Translations under genes and position numbers: made by a program
In this document: positions 1 through 64,000 of the stretch, in pieces
Numbering within the stretch: position 1 is the stretch's first letter
Layout: every line of letters begins with the position of its first letter
Notes under the pieces: generated by a model
The model's input: the letters and a program-made list of their open reading frames with translations, nothing else
Database searches by the model: none
What the model was told of the DNA's origin: nothing
IMG/VR virus record: IMGVR_UViG_3300027985_001212
Direction: 5' to 3' (one strand)
Length of the DNA stretch: 64,000 nucleotides
Origin: an uncultured virus (IMG/VR IMGVR_UViG_3300027985_001212)
Lineage: Duplodnaviria > Heunggongvirae > Uroviricota > Caudoviricetes

Positions 1-219
1 TAAATATATTAAATAAATTAAAACGCGCGTGTGTGCGCGCCCGCGCGCGCCCGCGCCTCTGTAAGTCATAAGACTTTTTGAAAAAATGTCGAGTTGAGTT
101 TACCATGGTATGCTCGAAACACGCTGGCGGGGAAGTACGTAAAAAAATACTTGCTAACCCCCATGGTGTGTTAGAAAACACCCCATGACGTAAAACTTTA
201 CGCACTTGGGGTACGTTGT

Positions 220-586
220 GGTTGGATCGGGATTAACCCTTGGCTGGCACCAGGCGGGTACACCCGAAACATAACCGAGACGTCACGCCCCACGGTGAGG
301 GGTCCTCGGCGCAAGCGTCCGCTGAGGGTTTGGGGCGTGTCTCGGTATCACCTGAGGTGCACCACTAGGCTGGCCGATATGGTCTGCAATCGGCTCTCCC
401 TGGCTCGGAGGTTGTAGATCTCTGGGATAGTCGCCTGGTTTGGTGTGTGTGCACAGGTGGGCATGGTGCGTCCCTACCCCTGCTCGATACCGCATAAGCG
501 GCAATGGTGTGATCCCTTCGCTGGGTAGGGTTCACATGGCTGCTAGGCGGGTGGGGGTAAGTGAGCCGCCAGGGCCCGATCCAACC
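220..586 (+). ncRNA. Candidate large structured non-coding RNA (~370 nt), family unknown
   Basis: Perfect 12-bp closing helix 220-231 (GGTTGGATCGGG) / 575-586 (CCCGATCCAACC). Nested helices: 237-240/571-574, 247-252/464-469, 274-280/340-346, 284-292/331-339, 304-311/320-327, 349-354/454-459, 365-370/433-438, 372-378/389-395, 475-486/548-559, 490-493/498-501, 507-517/527-537. Many G-U pairs work only on the + strand. No credible ORF; terminator hairpin follows at 603-640. Folded by eye. Confidence 0.65.
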
Positions 587-602
587 TTCCCTATTTTTGA
601 CC

Positions 603-640
603 CATAACGACCCTCCCTCTGGGGGAGGGGGTTATGCCGC
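603..640 (+). terminator. Hairpin terminator with TATGCCG tail
   Basis: CATAAC..CCCTCCC / GGGAGGG..GTTATG stem running into TATGCCG (633-639), directly after the structured region. Confidence 0.7.
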
Positions 641-652
641 GCTGTATAATAA

Positions 653-668
653 TTCAATCCTGTATTAC
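653..668 (+). promoter_or_regulatory. Putative early (virion RNAP) promoter TTCA-N4-TGTATTAC
   Basis: Variant of the phiKZ early promoter core TATATTAC, with the same upstream TTCA and 4-nt spacer seen at other sites in this window. Confidence 0.6.
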
Positions 669-728
669 TATTAGGTATATGTGCGTTAATTACACTCGGC
701 TTTTTTAACCTGATGAGGTATCCCCCTA

Positions 729-1253
729 ATGGATTTTTCAGAATTTGAACGTGAAGCGGAACTGTATGTCGGAACCAAGGAAATTATGGCGACGCCGATG
801 GATTCTATCGCCTGGGCGATCATGGCCAATAAGACCTATGACGCCGACCGAAGCGCCATACCGGGTTTCGCGGTGATGTATCTCAACAGCGATGATGCTA
901 ACCTTCCGGGCTATCCGCATTACGTGAGCTGGTCGCCGGCTAAAACCTTTGAAGAGGCGTATCACAAGAATGGTGAACTGACCGGCATGCAGGCGCTGAG
1001 TATGCTGAAGTACGGCTATAAAGCCTACTATACTCCGGCCGGGGTGGGAGGTTACTATGTGTACAAAGCAGCCGACGGCGAAACCGTCTACGTGCACCGT
1101 AACGGACGCACGACGGAAAAAGCATCCGTCCTGGTGGACTTGCTGCTCAAACCCGAATGGGCTATTGAAAAGATCCGTAAAGAAGATGGCCTGGTAGAAG
1201 ATACTTACGGACAGTTAGGGTCGATCGATATTACCTCTTCTGGCAACGTTTAA
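729..1253 (+). CDS. Hypothetical protein, probably early
   Basis: 174-aa ORF with GAGG RBS, between an early promoter motif and a terminator. Confidence 0.7.
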   Translation: MDFSEFEREAELYVGTKEIMATPMDSIAWAIMANKTYDADRSAIPGFAVMYLNSDDANLPGYPHYVSWSPAKTFEEAYHKNGELTGMQALSMLKYGYKAYYTPAGVGGYYVYKAADGETVYVHRNGRTTEKASVLVDLLLKPEWAIEKIRKEDGLVEDTYGQLGSIDITSSGNV

Positions 1254-1268
1254 CGCTGCCTAATACGG

Positions 1269-1300
1269 CGGCATAAAGCCCTTCCCACCTGGGAGAGGGC
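1269..1300 (-). terminator. Hairpin terminator with TATGCCG tail, between convergent genes
   Basis: Minus strand reads GCCCTCTCCC-AGGT-GGGAAGGGC-TTTATGCCG. Confidence 0.7.
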
Positions 1301-1313
1301 TGGGGGAGTGAGT

Positions 1314-2123
1314 TTATCCTCGAGACCGAGGGGCGACGATCGACCGCAAATGGTTTGCTTTTTGTACCGGGTCATCCATCAGGGCGGTCACCGACCAGGT
1401 TTCTTTAAGCATATCCGTATACATGGCGTGTGCATCGCTATAGGAGCTGATAATATCCTGCACATAGGACATCTCAGCGCCCCCCGATAAGCGACCGTGA
1501 GCATACTTCTTGTTGAGTCGATGGTAACATACCGCTTTCGCCATCAACACACAGAGTTCACTGAACGCGGTCCAGGTGCGTGGCGATAACTCACTCAGGT
1601 TTTCACTGTAGGCAACGATCACCCGTAAACTGCATTCACTGAAGTTATACGGCATCGCACGAAACCACACCGTGTAGTCGTCGACGCGCCGCGCCGTGTT
1701 CTCTTCCATCTGCAACGGCCCCATCAAGGCATTGGTCATGTTCGTGATGGCTTCAGAAATACCGACCCGGGGGATGTTGGTGTAACCGTCCTGGTTAGCA
1801 TACCGGGTAATGTCCGTATACTCCAACGCGAGGATGCTGGTGATTCCGCGCCCCTGTGTCCGTGCCCGTGGGATCTTAAAGAGACAACTGTCATCTTCAA
1901 GGATCTCCGGTGTAAGTCCGCGTAAAGGAATACGCATTTCACGACCATTATGTCCATTAATATCCGGGAGGACTTGTGCCCGAATGACGTCTTCGGTAAT
2001 TCGCGCATCTAATGTATAGGAACCGTAGTTGACAAACTGGGTGTTTGACATAAACGCATCCATTAGGATAACATCATCGATCACCAACTTAATATCTTTG
2101 ATTGCTTTGGATATGGCATCCAT
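1314..2123 (-). CDS. Conserved virion structural protein (phiKZ gp32-like)
   Basis: 269 aa with GGAG RBS; N-terminus MDAISKAIKDIK resembles the gp32 family; divergent from the tubulin gene as in phiKZ-like phages. Confidence 0.6.
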   Translation of the reverse strand: MDAISKAIKDIKLVIDDVILMDAFMSNTQFVNYGSYTLDARITEDVIRAQVLPDINGHNGREMRIPLRGLTPEILEDDSCLFKIPRARTQGRGITSILALEYTDITRYANQDGYTNIPRVGISEAITNMTNALMGPLQMEENTARRVDDYTVWFRAMPYNFSECSLRVIVAYSENLSELSPRTWTAFSELCVLMAKAVCYHRLNKKYAHGRLSGGAEMSYVQDIISSYSDAHAMYTDMLKETWSVTALMDDPVQKANHLRSIVAPRSRG

Positions 2124-2197
2124 CGTAATTAGCTCCGTTTAAACGTTCTCCGAGGATCATAAGTTTCGCCTCACTACCCTTAAAAAGAGGAAGACCC

Positions 2198-3178
2198 ATG
2201 CAGTCACGTAAAGAAGTACGCATCTATGCCTGCGGCGGCACCGGTATTAAAGTGGTGTCTCAGCTGCACGCCTCCAATCTGGACGACACAAATATCGCCG
2301 AGATGCTGCCCGTCTATCTGGATACCAGCCGGTCTGATTTCAGTGAGAAGACCCCACCCGACCACTGCTATGTCGTTCACGACCGCAATGGTGAAGAGAT
2401 CAAAGGCAAGGGTAAGCAACGCGTGGGGGTGACTGAGATCACCGAGGCGATACCGGGATTTCTGTCTAAGTTCCCCCCGACCGAAGTCAACCTCGTCGTG
2501 TTCTCACTGTCCGGCGGCACGGGCTCCACGGCAGGACCGTTGTTGTTGAAAGAGCTAGGGGAACGTAATGTACAGGCGATCGCGATCGTGGTGGGGTCAG
2601 GTGAATCGCTTATCACCGTCAACAACTCCTTTGCGGCCCTGCACTCCATGAACAATATCGCCGAGATGCTCGGCCGTACGCAGCTGATTTCGTATCACTA
2701 CGGGCGTAACGGGATCGAAGCGGATGAACAGATGACCTACGTCATTCTGGGACTGCTGACCCTGCTGTCGGGGATGAACGGAAGTCTCGATGAAATCGAT
2801 GTAGCGAACTGGGTGCAGAGTGAACGCGTGACGACGATCGAACCCGGTCTGGTTACCTTTCAGCTGATGAACGACACCAGCCAAGTCAATAACCTGGAGT
2901 CAGTGATCTCGATCGCGTCGATCTACAAATCGAAGAGCTGTCAGCGGGTGGAGGTCTTTAACGAATACTTGACCGAAGGGTTCTGTGATGGCCTGGGGAG
3001 TGTGGATGATGTATATCACTTCCTGATCACTAACCTGGGTATCAAGGAGGCCTTTGACCGTACGCAGGCCCTGCGTGAAGAGATGGTCGAACGTCAGGCG
3101 CGTAATCCGAGTCGCGAGCGCCAGCAACTGAGCCGTGTGTCAGGTATCACGGTAGACGATAGCGGGATGGTCTTTTGA
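2198..3178 (+). CDS. phuZ: PhuZ phage tubulin (spindle protein)
   Basis: Tubulin/FtsZ motifs YACGGTG, LDTS and SLSGGTGS; PhuZ-type C-terminal tail ITVDDSGMVF; 326 aa; GAGG RBS. Confidence 0.92.
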   Translation: MQSRKEVRIYACGGTGIKVVSQLHASNLDDTNIAEMLPVYLDTSRSDFSEKTPPDHCYVVHDRNGEEIKGKGKQRVGVTEITEAIPGFLSKFPPTEVNLVVFSLSGGTGSTAGPLLLKELGERNVQAIAIVVGSGESLITVNNSFAALHSMNNIAEMLGRTQLISYHYGRNGIEADEQMTYVILGLLTLLSGMNGSLDEIDVANWVQSERVTTIEPGLVTFQLMNDTSQVNNLESVISIASIYKSKSCQRVEVFNEYLTEGFCDGLGSVDDVYHFLITNLGIKEAFDRTQALREEMVERQARNPSRERQQLSRVSGITVDDSGMVF

Positions 3179-3381
3179 TCACCCTCTATCGGTGTGAGCG
3201 GTGTAATACCGTGGATGATCTCCAGGCGACACCGCAGCCACTCCACGGCCCTTACCTATGTGGTGATTGCCAAATCCCACCCACGGGCTGGCATCATCTC
3301 TTTCCTAAAACGTCCTACAACCCCGAGGTCCATACCGTGATAAATCCACGGCCGGGGACGGTGCAGGCGACCTGTGACTGA
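3175..3381 (+). CDS. Small zinc-ribbon protein
   Basis: CERC...CGDC pairs plus a WHHLFPK motif; 4-nt overlap with the phuZ stop suggests translational coupling. Confidence 0.6.
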   Translation: MITLYRCERCNTVDDLQATPQPLHGPYLCGDCQIPPTGWHHLFPKTSYNPEVHTVINPRPGTVQATCD

Positions 3382-3383
3382 GG

Positions 3384-3611
3384 ATGATTATGGTTATCCG
3401 ATTAGTTGGATGGCTCTACGGGTTACTAGGCGCCCTAGAGTTTGATCCATTCACCCGACTGATTACGCACTTTTCGAGAAGCTACCGACATAACAAGTTA
3501 GGTTATGTTAATCAGCCTTTCCTCGATCGCTACAGTGCTTTAATCAGTCTCCTCGCCTCAGGGCGACTCCGGCACGATGCCGCTACGCACGTTTTTGGGA
3601 CGTGTCTGTAG
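3384..3611 (+). CDS. Small hypothetical protein
   Basis: 75-aa ORF following the previous gene; weak support. Confidence 0.3.
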   Translation: MIMVIRLVGWLYGLLGALEFDPFTRLITHFSRSYRHNKLGYVNQPFLDRYSALISLLASGRLRHDAATHVFGTCL

Positions 3612-3639
3612 CCTAGCGATAAACTGTCAAGCTGACTGG

Positions 3640-3677
3640 GTATCCATCCCGTGATAATACGGGATGGATACTATGAC
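3640..3677 (+). terminator. Hairpin terminator
   Basis: 13-bp perfect stem GTATCCATCCCGT / ACGGGATGGATAC, then TATGAC and a nearby T-run. Confidence 0.65.
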
Positions 3678-3748
3678 ACATTGTTTTTTTTTTTACCTTT
3701 CACTGGAAAGGTTTAACGCCAATTATGCATAGCGACAAGGAGTCCGCC

Positions 3749-3976
3749 ATGTCTACACATAAAGTGGGCGCGTACACCCTTTCTGGTGCTGCGTACGATG
3801 TCTTCCACAAACTTTACTTTTACGGCCCCCAGCGAGATGGGGATTTACCCAGCAAAGCGGGGTTCTATGAACTGGTTGAGCTAGAGTTAGCTCAAACGGA
3901 CGACAGTTTGGGTGATAGCCACAACCAGTTAGTGGACGCCGGGATGGTACTGGGGCGTACGATCTTTGGCGCTTAG
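3749..3976 (+). CDS. Small hypothetical protein
   Basis: AAGGAG RBS before ATG 3749; contains GPQRDGDLPSKAG. Confidence 0.6.
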   Translation: MSTHKVGAYTLSGAAYDVFHKLYFYGPQRDGDLPSKAGFYELVELELAQTDDSLGDSHNQLVDAGMVLGRTIFGA

Positions 3977-4041
3977 TCGTCTCAGTGTCGCCCGATCTTA
4001 TGTATCAGACCAACCACCACCCAACGGTATAGGCAGCCACT

Positions 4042-6048
4042 ATGGACAGCACCTTGATCGATCAGGCGTATCACTACGGCACTGATCAACTTACCCAATA
4101 CATGACCCAGTTAACGACACTGAAATCGAGTCTTCAGGCCGATAGTGTCTCCAGTGAATTCGCAGTTAAAGTCTTTAACGCGTTGTACCCCGACGAAGTG
4201 AGCCTACAGTTGCAGGTTGACCCCAACAAAGAAGCCGTGTTGTATGATATCGATCGTCGCCTGGAAGTGTCTGCACAGAGTCTCAACAGCGGCTTTTTAG
4301 GTTTCCTGCGGCGCTACGGTCAGTCGCTGGCGGGAACCTTCAAAACAAACAGTGGGATCATTAGAAACCTGCGGGATTTGCGGGATAAAGTGGCAAGTCA
4401 GCTGGATGCTGATATTAACGATACGAAAATGGCGATGAACGGACTGGGTGAGCTGCAGTTCAACGGCAAGCTCGACCTGAACAGCATGAACGAAGGCCTA
4501 CTCGCCATGGAGCGCCTCGTCACTGGGTTCTTCGAGGATTTTGTGCCGGCCTCTAACATCATTAACATCATCGCGCTGGAGGTCATGCAGAATACCCCCG
4601 CGAATAACATGATGCGGGGCTATCGGGAAGCCGTTAAAAACGCGTACGCTAAGCACGCTAAAGCGGTCGATAAAATGATGGAAAGCTACCGCGATATGCA
4701 GCTGCATGTGGTCTCAGGTGATCGCCAGCTGCGCGCCGTCGAAGCGGAAGATGAAAACGGCAATACGTACATTTACACGACGTTCGTCCGGGTGCGTAAT
4801 GCAACCCGTGATACCTCAATCCAGACCCCCACGCCGCAGCAGGTCTTGACCCTTATCGACACCACGCTGCGGATCGCTGTATTTTACGAGTCGCGGGTTG
4901 CTGTTATCCGGAAAATCATTGAGGAAACGGAAGCGATCGTCGAAAAAATGGAAGACGACTGGTTCAACAAAGATGGTCGTTTTAAACGGTATTTCATTCT
5001 GCTTAATCAGCGTACTGAAGCCTACGGCAACATCAACCTGCGCACCGACATGGTCCGTTGGGTGACAGCCACGACGATCAGCGTCGGTAAGTTTGTTGAG
5101 CGACTGGCCAACAATACGCTGAGGAACTACACCCCAAAGCCGATTAGCCTCCAGTATCTGGAGGCCTCCCATCTGTTCGATGAAGACAGTGAACTCGACG
5201 TCAGTGCGCAGTCTCTGTTTTCTGATATCGGCGATTGGTTTGGACGTAAGATGGAATCGTCCGCCGATAAAGGGCGTACGTTCAAAGAACGTGTGGCTGA
5301 ACTGAAAGCACTCGGTGCTGACATAAACAAACTGACGACGAACCAGAAACCCTCGCGTGAGACGATTAGTTTCGAATCGGTTAATCAGATCCAGTTCAAC
5401 GGATCGATCGCCCCGAAAGAACTGATTGCCGGCGCTGAGGCGACGACTGCACTGGTAAAAACGGCATTGGTGGATTATCTCAATACCATGTCAGTGACCT
5501 ATGAAATCGTCGATCAGTGTCTGGACCAAATCAAAGGGTTGGAGGGCGCCGCGGCCGAAGAGAAATACATCGAGGCGATCACCGCCTGGGTGAAAAAGAA
5601 TAAAGCGAAGTTCGATGCTCGTGCAAAAGTCGAGCGTGATCTCTTCTACAAGACAGTGGCCGGTGATTTCTATCTGGAAGATAACCGTCATCGCCCCGGA
5701 CCATCGATCAAATATGGTCGCTCTAAAGCCCCCATCAGTGAAGTACAGGTGCCCACCCCGACCCCGGCTGAATTAAAAGCGTATTATAAGGCACTGATGG
5801 CCGGTGCGCAGCAGAAACCCACCCTCGAAGAGGCGGTCGACGGGATGTTTGATCCGATCACCGAGACAGCGCGTCGGATGAAGGACTCACCGATTGCGAT
5901 TAGTCGTCCCGGTAAAGCCTCGCAAGAGGAGATGGCACGTCAAGTGTATTTTGCACTTGAACTGATCACTAAAATCGTGTTCACTCAGTACGACAGCACC
6001 CAGATTGGTCTGCGGTATGTGCGTAACGCATTAAAAGCCTATCAGTAA
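4042..6048 (+). CDS. Internal head (inner-body family) protein with two tandem units; probable polyprotein
   Basis: Two similar units, each opening with VSAQ-SL and an amphipathic helix and containing LQFNG/IQFNG and (V/I)xGD elements shared with the head proteins at 60963-63414; multiple S-x-Q sites. Confidence 0.65.
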   Translation: MDSTLIDQAYHYGTDQLTQYMTQLTTLKSSLQADSVSSEFAVKVFNALYPDEVSLQLQVDPNKEAVLYDIDRRLEVSAQSLNSGFLGFLRRYGQSLAGTFKTNSGIIRNLRDLRDKVASQLDADINDTKMAMNGLGELQFNGKLDLNSMNEGLLAMERLVTGFFEDFVPASNIINIIALEVMQNTPANNMMRGYREAVKNAYAKHAKAVDKMMESYRDMQLHVVSGDRQLRAVEAEDENGNTYIYTTFVRVRNATRDTSIQTPTPQQVLTLIDTTLRIAVFYESRVAVIRKIIEETEAIVEKMEDDWFNKDGRFKRYFILLNQRTEAYGNINLRTDMVRWVTATTISVGKFVERLANNTLRNYTPKPISLQYLEASHLFDEDSELDVSAQSLFSDIGDWFGRKMESSADKGRTFKERVAELKALGADINKLTTNQKPSRETISFESVNQIQFNGSIAPKELIAGAEATTALVKTALVDYLNTMSVTYEIVDQCLDQIKGLEGAAAEEKYIEAITAWVKKNKAKFDARAKVERDLFYKTVAGDFYLEDNRHRPGPSIKYGRSKAPISEVQVPTPTPAELKAYYKALMAGAQQKPTLEEAVDGMFDPITETARRMKDSPIAISRPGKASQEEMARQVYFALELITKIVFTQYDSTQIGLRYVRNALKAYQ

Positions 6049-6052
6049 AACG

Positions 6053-6099
6053 TATACACCACTCCCGGCGTGGGAGTGGTGTATATACCCTTATGCCCG
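6053..6099 (+). terminator. Hairpin terminator with TATGCCCG tail
   Basis: 14-bp stem TATACACCACTCCC / GGGAGTGGTGTATA, then TTATGCCCG. Confidence 0.7.
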
Positions 6100-6198
6100 T
6101 AAAACGCTCTATTTTGCGCTGTATGGCTTTTTTGTAACGTAAAGCTGTACTGGGAAGGGTAATGCTATAGTAAGTCTCCTAGCTGCCTTCTATCGTCT

Positions 6199-6214
6199 TT
6201 CATTCCTATATTAC
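6199..6214 (+). promoter_or_regulatory. Putative early promoter TTCA-N4-TATATTAC
   Basis: Exact phiKZ early core TATATTAC at 6207-6214, heading a cluster of small genes. Confidence 0.7.
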
Positions 6215-6246
6215 CTATAAGAATCAAGGTTTTGCATGGAGTCATC

Positions 6247-6681
6247 ATGACCACCCCCTTAGTCACTATGGAACCGCCCGCGATAAGGTGTGTTAAACAA
6301 CTGCATCTTAGCATTGTGGAGTACCGTCCTATCTATGCGCATCACCTTCATCCAATCACCGAAGGTTTGGTAAGGTCACCGAAACATAACCCCAACCATT
6401 ATCCGTTACCCATAGTCCAAGACGGCCTTTTCCGACTTAAAGTGCTGCAAGAGATCAGTGAAAACTTTTCGTTGTCAATCCCCGCCCTGACGTTTCAAGA
6501 CCAGACTGTCTTACCAGTGACTGATGCCCTGCTTCTAGCACTATCACTCTATGAGATACCCAACCACCAAAGTCTGTTCCGGCTGATGGCCCCCCTGTTT
6601 GGTGAGCTAGGTGAGACGCTCTATCGTCATCACCCGCGGTTTCACTTTACACACAGTACACTGAAACTACAGCTCATCTAG
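6247..6681 (+). CDS. Hypothetical protein (early cluster)
   Basis: GGAG RBS before ATG 6247; first gene of a tightly packed + strand cluster. Confidence 0.55.
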   Translation: MTTPLVTMEPPAIRCVKQLHLSIVEYRPIYAHHLHPITEGLVRSPKHNPNHYPLPIVQDGLFRLKVLQEISENFSLSIPALTFQDQTVLPVTDALLLALSLYEIPNHQSLFRLMAPLFGELGETLYRHHPRFHFTHSTLKLQLI

Positions 6682-6692
6682 GGTGACGAGGT

Positions 6693-7076
6693 ATGATACA
6701 GATACGACTTGACATCACCGAACCCAATGCACAATACCGCGATCACCTTACCTCATTTATCGATGAGTTATACAGTGACTGCCTAGCCCAGGGGTTTATA
6801 TTGACCCGCGACAAAATCGCCGAAACCGTGGTTAACTTAAAGATACTGCTCGATCACCTTAATGATGTCGACATGGACTATCGCATTACGGGCCCCGACC
6901 TCGGTATCCCCTGCCACCTGCACAGCTTATTTGTCACCAGTTTATCCCGATATAAATTTCCAGGACAATATAACTTTAATGAACTGATCCGACTGTATAC
7001 GTCTACCGTCGATTATCCAGAACACTGCGCCTTTACGGTTCACCATAATACCCTGAACATTACTTCTCCCTTTTAA
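6693..7076 (+). CDS. Hypothetical protein
   Basis: 127 aa, GAGG immediately upstream, tight packing. Confidence 0.6.
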   Translation: MIQIRLDITEPNAQYRDHLTSFIDELYSDCLAQGFILTRDKIAETVVNLKILLDHLNDVDMDYRITGPDLGIPCHLHSLFVTSLSRYKFPGQYNFNELIRLYTSTVDYPEHCAFTVHHNTLNITSPF

Positions 7077-7091
7077 CCGGAGCATCCTCCC

Positions 7092-7637
7092 ATGTTAACG
7101 ACTGTCAGATTACCGCTCAGTGAACTCGCCGGCCTCACACGCAGTATTTTGGTTAACTATTTTACCTGCTCTGATTCCGGGGGATTAGAAACCTGTGTGC
7201 GGGATATCCTGGATCTGTGCAGTCGTGAGTGTTTTAAGTTTCCCAAATTCACCCCCGCTGAAACCAACCGGGCTGAACGCAATGAGTGCCTCAGTGGGAT
7301 GATTCTCGAATGTCAATTCTTAATCCCTAAACCACTCCCCAACCCGACACGGTATCTACCGACGATCAGTAGTGAGTATCTCGAAGCGGCTGCCCAGTAC
7401 CGGCTCGACATCGCTAAGTTTTGTGACGTTTTTTGGTATGAGGTGATCGAACCGACCATTGAGACCGCCCTACGTTGCATGCTGGAGTCCATCGCTGAAC
7501 AAAATCGAATTGAACTCTCAAACTGGCGTAATATGACCTACATCTTGCGGAGTAATGCAATAATCGTTGAGATTGGGAGTGATTGGCGGATCGATTATTT
7601 CAATAAGCTGTATGCCGAAGGAAAAATTGAAATATGA
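7092..7637 (+). CDS. Hypothetical protein
   Basis: 181 aa, GGAG RBS; stop overlaps next start (ATGA). Confidence 0.65.
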   Translation: MLTTVRLPLSELAGLTRSILVNYFTCSDSGGLETCVRDILDLCSRECFKFPKFTPAETNRAERNECLSGMILECQFLIPKPLPNPTRYLPTISSEYLEAAAQYRLDIAKFCDVFWYEVIEPTIETALRCMLESIAEQNRIELSNWRNMTYILRSNAIIVEIGSDWRIDYFNKLYAEGKIEI

Positions 7638-8083
7638 ACGTAAGTACCGCATTAATCTCCCTGATCGAAGCTAAAGCGATACTCTCCGTCTACATCGAGC
7701 AGCATCTGGATAACCTATTGTTGCAGACCCTTGATATCGAAGAGGCTATCAAATACATCGTAGACGACTGGATCTACCGTGAGACAATGCCGATCAGCAC
7801 GCCGGGACTGGCGCTGCTCACGCGGTATGGATTGCCCAGCGAAGCCGCTGACTTATTACTCACGGATATCCGCCGCCAACTCTATCGATCCTGGCCCCAT
7901 ACGGTCTACGTCATCCGCATTGACTATACAAGCCGGCATGCTATCATTACCTATGCGGACGCCCCCCCGCGCGTTACATTGCCCGCGCCTAAAGCTATAA
8001 CGGCGGAAGATCTGTTTCGACATGAACTGGCACAGGCCGAAGCGGATGGTGATTATATTCCTGAACGTTACCGACACCTTTAA
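7634..8083 (+). CDS. Hypothetical protein
   Basis: 149 aa, coupled to the previous ORF; ends GDYIPERYRHL. Confidence 0.65.
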   Translation: MNVSTALISLIEAKAILSVYIEQHLDNLLLQTLDIEEAIKYIVDDWIYRETMPISTPGLALLTRYGLPSEAADLLLTDIRRQLYRSWPHTVYVIRIDYTSRHAIITYADAPPRVTLPAPKAITAEDLFRHELAQAEADGDYIPERYRHL

Positions 8084-8128
8084 TACGGAATCCTTTCGTG
8101 TGTACTATGCGTCCAGTGAAAACAGAAC

Positions 8129-8752
8129 GTGCCTTTTAACCATGATGATGTTCCGGATAAAACACCCTTTAACACTATGGAGTTTACGTATATGACCCAG
8201 CCCGTACGGAACCCCCTTCCAGTTATCCCGCCCGAAGTAGGGGGGAACTGCCAGACAGTAAACATGCTCTTCAATGTTCGCATGCAACACCATGAGTCCG
8301 TCACCTTAGCCACGAAACTTTTCTATGAACCTAATCCTATCGAGGCCCAGCTGACGCTCTATGAAACTATCTTTTGTTCTATTGCCTATGGCCTGAAGGA
8401 TTATGAATGTGACCCGATCAGTGCATTGGATCATCACTGTTGGCATGAGTTTATTGAATTGGTCACGGCCACTGCGGTCGAGCATATGGGTGAATACATC
8501 GAGCGGCTCAGCCGAGGCGCTATCCCTGACCCAACCATGCATTACTATCCCTTTAATGATACGGAGTTTTACTACATCAGCCGGTTGGTCGAGGATGTGT
8601 TGATCGGTTTACGACCGATTATGCATAGCACCCAGTTTAAACGCCTGGCACCCATGATTTATGAAGTGACCTACCGTGGGCCCAACATCGTAATGATTAC
8701 GTTTCTAATGGACAGTACGGATCTTAATAATGTGTCGATGTGTCGAGGATGA
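8129..8752 (+). CDS. Hypothetical protein
   Basis: 207-aa ORF in the cluster; start uncertain. Confidence 0.6.
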   Translation: MPFNHDDVPDKTPFNTMEFTYMTQPVRNPLPVIPPEVGGNCQTVNMLFNVRMQHHESVTLATKLFYEPNPIEAQLTLYETIFCSIAYGLKDYECDPISALDHHCWHEFIELVTATAVEHMGEYIERLSRGAIPDPTMHYYPFNDTEFYYISRLVEDVLIGLRPIMHSTQFKRLAPMIYEVTYRGPNIVMITFLMDSTDLNNVSMCRG

Positions 8753-8796
8753 CCATCGACCCCCTAACCCCTATGCCGCAAGGAGAGTGATCCCCC

Positions 8797-9219
8797 ATGA
8801 ATCCGAATGAACACCCTATTACAGTGCTACTTCGTTTTGAAGCACACTACACTGAACTGGTCGCTGCCATCGACTCCTTTATCGTGAAGCAGGTGCCTTG
8901 CACGTACACTACCCCAGTTGGGGTTAATGACCAGATGATCATCTGCCGACTCTTTGAGTACCATAAGCTCCTCCGGCGTGAGTTGTTCGAAACAATCATC
9001 GGAATGCTGTTAGCTGAACAAAATCGAGTAACGATTACACGGGATGTCTTTCTGCCGAAGTATGTACAGGCGGAGGACTGCCACGCCTTCATGGATGAAT
9101 ATAAAGGCTCAGTGGCTAGAATTCGTGAATGGTCCCGTCCCCATCAACCCCTTATTAGTCGCCATCCTCGTTGGGTCATTGCGACCTCCAGCGCGATGGT
9201 CCGGTTGCGAACCTATTAG
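8797..9219 (+). CDS. Hypothetical protein
   Basis: 140 aa, AAGGAG upstream. Confidence 0.6.
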   Translation: MNPNEHPITVLLRFEAHYTELVAAIDSFIVKQVPCTYTTPVGVNDQMIICRLFEYHKLLRRELFETIIGMLLAEQNRVTITRDVFLPKYVQAEDCHAFMDEYKGSVARIREWSRPHQPLISRHPRWVIATSSAMVRLRTY

Positions 9220-9237
9220 GATTGGAGCCTAGTCCCT

Positions 9238-9753
9238 ATGCGCCACCTTGTAATGCAGACCGTGCCCGACTATCCCTTTATCACTCGGATCCGTGTGGAC
9301 GCCAGCGAATTGGCCTCACTACCCCTTAATGATAATACCGCCTTTGCGATCACCGAGTACGCCTTAAATCAGTTTATCATCCCGTTCTGTGAGTTAGAGT
9401 GGGAAGAAGCTCACCCCTTACCTGCCGAGGGGGGTATAGCGCAAACGCCGGATACCAACGTCCAATACTATCTGGACAATGTCGTGGACTACTTCCCCCA
9501 GTTGAACACAACCCTAAGTCGTTTTGATGTGCTGCTGTGCCGTGCTTGGTGGAAAGCGGTTCGGTTGTTGATCGACCGGTTGATCCCCTACTGGACCGCC
9601 CTGCACAACCAACAGATTGCGTTCAATACGCACGCTATCACCTTTAACCTTATTCGCTTAGGATTTGGGGCTCCGCGCATGGCACCCCATGCCATCGTGG
9701 CGATCGCGACCGACCGAGCGATACTCAATAGTCAGATGTTACCTAATCCTTAA
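9238..9753 (+). CDS. Hypothetical protein
   Basis: 171 aa, GGAG RBS. Confidence 0.6.
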   Translation: MRHLVMQTVPDYPFITRIRVDASELASLPLNDNTAFAITEYALNQFIIPFCELEWEEAHPLPAEGGIAQTPDTNVQYYLDNVVDYFPQLNTTLSRFDVLLCRAWWKAVRLLIDRLIPYWTALHNQQIAFNTHAITFNLIRLGFGAPRMAPHAIVAIATDRAILNSQMLPNP

Positions 9754-9781
9754 TCCAGTGTTGCTGCAGGAGAGTATTCCC

Positions 9782-10147
9782 ATGTCCTTCGAATTTCATG
9801 AAATACGCTTACCCTCCCACATTCGGTTGGAGGTGAATCCCCAGATGGATCAGTACCTCAAGTATTTGATGACGATCCCGCACTACGAATTTAGTATCGA
9901 CGAGGTGGTCATTGGGCTTATCTATCAACTGGCTCGCATGCAAGACCCTGGGCCCCACTTGCCCTATCAGCCGATTACCCACCCCAACCGACCGGGTCAA
10001 CCGGTAATCGAGGAACAGCGACTTTTACGTCGAATGTTTATGGCATTATGTGACATGGGTCTCTTACCGGAATCTATTGAGCGATATCAGTATGAAAACT
10101 ACCGCAACGGTGTCCTCACACTCCAACGTATACCACTGTCTCATTAA
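9782..10147 (+). CDS. Hypothetical protein
   Basis: AGGAG RBS before ATG 9782 (start shortened from the track's 9665). Confidence 0.6.
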   Translation: MSFEFHEIRLPSHIRLEVNPQMDQYLKYLMTIPHYEFSIDEVVIGLIYQLARMQDPGPHLPYQPITHPNRPGQPVIEEQRLLRRMFMALCDMGLLPESIERYQYENYRNGVLTLQRIPLSH

Positions 10148-10460
10148 ACTCGAAGAAGAGGATTGGGTCATTACCGAACTACAGCGGATCACCGACCCGG
10201 ACGCCGCATGTGTGAGTTTAACAACACGGCAATTGTTCAATGAACTGATCGAGTTCATTCTAGGGGGGTATTGTAGCAGCGGGGTTGAAAGCGTCTTGGA
10301 GGATGTCCGTTTTACGGCCACCGTCGGCTACCTGACACAGCTACTGCATCAGGTCAAGGGCGCGCTGCCCTGTAACCCGTTTCTTCCGCACCACACCCCC
10401 CAATTGGTGGATATGTCACCCCTGGGGTCGGCTAATAATTGGATGTTAACGCTTAAATAA
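10050..10460 (+). CDS. Hypothetical protein
   Basis: ORF fills the gap before 10475; true start uncertain, overlaps upstream gene. Confidence 0.4.
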   Translation: MTWVSYRNLLSDISMKTTATVSSHSNVYHCLIKLEEEDWVITELQRITDPDAACVSLTTRQLFNELIEFILGGYCSSGVESVLEDVRFTATVGYLTQLLHQVKGALPCNPFLPHHTPQLVDMSPLGSANNWMLTLK

Positions 10461-10474
10461 CGAGGAGCCAGCTT

Positions 10475-10903
10475 GTGGCCGAAATCAACAGTTCACTCAC
10501 GAATATTCCGCTTACCTTCGAGGTGTATCCGGCCGCGCTGCTGGGTGCAAAGTTCACGAACTTTACGATTACCAGTATTCTCAGCGCGGTCGATGCGGCT
10601 GAGTTTGAAGACATCGCGGTGCTGCACAAGCAGGTCTATCCGTATCTGCCTGAAGGTACCGTTGAAAACAACTATCGCGCGTACCAATATGTCCGTGGTG
10701 TGACCCAGGATGGGACCCGACGTATCCTGGGCATCCCGTGGATAAAAGCTGACAGCATCATCCCCAGCGGCTCGTCATCACTCTTTATTCGCATTGATGG
10801 GGTGGTGCCGAATGCTGAGACGATCGCTAATGCGAAACGCGGGCTCTATAGTTTCGCCTTCACACAGATCACCGCTAGCAGCGAACCGCTGGGGTTACCG
10901 TAA
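10475..10903 (+). CDS. Conserved jumbo-phage protein (phiKZ gp49-like)
   Basis: GAGGAG RBS; motifs FEVYPAALLG, HKQVYPYLP and GIPWI recalled from the protein upstream of the polymerase in phiKZ-like phages. Confidence 0.6.
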   Translation: MAEINSSLTNIPLTFEVYPAALLGAKFTNFTITSILSAVDAAEFEDIAVLHKQVYPYLPEGTVENNYRAYQYVRGVTQDGTRRILGIPWIKADSIIPSGSSSLFIRIDGVVPNAETIANAKRGLYSFAFTQITASSEPLGLP

Positions 10904-10907
10904 CAAC

Positions 10908-10940
10908 GGAGGGGGAAACCCCTCTTTTTTTTTTTTTTTT
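10908..10940 (+). terminator. Intrinsic terminator
   Basis: GGAGGGG-GAAA-CCCCTCT followed by a long T run. Confidence 0.8.
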
Positions 10941-11003
10941 CATATTTCCCAACACGATAGTCGTATCCTGTACCGATGACAACCCGCAAGAAAGGACGCT
11001 ACT

Positions 11004-13241
11004 ATGTCCACACCCGATCTTGACAACCCTTTCATTAAACCCGCCTCCGCCTATACGCGGGACATTAATATCCTGCGTCAGTATATCAATGATGCAACCT
11101 GGTTTTTGTATAAAAATACAAAAAAACCCATGGCGGAATGTGAGGCGTTTGTTCTCCAACAAATCGCCCCAGACGGCCCAACTCCGATGACCGATCCGAA
11201 AGTCTACGTGTTGGAAAAAGACGATACCCTCGACCGCCACCGTACGTCCTCCACCTTTTTAAAACACCTGCACACGGCGGTACAGGAAAAGGCGATTATG
11301 TCGCCCACGTTAGCCCAGTACGATAACCCTATCATTCACGGCCGCTCCCCCCTGGCGACGCTGACCATTAATAATATCAAAGCACGTAAAGTGATTAAGA
11401 AGGAGATGTTCGCCGCGCAGTCGGCAGGCGATAAAGTTTTAGAGGGCATTAAAAATAACCAACAGACATCCGTTAAGTTGGAAAACAACTCGATGTCGGG
11501 CGCCTTTGCCTCACCCTACAACCCTATCTACTTGAAGTCAGGCCACAGCACACTAACCTCTATCTGCCGTTGTGCCAGTGGATACGGTAACTCGAATAAC
11601 GAACGCCTGCTCTCAGGTAACCGGCATTACTGGTGTTACGATGTTACCATCGCCAATATCGTTTCCGTCATTCAGTTATCGGATTTGACGAAAGTAGCTA
11701 CCACGATGGCGATGTATGACCTACGGGCCCCCACGTACGATGAAACACTGACGGCGATTAAACGCTCCACTGACCGGTATTGGTGGGGGGCTGCCCAGTT
11801 TGCCCGACTGGAGTCCTTTCTAAAAACCCTAACCGACCTGGAACGGGCGGCGTTTCTATTCACCGGGGATATGTGGTCATTGGCGCAAGTCAACCCTACG
11901 TTTGTCCGAACCTTTATTGCCGAGATGGGGGCGATCGAGGTGCCGCTGGTCGATAACCCTAAAGCCTGGATGGATCACTGTGGTGGGGATCTGGTCGGCT
12001 TAGCGATGTTGCTTAATGAAGCCCGTGTTGATGGGCGTGGTCTGGACGAGATTACCGAAAACGATCCCGACACCTATTGTCAGATCGCCAGTACCGCAAA
12101 GCACGTGTTGGTCGTAATGAATCAGTATCGTTACCTGATCGAAACGTTCTGGACAACCCCGGCCATGCCGCCGTCCCTGGCACGCTTTCCTGACTCTATT
12201 CGTGTGGCAGCAATCACCTCGGACACCGATTCCACCATCTATACTGTCCAGGATTGGGTAGAGTGGTATACCGGCTCTCTGGCCTATACCGCCACTGCGC
12301 GGATGGTGTGGTACGTTACTGTGTGCATTAGCTCGCTGGCTATTATAGATGTGCTGGCACGGTGTTGTAAGCACATGGGGGTGGTCGATGAGGACCTGTC
12401 TCGGCTGTCCATGAAAAATGAGTTTGGTTTTCCCGTCTTTATTCCAACGTCTCGCGCTAAACACTACTATGCCCTGCAGTCCTACCGTGAAGGTAACGTG
12501 TTTAAGACCCCTAAGTTGGAACGTAAGGGGGTAGGGTTACGGGATTCCACACAGCCTATCGTGTTGATGGATAACGTAAAGAAACTGATCCTGTATATTC
12601 TCAATGAAACATTAGAGGGTCGTCTGCTCTCCATGGAGCGCATTATTGGACATGTCTCCTATGTGGAAAACATGATTCGTCAGACGTTATTAGACGGTAA
12701 ACCGGAATTTTTACGGTCGGGTAACATCAAGGAGAAGGCCGCGTATAAACAGGAAAACAGTAAGTTTCTGTTTTATGAGATGTGGGAAGCCGTCTTTAGC
12801 GAGAAGTACGGTAAGACAGAAGAACCCCCGTACCCTACGTATCAAGTGGGGTTGGATACGGCCAAAGCGGCACAGCTCAAAGCCTTCTTCGCCCACGGTA
12901 AAGAGGTCGAGATCATTGAGAAGTTGAAGCAGTGGTTTGAAGTCTCCGGCAAGAAGTCACTCACGACGCTGGAGTTGCCCAAAGCGGTTATTGACAGCGT
13001 CGGTGTTCCAGCGGAATTGATCCCCCACATTAACATCCGCCAGCTGATCGCCAACAACTGCTATGCGTATTATCTACTGCTGGAATCCCTTAGCTACCCG
13101 ATGAGTACGAAGAATAACGCCCGTCAGTTTGGTGACTTCTACGCCCCGGTGGAGTTAAAGGACATCCCGCTGTACGATGAGATCTATCACAACGATGTGG
13201 ATGAAGACGCCAGTGATGATGAAGACGATGATGATGAGTAA
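11004..13241 (+). CDS. Family B DNA polymerase, catalytic palm/thumb subunit (phiKZ gp50-like)
   Basis: Motif B KLENNSMSGA, motif C TSDTDSTI, KHYYA and KGV; no exonuclease domain or motif A; acidic C-terminal tail. Confidence 0.88.
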   Translation: MSTPDLDNPFIKPASAYTRDINILRQYINDATWFLYKNTKKPMAECEAFVLQQIAPDGPTPMTDPKVYVLEKDDTLDRHRTSSTFLKHLHTAVQEKAIMSPTLAQYDNPIIHGRSPLATLTINNIKARKVIKKEMFAAQSAGDKVLEGIKNNQQTSVKLENNSMSGAFASPYNPIYLKSGHSTLTSICRCASGYGNSNNERLLSGNRHYWCYDVTIANIVSVIQLSDLTKVATTMAMYDLRAPTYDETLTAIKRSTDRYWWGAAQFARLESFLKTLTDLERAAFLFTGDMWSLAQVNPTFVRTFIAEMGAIEVPLVDNPKAWMDHCGGDLVGLAMLLNEARVDGRGLDEITENDPDTYCQIASTAKHVLVVMNQYRYLIETFWTTPAMPPSLARFPDSIRVAAITSDTDSTIYTVQDWVEWYTGSLAYTATARMVWYVTVCISSLAIIDVLARCCKHMGVVDEDLSRLSMKNEFGFPVFIPTSRAKHYYALQSYREGNVFKTPKLERKGVGLRDSTQPIVLMDNVKKLILYILNETLEGRLLSMERIIGHVSYVENMIRQTLLDGKPEFLRSGNIKEKAAYKQENSKFLFYEMWEAVFSEKYGKTEEPPYPTYQVGLDTAKAAQLKAFFAHGKEVEIIEKLKQWFEVSGKKSLTTLELPKAVIDSVGVPAELIPHINIRQLIANNCYAYYLLLESLSYPMSTKNNARQFGDFYAPVELKDIPLYDEIYHNDVDEDASDDEDDDDE

Positions 13242-13246
13242 GTAAG

Positions 13247-13281
13247 CGGCATAGAAGAGAGTCCCACGGGACTCTTTTCTA
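13247..13281 (-). terminator. Hairpin terminator between convergent genes, TATGCCG tail on minus strand
   Basis: TAGAAGAGAGTCCC / GGGACTCTTTTCTA stem; CGGCATA at 13247-13253. Confidence 0.7.
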
Positions 13282-14382
13282 CTATTGTGGTTTACGACTG
13301 TGATCATATCGAGATAAAACCCATTCCCCCCAATCCGGATCGATCCGAATATAGGTGCGTGTACTGCGTACTCGACGAAAGGCCTGGTCTGCCCGAATAT
13401 CGTCCGCGGTATTGCGGGTGCTTTTACGCCGTCGACTATACTGCCGTAACTGAACCAAGGTTTCGAGCCGACTGACCGCTAATGCCCAGCTCACCTGTTG
13501 AATCGCTGGCCATGACGGTAAAGCAAGCCGAGCATAAATAGACAGCCCCGATGGAAGGGTCAAGTTGGTCAGCAGTGCCTCCCAGGTCTCAGTCTTCTGG
13601 TTGGAGCGCGTCGTTAATACCCGCAGCCCCCGATCAATAGGGAGATGATAATCGCCAATAAACCCCGGGATATCACGGGTATCATTATCCTCTTCCAGGG
13701 TCCCGTCATTTAACAGCGCAAAATAGCGATTCCGGATGACGATATCCAGATGACTGATCAACGCATTGGCGAGAGGATACTGATAGAGAAAAACTTCTAA
13801 GGGTGCATGGTAGTCATCGCCATAGATAATCCAGTTGTTACGAACCCATTGATAGTACTGTAAGGCCAGCATCGGCGCATTAATACGCAAGGTAGCCGTG
13901 CCACGTACATTGCCGCGGTCATCCCCTATCAGCGCATCCAAGGATAGAGAGGTATACGGATGATCAACCACGGTAATGGGCTGTAAGTCACGCCATTGGG
14001 CAATCCATCCCGTTAGGTCCGTCGGATAATCAGTTTCAACCAACACGGCTTCCACCACATCCCCTCCGTAGAGTAAATGCTGCCAGTCACCCAGTGAGGT
14101 CAGTGCCGTAAAATTTAAGGCACGGGTAATGCGGTCCGCCCGGAGCGCCGCGACATCGACATAATTCTCTACGTCACTGGATATTGATGTAGAGAGAACA
14201 AACAAAAAACGACTCAAAGGATGCGTGGAGGCGACCCGACGATCACTGTAGTGTCGAAATTTAAGTGCCGCGTTACACGACTCCAATAGCTTTTTATAGG
14301 GGTAACGCAACGCGGGGTGTAGCTCATTCACGGCGAGTTGGGTGTCATCCACCACAACAGGGGTTGTAAATAAATTATACAT
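13282..14382 (-). CDS. Conserved protein (phiKZ gp52-like)
   Basis: Likely start MYNLF at 14382 with GGAG RBS; antisense gene between polymerase and chimallin, as in phiKZ-like phages. Confidence 0.6.
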   Translation of the reverse strand: MYNLFTTPVVVDDTQLAVNELHPALRYPYKKLLESCNAALKFRHYSDRRVASTHPLSRFLFVLSTSISSDVENYVDVAALRADRITRALNFTALTSLGDWQHLLYGGDVVEAVLVETDYPTDLTGWIAQWRDLQPITVVDHPYTSLSLDALIGDDRGNVRGTATLRINAPMLALQYYQWVRNNWIIYGDDYHAPLEVFLYQYPLANALISHLDIVIRNRYFALLNDGTLEEDNDTRDIPGFIGDYHLPIDRGLRVLTTRSNQKTETWEALLTNLTLPSGLSIYARLALPSWPAIQQVSWALAVSRLETLVQLRQYSRRRKSTRNTADDIRADQAFRRVRSTRTYIRIDPDWGEWVLSRYDHSRKPQ

Positions 14383-14512
14383 AACTCCACCCAGAAAAAG
14401 GAAAGCGTAAAAAAATACCATAGTGACCCTATAGTATAGACGGACCTCCGTCGTGGGCTCACGCCCCACCAAGGCGCTATATTCAAAAATTGTATTTGGT
14501 ATAGATTCAAAG

Positions 14513-14532
14513 AAATTTGGATGCTATATTAC
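14513..14532 (+). promoter_or_regulatory. Putative early promoter of chimallin
   Basis: AAATTTGG-ATGC-TATATTAC; exact core at 14525-14532. Confidence 0.7.
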
Positions 14533-14601
14533 TAACTTGATCGATGTCGGTAAACCCAACCAATTCGATCTACTTTCGAAAGTGTAAACAGGGAGGCCAA
14601 G

Positions 14602-16581
14602 ATGCCTATTCTTTCTGATGAAACTGAACAGCCTAACGTAGACCCCATCAACCCGGAGACGCAACCGAAGAACGGCATGGGCGGTGCCAGCGCTGACGTA
14701 CCGTTTACCACACAGCCGTTCACCGATACGCTGGCCGATCAGTTGAGCGCCGCTTACGGCAGCCGTGGCCTGGTCGCTCGCCACAACACGGCAAGCATCG
14801 GCCAGTACATGGAACTGTTCGAACGCGAGATCAAAGCTATTCAGCTGACCGACCGTTCCAAGCAACTCAGCTTGGTGATGATGGATTCTGCGGTCTATCG
14901 TACGCACGCCTCCGCCATCATCCTGATCTCCCGCGAAACTCATAGCGGCCGCAACATCAGTGCCGTTCACGTGTTCCTGCTGGAAGCCACCCGCGTCGAA
15001 GAACTGCCGGCACGGCCGCTGCAGAATGCCTATATCGGGCAGACCCAGCTGAAACTGCCGTACACGACCTCCGACGTCATGACTACCAAGTACTTCCGGC
15101 AGCAGCTGCGCGAATGCCTGCAGAACGCCACCGGCGGCATCAACCGCGAAGAAAACGATCAGATCATCGACGCCGGCAAAGTCGTGATCGCCGCCAACCT
15201 GACCCCGTGTCCGGAAAATGAAGCACGACTGAAGAACATCCTGTTCTCCGGTGCCCTGGCGACGGCACATGCGATCCTGCGGGCAACCAACCGCATGCCG
15301 CATATCGCCCTGACCAGTGATGCCCTGAAACGCATCCCGCTGAAAGTTGAACCGTCCTACTCCCGCACCCAGCTGCTCGGTGCCAACGGCCTGCCGGTAC
15401 GTTCCGACGTACAGGTCTCGCTGGTACAGCGCATCAAGGATGCGGATCGCCTGGAAGGTCCGTCTGTCGGTGAAAGTATCCTGACCGTATCCGGTTTTGT
15501 CGACCAGGTCTACTACGGCAAAGATACACCGCAGCAGCCCTACGGCTACTACAACAACATGCCGCAGGATATGCGGGTCTTCCTGCCGCGTTTCGTCATG
15601 ACCGCAACCGACACCTACCTGCCGGCTAACGGCCCGGCCTTCACCCTGTTGGGGATGGCAGTGGCGACGGTACTGCAGTATCCGAACCAGATGAACCCGT
15701 ACTGGGCCCGTACCTTCACACCGGACCTGACCAAGAAGGGGAAAAAGAAAGACCTGCACGATATCGGTGTCCTGGGCTACGACCTGAACTTCGGTAACGA
15801 TCCGGCGCAGCGCACCGGTGAATATATCGATACCAAGTCTGGTGAGTACAACGAAGAAGCGCTGGTATCCTTCATCGGCAAAACCCACTACATGGACCGG
15901 ATGACCTACGCGATCGATGTCGATCCGTCACAGCCGGGTGGTTGGGCCACCGAGATGTTCCTGCGTGCTGCGACGGGCGACAAAGAAGTCAACCGTGAAC
16001 TGATGGATGCGATGAACAAGATGACCGGCGGTGCGTTCGGTGAAATCATGTCACGTGCACACGGTGCCGGTTGGATGGAAATGCCGGTGGTGACCTTCAA
16101 CCAGGAAGTGATCATGGGGGGCTACTACATCGATGATGACGGCCTGATGCAGGATATCCGTAACTACGACTACGTCGCCCTGCTCAACGAACTGATGCCC
16201 GATCGCACGATGGTCAATGAGATCATCGGTACCATGTACAACCGACAGGCCAGCGAAGACATTCGCCTCGCCAACCGTCACCGGCTGTTCACCGAAATGT
16301 TGCACAGCTTCAAGCTGACGAACTGGTTCTATCGACTGAACTTCTCTGACGTCGTCATGGATGCCTTCACGGCCGCCTGGCAGAAATGCAAGACGTTCCC
16401 GTCCACCGATCTCATGTCGAACTTCGTCCAGACCGGTCACGTCGACGTCAGCACGTTCTTCAACCAGGGCTACGCCGGCCAGAACGTGGGTGGCTTTGCC
16501 AATCAGTCTTACATCGTCACGCCGACTGCGGGCACGCAGTTCACTGGCCACAACACCGGTTTCGGTGCCAAACTCTTCTAA
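14602..16581 (+). CDS. chmA: Chimallin, major phage nucleus shell protein (phiKZ gp54-like)
   Basis: 659 aa, immediately upstream of the nvRNAP beta' gene and near the polymerase (conserved chmA position); own early promoter and terminator; strong highly-expressed codon bias; low-complexity termini. Assigned mainly by synteny and size. Confidence 0.75.
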   Translation: MPILSDETEQPNVDPINPETQPKNGMGGASADVPFTTQPFTDTLADQLSAAYGSRGLVARHNTASIGQYMELFEREIKAIQLTDRSKQLSLVMMDSAVYRTHASAIILISRETHSGRNISAVHVFLLEATRVEELPARPLQNAYIGQTQLKLPYTTSDVMTTKYFRQQLRECLQNATGGINREENDQIIDAGKVVIAANLTPCPENEARLKNILFSGALATAHAILRATNRMPHIALTSDALKRIPLKVEPSYSRTQLLGANGLPVRSDVQVSLVQRIKDADRLEGPSVGESILTVSGFVDQVYYGKDTPQQPYGYYNNMPQDMRVFLPRFVMTATDTYLPANGPAFTLLGMAVATVLQYPNQMNPYWARTFTPDLTKKGKKKDLHDIGVLGYDLNFGNDPAQRTGEYIDTKSGEYNEEALVSFIGKTHYMDRMTYAIDVDPSQPGGWATEMFLRAATGDKEVNRELMDAMNKMTGGAFGEIMSRAHGAGWMEMPVVTFNQEVIMGGYYIDDDGLMQDIRNYDYVALLNELMPDRTMVNEIIGTMYNRQASEDIRLANRHRLFTEMLHSFKLTNWFYRLNFSDVVMDAFTAAWQKCKTFPSTDLMSNFVQTGHVDVSTFFNQGYAGQNVGGFANQSYIVTPTAGTQFTGHNTGFGAKLF

Positions 16582-16602
16582 CAGGCGACTGTCAGAAGCA
16601 TC

Positions 16603-16631
16603 GAGGAGGGGGGTTTCCCCCTCCTTTTTTT
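16603..16631 (+). terminator. Intrinsic terminator
   Basis: GAGGAGGGG / CCCCTCCTT stem followed by a T run. Confidence 0.8.
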
Positions 16632-16662
16632 CTCTACACATTCCAAGGGAGCGAGTGTTCTC

Positions 16663-18201
16663 ATGCCTATGATGACGCATACGCCCACGCACGGTACGGA
16701 CGATAGCCAAGAGCATACGGGGTATATCCCGTGGTCAGGGGTCTATCTGGAGCAGGTAGACTTCGATACGATGTTTGCTCAGCTATCCATTGTGCCCGAG
16801 ATCGCTAACTACTACGATGTACAGACCGAGGAAGGTAAACAAAAACTCAATGAGATGATCTTCACGCACTATGAAGGGAACCATCTGTCTATGGTCCCTA
16901 AGTGTAACTGTGGACACCTCAATACGTCCGCTGAAGAATATCAGATTTGTGAGATCTGTGGCCACCAGTGTTTGGTAACGACCGAGAAACCGATCGAATC
17001 CTATCTTTGGATCGAAACCCCACCCGGGGTCAGTGGGTTCGTCGCCCCTAACTTCTGGCACATGTTAAAAACATCGACGGTGGTTAAAGAGCGTGGGCAA
17101 AAACCCTTTGAGCCCATCAAATGGCTAACCGACCCGACTTACCAAGTCCCCAATACGGACAACAAAGCCCTTGAACGCATGTTAGCCGTTGGGTTACCAC
17201 GCGGCCGATACAATGATTTTATTGATCGGTTTGATGACTACTATAAGGCCATGCTAAAGGCCCGTATCGTGGGCACGGCCGCCATCCCCGCGGATGAGCT
17301 TACGGAGTACATCTACCTTAACCGCGATAAACTCTTTCCGCAACACCTCCCACTCCCCTCAGCCCTTAACTTTCCTACGGAGAAGACCGCTAACCGTACG
17401 TACGGCAATATCGCCATGAGCGATATCAACGATGCGGTGCAAACCATCTCATCGATCCACAACAACCAGAAACCTTTGAGCCAAAACAGTATTTTCCATC
17501 GCGTCGCCAAAACGATCGATATGCTGTCCGGCTTCTATGTTAACTGGTGGTCTAAAGACCTTGCTCCGAAACCCGGGGTGGCCCGTAAACACATGTACGG
17601 CAGCCGCCTACATTTCACCTTCCGTGCCGTCATTAGTTCACTCACTGAGCCGCACATGTACAACGAACTGCATCTTCCCTGGACGCTCTCGTTGGAAGTG
17701 TTTTCAGTGCACTTGAAGAACCTGCTGATGCGGCGCTTTGGCTATACCGCAGACCAGTGTCAGGAGCTGCTGATGCGGGGGGCCTATAACCCCACCCCGC
17801 TCTTAAAGCATCTGCTTAATGAGATTATTAGTAGCCACCCTGAAGGTGGCTGGCCGGTACTGTTTTCACGAAATCCCGTCCTGGTACGTGGGTCTGTCGC
17901 GTATCTGATCGTCGCCAAGATTAAAGATAACCCTTCCGACCCGACGATTTCAGTACCGCCCGAGACGTTGTCTGCACCTAATGCTGATTTCGATGGTGAT
18001 CAGATGAACGGTATGATCATTCTGGATCTGTATACCAGCAGTAAACTGCGCGTACTCTCACCGGCGTACTACGTAGCGGATATTGAAACCCCCCGACAGC
18101 TGAGTAACTTTATTCAGCTCCCAGTTCCAACCTGCCAAACTCTGCGTAATTGGGCCCGCCGTAAACCCGGCGAACCCGTGCTCGACTTCTCACCTCGATA
18201 A
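16663..18201 (+). CDS. Non-virion RNA polymerase beta' N-terminal subunit with catalytic loop (phiKZ gp55/56.1-like), uninterrupted
   Basis: Catalytic NADFDGDQ, Zn ribbon CNCG...CEICG, RKHMYGSRLHFTFRAVI and SRNP motifs. Confidence 0.92.
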   Translation: MPMMTHTPTHGTDDSQEHTGYIPWSGVYLEQVDFDTMFAQLSIVPEIANYYDVQTEEGKQKLNEMIFTHYEGNHLSMVPKCNCGHLNTSAEEYQICEICGHQCLVTTEKPIESYLWIETPPGVSGFVAPNFWHMLKTSTVVKERGQKPFEPIKWLTDPTYQVPNTDNKALERMLAVGLPRGRYNDFIDRFDDYYKAMLKARIVGTAAIPADELTEYIYLNRDKLFPQHLPLPSALNFPTEKTANRTYGNIAMSDINDAVQTISSIHNNQKPLSQNSIFHRVAKTIDMLSGFYVNWWSKDLAPKPGVARKHMYGSRLHFTFRAVISSLTEPHMYNELHLPWTLSLEVFSVHLKNLLMRRFGYTADQCQELLMRGAYNPTPLLKHLLNEIISSHPEGGWPVLFSRNPVLVRGSVAYLIVAKIKDNPSDPTISVPPETLSAPNADFDGDQMNGMIILDLYTSSKLRVLSPAYYVADIETPRQLSNFIQLPVPTCQTLRNWARRKPGEPVLDFSPR

Positions 18202-18225
18202 CCCAGCATATAAGGAGAGTCCTCT

Positions 18226-18849
18226 ATGGGTGCCGTCTATGTCGGCGATAATCGCCTATTCAGTGCGCTGGCGCTCGGACGATCGGCCCCGTCCGATACA
18301 ACCTTCTTTCAACAACTCAAGGCCGACGCGGGTCGTCTCAGCGCCGCTGGCCAGCAATGGATTAACAATGCTACCCAGTTCATTCAGCAGAATAGCTACG
18401 TCACCGCCCAGCGCCTGGCGGACTCTATTCGAAGCCGATCGGACACGATGGTGGATGACAACATTATCCGTCCCTTGCTGACCGTTGAACAGCTGCAGCA
18501 TGCATCGGCCGCTATGATTCGCTATGTCATGGCGAACCCGACGATCCGTCAGGAGTATCAGAAACAACGTTGCGATGGGTACAGTCACATCTATCCCGAG
18601 ATGGACCTTAACCCGACGCATATTGGAGATGCCCACTACGAGTATCGGCGTGTCGTGGAAGAGATTGTCCAAGATGATCCTGAAACCGGTGGATGCGTTT
18701 CTTATCACTTTTCAGACGATCTTTATGAAGGCGATCGCCCTCTGACGTTGGATGAAAAACAAAGTATCATGCAGACATGGTTTGTTGCTAACGCTAAACA
18801 TATCCGTGGTCAGCCGGATACCACCGACGTTGAAAATAATACGCTCTAA
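18226..18849 (+). CDS. Conserved Chimalliviridae protein (probably phiKZ gp59-like)
   Basis: AAGGAG RBS; motifs MANP..R..Y..Q.CDGYS and HYEYRRV; position after the RNAP gene. Confidence 0.6.
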   Translation: MGAVYVGDNRLFSALALGRSAPSDTTFFQQLKADAGRLSAAGQQWINNATQFIQQNSYVTAQRLADSIRSRSDTMVDDNIIRPLLTVEQLQHASAAMIRYVMANPTIRQEYQKQRCDGYSHIYPEMDLNPTHIGDAHYEYRRVVEEIVQDDPETGGCVSYHFSDDLYEGDRPLTLDEKQSIMQTWFVANAKHIRGQPDTTDVENNTL

Positions 18850-18884
18850 ATAGCCCATACAGGCTATCTGAGCGGCGATTAGTT

Positions 18885-18916
18885 AAAAGAAGGGGGATAG
18901 TCCCCCTTCTTTTTTT
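18885..18916 (+). terminator. Intrinsic terminator
   Basis: AAAAGAAGGGGGA / TCCCCCTTCTTTT stem followed by a T run. Confidence 0.8.
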
Positions 18917-18936
18917 CTTTCCGTAGAGAGGCCCGT

Positions 18937-19356
18937 ATGTCCGATCCGACCCACTACCCGTTTCCGAGCTTATCTGCCGCCGGGTGGGCTGATGACCCCC
19001 AGACTAAGCTCAGTAAGCTGCTGGCCTTATTTCAGGTATCTGAACACAGTCAGTCCAATTACTTCACTGTTGCCTCGCTGCCGTATTGCATTACGTCTGC
19101 AGGCTCTGATATGAACAAACTCAAAATCCTTGTATCCGCCGCCCTCACCCAGTTGCTTAATTGTGGTTATTTCGACATGACAGCGATCGACGTTCGCGTC
19201 GAAATGCAACGGGATGAAAAGGATAATCCCACTGGGCTGTACAACCTGATTTACGATATCAAAGTCGTACAGGACGATATCACCTACAGCGCCGGGCGTG
19301 TGGTGGAGATGTCAGGTAATGAAATCAGTCAGATAAAAGATCTGATTAACATGTAA
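18937..19356 (+). CDS. Conserved hypothetical protein (phiKZ gp61/62 region)
   Basis: 139 aa, GAGG RBS; PSLSAAGW and SQS motifs. Confidence 0.6.
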   Translation: MSDPTHYPFPSLSAAGWADDPQTKLSKLLALFQVSEHSQSNYFTVASLPYCITSAGSDMNKLKILVSAALTQLLNCGYFDMTAIDVRVEMQRDEKDNPTGLYNLIYDIKVVQDDITYSAGRVVEMSGNEISQIKDLINM

Positions 19357-19380
19357 CTAATCGAAAGAGGCTATCTACCG

Positions 19381-19986
19381 ATGAGCAAGAAGAAAACGCT
19401 TGAATATCTCGTTCCGCTGAACATCACGGTTCCCAGCCGCTATATCGACCCGGTCGAGGTGCCGAACGAGGCGCAGACCTTCACCCTCACGGTCGCTCCC
19501 ACGGGCATCCTGACCGTAACCGTTCACGACCTGGATGGAGCCCCAGCCACTGATGAGGAAGTCATCAGCAAACAGATCTACATGGAGTCCATCCGTCAGG
19601 TCCTGCTGGGTTACTATTACGGTGGCATGAACACCCAGCCGCGTCCGGGCGATTACTATGTCCGCATCAACAATCAGCAACAAGGGACCCCGGTCCCGCT
19701 CGCCGCGGCGCTGGTCAAGTTGGTCGAGGCGGTGTTGAATTGCGCGTGGGCCGATACCTACACGCTCTTCCGCGAGGATGAGGAGCTGGCGCAAAAACTG
19801 CGTGACTACACTTTCATGAAAGCGGGTATTTTGTTGCAGTCCCTTCAGATCATCCCGTTCTCGGATGAACAGCGTCAGCATTTGGTGAATGCACACAAAG
19901 AGATCGGCATCGCGACAGCGCTGCTGGGTAAAGAGCTGGTCCCGATTACCACGGCCGTGAACCCGCCTGCGGACGTTCACCATTAA
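19381..19986 (+). CDS. Hypothetical protein
   Basis: 201 aa, GAGG RBS, biased codon usage. Confidence 0.7.
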   Translation: MSKKKTLEYLVPLNITVPSRYIDPVEVPNEAQTFTLTVAPTGILTVTVHDLDGAPATDEEVISKQIYMESIRQVLLGYYYGGMNTQPRPGDYYVRINNQQQGTPVPLAAALVKLVEAVLNCAWADTYTLFREDEELAQKLRDYTFMKAGILLQSLQIIPFSDEQRQHLVNAHKEIGIATALLGKELVPITTAVNPPADVHH

Positions 19987-20007
19987 CAGTGAAGGGAGGC
20001 TATATAC

Positions 20008-20544
20008 ATGACTGACGAGACCAAGAAGACGATTGCAGATCCGATCCTGCGCGCCGAACTGGAGCGTTACCAGGATAATGAACGCGGGTTTGCGGTAAAG
20101 CGCATCACGGAAGAAGAGTTCATCAACCGCTGGCTGCCGATCTTTGCGACACGGGATATGAAAATCGTCGCCCCGGCCTGGTTAGAAGTCGCTGTCCGTA
20201 TCAACCTACCGGTCGATGTCGTTAACGATAACGGGGAAGTGATCTATCGCATCCCGCCGATGCTGGCCACGGATCGTCCCTTCATCAATCGGGGAGAAAA
20301 GATTGATGTCGGTAAACAAGCCGAGAACGTGATCAAAATCGGTGGGTCGCTTCCCCAGCGGACGCGGTCGTTGTTTTATAAGACGATCATTAATAACCTC
20401 CAGCCGTCACCGACTCAGGCGGAGAGCCAGTTGACGATCGAAGGCATTCTGCAACGGTACGGTTATGGCAACGGCATGGCCGATGAAGCCAATGCATCGG
20501 AAGACGACGAAGACGACGATCTGTTAGAAATCTGTGAGGAGTGA
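20008..20544 (+). CDS. Conserved hypothetical protein with acidic tail
   Basis: GGAGG RBS; W..VA....PVDVV...GEV.YRIPP motif; overlaps the next gene (GTGA). Confidence 0.7.
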   Translation: MTDETKKTIADPILRAELERYQDNERGFAVKRITEEEFINRWLPIFATRDMKIVAPAWLEVAVRINLPVDVVNDNGEVIYRIPPMLATDRPFINRGEKIDVGKQAENVIKIGGSLPQRTRSLFYKTIINNLQPSPTQAESQLTIEGILQRYGYGNGMADEANASEDDEDDDLLEICEE

Positions 20545-21659
20545 CCGTGATAAAGCTGATTGAACTGTCTGACATTCATCTGTTAAACAACCGTACCCCG
20601 ACGCCGCATATTCTGAAGAGTTTATCGCAGTTGATGCCGATGACTGAAGAGACGGCTACCGTGGACGGCATTATCTTTGCGGGTGACCTCTTTGACCATG
20701 CCGGTTCGATGACCGATGAACGTGCCCCTATGATCCTTCATTGGTTTAGTCAGTTCTTTCAGTTTTGCGGACAGCATCAGATTTTTGTGCGGGTTTTGGA
20801 GGGGACTCGGTTGCATGATCGCCGCCAAGGGCGTATGTTAGTGCCGCTGGCGGCGACTGTGCCGGGCCTTGACTTTCGGTATATCGATACCGTTACTGCG
20901 GAGATTATCTCACCGCACAACTTATCGGTCGTGTATGTGCCGGATGACTGGAAAACGGGACCTGAAGATGCGTGGGCGGATGTTCAGATCGCCTTACAAG
21001 AAAAGGGCTTGACAACCGTGGATATCGCGGTTATGCATGGCAGTTTTCCGCACCAGTTACCCCCCGTTGTACCGGCACCTCACCACGATCCGATTCGATG
21101 GGAGCGTGTTGTAAAACACTTCATTCTTATCGGGCACATTCATATCCAATCACAGAAGGGTAAGATACTCGCAGCGGGTTCGACAGATCGCCTGCGTCAT
21201 GGTGAACCACGCCCTAAAGGGCTTTATCGGATTACTTTGCGGGAAAACGGTGAAAACCAAGTAGAATTCATCGAGAATAAAAACGCTTGGCAGTATATCA
21301 CGGTGACCGTGACCGATCTGTCGTACGATGAGGGTATGACCGCCATTCGTAAAGCTATCGGACTCTTGCGTGAAGGGGCCTATATCCAGTTGGTGGGTAA
21401 CACCCTGGACCCTATCATTCAAAGCATTGCAAAAATCCGAGAACTCTATCCGAACCTACAGTGGGAATTAGGTCGTGTCGCAACATCAGAGAAAAAGTCG
21501 CTCAACGCGGTTCAACCTGAATTGTTTATCCCGACTGAAATTTCACCAACGAGCATCGTGACACAAGTAAAAGCGAAACTGGGCCAGTTTACGCAAGATC
21601 CCACCTTGACGACTAGGGCGCTCGCTTTGCTTGAGGAGTTTATTCGTGAATCCAATTGA
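20541..21659 (+). CDS. SbcD/Mre11-like calcineurin-family nuclease (phiKZ gp65-like)
   Basis: Metallophosphoesterase motifs SDIHL, AGDLFD, EGTRLHD, MHG, GHIH. Confidence 0.85.
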   Translation: MTVIKLIELSDIHLLNNRTPTPHILKSLSQLMPMTEETATVDGIIFAGDLFDHAGSMTDERAPMILHWFSQFFQFCGQHQIFVRVLEGTRLHDRRQGRMLVPLAATVPGLDFRYIDTVTAEIISPHNLSVVYVPDDWKTGPEDAWADVQIALQEKGLTTVDIAVMHGSFPHQLPPVVPAPHHDPIRWERVVKHFILIGHIHIQSQKGKILAAGSTDRLRHGEPRPKGLYRITLRENGENQVEFIENKNAWQYITVTVTDLSYDEGMTAIRKAIGLLREGAYIQLVGNTLDPIIQSIAKIRELYPNLQWELGRVATSEKKSLNAVQPELFIPTEISPTSIVTQVKAKLGQFTQDPTLTTRALALLEEFIRESN

Positions 21660-22515
21660 ACGTAGCACCGGCAAAGAAGGGCTGTCGATCGGTACCGCCC
21701 TGGGTGTTGAGACCCTCTTCGGGTTGCTGCCGGATGAGGTCATAGAAGACCGTAAACTAAAAGGGGTGCGTTACCGGGAACTGGAGGCGCGTTACCGGGA
21801 GTTTAAAGCACTGTACGTTAATGTTCACACCCTGATCCGTAACTATATCGGCAGTTGTGAAAACACGACACTGTTTGACTTATCCCCCGATCAGATCGCC
21901 ATCGATATTGAACAGGAGATTCAGATACTCACGACGCTGTGCGGTCGGTATATGAAGTGTGTGCCGTATACCGTCAATTATAAGCGTATCAAAAATCATT
22001 TTCCTGATGCGAAGCTAAAGGTACCGACCACGGAGAAACAACTCCAGGAACAGAAACTGATCGAGCAAACGCTCGCCTATTTACCACCCAAGTTACTGCA
22101 GCGGTCATCGACCCTGCAAATCGGCGAGCGGGTAAAAGCCGTGATTATTACCCACTGCCCCATCGACCTGTTGAATCGCACTCAGTTTCAATCACTCACC
22201 TTACTCGAATCCCATACGGGCCGTTACAAAGAGTGGGCCGACTGGTACACTAAACTGCACAGTGCAAACCAAACCTTCAATCCTCCGTTTAACCATCTCA
22301 TGTTACAGGTCTATGGGGATGGCGTGCATTTTTCACCCTTCCCACGGGCCATGAAGGAGACCATCGCAAAAGCCGCTAACCTGGGTAGCTGGACACCCGT
22401 GACGACGTTGGAGAAAATCCGAAACGATCTGAAACGACTGAAAACACTACCGACCACCCGTACCCCGGAAATTGAACAAAACGTCAATATCCTATTGGGG
22501 TTACGCAACGTATAA
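21631..22515 (+). CDS. Conserved protein (phiKZ gp66-like)
   Basis: Motifs SIGTALG, NVHTLIRN, LLESHTG, WYTKL; start may be GTG 21646. Confidence 0.65.
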   Translation: MRSLFVNPIERSTGKEGLSIGTALGVETLFGLLPDEVIEDRKLKGVRYRELEARYREFKALYVNVHTLIRNYIGSCENTTLFDLSPDQIAIDIEQEIQILTTLCGRYMKCVPYTVNYKRIKNHFPDAKLKVPTTEKQLQEQKLIEQTLAYLPPKLLQRSSTLQIGERVKAVIITHCPIDLLNRTQFQSLTLLESHTGRYKEWADWYTKLHSANQTFNPPFNHLMLQVYGDGVHFSPFPRAMKETIAKAANLGSWTPVTTLEKIRNDLKRLKTLPTTRTPEIEQNVNILLGLRNV

Positions 22516-22565
22516 CTCTACGCGCCAGCACTATGTGTGAGGGTGTTAAATAAACAACTGTAGGA

Positions 22566-23387
22566 ATGGTCATGGCTGATTACAAGGATAATCGCTCGGA
22601 CGGCAACCAAGGTAATGGCGGGTGGGTTGAATCCATCTTCGATGATTACCGTTTTGATCTGGTTGCTGAAAAAACAGATGAGATGTTTAAGCCGTCGCGC
22701 TGTAAATTCTCCATCATCGACAACTGCCCGCGCTGGACGACCGTTACCAACGTGAAGTCCGATCAGGATAATGAAGAGAAGGGTAAGATTGTTGCCAGCC
22801 TGGACATCACCACCTTTTTCGTCTTTTTGGGTCGCCTGCGTAGCATCCTGAAAGCGGAGCCGGGCACGAAGGGACAGCCGATCATTTACCGGGTGGGCCC
22901 TCCGACCAATATGACTGAAAAGTCACGCATCCAGTACGGTAAAGGGACGGACGGTATCATCTATATGGCCATTACCGCCGAAGGACGTCCGTCGATCGGG
23001 TTCAAGTTTCTGCCGCCCCCGCATCACCGTCCTCCTCAGGGCGCGAATGTTGATCTGGCCGAAATGAGTGTGTACTATGCAGCCGGTTACATCGAGGCGC
23101 TGGAACGCCTGGCCCCGATCGTGCTGCAGGTGAAGTTCAAGCGCCCGACGTTTGAAAATAAAGACAACCGCAACGGTGGTGGGTACAACGGCGGTAAAGG
23201 TAAGGGCCGGGGTGGTTATAACGGCGGCGGTCGTGGTAACTATAACGGCGGTGGCAACCGCAATGGTGGCTATCATAATGACAACGGTAACCACCGCGAT
23301 AACTCAAATCGACAGGATAACGACTGGGGCCCTGCTCCGGAAAGTGGCTCTGCCATGCCTGATTTCGATGATAACATCCCCTTCTAA
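22566..23387 (+). CDS. phiKZ gp67-like protein with Gly/Asn/Arg-rich linker and SSB-type acidic tail
   Basis: Globular N-terminus, GGYNGG repeats, C-terminus MPDFDDNIPF; immediately upstream of the gp68-like gene. Confidence 0.7.
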   Translation: MVMADYKDNRSDGNQGNGGWVESIFDDYRFDLVAEKTDEMFKPSRCKFSIIDNCPRWTTVTNVKSDQDNEEKGKIVASLDITTFFVFLGRLRSILKAEPGTKGQPIIYRVGPPTNMTEKSRIQYGKGTDGIIYMAITAEGRPSIGFKFLPPPHHRPPQGANVDLAEMSVYYAAGYIEALERLAPIVLQVKFKRPTFENKDNRNGGGYNGGKGKGRGGYNGGGRGNYNGGGNRNGGYHNDNGNHRDNSNRQDNDWGPAPESGSAMPDFDDNIPF

Positions 23388-23406
23388 CGTACTACGTTAG
23401 TCTTTC

Positions 23407-23441
23407 GCAAAGGGAGGCGTGAGCCCCCCTTTGTCATGCCG
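23407..23441 (+). terminator. Hairpin terminator with CATGCCG tail
   Basis: GCAAAGGG..GGC-GTGA-GCC..CCCTTTGT followed by CATGCCG. Confidence 0.6.
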
Positions 23442-23455
23442 ACACTCAAAATAAA

Positions 23456-23471
23456 TTCAGTGCTATATTAT
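23456..23471 (+). promoter_or_regulatory. Putative early promoter TTCA-N4-TATATTAT
   Basis: Same motif and spacing as the other sites; upstream of the gp68-gp70-like operon. Confidence 0.65.
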
Positions 23472-23521
23472 CTACAGGTAACTACAAACTACATTGTTGA
23501 TCCTGTAAAGAGGTATGCCGC

Positions 23522-25144
23522 GTGGAACTCGTAATCACAAATTACACACCGAGAGGCATCTATGCGATGGAGACTCGGCATAAAGGCGAGGTCCTCACCT
23601 GGGACATGTCCTTCTATTGTCGTTCATCCTTCATCCAAGTCGATCAAGTTTTTAGCGAGATTAACGAGTATTTCGCTACGCTCCCCGACGATACTCAAGA
23701 TGGTATCTGGGTGGAATATAAACGCATCCACTACGTATTGGACCGCATTGGTAACCCGAAAACCCTCAAACAAGAACTGATCCGCCATGTGGCGGCACTT
23801 TATCGTTATCTCGATATTGACGCAATCGACCAATGGGTTGACCGTAACCCGCGTATCACGATCCCGCCGGGACTCAAGACCGAATTTGATCCGGGTGATA
23901 CCTCGCACGACCGAACCTACCTGCGCTCAGAGTATCACGGTCTAATGGTGCTGGCATTAGCCCTGCGGCCCGTCGTCCCGATCTGGGCGGTTTACATCGA
24001 AACCATCAAGGGAGAATTCGGTAAACGCTGGAAAGAGATTCAGGGCTATGGTCTGTTGCGCGATACTGTCCTGCCGGACCACCCGTATATGCAGCGACTA
24101 CTGCGGTATATCGAGGCGTCAACGGCAACCGCAATTGAGAAAGACAAGTCCCACATTGGGCTGGTCATTAACTTCCTGGCCACGTCAGAAATACCGGGCT
24201 GGCTATTAGCCTGCGGCCTGATTCGCCGATTAGCGGTCGGCAATGTCAGTGCGACCGTTGAAACTGAATCCATTATTTCTAACTTCTACAATGCGGTTAT
24301 CAAGAACACCTTTGAGAGTGCCATTCGCTCCACAGCGAATAGCTTCAAGGCTAAGAATGAACCGAACGAACATGACGACAACACGTCCGTCTACGAGGAG
24401 TATAAAGTAAAACAGTCACGCTCTGACGGAGCCAGCAGCGACATTTCCGTCTACTTGTGTGAATATTGCGATCCCACGATACTGTTGGCGCATCCCGTTA
24501 ACGCAGCGATCTGGGATGACTGCCGACAAATTGAACACGCTGTGCTGCCGACGCCGGTACTACGGCTTCATGATGGACTGATGGCCCTAGTGATGGGCAG
24601 CGTTGCCCTCAAACCCATCGTGCATAACCTCCCCCCAGAGATTGATCCAGCGACCTATACCCACACGGTATCTAACGCAGGTATCATGAGCCCTTCCTCG
24701 ATCTACATGTTGGATGCACCCGCGCGACGGCGGGCAAAGATCATCACCATGGCGATCTTGTGGGAATGGGGGTTTTACGAACTGGCCGCTGTGATGAGCT
24801 GTCAGCCAACCATCCTGGACGATGAAACTATCCCGTCGGTACAAGCACGTGCACGTATCCAACGGGAATTTGTGGAATACTTCACCGATGCATATCCGTA
24901 TTATCAGAAAGCGCCGGGTAACTCACCCACTGCTCGCAAACAAAACGTGGCCTGTCAGTTTATTGACGAGATGACCGAATATATCACCGGCCCCACGGTG
25001 GAGTTCTGGAAAGGCCCCGTTCCCAACGCCCTGCGGGCGCACATCACGCTAACCAACCGAGGAGAAATCGTTTTCTCTCGTAACGTTAAACAATCCCTCT
25101 CCGAACTTGTCAAACTGTGTTACGAACAATACCCAGGGAACTAA
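23522..25144 (+). CDS. Non-virion RNAP promoter-specificity (sigma-like) subunit (phiKZ gp68-like)
   Basis: 540 aa, GAGG RBS; TY.RSEY..L..LA..LRP..PIW and SVYEEYK motifs; synteny. Confidence 0.65.
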   Translation: MELVITNYTPRGIYAMETRHKGEVLTWDMSFYCRSSFIQVDQVFSEINEYFATLPDDTQDGIWVEYKRIHYVLDRIGNPKTLKQELIRHVAALYRYLDIDAIDQWVDRNPRITIPPGLKTEFDPGDTSHDRTYLRSEYHGLMVLALALRPVVPIWAVYIETIKGEFGKRWKEIQGYGLLRDTVLPDHPYMQRLLRYIEASTATAIEKDKSHIGLVINFLATSEIPGWLLACGLIRRLAVGNVSATVETESIISNFYNAVIKNTFESAIRSTANSFKAKNEPNEHDDNTSVYEEYKVKQSRSDGASSDISVYLCEYCDPTILLAHPVNAAIWDDCRQIEHAVLPTPVLRLHDGLMALVMGSVALKPIVHNLPPEIDPATYTHTVSNAGIMSPSSIYMLDAPARRRAKIITMAILWEWGFYELAAVMSCQPTILDDETIPSVQARARIQREFVEYFTDAYPYYQKAPGNSPTARKQNVACQFIDEMTEYITGPTVEFWKGPVPNALRAHITLTNRGEIVFSRNVKQSLSELVKLCYEQYPGN

Positions 25145-26784
25145 TGATCATGGCAAAACTCATTAAGTTGTATTTCAACGAATCCGGTAAGTTTAAAACC
25201 CAATTCAACCGACCGTACATCATGGACATGGTGGGTGATCGCCTGGCACCCTTTGTCGACGCGACCCGTAACGGTGAACGCTTCACCGCCTCCGCGATGC
25301 GCCAAATGGGGCTGGATGCGATTGGTGTGAGCCCGATCGCCGGTGCACCGATCGCCATCGCGGGCGGATGGGGTGATCGGCGCTGCGTCTTCCTGATGTG
25401 TGTCGAGATCGATAATGTCGGCGTGAACCAGAATCCGCTTGGAAATGACCGGGTCTATTTCGTCGGCTGGACTAACCACCCTGGCATTGTGGTCGTTAAT
25501 AACCTGGGGCGTATCGATAGAGAAATGCAAATGTATTTCAACTCGGCCACTCGCGTTCGTCCCTTCTCCCGTAATCAGTACACCGGCGAAATCAGCTACC
25601 GTACTGTGGATAACATCGAGCTGCTCAGTGGAAGTTTTGACCAGGGGTTCAACCGTCCGGCCACTACGTACTCCACCGCGCAGTCAATGCGCCCGCAAGA
25701 CGTTTTCTCACAGATGAGCCTTAACTTCGCGTCAGGGTTTACAATCAACGGCACTACGAACTTCTCTGGCGGAGTTAAACCCAACGATCGGCTTCACTCG
25801 ATGCCGGATCACTATCTGAGCAGTATCTTTACCAACCTGACCGATGCGGCGGCGACCTACCAATCGGGTAATACTGACTACCTGCAGGGTGAAGGGATCT
25901 TGGACTTGGCGGTGGATAAGTCCAGTGAAGGGGCCCTGTATAACCGCCCGGTATTCCAGGAGCTGGAGAACGAATTTGGGTTCAACCGGCGCGGGTATGT
26001 GCTCTTCAGTGAGCTGGCGCAGATCTTTCCCGGCATCGATAATCCGAATGACCCGCGGGTTGAATCGGTTATGTTGCCACCGGTAAAATACGGTGCGTAT
26101 GACTTCTCGGGTGAAAACTACGCTAACCTGGGCGGCAGTGACGCGGAGACGCGGATGTGTATGAACCTGGCGACCAGCGTGCCCGCGCTAATGTCGTGCA
26201 ATGGGTTGGCGTATTTGGATTTTACCGCAACCAACGACCAGGTCGGGGGTAAATTCCATATCCAGTTCCCGCAGAACGCGGATAGCGTCCGATCGTTTGC
26301 CGATGGGTTACAAACGAATGCCATCGCGCGGGTCATCGAGTCGGAACTGCGTACGGCGATTTTGCCGCCGCTGGACATACACCATAACTTCAATATCAAC
26401 CTGATGGTGATGTGTCATCTGTTCAGCCACACCACAATTAAGATCTCGGTCAATAATGGTGAGTTTGCGACCATGACGTTGCCGACCTTCGCCAGTGGGT
26501 TGACCTCGCCGTGTTTCGATGCCACCGGTCACAGCTTGCAACGGATGGCTGAGGGTGTCGATATGCTACGGGATCACCTGGTACAGTCGACGCTTCATTA
26601 TAGCGACTCCGAAGATTTGCTGGCCCTCCAGCAATTGAAAATGCAATCACCCACGACCGTCCCGCCCGTTCAGCAGAACGGCGGAATTAATCTGTTTGGT
26701 ACGCCCCAGCCGTCCGCCCCCCAACCTGTACAGCCCGCTTGGGGGACGCCGGCTAACGGTAATAAAACCATTAAACTCTACTAA
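25144..26784 (+). CDS. PicA/Imp1-like nuclear import factor (phiKZ gp69-like)
   Basis: ~546 aa coupled to the gp68-like gene by TAATG; QFNRPY, GWGDRR.VF and MRPQDVF motifs; assigned largely by synteny. Confidence 0.6.
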   Translation: MIMAKLIKLYFNESGKFKTQFNRPYIMDMVGDRLAPFVDATRNGERFTASAMRQMGLDAIGVSPIAGAPIAIAGGWGDRRCVFLMCVEIDNVGVNQNPLGNDRVYFVGWTNHPGIVVVNNLGRIDREMQMYFNSATRVRPFSRNQYTGEISYRTVDNIELLSGSFDQGFNRPATTYSTAQSMRPQDVFSQMSLNFASGFTINGTTNFSGGVKPNDRLHSMPDHYLSSIFTNLTDAAATYQSGNTDYLQGEGILDLAVDKSSEGALYNRPVFQELENEFGFNRRGYVLFSELAQIFPGIDNPNDPRVESVMLPPVKYGAYDFSGENYANLGGSDAETRMCMNLATSVPALMSCNGLAYLDFTATNDQVGGKFHIQFPQNADSVRSFADGLQTNAIARVIESELRTAILPPLDIHHNFNINLMVMCHLFSHTTIKISVNNGEFATMTLPTFASGLTSPCFDATGHSLQRMAEGVDMLRDHLVQSTLHYSDSEDLLALQQLKMQSPTTVPPVQQNGGINLFGTPQPSAPQPVQPAWGTPANGNKTIKLY

Positions 26785-26793
26785 GGACAGCCC

Positions 26794-28206
26794 ATGAATA
26801 TCGAAACGTTCTACCGCAAACAACTGACCGCCTTCTATGGACTCACGGCGGATGAAGAAGGCTATGTATCCCTGGATGACGGCACCGGACTGACCCCGTT
26901 CACGATCGAAGGGCGCCGTGTCGTATTGCCGCTGAAAGCACGCCTGCGCGAGGGCATTACCGATCAGCAGGTGGCTTACCATCCGCTGTGTGAGTCCGTA
27001 CCGCGCAGCACCTCTCCGGTGATGAAAACTATTACCCGACTGGCCGGCTTCACCGCCACGGTGGCCTTGACGCAACTGATGACGCGTCTGATCAATGTCG
27101 CCGTAAAAGCCACGGCTTCAAAGCGCCCGCTGAAGTTGTCCGTCGAACAAACCGAACTTCTGACCGCAGTGGGCGACATGGGTGCCAGCATCATCGCCGA
27201 ATGGGATAAGGTCGATATCGACCCCTATGAAGGCACGATGACCGCGCGCTGGTATCTGAAGAAAGCGGGGGAATGGAAGGGTAATCGTTACACCCAAGTG
27301 GCAGTATTCAGCAGTGACCTCTACGAGGCGCTGTGTGAATCCGACTGTACGTTGATGAAAACCAAAAAGAACGTCGCGGCGGTAAAGGGACTGTTGGAGT
27401 GGATCCTGCCGGGTATCGAGACCCCGGATAACTACTCCTTCGGCAGTAGTACCCACATCGCTACGCGCTACCATGCGCTGATGTGTGCCTTTGTTCAGTT
27501 TGCCAAAGTTATCAACCGGCTGAACACGTTGTTCAGCGACGTCTTTCTCAAGGTCTACGGGGAGGAATACTCGCTCGACGATGATCTGATCGATGTGAGC
27601 TGGGAATCCGAACTGGATAACCTGCGGGCCTACGCTGACCTGATTCCCCCGCACCCGGGTAATATCAGCGGCGAGGACTTCAAGATGAACCTCAAAGCCC
27701 CGGCCCCGGAAGCGGCTGCCCCCACGGCCGCCAAACCGGCGATCTCCTCGGCGGCCATGGAGCCCCCCCGGCCCCGTAACCTGAAAGACTTTTTAAACGT
27801 GACCGCCAGCCAGCCCATGATGCCGATGCAACCGCCCGGCTGGCCGTCAGCCCCGATGGGACAGCCGCAGCAATTCGTTAACGCACCACCGGCTACACCG
27901 CAATACGTCACCGGTGCGGATGGACATACGTACATCCAGTACCCTGATGGTCGTGTCATGCCGCTCGGCACGCTGAGCATGGCCCAGCCGCAACAACAAC
28001 AACCCATGATGATGTCGCCGGGCATTTATCCGCAACCGATGATCAATAACGCCATGACGCCGCAAGGGCAGGTGGTGCAGTACGTCACCGGTGCGGACGG
28101 TAATACCTACGCCTGCTACCCGAATGGGCAAATGGTACAGGTGCAGCCGATGAATGCCCCCCGCCACGACCCGGGCCCGGTAAGTTACGGTAACCCGATG
28201 CGATAA
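26794..28206 (+). CDS. Conserved protein (phiKZ gp70-like) with Pro/Gln/Met-rich tail
   Basis: YHPLCES...SPV motif; C-terminal low-complexity region with a duplicated YVTGADG motif. Confidence 0.65.
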   Translation: MNIETFYRKQLTAFYGLTADEEGYVSLDDGTGLTPFTIEGRRVVLPLKARLREGITDQQVAYHPLCESVPRSTSPVMKTITRLAGFTATVALTQLMTRLINVAVKATASKRPLKLSVEQTELLTAVGDMGASIIAEWDKVDIDPYEGTMTARWYLKKAGEWKGNRYTQVAVFSSDLYEALCESDCTLMKTKKNVAAVKGLLEWILPGIETPDNYSFGSSTHIATRYHALMCAFVQFAKVINRLNTLFSDVFLKVYGEEYSLDDDLIDVSWESELDNLRAYADLIPPHPGNISGEDFKMNLKAPAPEAAAPTAAKPAISSAAMEPPRPRNLKDFLNVTASQPMMPMQPPGWPSAPMGQPQQFVNAPPATPQYVTGADGHTYIQYPDGRVMPLGTLSMAQPQQQQPMMMSPGIYPQPMINNAMTPQGQVVQYVTGADGNTYACYPNGQMVQVQPMNAPRHDPGPVSYGNPMR

Positions 28207-28209
28207 GTG

Positions 28210-28241
28210 CGGCATACGAGAGGGGCCCAAGCCCCTCTCAC
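28210..28241 (-). terminator. Hairpin terminator with TATGCCG tail on minus strand
   Basis: GAGAGGGGC-CCAA-GCCCCTCTC stem; CGGCATA at 28210-28216; between convergent genes. Confidence 0.7.
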
Positions 28242-28586
28242 TTATACACGTTTAAACGCGTTATACAACTGGACCACCTCGTTTATTTTTTCAGCAGATG
28301 GGAGATAAAAAAAGGTACGATCGGCCGTAAACTGGTCGGAGCCCTCTATCCGGTTCACCCGCATGATAATTCCATGATGGTGATCACTGATACCTAAGGA
28401 AAATAGATACCCTCTAAAGTCCCCTTGATAGATATTCGCTTCGTGAGGCGTTATTTCAACCGTGGTTGTTTGCGCACTATTACGAAGCGTATCCGCCAAA
28501 GAACTAACGTGCGCCAGAAAGTCAGGATCGTAATAAAGGTCCTCACCTGGCGGAAAAATATCCAGTGTTTCAATTTTCGCTGCCAT
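28242..28586 (-). CDS. Small conserved hypothetical protein
   Basis: 114 aa; YQGDFRGYL...I.MRVN motif; antisense gene between the gp70-like and RNAP genes. Confidence 0.65.
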   Translation of the reverse strand: MAAKIETLDIFPPGEDLYYDPDFLAHVSSLADTLRNSAQTTTVEITPHEANIYQGDFRGYLFSLGISDHHHGIIMRVNRIEGSDQFTADRTFFYLPSAEKINEVVQLYNAFKRV

Positions 28587-28607
28587 TAGATACAGGTCCT
28601 AAGAAAT

Positions 28608-28623
28608 TTCAGTTACATATTAT
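28608..28623 (+). promoter_or_regulatory. Putative early promoter TTCA-N4-CATATTAT
   Basis: Same motif and spacing; upstream of the nvRNAP beta/beta' genes. Confidence 0.6.
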
Positions 28624-28652
28624 CAAAGTGTACCGCATTAAAAGGAAAACCC

Positions 28653-30788
28653 ATGAACCCTGATGACCTCTATACAGCGTACCCAAATGAGTTGGTTCCT
28701 AACTACTTCGGTCTGGCCTCTATCCTCCCAGCCCCGAATGGTGACTCACCTGCCCGTATCCAAATGGTCATGTCTCAGATTGAGCAGACGCTGGTGATCG
28801 ACGGGGCCGAGCCCCAACGGTTTAACTCAGGCACCGCAATGGATATCGGGAACTACACCTTTAAGGTAAAAGCGCCTGAAGACCTCATGGTCATTGCCGT
28901 AATCCCTCGCTTTCGCGTCGGGGTGTCGGGCGGCTTCCGTCACAACTCTGAATCGATCCTGGTGTATCGGGCAATCAACACTAACCGGATCAATGCCTTG
29001 ATCCTTCCGAATCATTTCAGTGCCCATCACCACTTTGGTTTCAAATATAATCCCAAGATCGATCTTAGTCGGGTGCGGGAACAGCAGTTCTTCGAGAAAG
29101 GTGAAATTCTCTACGACTCACCGAACATCGATAGTCAAGGGAATTACTGTTTCGGTACGGAATTGACCGTTGCGCGCGTTTCACTGCCTGGGGTTATCGA
29201 AGACGGTTCCATCCTGCGCCGTGGCGCGTTGAGTAAGTTTCGTACCTACGGCTATGAGAAACGCATTGTTACCTTTGGGCGCCGCCAATACCCGGCTAAC
29301 CTCTACGGGGACGCACGTAATTACAAAATCTTTCCCGATATCGGGGAACATGTCCGGGACGATGGGGTATTGTTTGCCCTGCGTGACTATGATCCAATCT
29401 GCGATGTCGTCAACCTCATGCCCGGGGCCACCCGTAAAGTTGACTACGTACATGATCAGAAAACCTTTGTCGTCCAGGTAAAACCCAATGCCCGCGTGGT
29501 AGATGTCCGGGTCGAATATAGTCCCCGCCGCCGCGGAGTTTCCCTCCCCGAAGGCATGGACGGGCAATTACGCCGGTACTTGAATGCACGCGATAGTTTC
29601 AACCGTAAGGTGTGGGATATCTACACTAAGATGGGAGGACCCGAAAAAGACCGACGCATTGGTGAAGAGTTTTCACACTTGCTGACCCAAGCCTACGGGG
29701 AGACGATCGAAGGTGATCCCTTCAACGTAAAGAATACGTTGCGTGGCGAGATGCTTGACGAGTGGTACGTGGAGATCACGTTCGAATATGAAGTCCCCAT
29801 GGATGTCGGTAACAAAGTAGCCGATACACATGGTGGTAAAACCATCGTCTGTAAAATCATCGAAGATGACGACGCACTACGGTTAGCCGATGGTACCATG
29901 GTCGACATGATGATCGATGGTAACTCGTTAACGAAGCGCATGAATACCAGCGCGGGGCTGGAGTTGAATATCAACAGTTCACGGATGCGGGCCGAACGTG
30001 AGCTGGCAGCGCTGATGGCGGCCACAGGGGACCGTGAAAAAGCGCTACAGTATACCAAGGATTTCTTGGCTGTCGCGGCGCCAAGTCAATGGCGTGCCTT
30101 TATGGGCCATGAGAATCCATTTAAAACCAACCTGATGGAGGTACCGCCCGTCGCTGATCGCCCCAGTTTTGATTGGTCGAGCTATCTCGACTACACCCTG
30201 GAGCATGGCTTCTATATCACCAGTCCGGCCTGTATCCCAGAAGAACATCTGGATATCATGGAGATGCTGGAAACGCACTACCCCCCCATGCGGGAGCATC
30301 TGTACTTCCGTAATGAGAAAGGTGAGATCGAACAGACCTATGAAAAAGTACTGGTCGGTACGATGTACGTCATCCGACTAGAAAAGACCGGTCAGGACTG
30401 GTCCTCTGTATCCACAGCACGGCTTCAGCATTATGGGATCCCAGCGAAACTGACCAACTGGGATAAATACTCGGCCCCGTATCGCGAAATGCCGGTACGC
30501 CTCTTTGATGAATCCACTTTGCGGTTGCTGGCCGCCGCAGTGGGCGGCAACGTAATTGCTAAAACCATCGAGGAGTCTAATAACCCAACCCTCCACCGCA
30601 GTATGCGGCGTAAGATCTTGCTGGCAGAAGACCCCAGTGCGATTGAAAACATTAACGATAAAAACGTGGAGGATCTTGGGATCAGCCGCATAAACCAATT
30701 CGTAAACCAGATGATGAGTTGCGCGGGGATCGCCTTCCGGCGCCACAGACTGACCGAGGTTAATGATGGAAACGATCAAAGCGCGTGA
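28653..30788 (+). CDS. Non-virion RNA polymerase beta C-terminal subunit (phiKZ gp71/73-like), uninterrupted
   Basis: Beta motifs DSPARIQM..SQ, IEDG, GNKVADTHGGK, KRMN, MYVIRLEK, PVRLFDE. Confidence 0.88.
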   Translation: MNPDDLYTAYPNELVPNYFGLASILPAPNGDSPARIQMVMSQIEQTLVIDGAEPQRFNSGTAMDIGNYTFKVKAPEDLMVIAVIPRFRVGVSGGFRHNSESILVYRAINTNRINALILPNHFSAHHHFGFKYNPKIDLSRVREQQFFEKGEILYDSPNIDSQGNYCFGTELTVARVSLPGVIEDGSILRRGALSKFRTYGYEKRIVTFGRRQYPANLYGDARNYKIFPDIGEHVRDDGVLFALRDYDPICDVVNLMPGATRKVDYVHDQKTFVVQVKPNARVVDVRVEYSPRRRGVSLPEGMDGQLRRYLNARDSFNRKVWDIYTKMGGPEKDRRIGEEFSHLLTQAYGETIEGDPFNVKNTLRGEMLDEWYVEITFEYEVPMDVGNKVADTHGGKTIVCKIIEDDDALRLADGTMVDMMIDGNSLTKRMNTSAGLELNINSSRMRAERELAALMAATGDREKALQYTKDFLAVAAPSQWRAFMGHENPFKTNLMEVPPVADRPSFDWSSYLDYTLEHGFYITSPACIPEEHLDIMEMLETHYPPMREHLYFRNEKGEIEQTYEKVLVGTMYVIRLEKTGQDWSSVSTARLQHYGIPAKLTNWDKYSAPYREMPVRLFDESTLRLLAAAVGGNVIAKTIEESNNPTLHRSMRRKILLAEDPSAIENINDKNVEDLGISRINQFVNQMMSCAGIAFRRHRLTEVNDGNDQSA

Positions 30789-32760
30789 GGTGCTGCATTA
30801 TACACTGGACCAAATTGACGCCCTCCTCCCGGGTGATTATCTGGTCCAGTTTGATGACCAGACCATTGCGCTGACACGTGAGCGTTTGATCTTTAGTTGG
30901 TTCCTCTGGCCGTTTCAACGGGCTTATGCACAGGCGCCGCTGTGCATACGGCACTGTATCCAGAACCAAGATATTGAAAAGAAAACCACGATTAACCTGC
31001 TGACGGCCGGCTTTTACGATGCGTTCGATGCCTTAGGTAAAGTGCGTAAGTTAGTTCCGGAACTGGAACACATGGCCTATGCGGCGACCTCAGCATTGGT
31101 GAACTACACGGGCGCTCGGTGTAACCGATACGTCTATACCGTGGATCACCGCGATTATCGGGAGATTGTTAATCTCCCGACAGTCCAGCGTCAGCTTAAA
31201 GTGCTGCGTGAGCCCGACATCCTGCGGACTGAACGCTTAAGGCGTATTGATGAAACGTATAGTCTCGTGTCCGATGAGATCCGCATGAATCCTACCCTGG
31301 ACCTGAATCCCGTGGCCGATAGCATGCGGGCGAACTATACCTCTGCGCTGCAGGTACTGCAAATTACGGTCATGCGCGGTAACGTGACTGACCGTAATGG
31401 CGACATTTTCCCTTATCCGGTTTTGCGAGGTTATCTTGCTTGCTTCCGCACCCTGCACGACCAAGCGGTCTGTAGTCGAGAAGCGACCAAAGCCTTGGAT
31501 TATCAGAAGGGACTGTTGAAAGCAGTTGAATACATCAACCGTAAGTTTCAGCTGGTGGGATCGGCGATCCATACCGTACACGAGGGGGATTGTGGGACTA
31601 CTGAATTTCTGACCGAACTGGTGACGCAAGATGTACTGAAGTCCCATGATGGCAAGTATTTTCGGTTGGCGGGGAGCCAGGAAGGGTTTGACCAAGTGGT
31701 TACCCCTGACCGTAAAGACCTCGTGGGGAAAACCATCGAGTTTCGTACCGCCTGGGGCTGTAAGCATCCTGACCCGTTGGGGATCTGTTCGAAATGCTTT
31801 GGTGAGCTGTTTTATCAGATTCCGGAGGGTGATAACATCGGCCATGATGCCAACGTTAACGTCAACCATAAAGGGGCTCAGATTACACTGTCAACCAAGC
31901 ATTTGGATTGGAACGCCGCCTCCGACGAACTCGTCCTTTCGCAAACCGCGCAACGGTACCTGACGATTGTTGAATCCACACAACACATCATGTTGACCTC
32001 GCGGCTAAAAGGCAGTACGATCAAACTGCAGTTCTCGACGGATCAGGCTCCCGAACTGGTGTCCGTCGAGAAGGCCACCGATTTCTACAGCATTAAACCG
32101 CAGGAGGTCAGTCAGCTTACGACCGTACGGTTGATCGTAACCGATAAAGATGGCCTGACTGAAGAGGCCAACCTGGAGGTCCATAGTGGTAACCGTAGCG
32201 CCAGCTTTACCTTGGATGCCTTGAAATACATTCAAGCCCATGGCGCCCAGACCCTGGCGTTTGGATCGAAAGAGATTGACTTAACGGAATGGGACTTCAG
32301 CCAATCCTTGTTTGAACTCCCCATGCGCCAGTCTAACATGTTGGATTACATGAACCAGCTGGAGAACATCCTGAAGTCGACCAAAGATAACAGTAAACGC
32401 CGAAAACGGCGTGGGTCACTCGATCGACTGACGGATTTTGAAAACCCCGTCGATGCACTACGGTATTTCAATAAAGTGCTGCGCACGAAGTTACATGTTA
32501 ACTTTGCCTTTGTTGAGATTATCGTCATGGCCTATCGCGTCATTGATCCTGAAAAGGGTAATTACTACCCCGCCAAAGGACTAACAACCGGCACTATGGT
32601 GAGTCGTAATGACGTACTTCGCTACCGGTCGTTCAGCGTACCGATGGCGTTTGAGCGCCATCGTGATTACCTGGAAAGCCCCATATCGTTTACGGCTACC
32701 CATCGACCCCCGTCGATCCTGGACCCGTACCTTATGGGTTCATTACCACCGGAAAAATGA
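30763..32760 (+). CDS. Non-virion RNA polymerase beta' C-terminal subunit (phiKZ gp74-like)
   Basis: GDCGT, Zn motif C.HPDP.GICSKCFG, Q..LSTKH. Confidence 0.88.
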   Translation: MMETIKAREVLHYTLDQIDALLPGDYLVQFDDQTIALTRERLIFSWFLWPFQRAYAQAPLCIRHCIQNQDIEKKTTINLLTAGFYDAFDALGKVRKLVPELEHMAYAATSALVNYTGARCNRYVYTVDHRDYREIVNLPTVQRQLKVLREPDILRTERLRRIDETYSLVSDEIRMNPTLDLNPVADSMRANYTSALQVLQITVMRGNVTDRNGDIFPYPVLRGYLACFRTLHDQAVCSREATKALDYQKGLLKAVEYINRKFQLVGSAIHTVHEGDCGTTEFLTELVTQDVLKSHDGKYFRLAGSQEGFDQVVTPDRKDLVGKTIEFRTAWGCKHPDPLGICSKCFGELFYQIPEGDNIGHDANVNVNHKGAQITLSTKHLDWNAASDELVLSQTAQRYLTIVESTQHIMLTSRLKGSTIKLQFSTDQAPELVSVEKATDFYSIKPQEVSQLTTVRLIVTDKDGLTEEANLEVHSGNRSASFTLDALKYIQAHGAQTLAFGSKEIDLTEWDFSQSLFELPMRQSNMLDYMNQLENILKSTKDNSKRRKRRGSLDRLTDFENPVDALRYFNKVLRTKLHVNFAFVEIIVMAYRVIDPEKGNYYPAKGLTTGTMVSRNDVLRYRSFSVPMAFERHRDYLESPISFTATHRPPSILDPYLMGSLPPEK

Positions 32761-32766
32761 CCTGTC

Positions 32767-32808
32767 GGAAGGGACCCTTCGGGGTTTCCCTTCCTTTATT
32801 TTTTGCCG
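32767..32808 (+). terminator. Intrinsic terminator with UUCG loop
   Basis: GGAAGGGA-CCC-TTCG-GGG-TT-TCCCTTCC, then TTTATTTTTTGCCG. Confidence 0.8.
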
Positions 32809-32863
32809 CGTTTTACAGCACATGTGAGGATTACTATGTGTTTCAGTAAGGAGATAACGTCTC

Positions 32864-33151
32864 ATGGTTGAATTACATAACGCCATTCACCATTTCCTAC
32901 TCGACTATCAACATCGGCATGCCTTATCCCCTTACGACGTAATCAATCGCTTTAAGGCCTTAGCCTATGGTACACCCACCTCAACGGTCGCGTTTACGGT
33001 TAACGATATCGACGTGCAGTTGATTATCCCTAATCAGCAGGTCAGTTATGATATCTCCGTCAGCGTGAAGGTCTCGATACCGTCCGACACACCCGTTGAC
33101 CAGCCGATGATCCAGTCTATTATTGATCGATTGTTATTTTTACTTGAGTAG
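32864..33151 (+). CDS. Hypothetical protein
   Basis: 95 aa, AAGGAG RBS. Confidence 0.6.
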   Translation: MVELHNAIHHFLLDYQHRHALSPYDVINRFKALAYGTPTSTVAFTVNDIDVQLIIPNQQVSYDISVSVKVSIPSDTPVDQPMIQSIIDRLLFLLE

Positions 33152-33168
33152 CGCCCGTAGGAGTCACT

Positions 33169-34743
33169 ATGTCTGCACCCATTCGACTCGACGTTTACAG
33201 TCACAATTTTTCTGTCATTCCACGTGACATGAACAGTAAGGTGTCCGCGTACGAATACGCCCGGCGGATGACCGAGTACGAGTTGCAGTGGCAAGGGGGT
33301 CGTTACCCCGTCCGTGTGCCGGTACGCTGCTATGCCGTCGCTGACAAAGCCCGTACCTATTTTCGATTCCATCGCAATCAGCTGGATGATTTTATCAACT
33401 ACATGGCTAAAGAGGGATATAATCGTGAAAGCTTTGAACGCGTTGATCATCAACCTCAGCCCGGCGTACCGATTCAACTGACCCTGAAGCCCGGCTGGGC
33501 TCCTCGTGAACACCAGGTGCCGGTGGTTGAATATCTTGCTAAAGAGCAACCTTGCCATGTGCTACCCCTGCAGACCGGCATGGGAAAAACCTTCTGTGCA
33601 CTCTACGGGGCCTATAAGTACGGCCGTCGCTTCGAACTGATGATCCCGGCGCAATATCTTGAAAAGTGGGAAGCCGACCTAACCAAGCATTTCGAGCTAG
33701 AGGATAAAGACGTTCTCGTCATTCAAGGTGGTAAAGCATTAATTCGTGCGATGGAGATGGCGGTCAACAATGAAATCCCGACACTGAAAGCGCTATTGAT
33801 CTCATCGAATACCTATCGCAACTATTTGTCGGAATGTGAAGCCTCGGCAAACGGCCGCAGCATCTATCCGTTTGCGCCGCATGAATGGAATGACCGCATG
33901 CAGACGGGACTGCGAATCACCGATGAGGTACATGAAAACTTTCACTTGAACTACCGTATCGAGATGTACGCCAACCTCGCCACGACGTATAACTTATCGG
34001 CCACGATTGTCACCAGTGTACCGGTGGTGAAGAAGATGTACGACATCATCTATCCGAAGAGTTGCTGGCCTGAGGGAATGGAGTATAATCGCTATACGGA
34101 CCTCTATGCGTACGCGTATGCGATCTCTAACCCAGACAAACTTAAGCACACGGTGAGAGGCCGGAAGTCCTACAACCATGTTGAGTTTGAGAAGTCGATC
34201 TTAAAGAATAAGGCGTACTTAGAGCAGTATCTTGAACTGGTCGAGTGGGTCTTTAATGAAGATTTCCTGCAGCATCAGAAGTCCGGCCAGCGCGCGCTCA
34301 TCTTTGCGGCCAGTATCGAAATGTGCGGTAAAATTAAAGCCTTTTTGAAGCGCCGCCATCCCCGGTTGGACATTGAACGGTATGTGGGCGAAGACTCCTT
34401 TACTGTCCTCGAGAAGGCGGAGATCATCGTCAGCACGCTGCAAAGCGCCGGGACCGCCGTCGATATCGACGACTTGATGTACGTGCTTAATACGGTTTCA
34501 AGTAACTCTGAAAAACAAAACCTTCAATCCTTTGGTCGCATTCGCAAGCCGAAGAAATGGTTGGAGCAAACCCCTCGCTACAGTTATACTTACTGCCGCG
34601 GCATCCGTAAACAGGCTGAATACCATGACAACAAACTCGTCTTGTTTAACAACAAAGCCACTAAGATCGTCGTCCGGGATCTTGGCATCCGACTTAATAC
34701 CGGCGACCGACCCCACTGGCAACACCGCGGCGCAGTACTATAG
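33169..34743 (+). CDS. Superfamily 2 (DExH) helicase (phiKZ gp75-like)
   Basis: Walker A LQTGMGKT, motif II DEVH, motif III SAT, motif VI QSFGRIRK; AGGAG RBS. Confidence 0.9.
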   Translation: MSAPIRLDVYSHNFSVIPRDMNSKVSAYEYARRMTEYELQWQGGRYPVRVPVRCYAVADKARTYFRFHRNQLDDFINYMAKEGYNRESFERVDHQPQPGVPIQLTLKPGWAPREHQVPVVEYLAKEQPCHVLPLQTGMGKTFCALYGAYKYGRRFELMIPAQYLEKWEADLTKHFELEDKDVLVIQGGKALIRAMEMAVNNEIPTLKALLISSNTYRNYLSECEASANGRSIYPFAPHEWNDRMQTGLRITDEVHENFHLNYRIEMYANLATTYNLSATIVTSVPVVKKMYDIIYPKSCWPEGMEYNRYTDLYAYAYAISNPDKLKHTVRGRKSYNHVEFEKSILKNKAYLEQYLELVEWVFNEDFLQHQKSGQRALIFAASIEMCGKIKAFLKRRHPRLDIERYVGEDSFTVLEKAEIIVSTLQSAGTAVDIDDLMYVLNTVSSNSEKQNLQSFGRIRKPKKWLEQTPRYSYTYCRGIRKQAEYHDNKLVLFNNKATKIVVRDLGIRLNTGDRPHWQHRGAVL

Positions 34744-35242
34744 TGCAAAAGGGTACCGGCTCGCCCTGGCTTATATGCAACAACACCCGGACTTCATGCC
34801 CCTGCGGGGAGAGTTTCTCATAGGCAACGTGGATCTGCTCGACTATCATCCCTTCCAGATCCCGTTTATCTATGGCAGTTGGTTACGACATCTCTTGCCG
34901 GCACTCCCAGACGACGGTGAGTACGTCGCCCAAGCCCTGGGGGTTGACACGTTGATTTACGCGTCGATTCACTATTACGAGTACGGTGCCCCTGACCTGC
35001 ACAGTCACATCAGCGCCCTTAATCTGGTCCGGTTGTTGGTCCATGCCTTCATTGAAACCCACCCATCACGGGTGGGAACGGCGGTGAGTGAAGTCGATAT
35101 GGTTTTGGAAACCGCCCTTGACAATGGTATGCTTAAGACCATTCGCACCGAGTTAGAGGCCCGTTTTCCCCACGGGTTGCTGGCCGATAAAACGTCCTTG
35201 CGAACGCCGCCAATCACTATCCATCAACCTATTTACGCTTAA
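34532..35242 (+). CDS. Hypothetical protein (true start probably further downstream)
   Basis: ORF fills the gap after the helicase; its 5' part overlaps the helicase. Confidence 0.45.
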   Translation: MVAFASRRNGWSKPLATVILTAAASVNRLNTMTTNSSCLTTKPLRSSSGILASDLIPATDPTGNTAAQYYSAKGYRLALAYMQQHPDFMPLRGEFLIGNVDLLDYHPFQIPFIYGSWLRHLLPALPDDGEYVAQALGVDTLIYASIHYYEYGAPDLHSHISALNLVRLLVHAFIETHPSRVGTAVSEVDMVLETALDNGMLKTIRTELEARFPHGLLADKTSLRTPPITIHQPIYA

Positions 35243-35258
35243 CACGAAAGGGACCGTC

Positions 35259-35810
35259 ATGGAATGTGCTAACACCGCCCGACCTAACCTTCACTATGCC
35301 CCCAGCATAGTCCCTAATATCAACAGTCGACTGACTGATCACGATCACCGCGTGATTGCGCGTTGGCTAGCGCGTATGGACACCAGCCCGTGCTATCCGA
35401 CCTTGCTAGAGGAGATCGATCCCACCCTGTGTACAACTAACCCCCAGGAGCACCGTAAAATCGCGTCTATCGCGTTTTTTATTATCCGTGAGGCATTGCC
35501 CGAGGTTCCTGTCGAAAGGGCTGACAGTACGATTCTGAGCCTTACAATGGCTACTGCTATTCGGGTCTATCTCGAGTTCCTGAACACGCCCGCGGGCCAA
35601 CAAGGGGCCAATGCGCTGCTGGCGTGTCATGAACACTTGCGTGATTGTTTTGTCGACGCGCTCGCAGGCGCCTGTGTTGACTTCATGCCGCACCAGGCTC
35701 GGCGCGTGTTGTTGGACTTCGTCAATGAATCCAAGGCACATCCGGTCGATTACATGAACTGTTTCAGCGCTATTTTGCACCGGCAACCCCAGACCCCCGT
35801 CATCCACTGA
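35259..35810 (+). CDS. Hypothetical protein
   Basis: 183 aa, AAGGGA upstream, followed by a terminator. Confidence 0.6.
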   Translation: MECANTARPNLHYAPSIVPNINSRLTDHDHRVIARWLARMDTSPCYPTLLEEIDPTLCTTNPQEHRKIASIAFFIIREALPEVPVERADSTILSLTMATAIRVYLEFLNTPAGQQGANALLACHEHLRDCFVDALAGACVDFMPHQARRVLLDFVNESKAHPVDYMNCFSAILHRQPQTPVIH

Positions 35811-35826
35811 TGACGACCTTTATCCT

Positions 35827-35862
35827 GGAGAGAGGTCCCTTGGGCTTCTCTCCCTTATGCCG
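35827..35862 (+). terminator. Hairpin terminator with TATGCCG tail
   Basis: GGAGAGAGG..CCC / GGG..CTTCTCTCC stem, then CTTATGCCG. Confidence 0.7.
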
Positions 35863-35886
35863 CCTATGCCCTTGAAACTACTTTTT

Positions 35887-35902
35887 TTCAGTCGTATACT
35901 AC
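35887..35902 (+). promoter_or_regulatory. Putative early promoter TTCA-N4-TATACTAC
   Basis: Same motif and spacing; heads the accessory island. Confidence 0.6.
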
Positions 35903-35937
35903 TCGTGTGTCCTTACATAACTGGAGATATTTTTATC

Positions 35938-36243
35938 ATGAACAGGTCCTTTATTCGTTCCCTGATACCGTACGCTTTAGTGCTCGGCGCGATCGTACTG
36001 GAGAGTAAACTACTTTATCTGATGGCGCTGGACGTAATGGCTATCATGGAGGATAGCGCTACCGCCATCCCGGCGTACTACAACTACCTATCGATATTGG
36101 CCCTCATGGTCTACGGGACCATTAGTTATACCGCGATCCATCTGCACTATGTAACGAAACTCACCGCTGATTATCGTCCCTGGGTGAAGTGGGCGGTTAT
36201 CGGCGCCACCGATGTCATCGTACTGTTGTTGGCGTGTTACTAA
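35938..36243 (+). CDS. Small membrane protein (~3 TM)
   Basis: GGAG RBS before ATG 35938; three hydrophobic segments. Confidence 0.65.
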   Translation: MNRSFIRSLIPYALVLGAIVLESKLLYLMALDVMAIMEDSATAIPAYYNYLSILALMVYGTISYTAIHLHYVTKLTADYRPWVKWAVIGATDVIVLLLACY

Positions 36244-36287
36244 AGACATCACGTCAGATGCTGATGTAAAATAAAAAGGAGTTTACC

Positions 36288-36632
36288 ATGGTACTGTATT
36301 TTATACCGCGACAGATCCACCAGCTCCACCTGGCCCTTGGGGTGCTGATCTTTATCAGCGAGCTGGTATTAGTCGGGCTCGTGGCCCACACCTTTGCCAC
36401 CTGGCAATCGATGGACGTCAGCGAGATTACACTGGTCGCTTACACCCAATGTGTTTCACTGCTACTGTTTCTAGTCGTCATCACGACGGTGGACTTGATT
36501 CGGGTCTGGGCATGGTGGGGCAAGTGCTTAAACACCCTGTGCCGCACCGGGCTTTTTAGTATTTATGTACTAGCCACCCTTACCTATTGGGTCGTAGTAG
36601 GGATCGTCTGTTACTATGGTACACTCGCGTAA
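36288..36632 (+). CDS. Small membrane protein (~3 TM)
   Basis: AAGGAG RBS; three hydrophobic segments. Confidence 0.65.
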   Translation: MVLYFIPRQIHQLHLALGVLIFISELVLVGLVAHTFATWQSMDVSEITLVAYTQCVSLLLFLVVITTVDLIRVWAWWGKCLNTLCRTGLFSIYVLATLTYWVVVGIVCYYGTLA

Positions 36633-36651
36633 TTAACGTAAAGGAGTCATT

Positions 36652-37215
36652 ATGACAAGGGATTTATCACTCCCGCCCGGATTTGAACGGTACGTGCCCA
36701 TGGATTTTCGGGGTCGTAAGACCCATCCGCTCGCCAACCTACCTGGCGTATTGGTGATACTGCACCCCCCGACGAACCGGCGTTTTATCGTCTGTTCGGG
36801 CAATTTAGCGAAACGGGTCAACGGTATCCGGTATTCACTCCGGGCGAACCACACCCCTCACCGCCGGGTCCCGGATGAACTGTGTGTCCACTATGACCGT
36901 GCTCCTCAGGTCGAGTATTACTACATGGTGACATCCACCTATGCGGCCGCGAGAGTTGAAGCGGATAAGCTCCGCCACGCAACACAGGATGACCCCCGTT
37001 ACTACAATCGTAAGCAGGGGATTAAAAACTATTATAAGACCGCTACTGGAAAAACCGTGGCCGTCACCCGGGGCCGCCATCGCTGCATCCCAGTGATCAT
37101 CCAGGGGATAGAGTACCCGTCTATTACTGAGGCGAGTAAAACCCTTAACCTGTCATCCGCCATGATCCGGTACCGGCTAACAAGCCTTAATTTTCCCGAC
37201 TTTACCATCAAATAA
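36652..37215 (+). CDS. Degenerate GIY-YIG-like protein with C-terminal NUMOD1-type HTH
   Basis: PGVLVILHPPTNRRFIVCSGNLAKRV resembles a GIY-YIG N-terminus; YYN; C-terminal VIIQGIEYPSITEASKTLNLS. Confidence 0.6.
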   Translation: MTRDLSLPPGFERYVPMDFRGRKTHPLANLPGVLVILHPPTNRRFIVCSGNLAKRVNGIRYSLRANHTPHRRVPDELCVHYDRAPQVEYYYMVTSTYAAARVEADKLRHATQDDPRYYNRKQGIKNYYKTATGKTVAVTRGRHRCIPVIIQGIEYPSITEASKTLNLSSAMIRYRLTSLNFPDFTIK

Positions 37216-37611
37216 ATGACTAAGGAGAGTCCTATGACAATGACGAAGATTCCGCCGGCACTTGCCGACTTTACCCTGTTCGACCCGGAAAAGAACCGGG
37301 GAGATGCCTCAATGCGTAATAAAGAAGGCTGCGTGGTCGCCTACCAACCCAGTTCGGGCCGCTACTACCAGGTCAGTACCGCCTCCATCGGCCATTTCAT
37401 TTCGAACACGAAGTGTCTGTTGCGCAAAAAGACACACACCTCAAAGGTGTTCAGTCAAGCCTATGCTGAAGACCGTAATTTCCTTTGGCTCTATAAGGTC
37501 ATCAAGACCCCCGAAGCGATTTTGGAGCGCCAGCGGGAAATCGAAACCGCCTTGACGCCCGAGTTACGGTTGAACGCAAAACTGCGTATTCGGATCCCGA
37601 CAAAATGGTAA
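37216..37611 (+). CDS. Degenerate GIY-YIG-like protein
   Basis: GCVVAYQPSSGRYYQVST...LRKKTH.S..FSQAY...ERQRE...RLN pattern; AAGGAG RBS (start probably 37233). Confidence 0.45.
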   Translation: MTKESPMTMTKIPPALADFTLFDPEKNRGDASMRNKEGCVVAYQPSSGRYYQVSTASIGHFISNTKCLLRKKTHTSKVFSQAYAEDRNFLWLYKVIKTPEAILERQREIETALTPELRLNAKLRIRIPTKW

Positions 37612-37699
37612 GGGCGCAGCGTAACGCGATCAAACGAATCGCTATCACCCTGTTGGTTATTGCCGCGTTCATGGCAATGGGCATTCAATTTTAAACGGT

Positions 37700-37730
37700 T
37701 ATACCCACTCCCTTTAGGGGAGTGGGTATA
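37700..37730. terminator. Hairpin, possible terminator
   Basis: 13-bp stem TATACCCACTCCC / GGGAGTGGGTATA. Confidence 0.55.
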
Positions 37731-37747
37731 TAGCGGACGATACCATA

Positions 37748-38050
37748 ATGAATCCAATCGTAATCGTTTGTTTTAACTGTGTATTTTTTACACTGGTCGC
37801 CGTCGAGTTGGCCATTATTAAAAATATTAGCACTATCGCTAATCAGATGCTCTTTGACGCCACCGTTTCCAATGCTATTGCTATTCAACAGCTCCCCGTT
37901 TTCCTTTTAGTGTTTATCGCCTGCAATACCGTACGGTATATTGTTCTTTTCATTTATTCAGGAACGGATGTCTATTTTCGCCGCGCAGTTATGAGTTGGG
38001 TATTTGCTTCTGAACTGATAACGACTTTACTCTTTACGCTACTTATTTAG
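37748..38050 (+). CDS. Small membrane protein (~3 TM)
   Basis: 100 aa, strongly hydrophobic, AT-rich DNA. Confidence 0.55.
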   Translation: MNPIVIVCFNCVFFTLVAVELAIIKNISTIANQMLFDATVSNAIAIQQLPVFLLVFIACNTVRYIVLFIYSGTDVYFRRAVMSWVFASELITTLLFTLLI

Positions 38051-38065
38051 AGGGGGATACTAATC

Positions 38066-39124
38066 ATGTCCTTTGAACCTGGATATGCCCATTACTCTGA
38101 AGTATTAGCTGAGCGCAACGATCACCAAGGACTTAGGAATCAACCGGGCGTGGTTATTGTCCACTATCGCTTTAATGATGATCGTCGTATATTGGCCGCT
38201 ACTTCGTTGTTAGAGACCATTACTAAAGAGCGTTCTTTGTTCTTCATGGAACATGCGTTCGTTGAACAACATGAGGAGGCCATTGATATCTACTATCGGG
38301 CGTTACATGATGCCGCTCGTGTCGAGGTCGAACTTAAATTTCTTCAACTGAAACACTATAAAGATTCGCGTTATGGTTTTGTTAACAGCGACGTCTTCGT
38401 TGAACTTAAAAATGCAGTGGTGTGTAACTGGCACTATTATCCATCAATAGCAGACGCCGCAGCGGAACTTCAACTGTCGGTGGTCAAGGTGAAGGAACGA
38501 TTAGCCCATCCTGAGCGTCACTACGGCTATTTTCCGCTATCAATCGCAATAGCGATAGGCAAACAAGAGAAAGAAAAAGCACGGGAGGAGATGTTAAACA
38601 CTCGTGGTAGAGATCTACCGTTGCGGTACTGCGTACACCACCCGTGGCGAAAAGCTTCGGATTTTAACTATACCCCGCCCTTTCAGTGTGTCCACTGTCA
38701 TCAGGATAGAGCGACATCGTTTAGCATACGTAAACCCTTAGCCGGCGCGCTGTCTCATTTGCTAGCATTTTACTTAGATGCGATCGATAATAAAATCGAT
38801 AAAGCGAAATGGGATATCGATGAATTGGAACGTAGCGCAGTCATGGCGTTTCTAAATTCACCTGCCTTTCGGCGAAAGGATTTTATTACCCATGCAAACA
38901 GCATCGAGACAAAACCCATTGAACTGTTGCGGAATCATTTCCAGATAAGCTTTTTAACAGCAGAGGATCTGTTCAGTATCCACACACCTGATGTAATTAA
39001 CATCCTGGATACGGTATCCCCTATCCTAGCTCAAAGCAAATATAAGGAAATTATTGACTATATAAAAGACTTCCATGAATTATCGGCGTTAGTTTTAAAA
39101 CGACAGCTTACCCCAAAACAATAG
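38066..39124 (+). CDS. Composite protein: GIY-YIG-like remnant, NUMOD1-type HTH and Cys/His zinc-binding module
   Basis: PGVVIVHY; VVCNWHYYPSIADAAAELQLS; YCVHHPWRKA...CVHCH; GAGG RBS. Confidence 0.55.
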   Translation: MSFEPGYAHYSEVLAERNDHQGLRNQPGVVIVHYRFNDDRRILAATSLLETITKERSLFFMEHAFVEQHEEAIDIYYRALHDAARVEVELKFLQLKHYKDSRYGFVNSDVFVELKNAVVCNWHYYPSIADAAAELQLSVVKVKERLAHPERHYGYFPLSIAIAIGKQEKEKAREEMLNTRGRDLPLRYCVHHPWRKASDFNYTPPFQCVHCHQDRATSFSIRKPLAGALSHLLAFYLDAIDNKIDKAKWDIDELERSAVMAFLNSPAFRRKDFITHANSIETKPIELLRNHFQISFLTAEDLFSIHTPDVINILDTVSPILAQSKYKEIIDYIKDFHELSALVLKRQLTPKQ

Positions 39125-39127
39125 TTT

Positions 39128-39143
39128 TTCAATCTTATATCAC
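39128..39143 (+). promoter_or_regulatory. Putative early promoter TTCA-N4-TATATCAC
   Basis: Same motif and spacing. Confidence 0.6.
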
Positions 39144-39189
39144 TATTTTGCAGAAACTTAATAGTAATTAATCTGAAAGGAAACAGACA

Positions 39190-40449
39190 ATGTCTAATAA
39201 CGACGATGCATCCCGCGGCCCCGTAAGTACTCTGCCGGGAAATACAATTAAGATTAGTGGTAGCCGGCACTGCGACTGCCATCCCTGGCGTCTGGCTGAG
39301 TATCGTGTGCAAGGAGAGACTGACTCATTTGGTTGCGAGTACACTTACTCGTGCCAGATGTGCCATGATCTTGAGAAAACGTTTAATACGCCGGAGACAA
39401 GTCTGCTGCTGTCGCTGGCATCCGTACTGGATAATTTCATCGACCTCAAGAGTGGCGTTGTCGGTGATCATGCGGAATATGAAGAGCTGTACCTGGACAG
39501 CGTCCGGAATTTCTTCTACAACGAACACGTAGGCGATGCGGTTGCTAAGTCAACCGATCGACATGTCTATAGTCTGACTCTGGCCGAAATGGTGAAGTTT
39601 TTCCCAGAAGTCCAGGATCTCCCATTAGTCATTCTGCAGCCTCTTAACGAGGAAGAGGCTAAAAAGCTGTTCAGCAATTTGCTCGACCAGGCCTTTGCCA
39701 TTCCGGCTAAGGATCCATATAGTGCTGCCGCCGCTATCGAAACGAAGTTTAAAAACTTCGTAGAAGCGGGTATCGCTTATGCAGAAGCGCATAAAGACGA
39801 GGATGCCGATCGCACCAGCCTCGCAACTGAAACCTGTGAGTGGTGTGGTGACGCCGTGGAAGAAGTTTTTCCCTACCGTGATCCGGATGAAGGTTTTTCA
39901 GGTCCGGTGTATTATCCGTGCTTGGGTTGTCTCCGGAAGCGGCGCGCCCAGGATATTGAAGCATATACCATGGAGTACGATGAAGACGAGTTGCAGGAGA
40001 TGATCGATTCCGCTGAAGAAGAGGCGGTGGATACCGTCGATATGTTTACTAAACCGTTTCGTGAGACACCTGAAGGGGCGATCGAGTTCTTTATACCCGA
40101 GCAATCGGTTCGTGAAGCACTGGACACCTTTCTGATCCACGGCGATGTACTGTCAACCCTGTTCGATCATCCGGCGATCGGTGAGCTGATTGTCCACAAT
40201 GATCGTTTGATTGAGGATGGGAAATCAACAACCTACATGTTTACGGCTAAACTGCGTGAACCCAGTGAGCCTAACGTCGTCACAGTTAACCGTAAGGGGT
40301 TCTTCGGAACTAACACGATAGACGATGTTGTCATGGCGTTGTGCGCGCAGTTCAGCACACTGTTCGATTCGCACTATGACTATAAATACACCGTCAGAGA
40401 AAATACTACTGAACTGACGATGCTGGTCACGGTAACAAACGGCGAATAA
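39190..40449 (+). CDS. Zinc-finger-containing hypothetical protein
   Basis: CDCHPWR.A.YRVQGETDSFG.E...CQMC and CEWC...RDPDEG.SGPVY..CLGC motifs; AAGGA RBS. Confidence 0.7.
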   Translation: MSNNDDASRGPVSTLPGNTIKISGSRHCDCHPWRLAEYRVQGETDSFGCEYTYSCQMCHDLEKTFNTPETSLLLSLASVLDNFIDLKSGVVGDHAEYEELYLDSVRNFFYNEHVGDAVAKSTDRHVYSLTLAEMVKFFPEVQDLPLVILQPLNEEEAKKLFSNLLDQAFAIPAKDPYSAAAAIETKFKNFVEAGIAYAEAHKDEDADRTSLATETCEWCGDAVEEVFPYRDPDEGFSGPVYYPCLGCLRKRRAQDIEAYTMEYDEDELQEMIDSAEEEAVDTVDMFTKPFRETPEGAIEFFIPEQSVREALDTFLIHGDVLSTLFDHPAIGELIVHNDRLIEDGKSTTYMFTAKLREPSEPNVVTVNRKGFFGTNTIDDVVMALCAQFSTLFDSHYDYKYTVRENTTELTMLVTVTNGE

Positions 40450-40451
40450 GC

Positions 40452-40489
40452 CGGCATAAAAAGGAGGGCCACCCCCCTCCTTTTTTTTT
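40452..40489. terminator. Bidirectional terminator (T-tract on +, TATGCCG tail on -)
   Basis: AAAAAGGAGGG / CCCTCCTTTTT stem; CGGCATA at 40452-40458. Confidence 0.75.
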
Positions 40490-40492
40490 GCA

Positions 40493-40936
40493 TTAAAGGA
40501 AGATCTTGACGCGACATGGAAGAGGATCAAGATATTGATACAGTAAAGGTTTTACTTGACGGTTATAGTCTAACTTACCATTACTACAGCCTAAGGGGAC
40601 CATTGCTAACCGCGTTCTTGGGTCATGGAGGATAGGTTCTTTGACTAGGCAGCGAAGCCCTTCCTCGATCCATGCTAACTTTGAAGGGAACCACCATTCT
40701 TTTTTTGTTGGAAAAAGCAAGATAGCCTGACCCGCTAGGGCTCGCGTAATAACCGGTTCGCCGACCTTAATCTTCCCTGCTTTACAGGCGACCGTGTAGG
40801 CTTGATACACGTCTGGGTATTTATGCTTAAATTTAAGGGCGATCCCAGCGCCCATCGCCCCTACGGTATTAACTGTGCAGGTTAATACCGTAGCTTCAGA
40901 ATGAAAAAGATTTCCATAACCTTCCCAAATAATCAT
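40493..40936 (-). CDS. Macrodomain (ADP-ribose hydrolase, DarG/TARG1-like) protein
   Basis: GNLF, VNTVGAMGAGIALKFK..YP, LFPTK..W and P.LGC.NG.L motifs; GAGG RBS. Confidence 0.85.
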   Translation of the reverse strand: MIIWEGYGNLFHSEATVLTCTVNTVGAMGAGIALKFKHKYPDVYQAYTVACKAGKIKVGEPVITRALAGQAILLFPTKKEWWFPSKLAWIEEGLRCLVKEPILHDPRTRLAMVPLGCSNGKLDYNRQVKPLLYQYLDPLPCRVKIFL

Positions 40937-40987
40937 ACTACACCTCGATCATTAAAAAGAGAGAAGGGAGGGTTTAAAGTAGATTTT

Positions 40988-41003
40988 TTCAGCCCCATAC
41001 TAC
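40988..41003 (+). promoter_or_regulatory. Putative early promoter TTCA-N4-CATACTAC
   Basis: Same motif and spacing; upstream of a paralogous gene pair. Confidence 0.5.
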
Positions 41004-41063
41004 AAGGATGGTTAGCGGAAGACTTTCTGTCTAATCATTCCCTACATCCTAGAGGATACAATC

Positions 41064-41567
41064 ATGTCTTTCTTATATGCAATGGCCCTGCCGACCAAAG
41101 AACGAAACCATATCGTTACGCGGTATACCAGCGCACTGGATGAAATGCGTACGCGTCAGAAAGAGATTAGTTATAATCTCGATCGCTTCGAACACATCGT
41201 CCACCAGAGCGACCCCAAATACCGTCGGCGACATGTCTGCCTCATGGCGTTAATGCGTCGTGACGCGAAAGCCCGGATGGTTACCCATCGTTACTATCTG
41301 AGAATGGAGAAACGCCTTTCGGGGGCCGCGGACTGGTTTAGTGACCAGCTGGAAGAGCTGGATACGCAGTATGGTCAGCTGGAGCGGCGGGCCGAGGCGT
41401 TGTGTGAAATGCTCCCCTACAATATCGGCGCGCTTGAAACGGCGATTGTGACCGAGCAGCTCCTACTCGCGGCCCGTCAATATAAGTCGCCGGTGGTTTA
41501 TCGGACGGCTGCTATCGCCGCCTTATGTGTGATGCTAAGCATCTCGCTTGAAATGGTGGGGGGTTAA
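41064..41567 (+). CDS. Hypothetical helical protein with C-terminal hydrophobic segment
   Basis: GAGGA RBS; N-terminus MSFLYAMALPTK resembles the next gene. Confidence 0.65.
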   Translation: MSFLYAMALPTKERNHIVTRYTSALDEMRTRQKEISYNLDRFEHIVHQSDPKYRRRHVCLMALMRRDAKARMVTHRYYLRMEKRLSGAADWFSDQLEELDTQYGQLERRAEALCEMLPYNIGALETAIVTEQLLLAARQYKSPVVYRTAAIAALCVMLSISLEMVGG

Positions 41568-41586
41568 CTTCGATTTAAAGGAGAAA

Positions 41587-42123
41587 ATGATGAGCTTTGT
41601 ATTGAAAATGGCGTTAACTGATAAAAAGACGCGCCGTGATATCAGTGACTTCAGTGCCGCGATCGCACGGTTTGATAAGCTGCTGGATGACGCCAGCCAT
41701 ATGGTCGAGGTACTCAAAGTCTGTGGTGGTGACGACCCAGTCGCCTTGTCTAAAGCACGTGCGAACGTGATAGGGGAATACTGGTATATTGTCGGTAACC
41801 TCAATTATCAGCGGGGTGTTGTTGATGATATCCGCTACCGTGCGGTTATTAACGCTCGGCTCTTCGCCGAAGACTACATCCTGCGCATCGAACGCTTCGA
41901 TACCATGGAAACCGAGTTTCGGCGCTTTATGGCCGAACAGGGTCTGGATAACCCTGACTTCTTAACGCAATGTCATAACGCTTACGTGCGTATCCGACAC
42001 CAACGGGAGGTGGCACTGTACATCCTTTCGTTCAGTACTGCCTTTATCGGTACGTTGATTGGGCAAGCCTTGGCGATGTTCGCCCTCGCACAATTGAAGA
42101 GTCCGGATTCGGATTCGGAATAA
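41587..42123 (+). CDS. Hypothetical helical protein with C-terminal hydrophobic segment (probable paralogue of previous gene)
   Basis: AAGGAG RBS; N-terminus MSFVLKMALTDK. Confidence 0.65.
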   Translation: MMSFVLKMALTDKKTRRDISDFSAAIARFDKLLDDASHMVEVLKVCGGDDPVALSKARANVIGEYWYIVGNLNYQRGVVDDIRYRAVINARLFAEDYILRIERFDTMETEFRRFMAEQGLDNPDFLTQCHNAYVRIRHQREVALYILSFSTAFIGTLIGQALAMFALAQLKSPDSDSE

Positions 42124-42131
42124 CGCACGGT

Positions 42132-42175
42132 ACGGGAAGAGGGCGTCGTGCCCTCCTCCCCCGTTTTTTTTTTTT
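42132..42175 (+). terminator. Intrinsic terminator
   Basis: GAGGGC / GCCCTC core stem with extension, followed by a T run. Confidence 0.65.
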
Positions 42176-42177
42176 AC

Positions 42178-42597
42178 CTAACGGTTGGGATTATGATCCA
42201 GGTTGGCGAGCGCACTGGTGGTTTGCGCCGCAAACCGTACACACTGCTCTATAATCATCTCACCCACCGCAAAGGGTAGACGGATAAACTCCAGGAAACT
42301 GAGGTGACTAAATTCATGGACCTGTTTGCTTACATATTGGTTAAACAAATTAGCCCATGGATCCATTACCACATCCTCACCGGGGTGCATGGTGATTAAG
42401 GCCAGGGCGGCGGCGTCACCGTACTGCGCTTCCTCCTGGTTATGGTTACAGAGGTCGGTTTCAGTTTCATAGATCTCCTGCAGCATATAGTCCACAGTGA
42501 TACTGCCCATGGGCTCCATCTGACTATGGGCTTTATGGTCCAGCAGTTCACCGATGCGTTCTGAAATGCGGTCCGTGGCAGATTTTTTATCCATCAT
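42178..42597 (-). CDS. Conserved hypothetical protein (phiKZ gp76 region)
   Basis: 139 aa; HP.ED and SFLEFIRLP motifs. Confidence 0.6.
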   Translation of the reverse strand: MMDKKSATDRISERIGELLDHKAHSQMEPMGSITVDYMLQEIYETETDLCNHNQEEAQYGDAAALALITMHPGEDVVMDPWANLFNQYVSKQVHEFSHLSFLEFIRLPFAVGEMIIEQCVRFAAQTTSALANLDHNPNR

Positions 42598-42638
42598 AGA
42601 CCGCCGTCCCCCAAATCCACTATCCGCTATCGTAACCG

Positions 42639-44273
42639 CTACACCCCGATGGTCCCTCGCATGGTGAATGCAGGGGCGAGGATAAAAAAAAGATCAAAGA
42701 TCTCCAGCGGAACAATCTCCGGATAGTGTTCATTCCCCGGCTTCTTATAATGACAAGACGGGCAGTCGAACCGTGGCACGCCAAAGAAGACGAAGCTGGA
42801 TTTCGCAATGAAGGAGGAAATACCTTCAATGCACTGTGTCCGCAGGTCCGGATTATTACTCCAGCGCGCCAGCATGGCGATGATCGTTTTCTTATCGGTG
42901 ATAAAGGAGTCAACCCCCCCATCCGGTTTGATCAGATCAATTTGGGTTACCCAGTGTGCATAGCTCGCCAGCTCAGCCGCCTTTGCCTGCCGCCCGATGT
43001 AGTTACTGTACTCCCGGTTATTAAACTGATTCGTAAACAACTCGTTAGTACGTTTCACAATGGAGTCAATCCACCCATCGGTGACCGTAAACGCCTCTTC
43101 GGTCGTCGGCGCTGTCAATGTTAAACGGACGCGTCCGTCCGACAACAGCACCGTGTTCCCAATACGGCTGTTCAGTTCTTGACGGTACTGTTCGATATCC
43201 GCCAGTTTCATCAACCCTTTGCGTTGCGTCATATGCTGACGCCCAAACTCAGTCAACGCCTCGTATTTAACCCGGACAGCTTTATCAAAGTGCAAGAGCA
43301 CGTTGCGGCTGTAAGTACAGTCTTTATTGGGGTTGAGGCAGTCGTCTTTAAACGGTGCCCCATGCGGGTACATCAGATGCAACAGATGCGCCGCGATGAT
43401 CGGATGATCACGCTGGTCGATCACCCGATAGAGTTCTTCACCCCCCGGATAGGTGGTGCCGATAATCAGACTCAGTGCCAGGTCCATCACCGCCTCTTCC
43501 AGGTAGATGCTTTCGGCTGCAAAGATCAACCCATGGGTGCGGCGGCCATAGTCGATGCGTTTCAGTTGGATTTTGGTTTCCAGCTCGATCACATTTTCGA
43601 CGGTCGGTGCATTGATGCTGATATAGAACCCGCTGTGCCAGCAGGGGATCTGGTACGGCTGATCGTCCATCGCGAAGCCACTGGCGTAGGCGATCGCCCG
43701 CTCCCCTTTGATCGCCTGGCTACGCTTGTTTTTGACGAAGCTCAGGGTGCGGCCGCCCGCTTCCGCCCCGCGTTCCCGGTAACGGTTTACCCAGTGCGCT
43801 TCGTCCTCAAACGCCTCGTGTAGGTAGGGTTCGGCCGGACTCAGTCGCCGCGCATATTCAACCAGCAGCTTGTAGTCATCTTCCAGCTGCTGATTTTTCG
43901 GGTCAGCGATATGGCGATCCCAGGCCGCGCTCAGTAGCCCATCCAGTTCCGCCAGAGTCTGTCGAGAAAGCACCAGGCGGCTTTTTTCTGCAGTATCCGG
44001 GTCATCCGTCAGCGGATTATCAGCACGGTCATAGATAGCCTTATAGATCGTCTCAGGGGTATCCGTATCATCACCCGCCGCTTCGCTGTCATCTCCATCG
44101 TGATCATCCAACACCAGATCGCCGTCATCCGCCTCATCCTGGTCATTAACGGACAAAGGTTCCGGCTCGAGATCCTCGACTTCATTAGCGACGTCGGTGG
44201 TGGGTGGGAGATCGGTCTCGGTCTGCTCGTCCGGCCCCAGGTCATCGTTGTCGAGCATAGTATCGTCAGTCAT
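42639..44273 (-). CDS. Conserved protein (phiKZ gp77-like), possibly a tail/baseplate assembly factor
   Basis: IPCWHSGF, MYPHG...C...C, Y.HWV..I and CPSC motifs; acidic N-terminus; AAGGA RBS. Confidence 0.6.
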   Translation of the reverse strand: MTDDTMLDNDDLGPDEQTETDLPPTTDVANEVEDLEPEPLSVNDQDEADDGDLVLDDHDGDDSEAAGDDTDTPETIYKAIYDRADNPLTDDPDTAEKSRLVLSRQTLAELDGLLSAAWDRHIADPKNQQLEDDYKLLVEYARRLSPAEPYLHEAFEDEAHWVNRYRERGAEAGGRTLSFVKNKRSQAIKGERAIAYASGFAMDDQPYQIPCWHSGFYISINAPTVENVIELETKIQLKRIDYGRRTHGLIFAAESIYLEEAVMDLALSLIIGTTYPGGEELYRVIDQRDHPIIAAHLLHLMYPHGAPFKDDCLNPNKDCTYSRNVLLHFDKAVRVKYEALTEFGRQHMTQRKGLMKLADIEQYRQELNSRIGNTVLLSDGRVRLTLTAPTTEEAFTVTDGWIDSIVKRTNELFTNQFNNREYSNYIGRQAKAAELASYAHWVTQIDLIKPDGGVDSFITDKKTIIAMLARWSNNPDLRTQCIEGISSFIAKSSFVFFGVPRFDCPSCHYKKPGNEHYPEIVPLEIFDLFFILAPAFTMRGTIGV

Positions 44274-44291
44274 CAGATAGTCCTTGGTAGG

Positions 44292-44795
44292 TTAGTGTGT
44301 TTCTCGGCTGCTGATCTCGAGGATAAGGCTTGCCACGTTTCGCAGTGTACCGTTGGTCAATACAGCCTCCATCGAGGCTAGGAGACCGTTATATTGTTCA
44401 AAGAGCGCATACAATGACAACAGACCCATGCCTAAGTCGTCCATCTTATAGGACGCTGAACGTCCATTAAACTGCTCCACGTCGGCCCGTAGCGCCTCGC
44501 GCTCAGCGGTGACCGCTTGCAACTGTGCCTTGTAGTGGGCAACGTCCGTTTGGATGGACTCACCCAAACTAATGAGTTGTTGTTTCTCTTCATCCGTTGC
44601 TTTCGGGTAGACATCCCGCATCAAAGCCCCGTGGGCGGTAGCCCCACTTAGCACACCGTAGATCTGTTGCTCAATTTCTTCCAGCTCTACAAATGAAAAC
44701 TGTTCATCTGTTTTCTTTTTTTCATTTCGTTCGTGTTTTTTGGCCATCAGTTTAGAGGCCGTGGTATCGGGTGCTTTGGTACGTTTGCCTTTCAT
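44292..44795 (-). CDS. Hypothetical coiled-coil protein with Lys-rich N-terminus
   Basis: 167-aa ORF co-oriented with the gp77-like gene. Confidence 0.65.
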   Translation of the reverse strand: MKGKRTKAPDTTASKLMAKKHERNEKKKTDEQFSFVELEEIEQQIYGVLSGATAHGALMRDVYPKATDEEKQQLISLGESIQTDVAHYKAQLQAVTAEREALRADVEQFNGRSASYKMDDLGMGLLSLYALFEQYNGLLASMEAVLTNGTLRNVASLILEISSRETH

Positions 44796-44885
44796 TATTA
44801 ATTACCTGCCTGGTGAATTATATGCACTCATAAAGGTGAGTCTGTGTAGTATTCTATAACGTTGATGTAATCGCAGGAGCACGCC

Positions 44886-45722
44886 ATGTTCGACGACGTC
44901 ATTTCCTATCTCTCCGACTTTATTAGCCCTGAACGACTGGCGTTGATCCGGACGGCTTTGGATACACTGAGCCGATATGGCGACCAGGGTTATGTCGATA
45001 ACCTAACGAATGCCGTATTGATGGCGGACCAGGCCGGAGATATGGAGACGGTGGAGTTGATTAATGATCTTCTCGATCGTACCTTTTATGACCACTGTCT
45101 CACTTATGGGGTTGAACTCACGAACGACCTGACCATCGGCATGATGACCCTAATCCTCAGCGGTTTACACACTCTCCAGGATTATGACGACGTCGATTTT
45201 GTGATCAATACGTGTGAGGATGATACCTTGAGCCCGGAGCTAGCCTTAGCCTATCTGCTTGGCGCCCAGGCATCAACCCCATGGACGGACATTATTGGGG
45301 CCTTTGATAGCGTCTCCACCTCACTGATCACTCGTATTGAACAGCTGGTTAAACTGCGGGAAACACTGGATCAGGTGATCGATGAAAAACCTCGCCGTAA
45401 CATAGAGCGGGTGGTGGCGCGGTTGAAACATTACCGTGAAACGGTATCCATCGATCTGGTTGAAGACCTTCTCGAACGCCAGTATACACTGGCAGCACCG
45501 ATTGCACAATACCTCACGATTTACCGCAACGTGCTCCTGGATATGAAAGTTGACGCCGCAACAGAACAGCTGATCGGGCTGGTATTGGCCTCGGAAACGC
45601 CAACCGAGGCGATCGCCGATGAACTGGATCGCCAGATTACGGCGCTCTACGAGGAGATCTCACTGCGCGCGCAGGCCCATAAACGGGTATTTGAATTAAA
45701 AGGAGCCATCACCCATGCGTAA
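44886..45722 (+). CDS. Conserved protein (phiKZ gp79-like)
   Basis: AGGAG RBS; 278 aa, overlapping the start of the vRNAP subunit gene. Confidence 0.6.
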   Translation: MFDDVISYLSDFISPERLALIRTALDTLSRYGDQGYVDNLTNAVLMADQAGDMETVELINDLLDRTFYDHCLTYGVELTNDLTIGMMTLILSGLHTLQDYDDVDFVINTCEDDTLSPELALAYLLGAQASTPWTDIIGAFDSVSTSLITRIEQLVKLRETLDQVIDEKPRRNIERVVARLKHYRETVSIDLVEDLLERQYTLAAPIAQYLTIYRNVLLDMKVDAATEQLIGLVLASETPTEAIADELDRQITALYEEISLRAQAHKRVFELKGAITHA

Positions 45723-47064
45723 GTACGATGTCTTTATCGCCAGTTTACTTGGCGGTGCCTGGCAACACCGCGATTGGGTGCTCACGATGTTTACCCGCGT
45801 CATTAAGCCGCCGGTCACGGAGGACTATCCGTGGCGGATCATTAAGCGAGACGATAACTTCTATACACTGATGCCGTTAGCGTCGGGTGGATTCGTTGAA
45901 GAACTCATCGAGGACGTGATTATCAATGCCCCGATTGTGGGGGTTAAAGAGCCCGTGACGCTTCTACCCAACAGTCTCCCGGGCATCGATCGTGCCTATG
46001 AAACTAACTACGGCTCGATCTACGCTAACTACATCGCCGTCCTGTATCCGTTCCGAGGCCTGGTGCCGTATATTGAAACGTCTTTCGACCCTTCGGACAT
46101 CGAGAAAAAGATCATACCGCTGTTGACCACCACGCCGGGTTTTGAGAACCCGCCGGATGACCCCACGACGGTGCCAGTGCCTGTACCCCTCACGGAACGT
46201 GATCCCAGTCGCATCTACATCGATGAATATATCAATTGGGGCACCATCATTAACAGCACGGGCGCTTTATGTCAAATCGCCGTGTCTACGGCCACTCCGA
46301 AAACAATTATGCCCCCACCAGGGCTGGTTGAATTCCGGAATAAGTTACTGGCTCCGTTTCGGGGTAAAGACCTGACTGCTGCGGATGTCGCTTATATCAG
46401 TGAAGAGTTGATTAAGTTCGATAAAGCCTGGTTGGCGGATGACCCCGAAGCCCTCGGGTTTTACATTACCGACAAATCCTTCCGTATCATTCGCATGAAG
46501 ATGTACCTCATGCAAGGGATGGAAACCGCCTTTAACGAAAACGGTGGCTTTAAGCTCATTGAAACCTCACTGCATGAGGGGATTAAAATCCAGGACCTGC
46601 CCACCCAGATCAACTCCGGCCGCACCTCGTCGTATTCCCGTGGAGCCATGACCGCCCTCGGCGGCGCTCTGGTAAAATTCTTTTACCGCGTCCTACAGAA
46701 CACAGTCATCGCTGATGAAGACTGTATGGACACACAGGGGCTGGAGATCTATACCGGTAACCACACGGAGTTATTGGTAGGCTTCTACGTAATAGAAGGT
46801 GGGAAAAGTAAATTGATCGAAAACGAAGCAGCCGCGCAGCCCTACCTCTTTAAGCGCGTCCGCATACGTTCACCCCACCGGTGTAAGACAGGGGCACCTA
46901 ACTTCTGTAAAGTCTGCATGGGGGTCGTTAATGCGGCTAACCCCACCTCCCCCGCTGCCCTCGGAGGCGAGGTTGGGAGTGCCGATATGAACACCTTTAT
47001 GAAAGCAATGCACGGTAATGCCATCAAAGCGGTCGAGATCGATCTGGACGAGGCCCTTTTGTAA
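45715..47064 (+). CDS. Virion RNA polymerase beta' subunit fragment (phiKZ gp80-like)
   Basis: SL.EG, N..R..SYSRG..TALGG, EDC, RSP..C....FC.VC.G and MKAMHG motifs of the beta' bridge helix/trigger/Zn region. Confidence 0.85.
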   Translation: MRKYDVFIASLLGGAWQHRDWVLTMFTRVIKPPVTEDYPWRIIKRDDNFYTLMPLASGGFVEELIEDVIINAPIVGVKEPVTLLPNSLPGIDRAYETNYGSIYANYIAVLYPFRGLVPYIETSFDPSDIEKKIIPLLTTTPGFENPPDDPTTVPVPVPLTERDPSRIYIDEYINWGTIINSTGALCQIAVSTATPKTIMPPPGLVEFRNKLLAPFRGKDLTAADVAYISEELIKFDKAWLADDPEALGFYITDKSFRIIRMKMYLMQGMETAFNENGGFKLIETSLHEGIKIQDLPTQINSGRTSSYSRGAMTALGGALVKFFYRVLQNTVIADEDCMDTQGLEIYTGNHTELLVGFYVIEGGKSKLIENEAAAQPYLFKRVRIRSPHRCKTGAPNFCKVCMGVVNAANPTSPAALGGEVGSADMNTFMKAMHGNAIKAVEIDLDEALL

Positions 47065-47103
47065 GTAATACCGTATGACGTTCACCCTAACTATGAGGTT
47101 ATC

Positions 47104-47856
47104 ATGGCTAATCGAACCCCCCGGAGCCGTACGGCCCGGACTACCGAGAAAAAAACGATGAACGATACGACCACTCCCACTGAAACGCCGCCGGCAGCGC
47201 CTGAAGTAACTAACCCGCCGTCAGATGACGTGGTGTCCGCCCCGGATGCGGCGCCCGATGACGTAACCGCACCGGCGCCGCATGAAAGCACGTCGCTGCC
47301 TGATCCTGACGCGACCACCCCCGATACCGCCCCTGAAGAGGAACCCGAAATCGTGACCGCAACTGTAACCGAAGTAACCCCTCTCGAAGCAACGCCTTCG
47401 GCGATTCACAACGTGGATATGTCCGAACGCAACCCGCTGTTGCTGATCGACACCATCATGCGCAACTACATCGCCGCCACTAACCGTACCGTGGCGATGA
47501 ATCCGAAGAAGTTCGGCATTGCGCAGTCGGAACTGTATACCGTGATCTCCGTCATCAATCGCCTGCCCACCAAAGACGTGGCCGACGCACTGAAGATCAT
47601 CCACGCCTACATCAACACCTCGCTCAACGACGTGTTCGCCGCCAAACATCGCTGGCGCTTCGCCGGTGAAGTAGAAAGCAACTACGTCAAAGGCCGCAAG
47701 TGGGTTATCTTTACCCGCTTCTATAACCTGATGTGCGATACCGCCGATCCGAAAACCCGGAAGGTGGTCATTCAGCAGCTCGGGGCTGGGCTGGAAACGG
47801 CCATTGCTGCGTTTGAGGAGCCGATCCAAGAGATGATCCGTCGTTACTTCAAGTGA
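47104..47856 (+). CDS. Hypothetical protein with Pro/Thr/Asp-rich N-terminus (phiKZ gp81 region)
   Basis: GAGG RBS; highly-expressed codon bias. Confidence 0.65.
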   Translation: MANRTPRSRTARTTEKKTMNDTTTPTETPPAAPEVTNPPSDDVVSAPDAAPDDVTAPAPHESTSLPDPDATTPDTAPEEEPEIVTATVTEVTPLEATPSAIHNVDMSERNPLLLIDTIMRNYIAATNRTVAMNPKKFGIAQSELYTVISVINRLPTKDVADALKIIHAYINTSLNDVFAAKHRWRFAGEVESNYVKGRKWVIFTRFYNLMCDTADPKTRKVVIQQLGAGLETAIAAFEEPIQEMIRRYFK

Positions 47857-47865
47857 CGCTGAGCC

Positions 47866-47910
47866 TACCTAGAGAGACCCCTAGGGGTCTCTCTAGGTAT
47901 TATGCTGCCG
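47866..47910 (+). terminator. Perfect palindromic hairpin with TATGCTGCCG tail
   Basis: TACCTAGAGAGACCCC-TA-GGGGTCTCTCTAGGTA between convergent genes. Confidence 0.7.
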
Positions 47911-47917
47911 GCAAGGC

Positions 47918-49606
47918 TCATTGCGTTTCAGTAAAAGAGGCCGTAAAGCGATCTAACAGTTCAGTATAGGTCGGTAAGTTCAGGATTTCGGCGCCGATCT
48001 CTGCACAGTTAACGACACCCGCGGTCAGGTTAATCCCCGCATTGCGTTGCATCGCCATGCTGACCGTATCAATCGCGGTCAGTTCCCGCCGGGTTGTTTC
48101 TCGCGAAATATTCGCGATGATAGTGCCCGTAGGATAAGCCCCCTCTACGTCTAAATCGGACACGTACATGCGGATAAATGTTCGCGTATTGGGTAGCTCC
48201 GCTATGGCTTTAAGGCCATTACGTTCCAGCAAGTGACAGGGGAGTGTCACAATCCATTGACGCATTGAGACGATGTATACATCGTCATCATCCCGCATCT
48301 GATCGGACGTGGTACCGACCACTCGGGGCGGCGTTTCATCCAGCTCGTGGAAATGAAGCCGGTTGGCGATGCGGCGCGGGTTAGAGGCAAAGACGGAATA
48401 CTCCGAGAACCCACATAGCCCAGGAACGACCATGGCGATATCTTGGTTTTTCTCATCCAACAGTTCAACGGAGATATCATCGAATAAGTTGTATACGCCA
48501 TATTCGACTTTATAGTTTTTTTGCATAAAGATGTGCCAATCGGTCTTAGTAAGATGATTGGCAAAGTCGAAGTCAAGTTTACGTATCCCCAGCTCAGTAT
48601 TCAATACATCGTCCAGCTTATAACTGGGTACGTTACCCCCTGCCCGACGTACCTGTTTATAACTGCACATACTGTCTATGAAGTAGAACCCCGCCATCGA
48701 TCGAAAACTGTGCCACCGGTCAGCACTGTGAATCGGCGTTATTTTTCCTTCCTGCGTAACCTTCTGCTTCGGCCCTTCCGTATATTCCGCCATCCAGTAC
48801 TCGGGCGGCACCCGCGGATCGTTAAAGATCGACAGGATATCTTCACCAGCCGCCTCCAGCGTATCGAGTATTTTTGGAAGGTCGAAGTTGATATTCCACA
48901 CGGTAATGAAATCAGGCGACCATTCATGTGCCTTACGCATGATCGCTTTGATACATTCTGCCGGGGTAATGTGGTTTTCAATCTCCAGATTAATGTTACG
49001 TGCGGTAATGTATTCCCCCAGGTATTCATGGGCCTTATCCCGCAGCTTTTGTTTAAAGTCCGCCGGGTCGCCATCAATAAACCAGTCTGCCACACATAGA
49101 ATCGCACGGTCTTTAAAGGTCAAAGAGATGTACATGATGTTGCCGTGCCCTTCGACCACATCCGTCTCTATGTCAAGCACCGCCACGGTGGAGGGGGATA
49201 GGGCGGCTGGCCAGCGTTTCATACACTCCGCTTTAAACAACGTCGGGGTTGTAATGTCAGCCCCGTAGACGTACGGGTTACGGCACACACGGCGCAACGG
49301 TAAATGTGCCATCGGTTGGTTCAATGCCCGTCCAATTTGACGTGACAAGACGGCTTGGTTGCATCTGAACTCTTTAACCCGTTCTTTTAACTCACTGCTT
49401 TTTTTCTGTTTATGATTACGCCACTTTGGTTTAGTGATAAAAAACGGACGCTCATAATTCTTACGCATGACAAGGTGACGGATCTGTTCACCGTTTGGAC
49501 AATGTTCTACCACCTTCGCCACTAGCAAATCGGTGCCGTTACGGCCGCGATGTTCATTATAGAACGCATGTTTACATTCGAACTGACTTTTTGGTTGTTC
49601 AGACAT
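47918..49606 (-). CDS. Family B DNA polymerase N-terminal subunit: 3'-5' exonuclease plus motif A (phiKZ gp82-like)
   Basis: ExoI VLDIETD, ExoII WNINFDLP, ExoIII YNLFD, motif A DLDVEGAYP; AGGAG RBS before ATG 49606. Confidence 0.85.
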   Translation of the reverse strand: MSEQPKSQFECKHAFYNEHRGRNGTDLLVAKVVEHCPNGEQIRHLVMRKNYERPFFITKPKWRNHKQKKSSELKERVKEFRCNQAVLSRQIGRALNQPMAHLPLRRVCRNPYVYGADITTPTLFKAECMKRWPAALSPSTVAVLDIETDVVEGHGNIMYISLTFKDRAILCVADWFIDGDPADFKQKLRDKAHEYLGEYITARNINLEIENHITPAECIKAIMRKAHEWSPDFITVWNINFDLPKILDTLEAAGEDILSIFNDPRVPPEYWMAEYTEGPKQKVTQEGKITPIHSADRWHSFRSMAGFYFIDSMCSYKQVRRAGGNVPSYKLDDVLNTELGIRKLDFDFANHLTKTDWHIFMQKNYKVEYGVYNLFDDISVELLDEKNQDIAMVVPGLCGFSEYSVFASNPRRIANRLHFHELDETPPRVVGTTSDQMRDDDDVYIVSMRQWIVTLPCHLLERNGLKAIAELPNTRTFIRMYVSDLDVEGAYPTGTIIANISRETTRRELTAIDTVSMAMQRNAGINLTAGVVNCAEIGAEILNLPTYTELLDRFTASFTETQ

Positions 49607-49705
49607 CTGTCTGACTCCTGTATTGCGAATCCGTAGCATACTATCCCTATGAGCGGTAAAAAGTTATGGTATTTTTGGTATGATGATAGAGAGAGGCGTT
49701 GAAAA

Positions 49706-51022
49706 ATGGATACGTTTGATTTAAACCAAACAATCGAAACCTCGTTACAAGCACTACCGTTTAAGAACAACAAACGGCTTTACGAAGCGCTGGTTACTAT
49801 GGTGGTGAAACTCCGTACCGACCGTAACTATACAGCCCGTGGGTTTAAAGACGCCGGCTTTACTCAGATCGTCAAAGCAGAAACCGGCATGCAGGTCACT
49901 ATTGCAGTGGAGCCGGTTAGTTTTTTTAACGCCTGGGCCAGCCCGCCCGACCTGAAACAACACCATTCGTTGATCGCCGGCCCGTTCGATGTATTCTACC
50001 GTGGTGAAGAGGGTATCCGTTTGCTGCGAAAATCGAAAGGGATCATCAAAGGCACGGTGGATGATCGTATTGGTAAAGTGGGTGGCAGTTTCTCTGACAT
50101 TCCCCTGAAAATCGGAATCACCTTCGGCGCGTTATACGGCGACCCGGAGCGGGCACGGGACGTTGCGCTGGAAGACGTCCGTAAAAATATCAAGCAACTG
50201 TACCCCGAAGAAGCGGTCATGATCATCATGCATGAACTGGGGCACCTGTATCAGTATTTTCGCTATATCGTCAGCCAGGTCACCTTTAACCAGGTCATGA
50301 CCACGGCGAACCGATTGGCTACGGAACAGACAGATCGCGTCAAGCATGTCGAGATCTATAAAGAAGCGGCGTCCGTGTTGAAAGTCGACGTGGATCCGGA
50401 TGCGCTCGCGGGACGCAGTCCACAGGAGATCTATCTGGTGTTTGTCCGCGCTGACCGTCAGCGCATGCGCTCGGGCGACGGATCAGAGATCTATGACATG
50501 GTGTCATTTGAGTCGCTGGCCGATCAGTTTGCGATCCGCGCAGGCGATGCGGTATATCACAGCACCGCGTTGGAAAAGATGAGTAAACTTGACAATGATC
50601 CCGCGACACGGTCTATGTTCGCCCATGTATTTATTGAAACGATTAGCCTAATCGTGCTCATCGGTATCAATGTCGTTGTCCCGGGGGCGATCGTCATTAC
50701 CCTTATGTTACTGCTCCTTATTGGCCGACCGGACGTTGACACCTACGATAATGCGGAAGTGCGGATCCGGCGCATTAAAGAGCAGATGATCGACCAGCTC
50801 CGGCATACCAACGAAGCCCGGCTGGTGGAGGATATCAAGGCGGTCGATGAGGCCTTGAATAGTATGTCAGCCAAACGTGAGTTCTATCTGTTCCTGTATC
50901 AGACCCTGTCACCATCGGGCCGCGCCGAGCGGACGCAGGCACTGTTCCAGCGTAAGTTGGAAGAGATGACCCATTCGGATATCGTGTGGTATAGCCGCCG
51001 GTTGGATAACGCGGTTAGCTAA
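49706..51022 (+). CDS. Virion protein with HExxH zincin-like motif (phiKZ gp84-like)
   Basis: IMHELGHL and E.LADQFA; hydrophobic segment; N-terminal ETSLQ processing-type motif. Confidence 0.7.
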   Translation: MDTFDLNQTIETSLQALPFKNNKRLYEALVTMVVKLRTDRNYTARGFKDAGFTQIVKAETGMQVTIAVEPVSFFNAWASPPDLKQHHSLIAGPFDVFYRGEEGIRLLRKSKGIIKGTVDDRIGKVGGSFSDIPLKIGITFGALYGDPERARDVALEDVRKNIKQLYPEEAVMIIMHELGHLYQYFRYIVSQVTFNQVMTTANRLATEQTDRVKHVEIYKEAASVLKVDVDPDALAGRSPQEIYLVFVRADRQRMRSGDGSEIYDMVSFESLADQFAIRAGDAVYHSTALEKMSKLDNDPATRSMFAHVFIETISLIVLIGINVVVPGAIVITLMLLLLIGRPDVDTYDNAEVRIRRIKEQMIDQLRHTNEARLVEDIKAVDEALNSMSAKREFYLFLYQTLSPSGRAERTQALFQRKLEEMTHSDIVWYSRRLDNAVS

Positions 51023-51044
51023 CCCCCCCCCCTATTTTTAAAGA

Positions 51045-51518
51045 GTGAGAAAGACCATGAACAACGTACAGACATCGCTGGATACCTTTCTGAAACAACT
51101 GGACAACGTAGACGCCCAGACCCGCGCACAGCTGACCGCGCTAACCGTAGGGGTGATGGTGGGCTATAAAGCCGATATCCCCAGCGCACCGGTGGGGGAT
51201 CTCTTTAGCTATCGCATGAATATCATCGATGGTCAGATTGATATCGCCCTCAACAAAGTGGTCGAGGAGTGCGTCTTTAACTGGGAACTGGCAAAAGCCA
51301 CCGCCCGCAAGGTGTGGGAGTACCGGTACGGGATGGTGCATACACCGACCTACGCCCTCTATACCCGCCCGATCATGAAGATGTTGACCCATGAGAAGAT
51401 GGGGTTGGTCAGTGAACAGACCGCTAACTGCGTGCGCAAATTGGAAAAAGACATCCCGGCGAGCCTGACCTCGCTGCTAGAGGCGGCGGGCCGGTCACTG
51501 GATAAAGGGGAGGTATAA
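51045..51518 (+). CDS. Conserved hypothetical protein (phiKZ gp85 region)
   Basis: 157 aa; VWEYRY motif; start may be ATG 51057. Confidence 0.6.
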   Translation: MRKTMNNVQTSLDTFLKQLDNVDAQTRAQLTALTVGVMVGYKADIPSAPVGDLFSYRMNIIDGQIDIALNKVVEECVFNWELAKATARKVWEYRYGMVHTPTYALYTRPIMKMLTHEKMGLVSEQTANCVRKLEKDIPASLTSLLEAAGRSLDKGEV

Positions 51519-51521
51519 GTC

Positions 51522-54263
51522 ATGCAGGATACCATGGGCGAAGCGGTGCTGTTCGATACGGCGGGTCTTGACGACCTGTCAATGCAGGCCCTGGAGTTTA
51601 TCGAGTTTCGTAACGACTCGGCCTTTAAATCAGTACAGAGCGCACAGAACCGTTATGACGAAGCGATGCTGCTCTTTAAAACCCTGGATGAGGAAAGTGC
51701 TACCTGCCGTGGCCTAATGGAGTCGGCACAAAGCCTGTGTCCGGACGCCTTTTACTGCGAGATGCCCTTGGCAAGTTTTACCGCGGCCATGTCGACCACT
51801 AACTACGACATCTCGTGTCAGAGTATTGCGGAGATGACCGGTAAGATGGCGGTGGGGGTGGCGCTGGCGGTGGTAGCCGCATTCGTGGCCTTAGTGGCGG
51901 TAATCCGACGCTTCTTCAGTAACATACTCGGCCGGGTTGAGCGGGTACGAATGAAGTCGAAGAAAGTGGAGGGTGAACGCCGCCGGCTCGACGATGCCTA
52001 CTACAAGTTAGATCCGAACCAGCGCCAAACGTACGCGGCCGAAGCAAAGCGTATCGAAGAGCAACTGATGGCCACGGTCCGTCCGGCCGCCTCCCCGTTC
52101 TTTAAGAACGTACTGATGGGTGGCAGCGGTAACCTGGATAAGCTTATCGGTCTGTTGACGGCCTCCATCAGTGCCATGGATATGCAGAAACTTAACCAGC
52201 TATTGGATAAGCTCAACAATACCTGGGTGGCCCATTTTAAGGACGGCACCATCCAGTCCAGTGGGTCTGTGGTCGCCAATGCTGAAGGGATTAATAACTT
52301 CTTTAATCCCATTCTGGCTGAAGTCAAAACGATTGTCGCGGAGGTGGAAGCCTACCGGGCGGACGTGATGGGTGTCATGGATAAAAACTGCCAGGAGGTA
52401 GCGAAGCTGGTAGGGTTAAAGGCGAGTCGTGTGGCCGGTTTCAGCAGCGTAGCGAACCAGTTAGATGAAGGGCGCAAAGAAACTGACCCCAATGAAATCC
52501 TGCGTGAATGGAGTGCCCGTAAGCGCGAGTATCAGCTGTTTATCGAGCCTGCTAAGGCAGACGGGAATCTCGATAACGTACAGCGTACGGTTAATCATCA
52601 CGACTCGGCTGCCGAAAAACTCACCCGCAACACCACGGCGTTAGAGAAACGTATGCAGGCGATGGTGTCGAAGCCCTCCGGTAAGGATAAAAAGATTCTG
52701 AACCGCGTCGAGCTGGCTAAACAAAGCATCATGAACCAGGTCAAATTAGGGATTCGTCAAATTCGGCAGATTGTCGCTGAAGGAGGCGCCGCCACACGCC
52801 TGTTGATGGCGGTGCTGGATGAAATCGACCGTAACCTCACCGCGGCCGACAGTGAAATCGCCATGCGTAAACAGATTATTGCGCGTGTCTTACGGACCAC
52901 CCCCTCCACGCAAGGGTGGTCTCCAGTGGTTACGGCTACGTCATTGGATGAGTTTGAAGCCTGTCTGGACGAGTTAGCCGTTAGCTATCAATCCGTGATG
53001 GCGGATACACCGGAAGCCCAGGTTGAACTGGATCACGAGTATAGCCGCGTCTGTGCGCTGCAGTCATTGCTCGGCGAGATACAGGTCGCGGGGGCAGTGT
53101 CGACCCAGGGCTTAATCACCTTGCAAACGTACCTGCCGGAAGAGGTCGCGGCACTGGAAGCCGCCGGTGAACCCCTAACGGTGTCGACCCAGGGCGCGCT
53201 TGACGTGATCATCAAAGCGCTATTTCTCGTCTTGGGGGGGCTGTTTACGTCGCTGATCGCCTTCATTCTAAAGTTTGGGCTGATACTGAAGGTATTCAGT
53301 TCACTGAAAGCGGTCTATCGGCGGTTACGCACACAGATTGATTACGGCCTATTCACCGACAAATCCTTCAAGGATCTTTACGCCGCCAATAAGGAAGCCC
53401 TCGACCGGCTTTATCTGCCGGTGATCAACCCGTACATCGTCCGGATGTATACCGGCGACGTACCGAAGGTCATTGCTTTTATCAGCGGGTTTGATCGTGC
53501 CCTCAATAAATCGGCCTTGTATACCGCGGTGGTCACAAACCGGTATCTGACGCCGATGTCCGCGATCGAAAGTTTGCTGGCAACGCGTAACATTGCGGAC
53601 CTGGATCTCCGACAGTTTACCGCCATGGCGGATCAGCTGAACGACCAGATCACCGTAATGCAGAGTGATGTGGATGCCTTCAATCTGATGTTGCAAGATC
53701 CCGCCCATATCGGCGAGTTGATCGATATTGCGGTAACGCAAGGGGTGTACGCCCGTAGCGGGGAAGGGGATACTAGCCGTATCACGAATCTAGCCGAGAC
53801 CTACCGAACGCTGGTCGCCATGACCGGCGATGCCCAGGTCGAAGCGATGGTGCGCGCCACGCCCCTAAAGAAACCCCTGGCTATTGGGAGTAAACTGTTA
53901 ATCGATCCGATCGAACTGACCTTGAATGTGGATCGGCATATCAATGCCATCGAATCCGCCGGCCGGCACTTGAAAAACGTTAAGGCAGAGCTGGCCAAGT
54001 TCCACCAGCGGATCATGCAGCACAAATCCACTGACCCAAGTTGGGATATGGGCGCGATGCAGCAGGCTGCCAACAATTTCGGCACCACGCTGACGACCTA
54101 TAACCTGATGTATAACCGGGTTACTGTTAATATCAGTCAGAGCATCAGTCTGCTGAAAACGTTTATCGAAGAAGATATCCGCATGAAACGACTGGGACAG
54201 GAGGAGTCCCGGATCATACGTAATAACCTGGATGTCGTTATGACATTCGAAGTTGGAATGTAG
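51522..54263 (+). CDS. Large head protein with two propeptide plus hydrophobic-helix units; probable polyprotein
   Basis: GGAGG RBS; SF T...S.TNY..SCQ followed by a hydrophobic helix; internal VSYQ/VSTQ/VSTQ cluster followed by a second hydrophobic helix. Confidence 0.65.
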   Translation: MQDTMGEAVLFDTAGLDDLSMQALEFIEFRNDSAFKSVQSAQNRYDEAMLLFKTLDEESATCRGLMESAQSLCPDAFYCEMPLASFTAAMSTTNYDISCQSIAEMTGKMAVGVALAVVAAFVALVAVIRRFFSNILGRVERVRMKSKKVEGERRRLDDAYYKLDPNQRQTYAAEAKRIEEQLMATVRPAASPFFKNVLMGGSGNLDKLIGLLTASISAMDMQKLNQLLDKLNNTWVAHFKDGTIQSSGSVVANAEGINNFFNPILAEVKTIVAEVEAYRADVMGVMDKNCQEVAKLVGLKASRVAGFSSVANQLDEGRKETDPNEILREWSARKREYQLFIEPAKADGNLDNVQRTVNHHDSAAEKLTRNTTALEKRMQAMVSKPSGKDKKILNRVELAKQSIMNQVKLGIRQIRQIVAEGGAATRLLMAVLDEIDRNLTAADSEIAMRKQIIARVLRTTPSTQGWSPVVTATSLDEFEACLDELAVSYQSVMADTPEAQVELDHEYSRVCALQSLLGEIQVAGAVSTQGLITLQTYLPEEVAALEAAGEPLTVSTQGALDVIIKALFLVLGGLFTSLIAFILKFGLILKVFSSLKAVYRRLRTQIDYGLFTDKSFKDLYAANKEALDRLYLPVINPYIVRMYTGDVPKVIAFISGFDRALNKSALYTAVVTNRYLTPMSAIESLLATRNIADLDLRQFTAMADQLNDQITVMQSDVDAFNLMLQDPAHIGELIDIAVTQGVYARSGEGDTSRITNLAETYRTLVAMTGDAQVEAMVRATPLKKPLAIGSKLLIDPIELTLNVDRHINAIESAGRHLKNVKAELAKFHQRIMQHKSTDPSWDMGAMQQAANNFGTTLTTYNLMYNRVTVNISQSISLLKTFIEEDIRMKRLGQEESRIIRNNLDVVMTFEVGM

Positions 54264-54274
54264 GTCACGGCCAA

Positions 54275-54308
54275 AAGTAGACTACTGGGACATCCCAGTA
54301 GTCTACTT
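54275..54308. terminator. Hairpin terminator between convergent genes
   Basis: 16-bp inverted repeat AAGTAGACTACTGGGA / TCCCAGTAGTCTACTT. Confidence 0.7.
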
Positions 54309-54318
54309 AGGTTATCGG

Positions 54319-57231
54319 TTATAACGCGCGGTGTTTTACAAACTCGATATTAAGATCATCCTCGATCGCTAACCGACCATTTTCCAACACTGTCAGGCGT
54401 TTACCAATACTGATACGGGACGTCGTATCCGTTAAGGTCACCACCTCGTACTCATTCCCCTCCTCATCTTTTATATCAGAGATACGGACCGAGACAATAT
54501 CATCCCCCGCCAAGGCGCGAATGCTGTCCACCAGCGTCGAGTTCGAAACCGTCGTATTGGTGAGCGTATCTGCAATCGCCGCCACGGCAGTAGCCTTGAG
54601 TGCATTGCGCAGATCCGTGTTTTTATAGGTCACATCGTCCACGTAAAAGGTCACGTTGAACCCCTGACGTGCTGGAATCGTGACCTCTTCAGCGTCATCG
54701 GCAATCACCTTAATGGTGCCGGTCCCGATTTCCGGATAGTACAGGATTTTGGTTTCCTCCAAGGCCACATCGTTCAGTGCACTGAGGGTATCCGTCACCC
54801 ACCCCTGAATTACCGTAGGCACACTGGCGATATACGCTAGAGTATCCTCATCGGTCGCAAATTGATAGCGTCCATCCAGCAGCATCAAATCAATCAGCCG
54901 CAACAACCCACGCTCCGCATTGATGACCGGTTCACCGTCCACAAACACCTGACTCCCCGCCGCATGCAAGACCACCTGTTCACCCGTGACCTCATCGATG
55001 ACGGGGTCACCCACCGCATGTAACACCGTCGCACTGTACGTCCCGTCCCCGTTATCAGTGATCACCGGATCGCCATTAACATCTTCCAGCAAGACCGTTT
55101 TAGTCCAAAAAGACAGCACGTCACTGCCGTATTTTTCATAACCATACGGACTTAAGGTGGTCCGGCTATTCGCCCACAAATAGGTCATGGCATACCCGAA
55201 CTGAATGCTCAGGGTCTCTTCGATGATCCCATGTCCTTCATCGGTTAACAGGAACTGCGCAATGTGCTCATCAATGCTGCTGGCCTCCATCCCTACAGTG
55301 GCATACCCGGTGACCGCATAGACAAGCGTAAACTCCGCATTGAGGTTAACCGAAATAGTCCGGCTATCCCCATCGAACATCTGGAAATTCTGTAACTGCA
55401 AGCGATCATAGCCATCGATATCAAACGCGGTATCTAAATCAAACTGATACACCCGTTCGTTATCACTCAGTCCCACCAGAGTACCGTTGATATAGGCCCG
55501 TACGGAATCATCATCCGGAACGATGCTCAGCTGGGGCACTAGCAGATCATCATCCAGCGCCTTAATGACCGCGCCCGAGGTGACTTTGACGGTTAATCGG
55601 TATCCCGCCTCCGTCCTATCGATACGGTAGGTATCCGTGGCAATCTGTAACCCCAAGGTGTCATTTTCGATCACGAAGGTTTTACTGACAATGGCCGGGG
55701 CGTCCAGATAGTACGGCCGTATTGAGAACTGACTGTTCGCCGCGTTTAAAACATAGTGAAAGGGTGAATACCCCAGACTACGTTCGTTAACCAGGTTCAT
55801 AATTGTCTCGGGAGTTTGTGCCTTAATGGCATCCACCTCCGCCTGGGTCAGTAGGGTGGGTACTCCGTTCTCCAGGTCGTAAATGATATCCGGCAAGATG
55901 GTATACCGGTTTGTGCTGTGCTGGTGCACGGCCGAATGTTGCACCAGGTCAGCGAGTGTCGTAGACAGCGTTGCAATAGTCGCGGCTATACCGCTGGAGG
56001 TACCACCATCGTCCGGGGCGGGGATTGGCTTCGTGGCCAAAATCGTACGCTGCCCCAGGTTATCCACGTCGAGGACTTTACCGAAGCCCGCATCTTTCAG
56101 TCGCGTACTCAGTTGGTTCGAGGTGATCGGTTGGTCAATCCCACTGCTGCTGTTATTGATCACCCGCTCACGCATGGTTTCAAAATCTACCCCATCGGTC
56201 CCACCGTTAATGTTGCTAATGGACCAGATAGTCAGGGTACTGAAATTATTGAGGGGGGCACTGTAGACGCTGGTGTCGTCACTGTCCAAGTCACGCCACT
56301 GCGTCACGTAATTACGTACGTCTTGCGACCCTAGATCAAGCTGTAGATTACCTTTTGAACTATAGATATCAACCCGGAGTTCATCCAGTAGGTTCTCGCG
56401 TGCGTAATACACGGGCGGGATCCGTACGGTGAGCCCACTTTCATCCAGCGTTAACAACGCCGTCGGCTTTAAGACGTCAAACGTTTGGTCGCTGTGTGTG
56501 GTTAACAGTTCAGTCCAGCTACTCCCTCCACTGGAGCGCATAAACACCCGCGCGTAGTAGAACTGATCGCTCACGGCATAGGTGCGCTTAAAGGGCGTCG
56601 CTGAATTCAGTGTGTCAGTATGGCTTACCAGTAACATCTGGTCCATCGGCACATAGAGGCACAACATCCGCACGTTGTTAAGCAATACCTCTTTCCATTC
56701 GACTAAGTTACTGGTCAAGGTTTGTAACGGTGAATCGATATCGCCGTCATAGACCACATGAATACCCCCATGGCCCATCAGACGGATCTCAATGGGGTAT
56801 TGTAAGGTAAAGGTCGCCCCCCCGACAGTAACCGATGTATGCCGCGGAATCACCAGTTTACGGATATTACCGACCCCGGTAGCGATTGCCTTACTGATAA
56901 ACTCTTCCTTAGAAAAAGCAAAGATAATCGTAGCGTTAGCAGGGGTGCAAAAACGATCCAGGTAATCCACGTCCGACATATGGCGATAAAGGTCCGACCA
57001 GCTTTCCGCCAGCACCGGGTATAACTTGCGCATCTCCATCTCCGTGCGGGCCAGTTGCGCCCCACCGGTTTCGGCAATCGCCTCAATCGCTAAATTAAAC
57101 GGTGAGGTCGCATCCAGAATATCCTTCGACCCCCCGGACCGTTCAACCACCTCATTGATGATCATGCGATAGATCGCCTTGGGGTTAAACCGGAACTGAT
57201 CGATTTTTGACTGAAAATCTTCAATAGCCAC
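54319..57231 (-). CDS. Large virion structural/baseplate protein (phiKZ gp87-like)
   Basis: 970 aa; LYRHMSD.DY...F and FTLQYPIEIR motifs; AAGGAG RBS; synteny. Confidence 0.7.
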   Translation of the reverse strand: MAIEDFQSKIDQFRFNPKAIYRMIINEVVERSGGSKDILDATSPFNLAIEAIAETGGAQLARTEMEMRKLYPVLAESWSDLYRHMSDVDYLDRFCTPANATIIFAFSKEEFISKAIATGVGNIRKLVIPRHTSVTVGGATFTLQYPIEIRLMGHGGIHVVYDGDIDSPLQTLTSNLVEWKEVLLNNVRMLCLYVPMDQMLLVSHTDTLNSATPFKRTYAVSDQFYYARVFMRSSGGSSWTELLTTHSDQTFDVLKPTALLTLDESGLTVRIPPVYYARENLLDELRVDIYSSKGNLQLDLGSQDVRNYVTQWRDLDSDDTSVYSAPLNNFSTLTIWSISNINGGTDGVDFETMRERVINNSSSGIDQPITSNQLSTRLKDAGFGKVLDVDNLGQRTILATKPIPAPDDGGTSSGIAATIATLSTTLADLVQHSAVHQHSTNRYTILPDIIYDLENGVPTLLTQAEVDAIKAQTPETIMNLVNERSLGYSPFHYVLNAANSQFSIRPYYLDAPAIVSKTFVIENDTLGLQIATDTYRIDRTEAGYRLTVKVTSGAVIKALDDDLLVPQLSIVPDDDSVRAYINGTLVGLSDNERVYQFDLDTAFDIDGYDRLQLQNFQMFDGDSRTISVNLNAEFTLVYAVTGYATVGMEASSIDEHIAQFLLTDEGHGIIEETLSIQFGYAMTYLWANSRTTLSPYGYEKYGSDVLSFWTKTVLLEDVNGDPVITDNGDGTYSATVLHAVGDPVIDEVTGEQVVLHAAGSQVFVDGEPVINAERGLLRLIDLMLLDGRYQFATDEDTLAYIASVPTVIQGWVTDTLSALNDVALEETKILYYPEIGTGTIKVIADDAEEVTIPARQGFNVTFYVDDVTYKNTDLRNALKATAVAAIADTLTNTTVSNSTLVDSIRALAGDDIVSVRISDIKDEEGNEYEVVTLTDTTSRISIGKRLTVLENGRLAIEDDLNIEFVKHRAL

Positions 57232-57242
57232 AGTGGTGCTCC

Positions 57243-58259
57243 TTAACCAAGTAAACGATTATAGTCCGCGATCTTAATCCACCATTCAAATACCATGGTG
57301 TCCGGATTGATACGGGGATAGGTCCAGCTATTTAAAAACGGACGGTCTTCACGGGACACCTGAATCATCCATTTCTCACGATAGGCATCGCGCATCTCCG
57401 GACAATGTATCTGGGTACAGGTATTAAAGTCCACGATGATCCTTGGGTCTAACGGATGCGCCGTCACGGACCGGAACGGTATCGTAATGATGGAACTTTC
57501 AGCTGTCGTGGGATTTTCTCGATCGTAACGAAATTTAGCCCCCAAGTTATCCGCTGTTGGAAAGCTCCACCCCGTGCGCGTCGCGAAGCTCACACACTCC
57601 TCGTTCATGTCCAACACAAACCGATAGATCGCCGTATAGTAGTCAATAAAATACCCAAACATGTTGCTCGGCCATGGGGTCATATACCCTAAGTAAACAT
57701 TAGAGATATACGTCAACCACAATACAAGCATTAACGTGACCGGGTCATTATTGGTGTTGTGAAACGTGGCAGTCAAATCAAACGTGCCATTATGCGCATA
57801 GATACCGTCAGCCCAACTATGACTCTCTTTGGCAATGCCTTCCGGGGTCGTATAGGTATCGATTTGACCATCTTCCCAGTTATCCAGTTTATCCAGTGCA
57901 TTGGATAAAATAGGGATAAATGCCTGATCGTGCATAAAGATCGGTGAAGCGCCCTGTTCACCTTCGATCTTGATGAGATCAGGTGATAGCATATGTTTAA
58001 TCGCATAATGCAGCGTTTTAGGGTCTTGGGTTAAGAACGGTGACAGCCGTCTATCTAGTAAAAGGTTATTGTATGATAGATTAAGCCTGGGTCGGGTGAA
58101 AAAGACATATCCAAGTGTGTCGGTGTTTGATCGCAATGGATGATGGGTTGGCATCATGTTGAAGCCATGCAACGCCTCTGTGACTTCCGTCCCCGTAGGG
58201 CCCCATCCCTCACTTTGCCGTGCCACTTCGGCCAGTCTATCCAGGATATCAGTACTCAT
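57243..58259 (-). CDS. Virion structural protein (phiKZ gp88-like, baseplate/tube region)
   Basis: GYVFFTRPRLNLSY.N, IDYYT.IYRFVLD and YPRINP.T..FEWW motifs. Confidence 0.7.
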   Translation of the reverse strand: MSTDILDRLAEVARQSEGWGPTGTEVTEALHGFNMMPTHHPLRSNTDTLGYVFFTRPRLNLSYNNLLLDRRLSPFLTQDPKTLHYAIKHMLSPDLIKIEGEQGASPIFMHDQAFIPILSNALDKLDNWEDGQIDTYTTPEGIAKESHSWADGIYAHNGTFDLTATFHNTNNDPVTLMLVLWLTYISNVYLGYMTPWPSNMFGYFIDYYTAIYRFVLDMNEECVSFATRTGWSFPTADNLGAKFRYDRENPTTAESSIITIPFRSVTAHPLDPRIIVDFNTCTQIHCPEMRDAYREKWMIQVSREDRPFLNSWTYPRINPDTMVFEWWIKIADYNRLLG

Positions 58260-58286
58260 GTATTAATTCTCCAAAGGAACGTCACT

Positions 58287-59465
58287 ATGTTTGCAGAAGA
58301 TTTTGTCACACTTAAAGAGGCGGTCGTAAAGATCTCACAGGTGTTGGGTGACGCCTCCGCTGAGGATCTTATCTCGTTTACCCGTGTATTACGGGCAGAG
58401 CCCCGCACTATCGTCGACACCCGTTTATTCGGTGGCGAGGCGATCAGTCCGGTGCTTCAGTCCGCCACCACGTTGTTTACGGGCTATTACCTGCAGGCGT
58501 TTCAGCTGATGCAGTTGCGGGTTACCCATGCTGAAGTGGCTGGAATGTTGAACCAGATCAATCCGAATCGAGACAGTCGTACGGATGCCCGTATCCTCGG
58601 TGATGCCCTGGCGTCCTCGATTCAGAGCGAGAATATGGACGTTAAGGTAAACCTGGCGGTCGAGGGACTCGGCACACTTGCTACATATTCTTCGCTTACG
58701 GAAGCGTCAATGCAGGCAATCGACCTGCGTGAGGCCGCGCGTACGGCGGCGGGTATCAACGGTGCGACGACCCCGGATGGTATGGTAAACTCCACCGATA
58801 TGTCCCGCATGATGCGCGAGGCAGTCGATCTGTCCGTGGGTAAAGTGTTTACCGTCACGGTTACCAAAGACAGAAACCGGGCCGAAATCACGTTGACCGT
58901 ACGACTGAAGGTGGTGCCGGTGGCATCCAATACCATAACCCATATCCTGACCTCAGGGGTCAACGGTGCGCCGTCCCTGAAGGAACGCTGGGCGCAGGTC
59001 ACCAACGATGAGATCCGCTTCTTCCAGGATTTCATGTTCAACATCGATCTGATGGAAGAACACAAAAAAGCGATTATCGCGGATAAGACGGGGCTTTACT
59101 CCGAGATCTTGGATAATCGTCGCAAAAGCAAACTGTGGGGGTATTTAACCCTACGTCCCTCCGTCGCTGTGGCCTCCAACATCTGGATCATCGACAGCGT
59201 GACCCAAAAAGAGGTTGAGCGTGGACTGCACGGCAGTCTGTCTGACAACTACCGGCTGCGGCAGAAACTGTTCGCTGGGAGTTACATGCTCCTATTGATC
59301 GTTATCGACAGTCGCTGGGATGTGGTCACGTTCTACCACCGGGGGATCGAAGACCCTACGGTTTATAAGATCGGTGATCTGAAAGCGGCTAACCGTGCCG
59401 GTGCTACCGATGTTACTGAAATACTGAAGGCCTACCAGGCCGGCAGTGCCCCTTACATGAAATAG
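58287..59465 (+). CDS. Head/inner-body protein (phiKZ gp89-like)
   Basis: AAGGA RBS before ATG 58287; EP...VD, GYYLQA, L.VGK and FYHRG motifs; internal EASMQ. Confidence 0.7.
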   Translation: MFAEDFVTLKEAVVKISQVLGDASAEDLISFTRVLRAEPRTIVDTRLFGGEAISPVLQSATTLFTGYYLQAFQLMQLRVTHAEVAGMLNQINPNRDSRTDARILGDALASSIQSENMDVKVNLAVEGLGTLATYSSLTEASMQAIDLREAARTAAGINGATTPDGMVNSTDMSRMMREAVDLSVGKVFTVTVTKDRNRAEITLTVRLKVVPVASNTITHILTSGVNGAPSLKERWAQVTNDEIRFFQDFMFNIDLMEEHKKAIIADKTGLYSEILDNRRKSKLWGYLTLRPSVAVASNIWIIDSVTQKEVERGLHGSLSDNYRLRQKLFAGSYMLLLIVIDSRWDVVTFYHRGIEDPTVYKIGDLKAANRAGATDVTEILKAYQAGSAPYMK

Positions 59466-59477
59466 GAGCCGTGTGCA

Positions 59478-60383
59478 ATGGATATCATGTCGTTTGTAAA
59501 AAGTCTGTTAACCACGGTTAACAAAACCCAGCTGTCTGACGATGTGGAGACCGCGATCAATCTGATTGATACGGTGACCATGCCGCTGTTGAATAAAGCC
59601 ACGGCGTCCCTTAAGGGGGCTGACGTATGGGCCCCGGAAAACAAAGTGATCATCGACTTTCAGAAACGCGCCAAGTTTCTGACCCCCAACGCGCCCAAAA
59701 CTACCAATATTTTGGAGGACAGTGAAGTCGCTCTGCGCGCCTTCCGGGTATGGTTGGATTGGGCACGGAAAACCGTTGACGCGATCAAGGGGGAAGAGAT
59801 TCCCAGCGTCGGCATCTCATATAGCCGAGCTAACCTGATTCGGGTGATCGGGTTGACCCGTTTTATGACACGCTATATCACGCAGATTGTGGTCTGGGCA
59901 TTGCGTGAAGAGAACGCCGCGCGTATGGGGAATACGCGTGTCCTGGGGCTTACCATTCTGAAACCGGAGATTGAGTACCTCAACAGTCACCTGCGTGATT
60001 TCTGCGTGGGCCTGAACATTGGGTTGGGGTCACGCGAAGGGCTGGTACGCGAAATGGACCGGTTGACCGATCAGGTGGTCTCAGCTGACAACTTTGAATT
60101 GGTGAAACGTGCCGCCGGTCCAGGTGCGGTCAGCTTTACAGGCGGTGACCGGCTGTCTTATAACTTATGGCCGACCTACCACATCGCGATGTTGATCGCT
60201 GAACATAATGCTAAAAATGTGCTGTTGGCGAAAGCTGAGTTAGAGGAAGCAGAACTGCAGCTGATCGCGTACCGTGAGATTCAAGAGTCCGGTAACACGG
60301 ATATTGTCTTGCAGCGCCGGATCGAACGGATACAGAACAAGATCACCGTGTTGAAAAAACAGATTGCTGATATGGAGGAGTAG
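59478..60383 (+). CDS. Head/inner-body protein (phiKZ gp90-like)
   Basis: AGGAG RBS; 301 aa with C-terminal coiled coil; synteny. Confidence 0.65.
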   Translation: MDIMSFVKSLLTTVNKTQLSDDVETAINLIDTVTMPLLNKATASLKGADVWAPENKVIIDFQKRAKFLTPNAPKTTNILEDSEVALRAFRVWLDWARKTVDAIKGEEIPSVGISYSRANLIRVIGLTRFMTRYITQIVVWALREENAARMGNTRVLGLTILKPEIEYLNSHLRDFCVGLNIGLGSREGLVREMDRLTDQVVSADNFELVKRAAGPGAVSFTGGDRLSYNLWPTYHIAMLIAEHNAKNVLLAKAELEEAELQLIAYREIQESGNTDIVLQRRIERIQNKITVLKKQIADMEE

Positions 60384-60387
60384 TTCG

Positions 60388-60951
60388 ATGGGAACTGGAC
60401 CCGTTACAACGAATTGGACTACGATGGCCTCGGGGTATAAGGTGCCGTTCGACGCCTGGCAGAGCATTGAGAGGATGGACCTGCACCGTTACTTGACCGA
60501 GTGGGTCGGTAAACTGCAGTGTCAATCAGCACCCTTTACCCCTGAGGAGCAGATGGAGATCATCAGTCTGCTGGCGAAGTGTCCGTTGACCAGCGTCACA
60601 TTCTACCTCGATCAGTTACACCAACCCACCTGTTACGGCCCGGCCCGTGAACTGATTGTGGATACACTGAGTCTGGTGTGTTACGACCAGTGTCGGCGGC
60701 ATGACGTACTGTTGTACGGCTCGATCATCAACCCCGATCGTCAGCCGGATCCGCTCGCGGTGACGCGTGCGTTTAAACACGACCGTAACCAGTTTAACGC
60801 TAAAGCATTACAGGCTGAACGTCGCTCGTTTATGGCCCGTTGGTTGGCGACCCCGGGTGGCTTTAACGATATGTTGTACCTGCTGTATGTGATCGTCAAT
60901 GGCCCGATCCCGCCGGGGCAGCCCGGATTCTTTCTCAACACACAATCCTAA
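60388..60951 (+). CDS. Conserved hypothetical protein (phiKZ gp91 region)
   Basis: GGAGGAG RBS before ATG 60388; W...PGGF.DML motif. Confidence 0.6.
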   Translation: MGTGPVTTNWTTMASGYKVPFDAWQSIERMDLHRYLTEWVGKLQCQSAPFTPEEQMEIISLLAKCPLTSVTFYLDQLHQPTCYGPARELIVDTLSLVCYDQCRRHDVLLYGSIINPDRQPDPLAVTRAFKHDRNQFNAKALQAERRSFMARWLATPGGFNDMLYLLYVIVNGPIPPGQPGFFLNTQS

Positions 60952-60962
60952 GGGAGGCTCTT

Positions 60963-62099
60963 ATGTCCACGGATGTAACGGACGATTACTATACCGACGT
61001 CATCGGTGTCGAAACAGCACTCCAAGCGGTGCAACACACCCAATATCAGATGACCTGTTTGCAGGATAGCCTGCAGGTGTTCAGTGCGTTGGAACAGTTT
61101 ACGGAATCCCTGCAGGCCAAAGGTCAGGTTGATGACACGTTGGTCGCGGTAAAAACCAGCCTTCAGTCCGCCGCGGGTCTGGGTCCTGAAACCGTTTCAC
61201 TGCAAGGCTTCGTCGAAACCCTGCGGGCCGCCTGGACAGCCCTCCAGAAGATGATGGATCGGGTGGCTGAAAGCCTGCGGACGTTATGGGATAAAATCTT
61301 TGGTTCGTTACCGACCATGCGTGAGCGGCTGAAGAAACAAGCGGATGCAATCAGTACACGCGAAAAAGAGAAAACTACCAACAAGAAAAACAAGCTGAGT
61401 GTAACCGGCTACAATGCGTTAGGGGGCGGCGGTCGACTTGATAGTCAGACCGTCATCAATGGTCTGAAAGCGATGCATGCGGCGCTGAGCACTGCCTATG
61501 GGCTGCGCACAGATGTTATGGCGGTCTATCAGTCAATGGCGAGTCATTTCACTGACCACACGATCGCCAAACGTACCCCTGAACAGCTAGCGCAAATCAC
61601 TAGCGAAACGACCGAAGCGTTGTCGAAGAAGTTTATCAGCTATAAAGCGTTTAACGATATGGACAAGATCACCTTGCCGGGGGACAAACGGGTCGCCGTG
61701 GTCCCGAACGAAATGCCGCGGGTGATTAAAGTAGGCGAAGACCATGATGACCGGATCGAAGTAAACGCCTGGTCATTGATGGAGTGTCAAAAGGTCAACG
61801 ATGAAGCCATTAAGGTGGTGGATATTATGTTGGCGAACAAAAACTTCAAAGATGATCTCGAAAAGGCCCGTAAAACGGCGGTAAGTGCCACTGATAAGAT
61901 GGTACGGTCGGTCAACCGAGCCGGCGAGGTCGGGGGCACCGGCGGTAATCTGAGCGCGAAGTCGGTCGATAAACGGATGCGCGTTTTCAGTCGCTTCAAT
62001 ACTGGCGTATTTGATAAACTCAATACCTTTGGGTACAACAGTGCGCGTACTGCGTACAATGTTGTTAATCTTATGGTGGCAAATAAAGTGGCGGTATAA
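60963..62099 (+). CDS. Internal head protein, paralogous family (phiKZ gp93-97-like)
   Basis: GGAGG RBS; propeptide with ALQ/CLQ/SLQ repeats ending VSLQ-GFVETLRAAW; LPGDK motif shared with the next gene. Confidence 0.75.
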   Translation: MSTDVTDDYYTDVIGVETALQAVQHTQYQMTCLQDSLQVFSALEQFTESLQAKGQVDDTLVAVKTSLQSAAGLGPETVSLQGFVETLRAAWTALQKMMDRVAESLRTLWDKIFGSLPTMRERLKKQADAISTREKEKTTNKKNKLSVTGYNALGGGGRLDSQTVINGLKAMHAALSTAYGLRTDVMAVYQSMASHFTDHTIAKRTPEQLAQITSETTEALSKKFISYKAFNDMDKITLPGDKRVAVVPNEMPRVIKVGEDHDDRIEVNAWSLMECQKVNDEAIKVVDIMLANKNFKDDLEKARKTAVSATDKMVRSVNRAGEVGGTGGNLSAKSVDKRMRVFSRFNTGVFDKLNTFGYNSARTAYNVVNLMVANKVAV

Positions 62100-62172
62100 G
62101 CCCCACTGGCTGCTGTTACAAAAAAACCACTACCTGCGCAGGGGTGGAAAACTTACGAATGGAGTAAAGAAC

Positions 62173-63414
62173 ATGTTCGATATGCACGTAAGCCTCCAGG
62201 AACTGATGAACGAAGAAGACGTCCCGATGGCGGCCGAGACCGACGAAGGCTACGACGAATCCGTTGCCGAAGTCGCCATGGCCGAGACCTCCATGCAGGC
62301 CGCTGTCTACATGGAAAAACACGCACTGCGCGTGTTCGATGCCCTGGAATCCATGCAGTCCGTCATCACCGAAGTCGCCGGCGACAAAGGTCTGACGGTG
62401 GGTGAAGCTACCCTGATGCGTGAAGCCCTGCAAAACCTGGCCCCGGAGCTGCAGCTGGGCGCTTCGGTGTCTACCCAGTGCTTCGACGCCAACCTCGACG
62501 ACGATGGCCGTCGCACTGCCTGGGAAGTATCCGCGCAGGCGATCGGTGAACGTCTGGCCGCTATCTGGCGCGCCTTCGTCAACGGCGCTCTGCGCGCCAT
62601 GGCCAGTATCGCCGACTTCTTCTCCAAGGTGTTCTCTTCCGCACCGAAGCTGAAAGCCAAAATGGTGGCACTGAAAGACGAAGTAGGCAAGGCTAAGTTC
62701 GCCGGTGAAGGCAAAGTGAAGGTATCCGGCTACAGCCGCCTGGGGTTGGGCGGTAAGATGGACCCGGCAACCATCGCCAAGGCACTGGGTAACCTCGACG
62801 ATTTCATGAAGCGCGTCATCGCCACCAAATCTGAACTCGTCAACTTCTACAAGGAAACCGGCTCGACTGTCGCCAAAGCGATGAACGAGAAGTCCGAAAG
62901 CACCGCGACGGAACTGGCAAAGACTATCGATACCCTGGTGAAAGACAGCAATGTGCTGGCTGACGCCGATAAGCTCCCCGGTATCGAGCTGCCGGGTGAT
63001 CGTAAGTTCGATAACAATTCGCTGGCGCTGCGCAGTAAAACCACTGCCAATGAAAGCATGGAGATCGACGCCTGGTCATCTGCCGACTGCACCACCGTGC
63101 TGGATGCTGCCATCGCCGTGATCGACACGCTGCTGAAAGACACGAACTACCCCAAAGAGGCTAACGCGGCCCGCAAAACCGCTATGGAAGAAGTGACCAA
63201 GCTGGTCGACAGCTTCGATCGTGGTCGCTTGGCCAAATGGTGGACCCGTACTGCAGTGGATCAGTACATGAAGGCTGTCCGTAAAAACTTCGTCACGGTC
63301 TACAACAGCGGTGGTAACCTGGCGTACTCCTCTGCTCGTGCGGCCCTGGCTGCCGTTGAGACGATGAAAAGCGCGGCCACCAAAGGCAAGAAAGAAGACG
63401 CCCCGGCGGCGTAA
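62173..63414 (+). CDS. Major internal head protein, paralogous family (phiKZ gp93-97-like)
   Basis: GGAG RBS before ATG 62173; acidic propeptide with SLQ/SMQ/STQ ending VSAQ-AIGERLAAIW; strong codon bias; clear paralogue of 60963-62099. Confidence 0.8.
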   Translation: MFDMHVSLQELMNEEDVPMAAETDEGYDESVAEVAMAETSMQAAVYMEKHALRVFDALESMQSVITEVAGDKGLTVGEATLMREALQNLAPELQLGASVSTQCFDANLDDDGRRTAWEVSAQAIGERLAAIWRAFVNGALRAMASIADFFSKVFSSAPKLKAKMVALKDEVGKAKFAGEGKVKVSGYSRLGLGGKMDPATIAKALGNLDDFMKRVIATKSELVNFYKETGSTVAKAMNEKSESTATELAKTIDTLVKDSNVLADADKLPGIELPGDRKFDNNSLALRSKTTANESMEIDAWSSADCTTVLDAAIAVIDTLLKDTNYPKEANAARKTAMEEVTKLVDSFDRGRLAKWWTRTAVDQYMKAVRKNFVTVYNSGGNLAYSSARAALAAVETMKSAATKGKKEDAPAA

Positions 63415-63429
63415 TTAACTACCGGCACT

Positions 63430-63463
63430 GAGGAGAACCCTTCGGGGTTCTCCTTTTATGCCG
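63430..63463 (+). terminator. Terminator with UUCG loop and TATGCCG tail
   Basis: GAGGAGAACCC-TTCG-GGGTTCTCCTT followed by TTATGCCG. Confidence 0.8.
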
Positions 63464-63532
63464 CCTCATAAACCCCATGATATGCACTGTGCATATATCA
63501 CTAAACGTTGCAACGTTTTAGGAGTAGACCGT

Positions 63533-64000
63533 ATGGATATTTTAACTGAATGTCTTCAGGGGCTGGACGCGACAGTCGTTGAAGTAAAGAAAGCGGCCCC
63601 GGCCGCCGTGGTGGATGAACTGCTCGATCCGATCGTGGAAGACGGTCTGGAAGAGGACCATGACTTCACCAAAGTGGTTGAAGCCGAACTCGACGCACAA
63701 GCAAAGCTCGTGGTGTCCGAACAGGCCTATAATCTCTTTGTGGGGCTGGCCGGCATGTATGACCAGATTAGCGTGTTAGCGGGGGATACGGGACTGACCC
63801 AACGCGAAGCCCTGCTTGCACAAGCTAGCCTACAGAACCTGGTACCGGAACATACGTTCTTAAACGACGTGATGGCCACCCAGGGTTGGGGTACCGCCAG
63901 TACGCGTAACGAGGCGACTGAAACCTCATTGCAGGCGATCGGTGAACGGCTGAGCCGCGTGTGGCAGATCATGTTGAATGGCATGCAGCGTGCTATCGCC
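63533..64000 (+). CDS. Internal head protein paralogue, 5' part (runs off window)
   Basis: Not in the ORF track. AGGAG RBS; my translation MDILTECLQ...GLTQREALLAQASLQNL...ETSLQAIGERLSRVWQ aligns with 62173-63414. Confidence 0.75.
   Translation, partial: MDILTECLQGLDATVVEVKKAAPAAVVDELLDPIVEDGLEEDHDFTKVVEAELDAQAKLVVSEQAYNLFVGLAGMYDQISVLAGDTGLTQREALLAQASLQNLVPEHTFLNDVMATQGWGTASTRNEATETSLQAIGERLSRVWQIMLNGMQRAIA

Follow-up and report, generated by a model that had tools for sequence, protein, structure and literature searches.

To our knowledge, all prohead proteases of the T4 and phiKZ lineages which have been studied (T4 gp21, phiKZ gp175, 201phi2-1 gp268 and SPN3US gp245) cut after glutamate. 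In SPN3US several cleavage sites have been mapped by mass spectrometry: ASE-20 in gp45, AQE-125 in gp53, AQE-124 and ARE-137 in gp54 (PMC10052503, Table 2). We have analyzed a stretch of 64,000 nucleotides from an uncultured virus, which we call the window. The alignments of its head proteins show a switch from Glu to Gln on the substrate side, at P1 of the predicted cleavage sites.

The source phage and its relatives

Judged by its genes, the source phage is a deep-branching nucleus-forming jumbo phage (chimallivirus). Two family markers are found on the plus strand: The nuclear shell protein chimallin (14602..16581; phrog_4795, E=4.5e-54) and a PhuZ tubulin (2198..3178; phrog_4733, E=1.1e-63). 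PhuZ is common in Chimalliviridae, but not universal. Split multisubunit RNA polymerases are also present, with beta-type subunits at 16663, 28653, 30763 and 45715 (PHROGs). The conserved head-gene block, which in phiKZ is gp79-gp97, is present as well. The order and orientation of its head genes are those of phiKZ gp79-gp94 and SPN3US gp41-gp54, and BLASTP finds orthologues of SPN3US gp42, gp44, gp45, gp48, gp49, gp50 and gp51.

The gp87/gp48-like virion protein (54319..57231, minus strand; phrog_3248, E=2.8e-301) has been used as a relatedness marker and as an internal negative control. Its closest isolate is Xanthomonas phage RTH11, with 36.8% identity; there are 290 matching records, all of them below 60%. 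The only known relatives of the window phage are P0002 and P0273, with 47-50% identity, and no member of the clade was found in the contig collections scanned.

Glutamine motifs in the head proteins

We have curated 28 candidate sites in the propeptide regions of seven window head proteins, with the consensus [V/T/E]-S-x-Q↓[A/S/G], where the arrow marks the predicted cut. The seven genes and all their sites are on the plus strand. For those starting at 58287, 62173 and 63533, this start was preferred over that of the longest reading frame because homologues begin at the same place.

Two of these proteins are inner-head (ejection) proteins according to Pfam PF12699 (cut-off 27 bits). The first (60963..62099; 57.9 bits) has candidate sites TALQ-21, TCLQ-34, DSLQ-38, ESLQ-51, TSLQ-68 and VSLQ↓G-81 (61194..61205), the last of them adjoining GFVETLRAAW. 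The second (62173..63414; 95.4 bits) has VSLQ-9 (62188..62199), TSMQ-42, ESMQ-62, EALQ-87, VSTQ-102 and VSAQ↓A-122 (62527..62538). These six candidate sites take six of the eight Gln of the protein. P0002 keeps the S and the Q of all five S-x-Q, with an identity of 50% overall and 56% in the propeptide. A third paralogue (63533..64000), recognized by its position and by alignment to the 62173 protein, is cut by the window end. Its 155 amino acids give no family hit in PHROGs or Pfam. The candidate sites are ECLQ-9 (63548..63559), ASLQ-101 and TSLQ↓A-134 (63923..63934), which precedes AIGERLSRVW.

A 668 amino acid protein (4042..6048) contains two tandem inner-head-like modules. It has a weak PF12699 match (24.3 bits, below the cut-off), an internal duplication (residues 50-268 and 365-578, E=5e-9) and no homologue among isolated phages. 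Candidate sites are SSLQ-32, VSLQ-56 and VSAQ↓S-79 (4267..4278) in the first module, ISLQ-371 and VSAQ↓S-390 (5200..5211) in equivalent places of the second.

Three further head proteins complete the set. One belongs to the phiKZ gp84/SPN3US gp45 family (49706..51022; phrog_2767, E=3.9e-77; BLASTP to gp45, E=1.7e-33), with a single candidate site, TSLQ↓A-15 (49739..49750). Another belongs to the phiKZ gp89/SPN3US gp50 family (58287..59465; phrog_3239, E=1.2e-91; BLASTP to gp50, E=2.2e-35), with candidate site ASMQ↓A-143 (58704..58715); the region around this site aligns poorly, so the correspondence is approximate. Annotated gp50 has a single A-T-E in its first 270 residues, and this one ends at residue 145, while the gp50 site is printed as ATE-127 (PMC10052503, Table 2). 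The third one, with 913 amino acids (51522..54263), corresponds to phiKZ gp86/SPN3US gp47 only by gene position and by a layout of sites before helices. Searches of PHROGs, Pfam and isolated phages gave no homologue by sequence. Its candidate sites are LSMQ-22, ESAQ-70, ISCQ-100 (51810..51821), VSYQ-490, VSTQ-529 and VSTQ-557 (53181..53192), and hydrophobic segments (105-136 and 558-595) each come directly after a site. The mapped site of SPN3US gp47 is ALE-111 (PMC10052503, Table 2).

We should also note that the gp84/gp45 family has an invariant HExxH (H176, E177 and H180, in 17 of 17 sequences) and, downstream of it, an invariant E269, a candidate for the Glu ligand motif of M48 zinc metalloproteases. 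The family profile weakly matches M48 ZMPSTE24/Ste24 chains (E=0.0013), spanning both motifs; no Pfam hit is found at E<=0.01.

All the tetrapeptides quoted in an earlier, sequence-only reading of this DNA are found in the reading frames it gave. Its remark that both Gln codons are used also holds: The 28 curated sites have 22 CAG and 6 CAA, and the whole window 505 CAG and 245 CAA. At conserved positions, such as the invariant Q70 and E38 of the gp89 family, the codons for Gln and Glu have their normal reading.

Of the 37 Gln of the three inner-head proteins, 12 have Ser at P3; in the remaining 57 predicted proteins this holds for 28 of 604 (Fisher p=3.9e-7). This set was fixed a priori, two proteins by PF12699 and the truncated one by alignment and position. 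For all seven proteins the figure is 32 of 144 versus 28 of 604 (Fisher p=5.7e-10), a value biased by the fact that they had been picked for the motif in the sequence-only reading. S-x-E is not enriched in the seven proteins (8 of 217 Glu versus 44 of 1001, p=0.85). Residue shuffles of each protein give significant values for 62173 (five S-x-Q, 0.57 expected, p=5e-5), 51522 (nine, p=6.5e-4), 4042 (seven, p=2.5e-3), 63533 (p=5e-3) and 60963 (p=0.024); 49706 (p=0.27) and 58287 (p=0.23) are not significant individually. As reciprocal controls, S-x-Q is found at 3 of 97 Gln in phiKZ gp92-97 and at 6 of 99 in four inner-head-like proteins of RTH11.

The proteins bearing the motif correspond to mapped substrates of SPN3US: gp45, gp50 and gp53/54, and, by position only, gp47. 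The core set of S80 substrates (gp45/84, gp50/89 and the PF12699 proteins) carries it in the window. In the substrate counterparts S-x-Q takes 16 of 68 Gln, versus 5 of 66 in the five intervening proteins (p=0.016), whose correspondence is supported by BLAST for gp48, gp49 and gp51 and positional for gp46 and gp52. The extended Q motif is absent from these five, including the gp48-like protein at 54319. The nine cleaved proteins listed in Table 2 of PMC10052503 do not include SPN3US gp48.

That the motif is a product of chance or composition has a practically negligible probability. It is true that 49706 and 58287 are not significant by themselves and that the extended motif was counted on its own source sites. 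Nevertheless, the a priori test contradicts chance, relatives with 47-50% identity keep the motif, and it matches known Glu sites column by column.

Glutamine in the columns of known glutamate sites

In the alignments, the Q of the window proteins occupies the column where relatives have Glu, including the mapped sites of SPN3US gp45, gp53 and gp54. Q15 of the 49706 protein pairs with E20 of gp45. The junction Q of 62173 pairs with E125 of gp53 and E137 of gp54, and its Q102 with E124 of gp54. The sequence-only reading had placed the start of the mature protein right after the last motif, and these pairings with mapped maturation sites back it. The junction Q of the inner-head proteins also pairs with SLE, SQE and STE in phiKZ and with TME in RTH11, and SLE-13 of phiKZ gp93 (PMC5694885) corresponds to the window SLQ-9.

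The gp84-family alignment has 17 sequences: Q is found in two of them (the window and P0273), the region is missing in one, and all 14 other homologues which have it show E. Taking together the window proteins, P0002 and P0273, the aligned site cells have Q in 16 of 16 cases and E in none. The replacement of E by Q first noticed in the sequence-only reading is seen at orthologous, partly mapped positions of several proteins; within the clade it is complete, and outside the clade no case is found.

A relaxed protease, cutting after both Glu and Gln, might have let the sites drift to Gln without a true switch. Several viral chymotrypsin-like proteases take both Q and E at P1. The change from E to Q also requires a single base (GAR to CAR), so that a switch has probably passed through an enzyme accepting both residues, and this dual-specific intermediate is the likely evolutionary route. 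We consider a relaxed protease rather unlikely as the present state, however. Drift should leave a mixture, yet Q fills every aligned cell in at least two genomes which are about 50% diverged. The extended motif is found in the seven proteins 20 times with Q at P1 and never with E, a count made on the same sites from which the motif was derived, and S-x-E does not rise above background.

It is very unlikely that the protease is still Glu-specific and cuts elsewhere, for example at an [AG]-x-E upstream of the junction, with S-x-Q acting as a propeptide targeting or packing signal. AWE-118 (62173), ATE-130 (63533) and GPE-76 (60963) do lie four or five residues before the junction Q, the ATE is kept in P0002, and P5 is acidic in 11 of the 28 sites. 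A canonical [SAG]-x-E is found within the preceding eight residues in 5 of the 28 sites, including three of the four window inner-head junctions, therefore a Glu-specific upstream cut is possible there. The other 23 sites have none, and around the sites [SAG]-x-E shows no significant excess over background (p=0.09). No Glu precedes the N-terminal SLQ-9 sites. In both clade members the column of gp45 ASE-20 is without a canonical Glu motif (TIE in the window, MTE in P0273), and in the alignments it is Q that stands in the column of the mapped Glu, rather than the E upstream of it.

The prohead protease and comparison with known systems

Our preferred reading, which we consider probable, is a chimallivirus lineage whose code for head-maturation proteolysis has moved from Glu to Gln at P1; we strongly infer that this includes a Gln-specific protease. 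The phage's own prohead protease presumably strips the multi-site N-terminal propeptides from inner-head and other head proteins when the prohead matures, and would also separate the fused modules. It would cut after [V/T/E]-S-x-Q and before a small residue (A, S or G). The expected enzyme is an S80 serine protease like phiKZ gp175 or SPN3US gp245, with its gene outside the window. Its S1 pocket may have been altered to take an amide instead of a carboxylate, and all the substrates would have followed. A stricter version is possible, and we offer it only tentatively: A strictly Gln-specific S80 protease, without Glu activity, arose once in the clade and all head-substrate sites were converted.

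No PF20034/S80 protease is found in the 64-kb window, either with PHROGs or with our own HMM over six frames (best E=2.5). The window, part of a contig of about 77 kb, does not contain the major capsid protein either. The S-x-Q bonds might be cut by a different enzyme, either a phage protease which is not of the S80 type and is encoded in another part of the genome, or the M48-like head protein of the gp84 family, with its invariant HExxH and weak M48 match. This is highly improbable. The same HExxH is common to the gp84 family of Glu-type phages, therefore that protein does not explain a clade-specific switch. The S80 protease is present in every chimallivirus examined, and the flanking preferences of the window sites equal those of S80 enzymes (PMC10052503).

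In 269 sampled S80 proteases the primary autocleavage column has E in 266, is truncated or absent in three, and has Q in none. A degenerate DNA pattern of the S80 autocleavage motif ending in Gln gave no matches in viral, metagenome and genome contigs, collections which also lack the window clade. The Glu version of the same pattern matched about 220 stretches in viral contigs, thus no independent Q-type S80 enzyme is known. No solved structure is detectable by sequence for S80 enzymes.

A Q-type code was new to the sequence-only reading, and we have found no report of one in the searchable literature. The Gln sites point to a cutting rule of the capsid-maturation protease unreported for the phiKZ-like phages, in an otherwise known system. 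If true, it would be the first case of a natural switch of specificity in the T4/phiKZ prohead protease family, a clear-cut example of co-evolution between an enzyme and dozens of sites in its substrates, with thousands of cuts in each capsid, and a way to learn directly what makes up the S1 pocket of S80 enzymes. Where Glu is assumed, motif-based prediction of the mature head proteins would break down for such phages, and so would semi-specific mass-spectrometry searches. With a strict switch, head maturation would be orthogonal to that of every other phiKZ-like phage known, giving two natural capsid proteases which are orthogonal to each other; this might keep co-infecting nucleus-forming phages apart, as a barrier of incompatible assembly.

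The closest known systems are those of phiKZ gp175, 201phi2-1 gp268 and SPN3US gp245 (MEROPS S80, PF20034), which share with the window the phage family, the gene block and the substrates (gp84/45, gp89/50 and PF12699 proteins). The multi-site N-terminal propeptides are similar in length: 122 and 134 residues in the window, 125 and 137 in SPN3US gp53 and gp54. A small P3, a preference for V at P4 and a small P1' are shared with the Glu-type systems (PMC10052503, PMC5694885); the window sites, with V at P4 in 10 of 28 and A, S or G at P1' in 20 of 28, match the V at P4 and S at P1' of the SPN3US logo (PMC10052503, section 3.3). On the other hand, all the aligned sites have Gln in place of Glu at P1, nearly all sites (24 of 28) have Ser at P3 rather than the Ala of SPN3US, and an acidic preference at P5 is added.

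T4 gp21 (MEROPS S77, L/I-x-E), related to S80 according to PMC5694885, is also a serine morphogenetic protease which works inside the prohead, where it trims the core, the internal head proteins and its own chain. It differs in its P1 Glu, its hydrophobic P3 and its phage family, and has no sequence similarity to the window. Picornavirus 3C and the coronavirus main protease cut after Gln, with a small P1' (A, S or G) and often Leu at P2. Nothing of that kind is found in the window. Their sites resemble the S-L-Q↓A/S/G of the window as a functional analogy only: These are chymotrypsin-like Cys proteases of RNA viruses, with an unrelated fold.

A fragment of an uncultured chimallivirus

The window belongs to a deep-branching, uncultured chimallivirus and covers a portion of its genome; the contig from which it comes measures 76,946 bases according to the protein database. 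This placement follows from its marker genes, its gene order, the low identity of all gp87-like matches and the lack of any DNA-level match. A PHROG scan of the 66 predicted proteins detected genes for chimallin (14602-16581) and PhuZ (2198-3178), four split RNA polymerase subunits and two DNA polymerases, together with a series of virion proteins. From 44886 to the end of the window, the gene order is that of phiKZ gp79-gp94 and also that of SPN3US gp41-gp54. The best conserved virion protein is the gp87-like one (54319-57231): 290 isolated phages match it, every one with less than 60% identity, and the closest is Xanthomonas phage RTH11, with 36.8% identity. No isolated phage matches the window at the DNA level.

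Two proteins from the databases, P0002 and P0273, are relatives of window proteins, and we will refer to the window phage and the sources of these two proteins together as the clade. Searches of viral contigs gave no match to its inner-head protein, gp87-like protein or gp84 pair; the inner-head pair has none in metagenome contigs and the gp84 pair has none in genome contigs.

Two runs of small genes on the same strand (6232-10460 and 35259-38050), coding for proteins of about 100-200 amino acids with no PHROG matches at all, are lineage-specific early or accessory genes. At 19375-19986, two reading frames on opposite strands overlap almost completely (minus, 202 amino acids; plus, 201 amino acids). 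Neither matches any family, and the plus-strand frame is the one included in our protein counts.

Glutamine motifs in the head proteins

The sequence-only reading of the window proposed that the head-protein cleavage motif has shifted from S/A/G-x-E to S/A/C-x-Q. The tetrapeptides it quoted are all present, and the site Gln is encoded by both CAG (22 cases) and CAA (6 cases). When S-x-Q and S-x-E are counted in head and other proteins, S-x-Q is in excess and S-x-E is not. We have based this comparison on a set selected independently of the motif, the three inner-head proteins: those starting at 60963 and 62173 are assigned by Pfam PF12699, and the partial one at 63533 by alignment and position. 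Ser is found at P3, two residues before the Gln, in 12 of their 37 Gln, versus 28 of 604 in 57 other proteins (Fisher p=3.9e-7). All seven motif-bearing proteins together, a set which was chosen for the motif, have Ser at P3 of 32 of 144 Gln (p=5.7e-10). There is no enrichment in S-x-E (8 of 217 Glu in the seven proteins, 44 of 1001 in the others). When residues are shuffled, five proteins are significant; 49706 (p=0.27) and 58287 (p=0.23), with one strong site each, are not. In the 62173 protein, six of the eight Gln are candidate sites, every one within residues 1-122.

The phages phiKZ and RTH11 do not show this excess: S-x-Q is found at 3 of 97 Gln in phiKZ gp92-97 and at 6 of 99 in four RTH11 inner-head-like proteins, and V/L/P-S-x-E is abundant throughout the RTH11 propeptides in place of S-x-Q. 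We count 20 instances of an extended motif, [VTEILDAS]-[SC]-x-Q-[ASG], always in the seven proteins; this count is only descriptive because the motif was derived from the same sites. The version with E at P1, the residue before the cut, has a single instance, and the protein which carries it is unrelated.

The proteins which carry the motif are counterparts of the SPN3US substrates gp45, gp50 and gp53/54; PMC10052503 states that the phiKZ homologues of these substrates undergo cleavage as well. The 51522 protein occupies the position of gp47 and has a site a few residues ahead of a hydrophobic helix, as gp47 does, with no sequence match; this correspondence is positional only. Five proteins lie in between: The counterparts of gp48, gp49 and gp51 are supported by BLAST, those of gp46 and gp52 are positional. 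S-x-Q is found at 5 of 66 Gln in these five proteins, taken as non-substrates by their absence from Table 2 of PMC10052503, whereas the counterparts of the substrates have it at 16 of 68 (p=0.016).

Two of the motif-bearing proteins have no homologue among isolated phages. The first (4042-6048, 668 amino acids) is a tandem duplication in which residues 50-268 align with 365-578 (E=5e-9), with candidate sites at equivalent places of both halves. Cuts at 371 and 390 would release two mature modules, as in a small polyprotein. The second is a 913 amino acid orphan (51522-54263), with hydrophobic segments at 105-136 and 558-595, each directly after an S-x-Q site. They are probably membrane-spanning, and the layout is similar to that of SPN3US gp47, where ALE-111 lies ahead of a predicted transmembrane helix.

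The gp84/gp45 family (49706-51022 in the window) has other features of its own. An HExxH motif (H176, E177, H180) and a downstream Glu (E269, in ExLADQFA) are invariant in 17 of 17 homologues, and the family profile gives a weak match, covering both motifs, to the M48 zinc metalloproteases ZMPSTE24/Ste24 (E=0.0013). Because of these invariant residues and the M48 match, the family appears to be a second, metalloprotease-like protein in chimallivirus heads. The protein is itself a substrate of the prohead protease, its function is given as unknown in the SPN3US annotation, and our literature search found no paper on phiKZ gp84 as a metalloprotease.

Register with known cleavage sites

In SPN3US, sites mapped by mass spectrometry include ASE-20 in gp45, AVE-75 and ALE-111 in gp47, a site in gp50, ARE-12, AQE-95 and AQE-125 in gp53, and AQE-124 and ARE-137 in gp54 (PMC10052503). 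The propeptide junctions of the SPN3US major capsid and portal proteins are ATE-130 in the former and ATE-161 and AQE-254 in the latter. Site positions in phiKZ are inferred from sequence motifs and alignments, except SLE-13 of gp93, a cut reported in PMC5694885.

The gp84-like protein of the window pairs with SPN3US gp45 (BLASTP, E=1.7e-33), and Q15 lies opposite E20 at the start of the alignment. In a 17-sequence alignment of the family (slashes mark the cut), this column contains Q in the window (TSLQ/AL) and in P0273 (ESMQ/AL, 47% identical), E in 14 others, including phiKZ (ISNE/VL) and RTH11 (ISME/AI), and the region is absent in the remaining one.

Four site columns can be aligned in the inner-head proteins. 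The N-terminal one has SLQ-9, SLQ-9 and CLQ-9 in the clade versus SLE-11/13 in phiKZ. Two are located in the middle of the propeptide, and one of these faces gp54 AQE-124 and RTH11 PSLE/CFDG. The junction column reads VSLQ/GFVETL, VSAQ/AIGERL, DSMQ/AVGERM and TSLQ/AIGERL in the clade; elsewhere, it reads AQE-125/GWKETL in gp53, ARE-137/SLWDDI in gp54, VTME/SVKETL in RTH11 and ISLE, ISQE, ISTE or VSLE in phiKZ. Among 5.8 billion clusters, the 62173 protein has a single relative, P0002 (50% identity). There, the S and the Q are retained at all five S-x-Q sites, in a propeptide which is 56% identical overall.

Over five site columns, the clade has Q in 16 of 16 cells and E in none. Together with the enrichment, this bears out the substrate half of the sequence-only reading, Q in place of E at head cut sites, and at the sequence level we consider the substrate-side switch from Glu to Gln as established. 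A protease with relaxed specificity, accepting either Glu or Gln, is possible, but the absence of E from all 16 cells in genomes which have diverged by about 50% argues for a real preference for Gln. A Glu-specific enzyme might also cut nearby instead of at S-x-Q, and [SAG]-x-E is in fact present upstream of three of the inner-head junctions in the window. Nevertheless, only 5 of the 28 candidate sites have this motif within eight residues upstream (background 8.7%, p=0.09), and canonical Glu motifs are absent from both clade members at the gp45 column. Recoding of Gln codons is ruled out, since Gln and Glu show normal conservation at other positions.

The prohead protease and its probable specificity

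The prohead proteases of these phages, such as phiKZ gp175 and SPN3US gp245, form the S80 family (Pfam PF20034, phrog_3014). Neither the PHROG scan nor a custom HMM run in six frames (best E=2.5) detected one in the window, divergent forms included. In SPN3US, the catalytic residues are H77, S153 and D178 (PMC5694885). The phiKZ and RTH11 enzymes share a conserved site just past the catalytic domain (KWNSPALE/N and KWNSPSLE/S, respectively). We have compared 269 members of the family (P0003-P0271), namely 120 listed of 524 word-search matches and 150 listed of 1017 representative clusters, with one sequence in common. The primary autocleavage column is E in 266 of these listed sequences and missing in three truncated ones, the second is E in 263 of the 269, and none of them is of the Q type. 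A degenerate DNA pattern ending in Gln had no matches in viral, metagenome or genome contigs, collections which do not contain the window clade; ending in Glu instead, it matched about 220 stretches of the viral contigs. The pattern requires eight anchor residues, and about 15% of known S80 genes would escape it. Both autocleavage columns and the absence of Gln-pattern matches lead us to conclude that Glu at P1 is close to universal in the sampled S80 family.

The C-terminal tail of these proteases ends in a conserved Trp and has two near-invariant Glu columns. The first, P-x-[LM]-E, adjoins the catalytic domain (longer consensus K-W-x-[SA]-P-x-[LM]-E, RTH11 position 196), and the second, S-[ML]-E, comes some 40 residues later (RTH11 position 235). 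With 1017 or more clusters at the 50% identity level, the family is much larger than isolated phages suggest. A sequence search with the S80 profile gave no solved structure at E<=1.

In the 28 candidate sites, P4 is V in 10, and P1', the residue after the cut, is A, S or G in 20. SPN3US gp245 prefers V at P4 and S at P1' (PMC10052503). It is unlikely that a different protease cuts at S-x-Q, because the sites have the flanking preferences of S80 enzymes; the M48-like family of gp84, moreover, is also found in Glu-type phages. The best explanation, and quite probably the correct one, is a predicted S80 protease which cuts after Gln.

An acidic residue is found at P5 in 11 of the candidate sites (4126-63934), versus a 13% background (p=5e-4); in 17 of the 28, P4 or P5 is acidic. 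No such P5 preference was noticed in the Glu-type sites of RTH11. It could partially make up for the loss of charge at P1.

The sequence-only reading considered a Gln-specific system as not previously described, and our full-text literature searches, subscription journals aside, agree: They found no report of a phage prohead protease with Gln in the P1 position. A cut after Glu is stated for T4, phiKZ, 201phi2-1 and SPN3US in PMC5694885, PMC10052503 and PMC9026906. Compared with the sites of SPN3US gp245, the candidate sites in the window have similar preferences at P4 and P1' and differ at P1 alone: This is probably a known maturation system with a new P1 residue, Gln.
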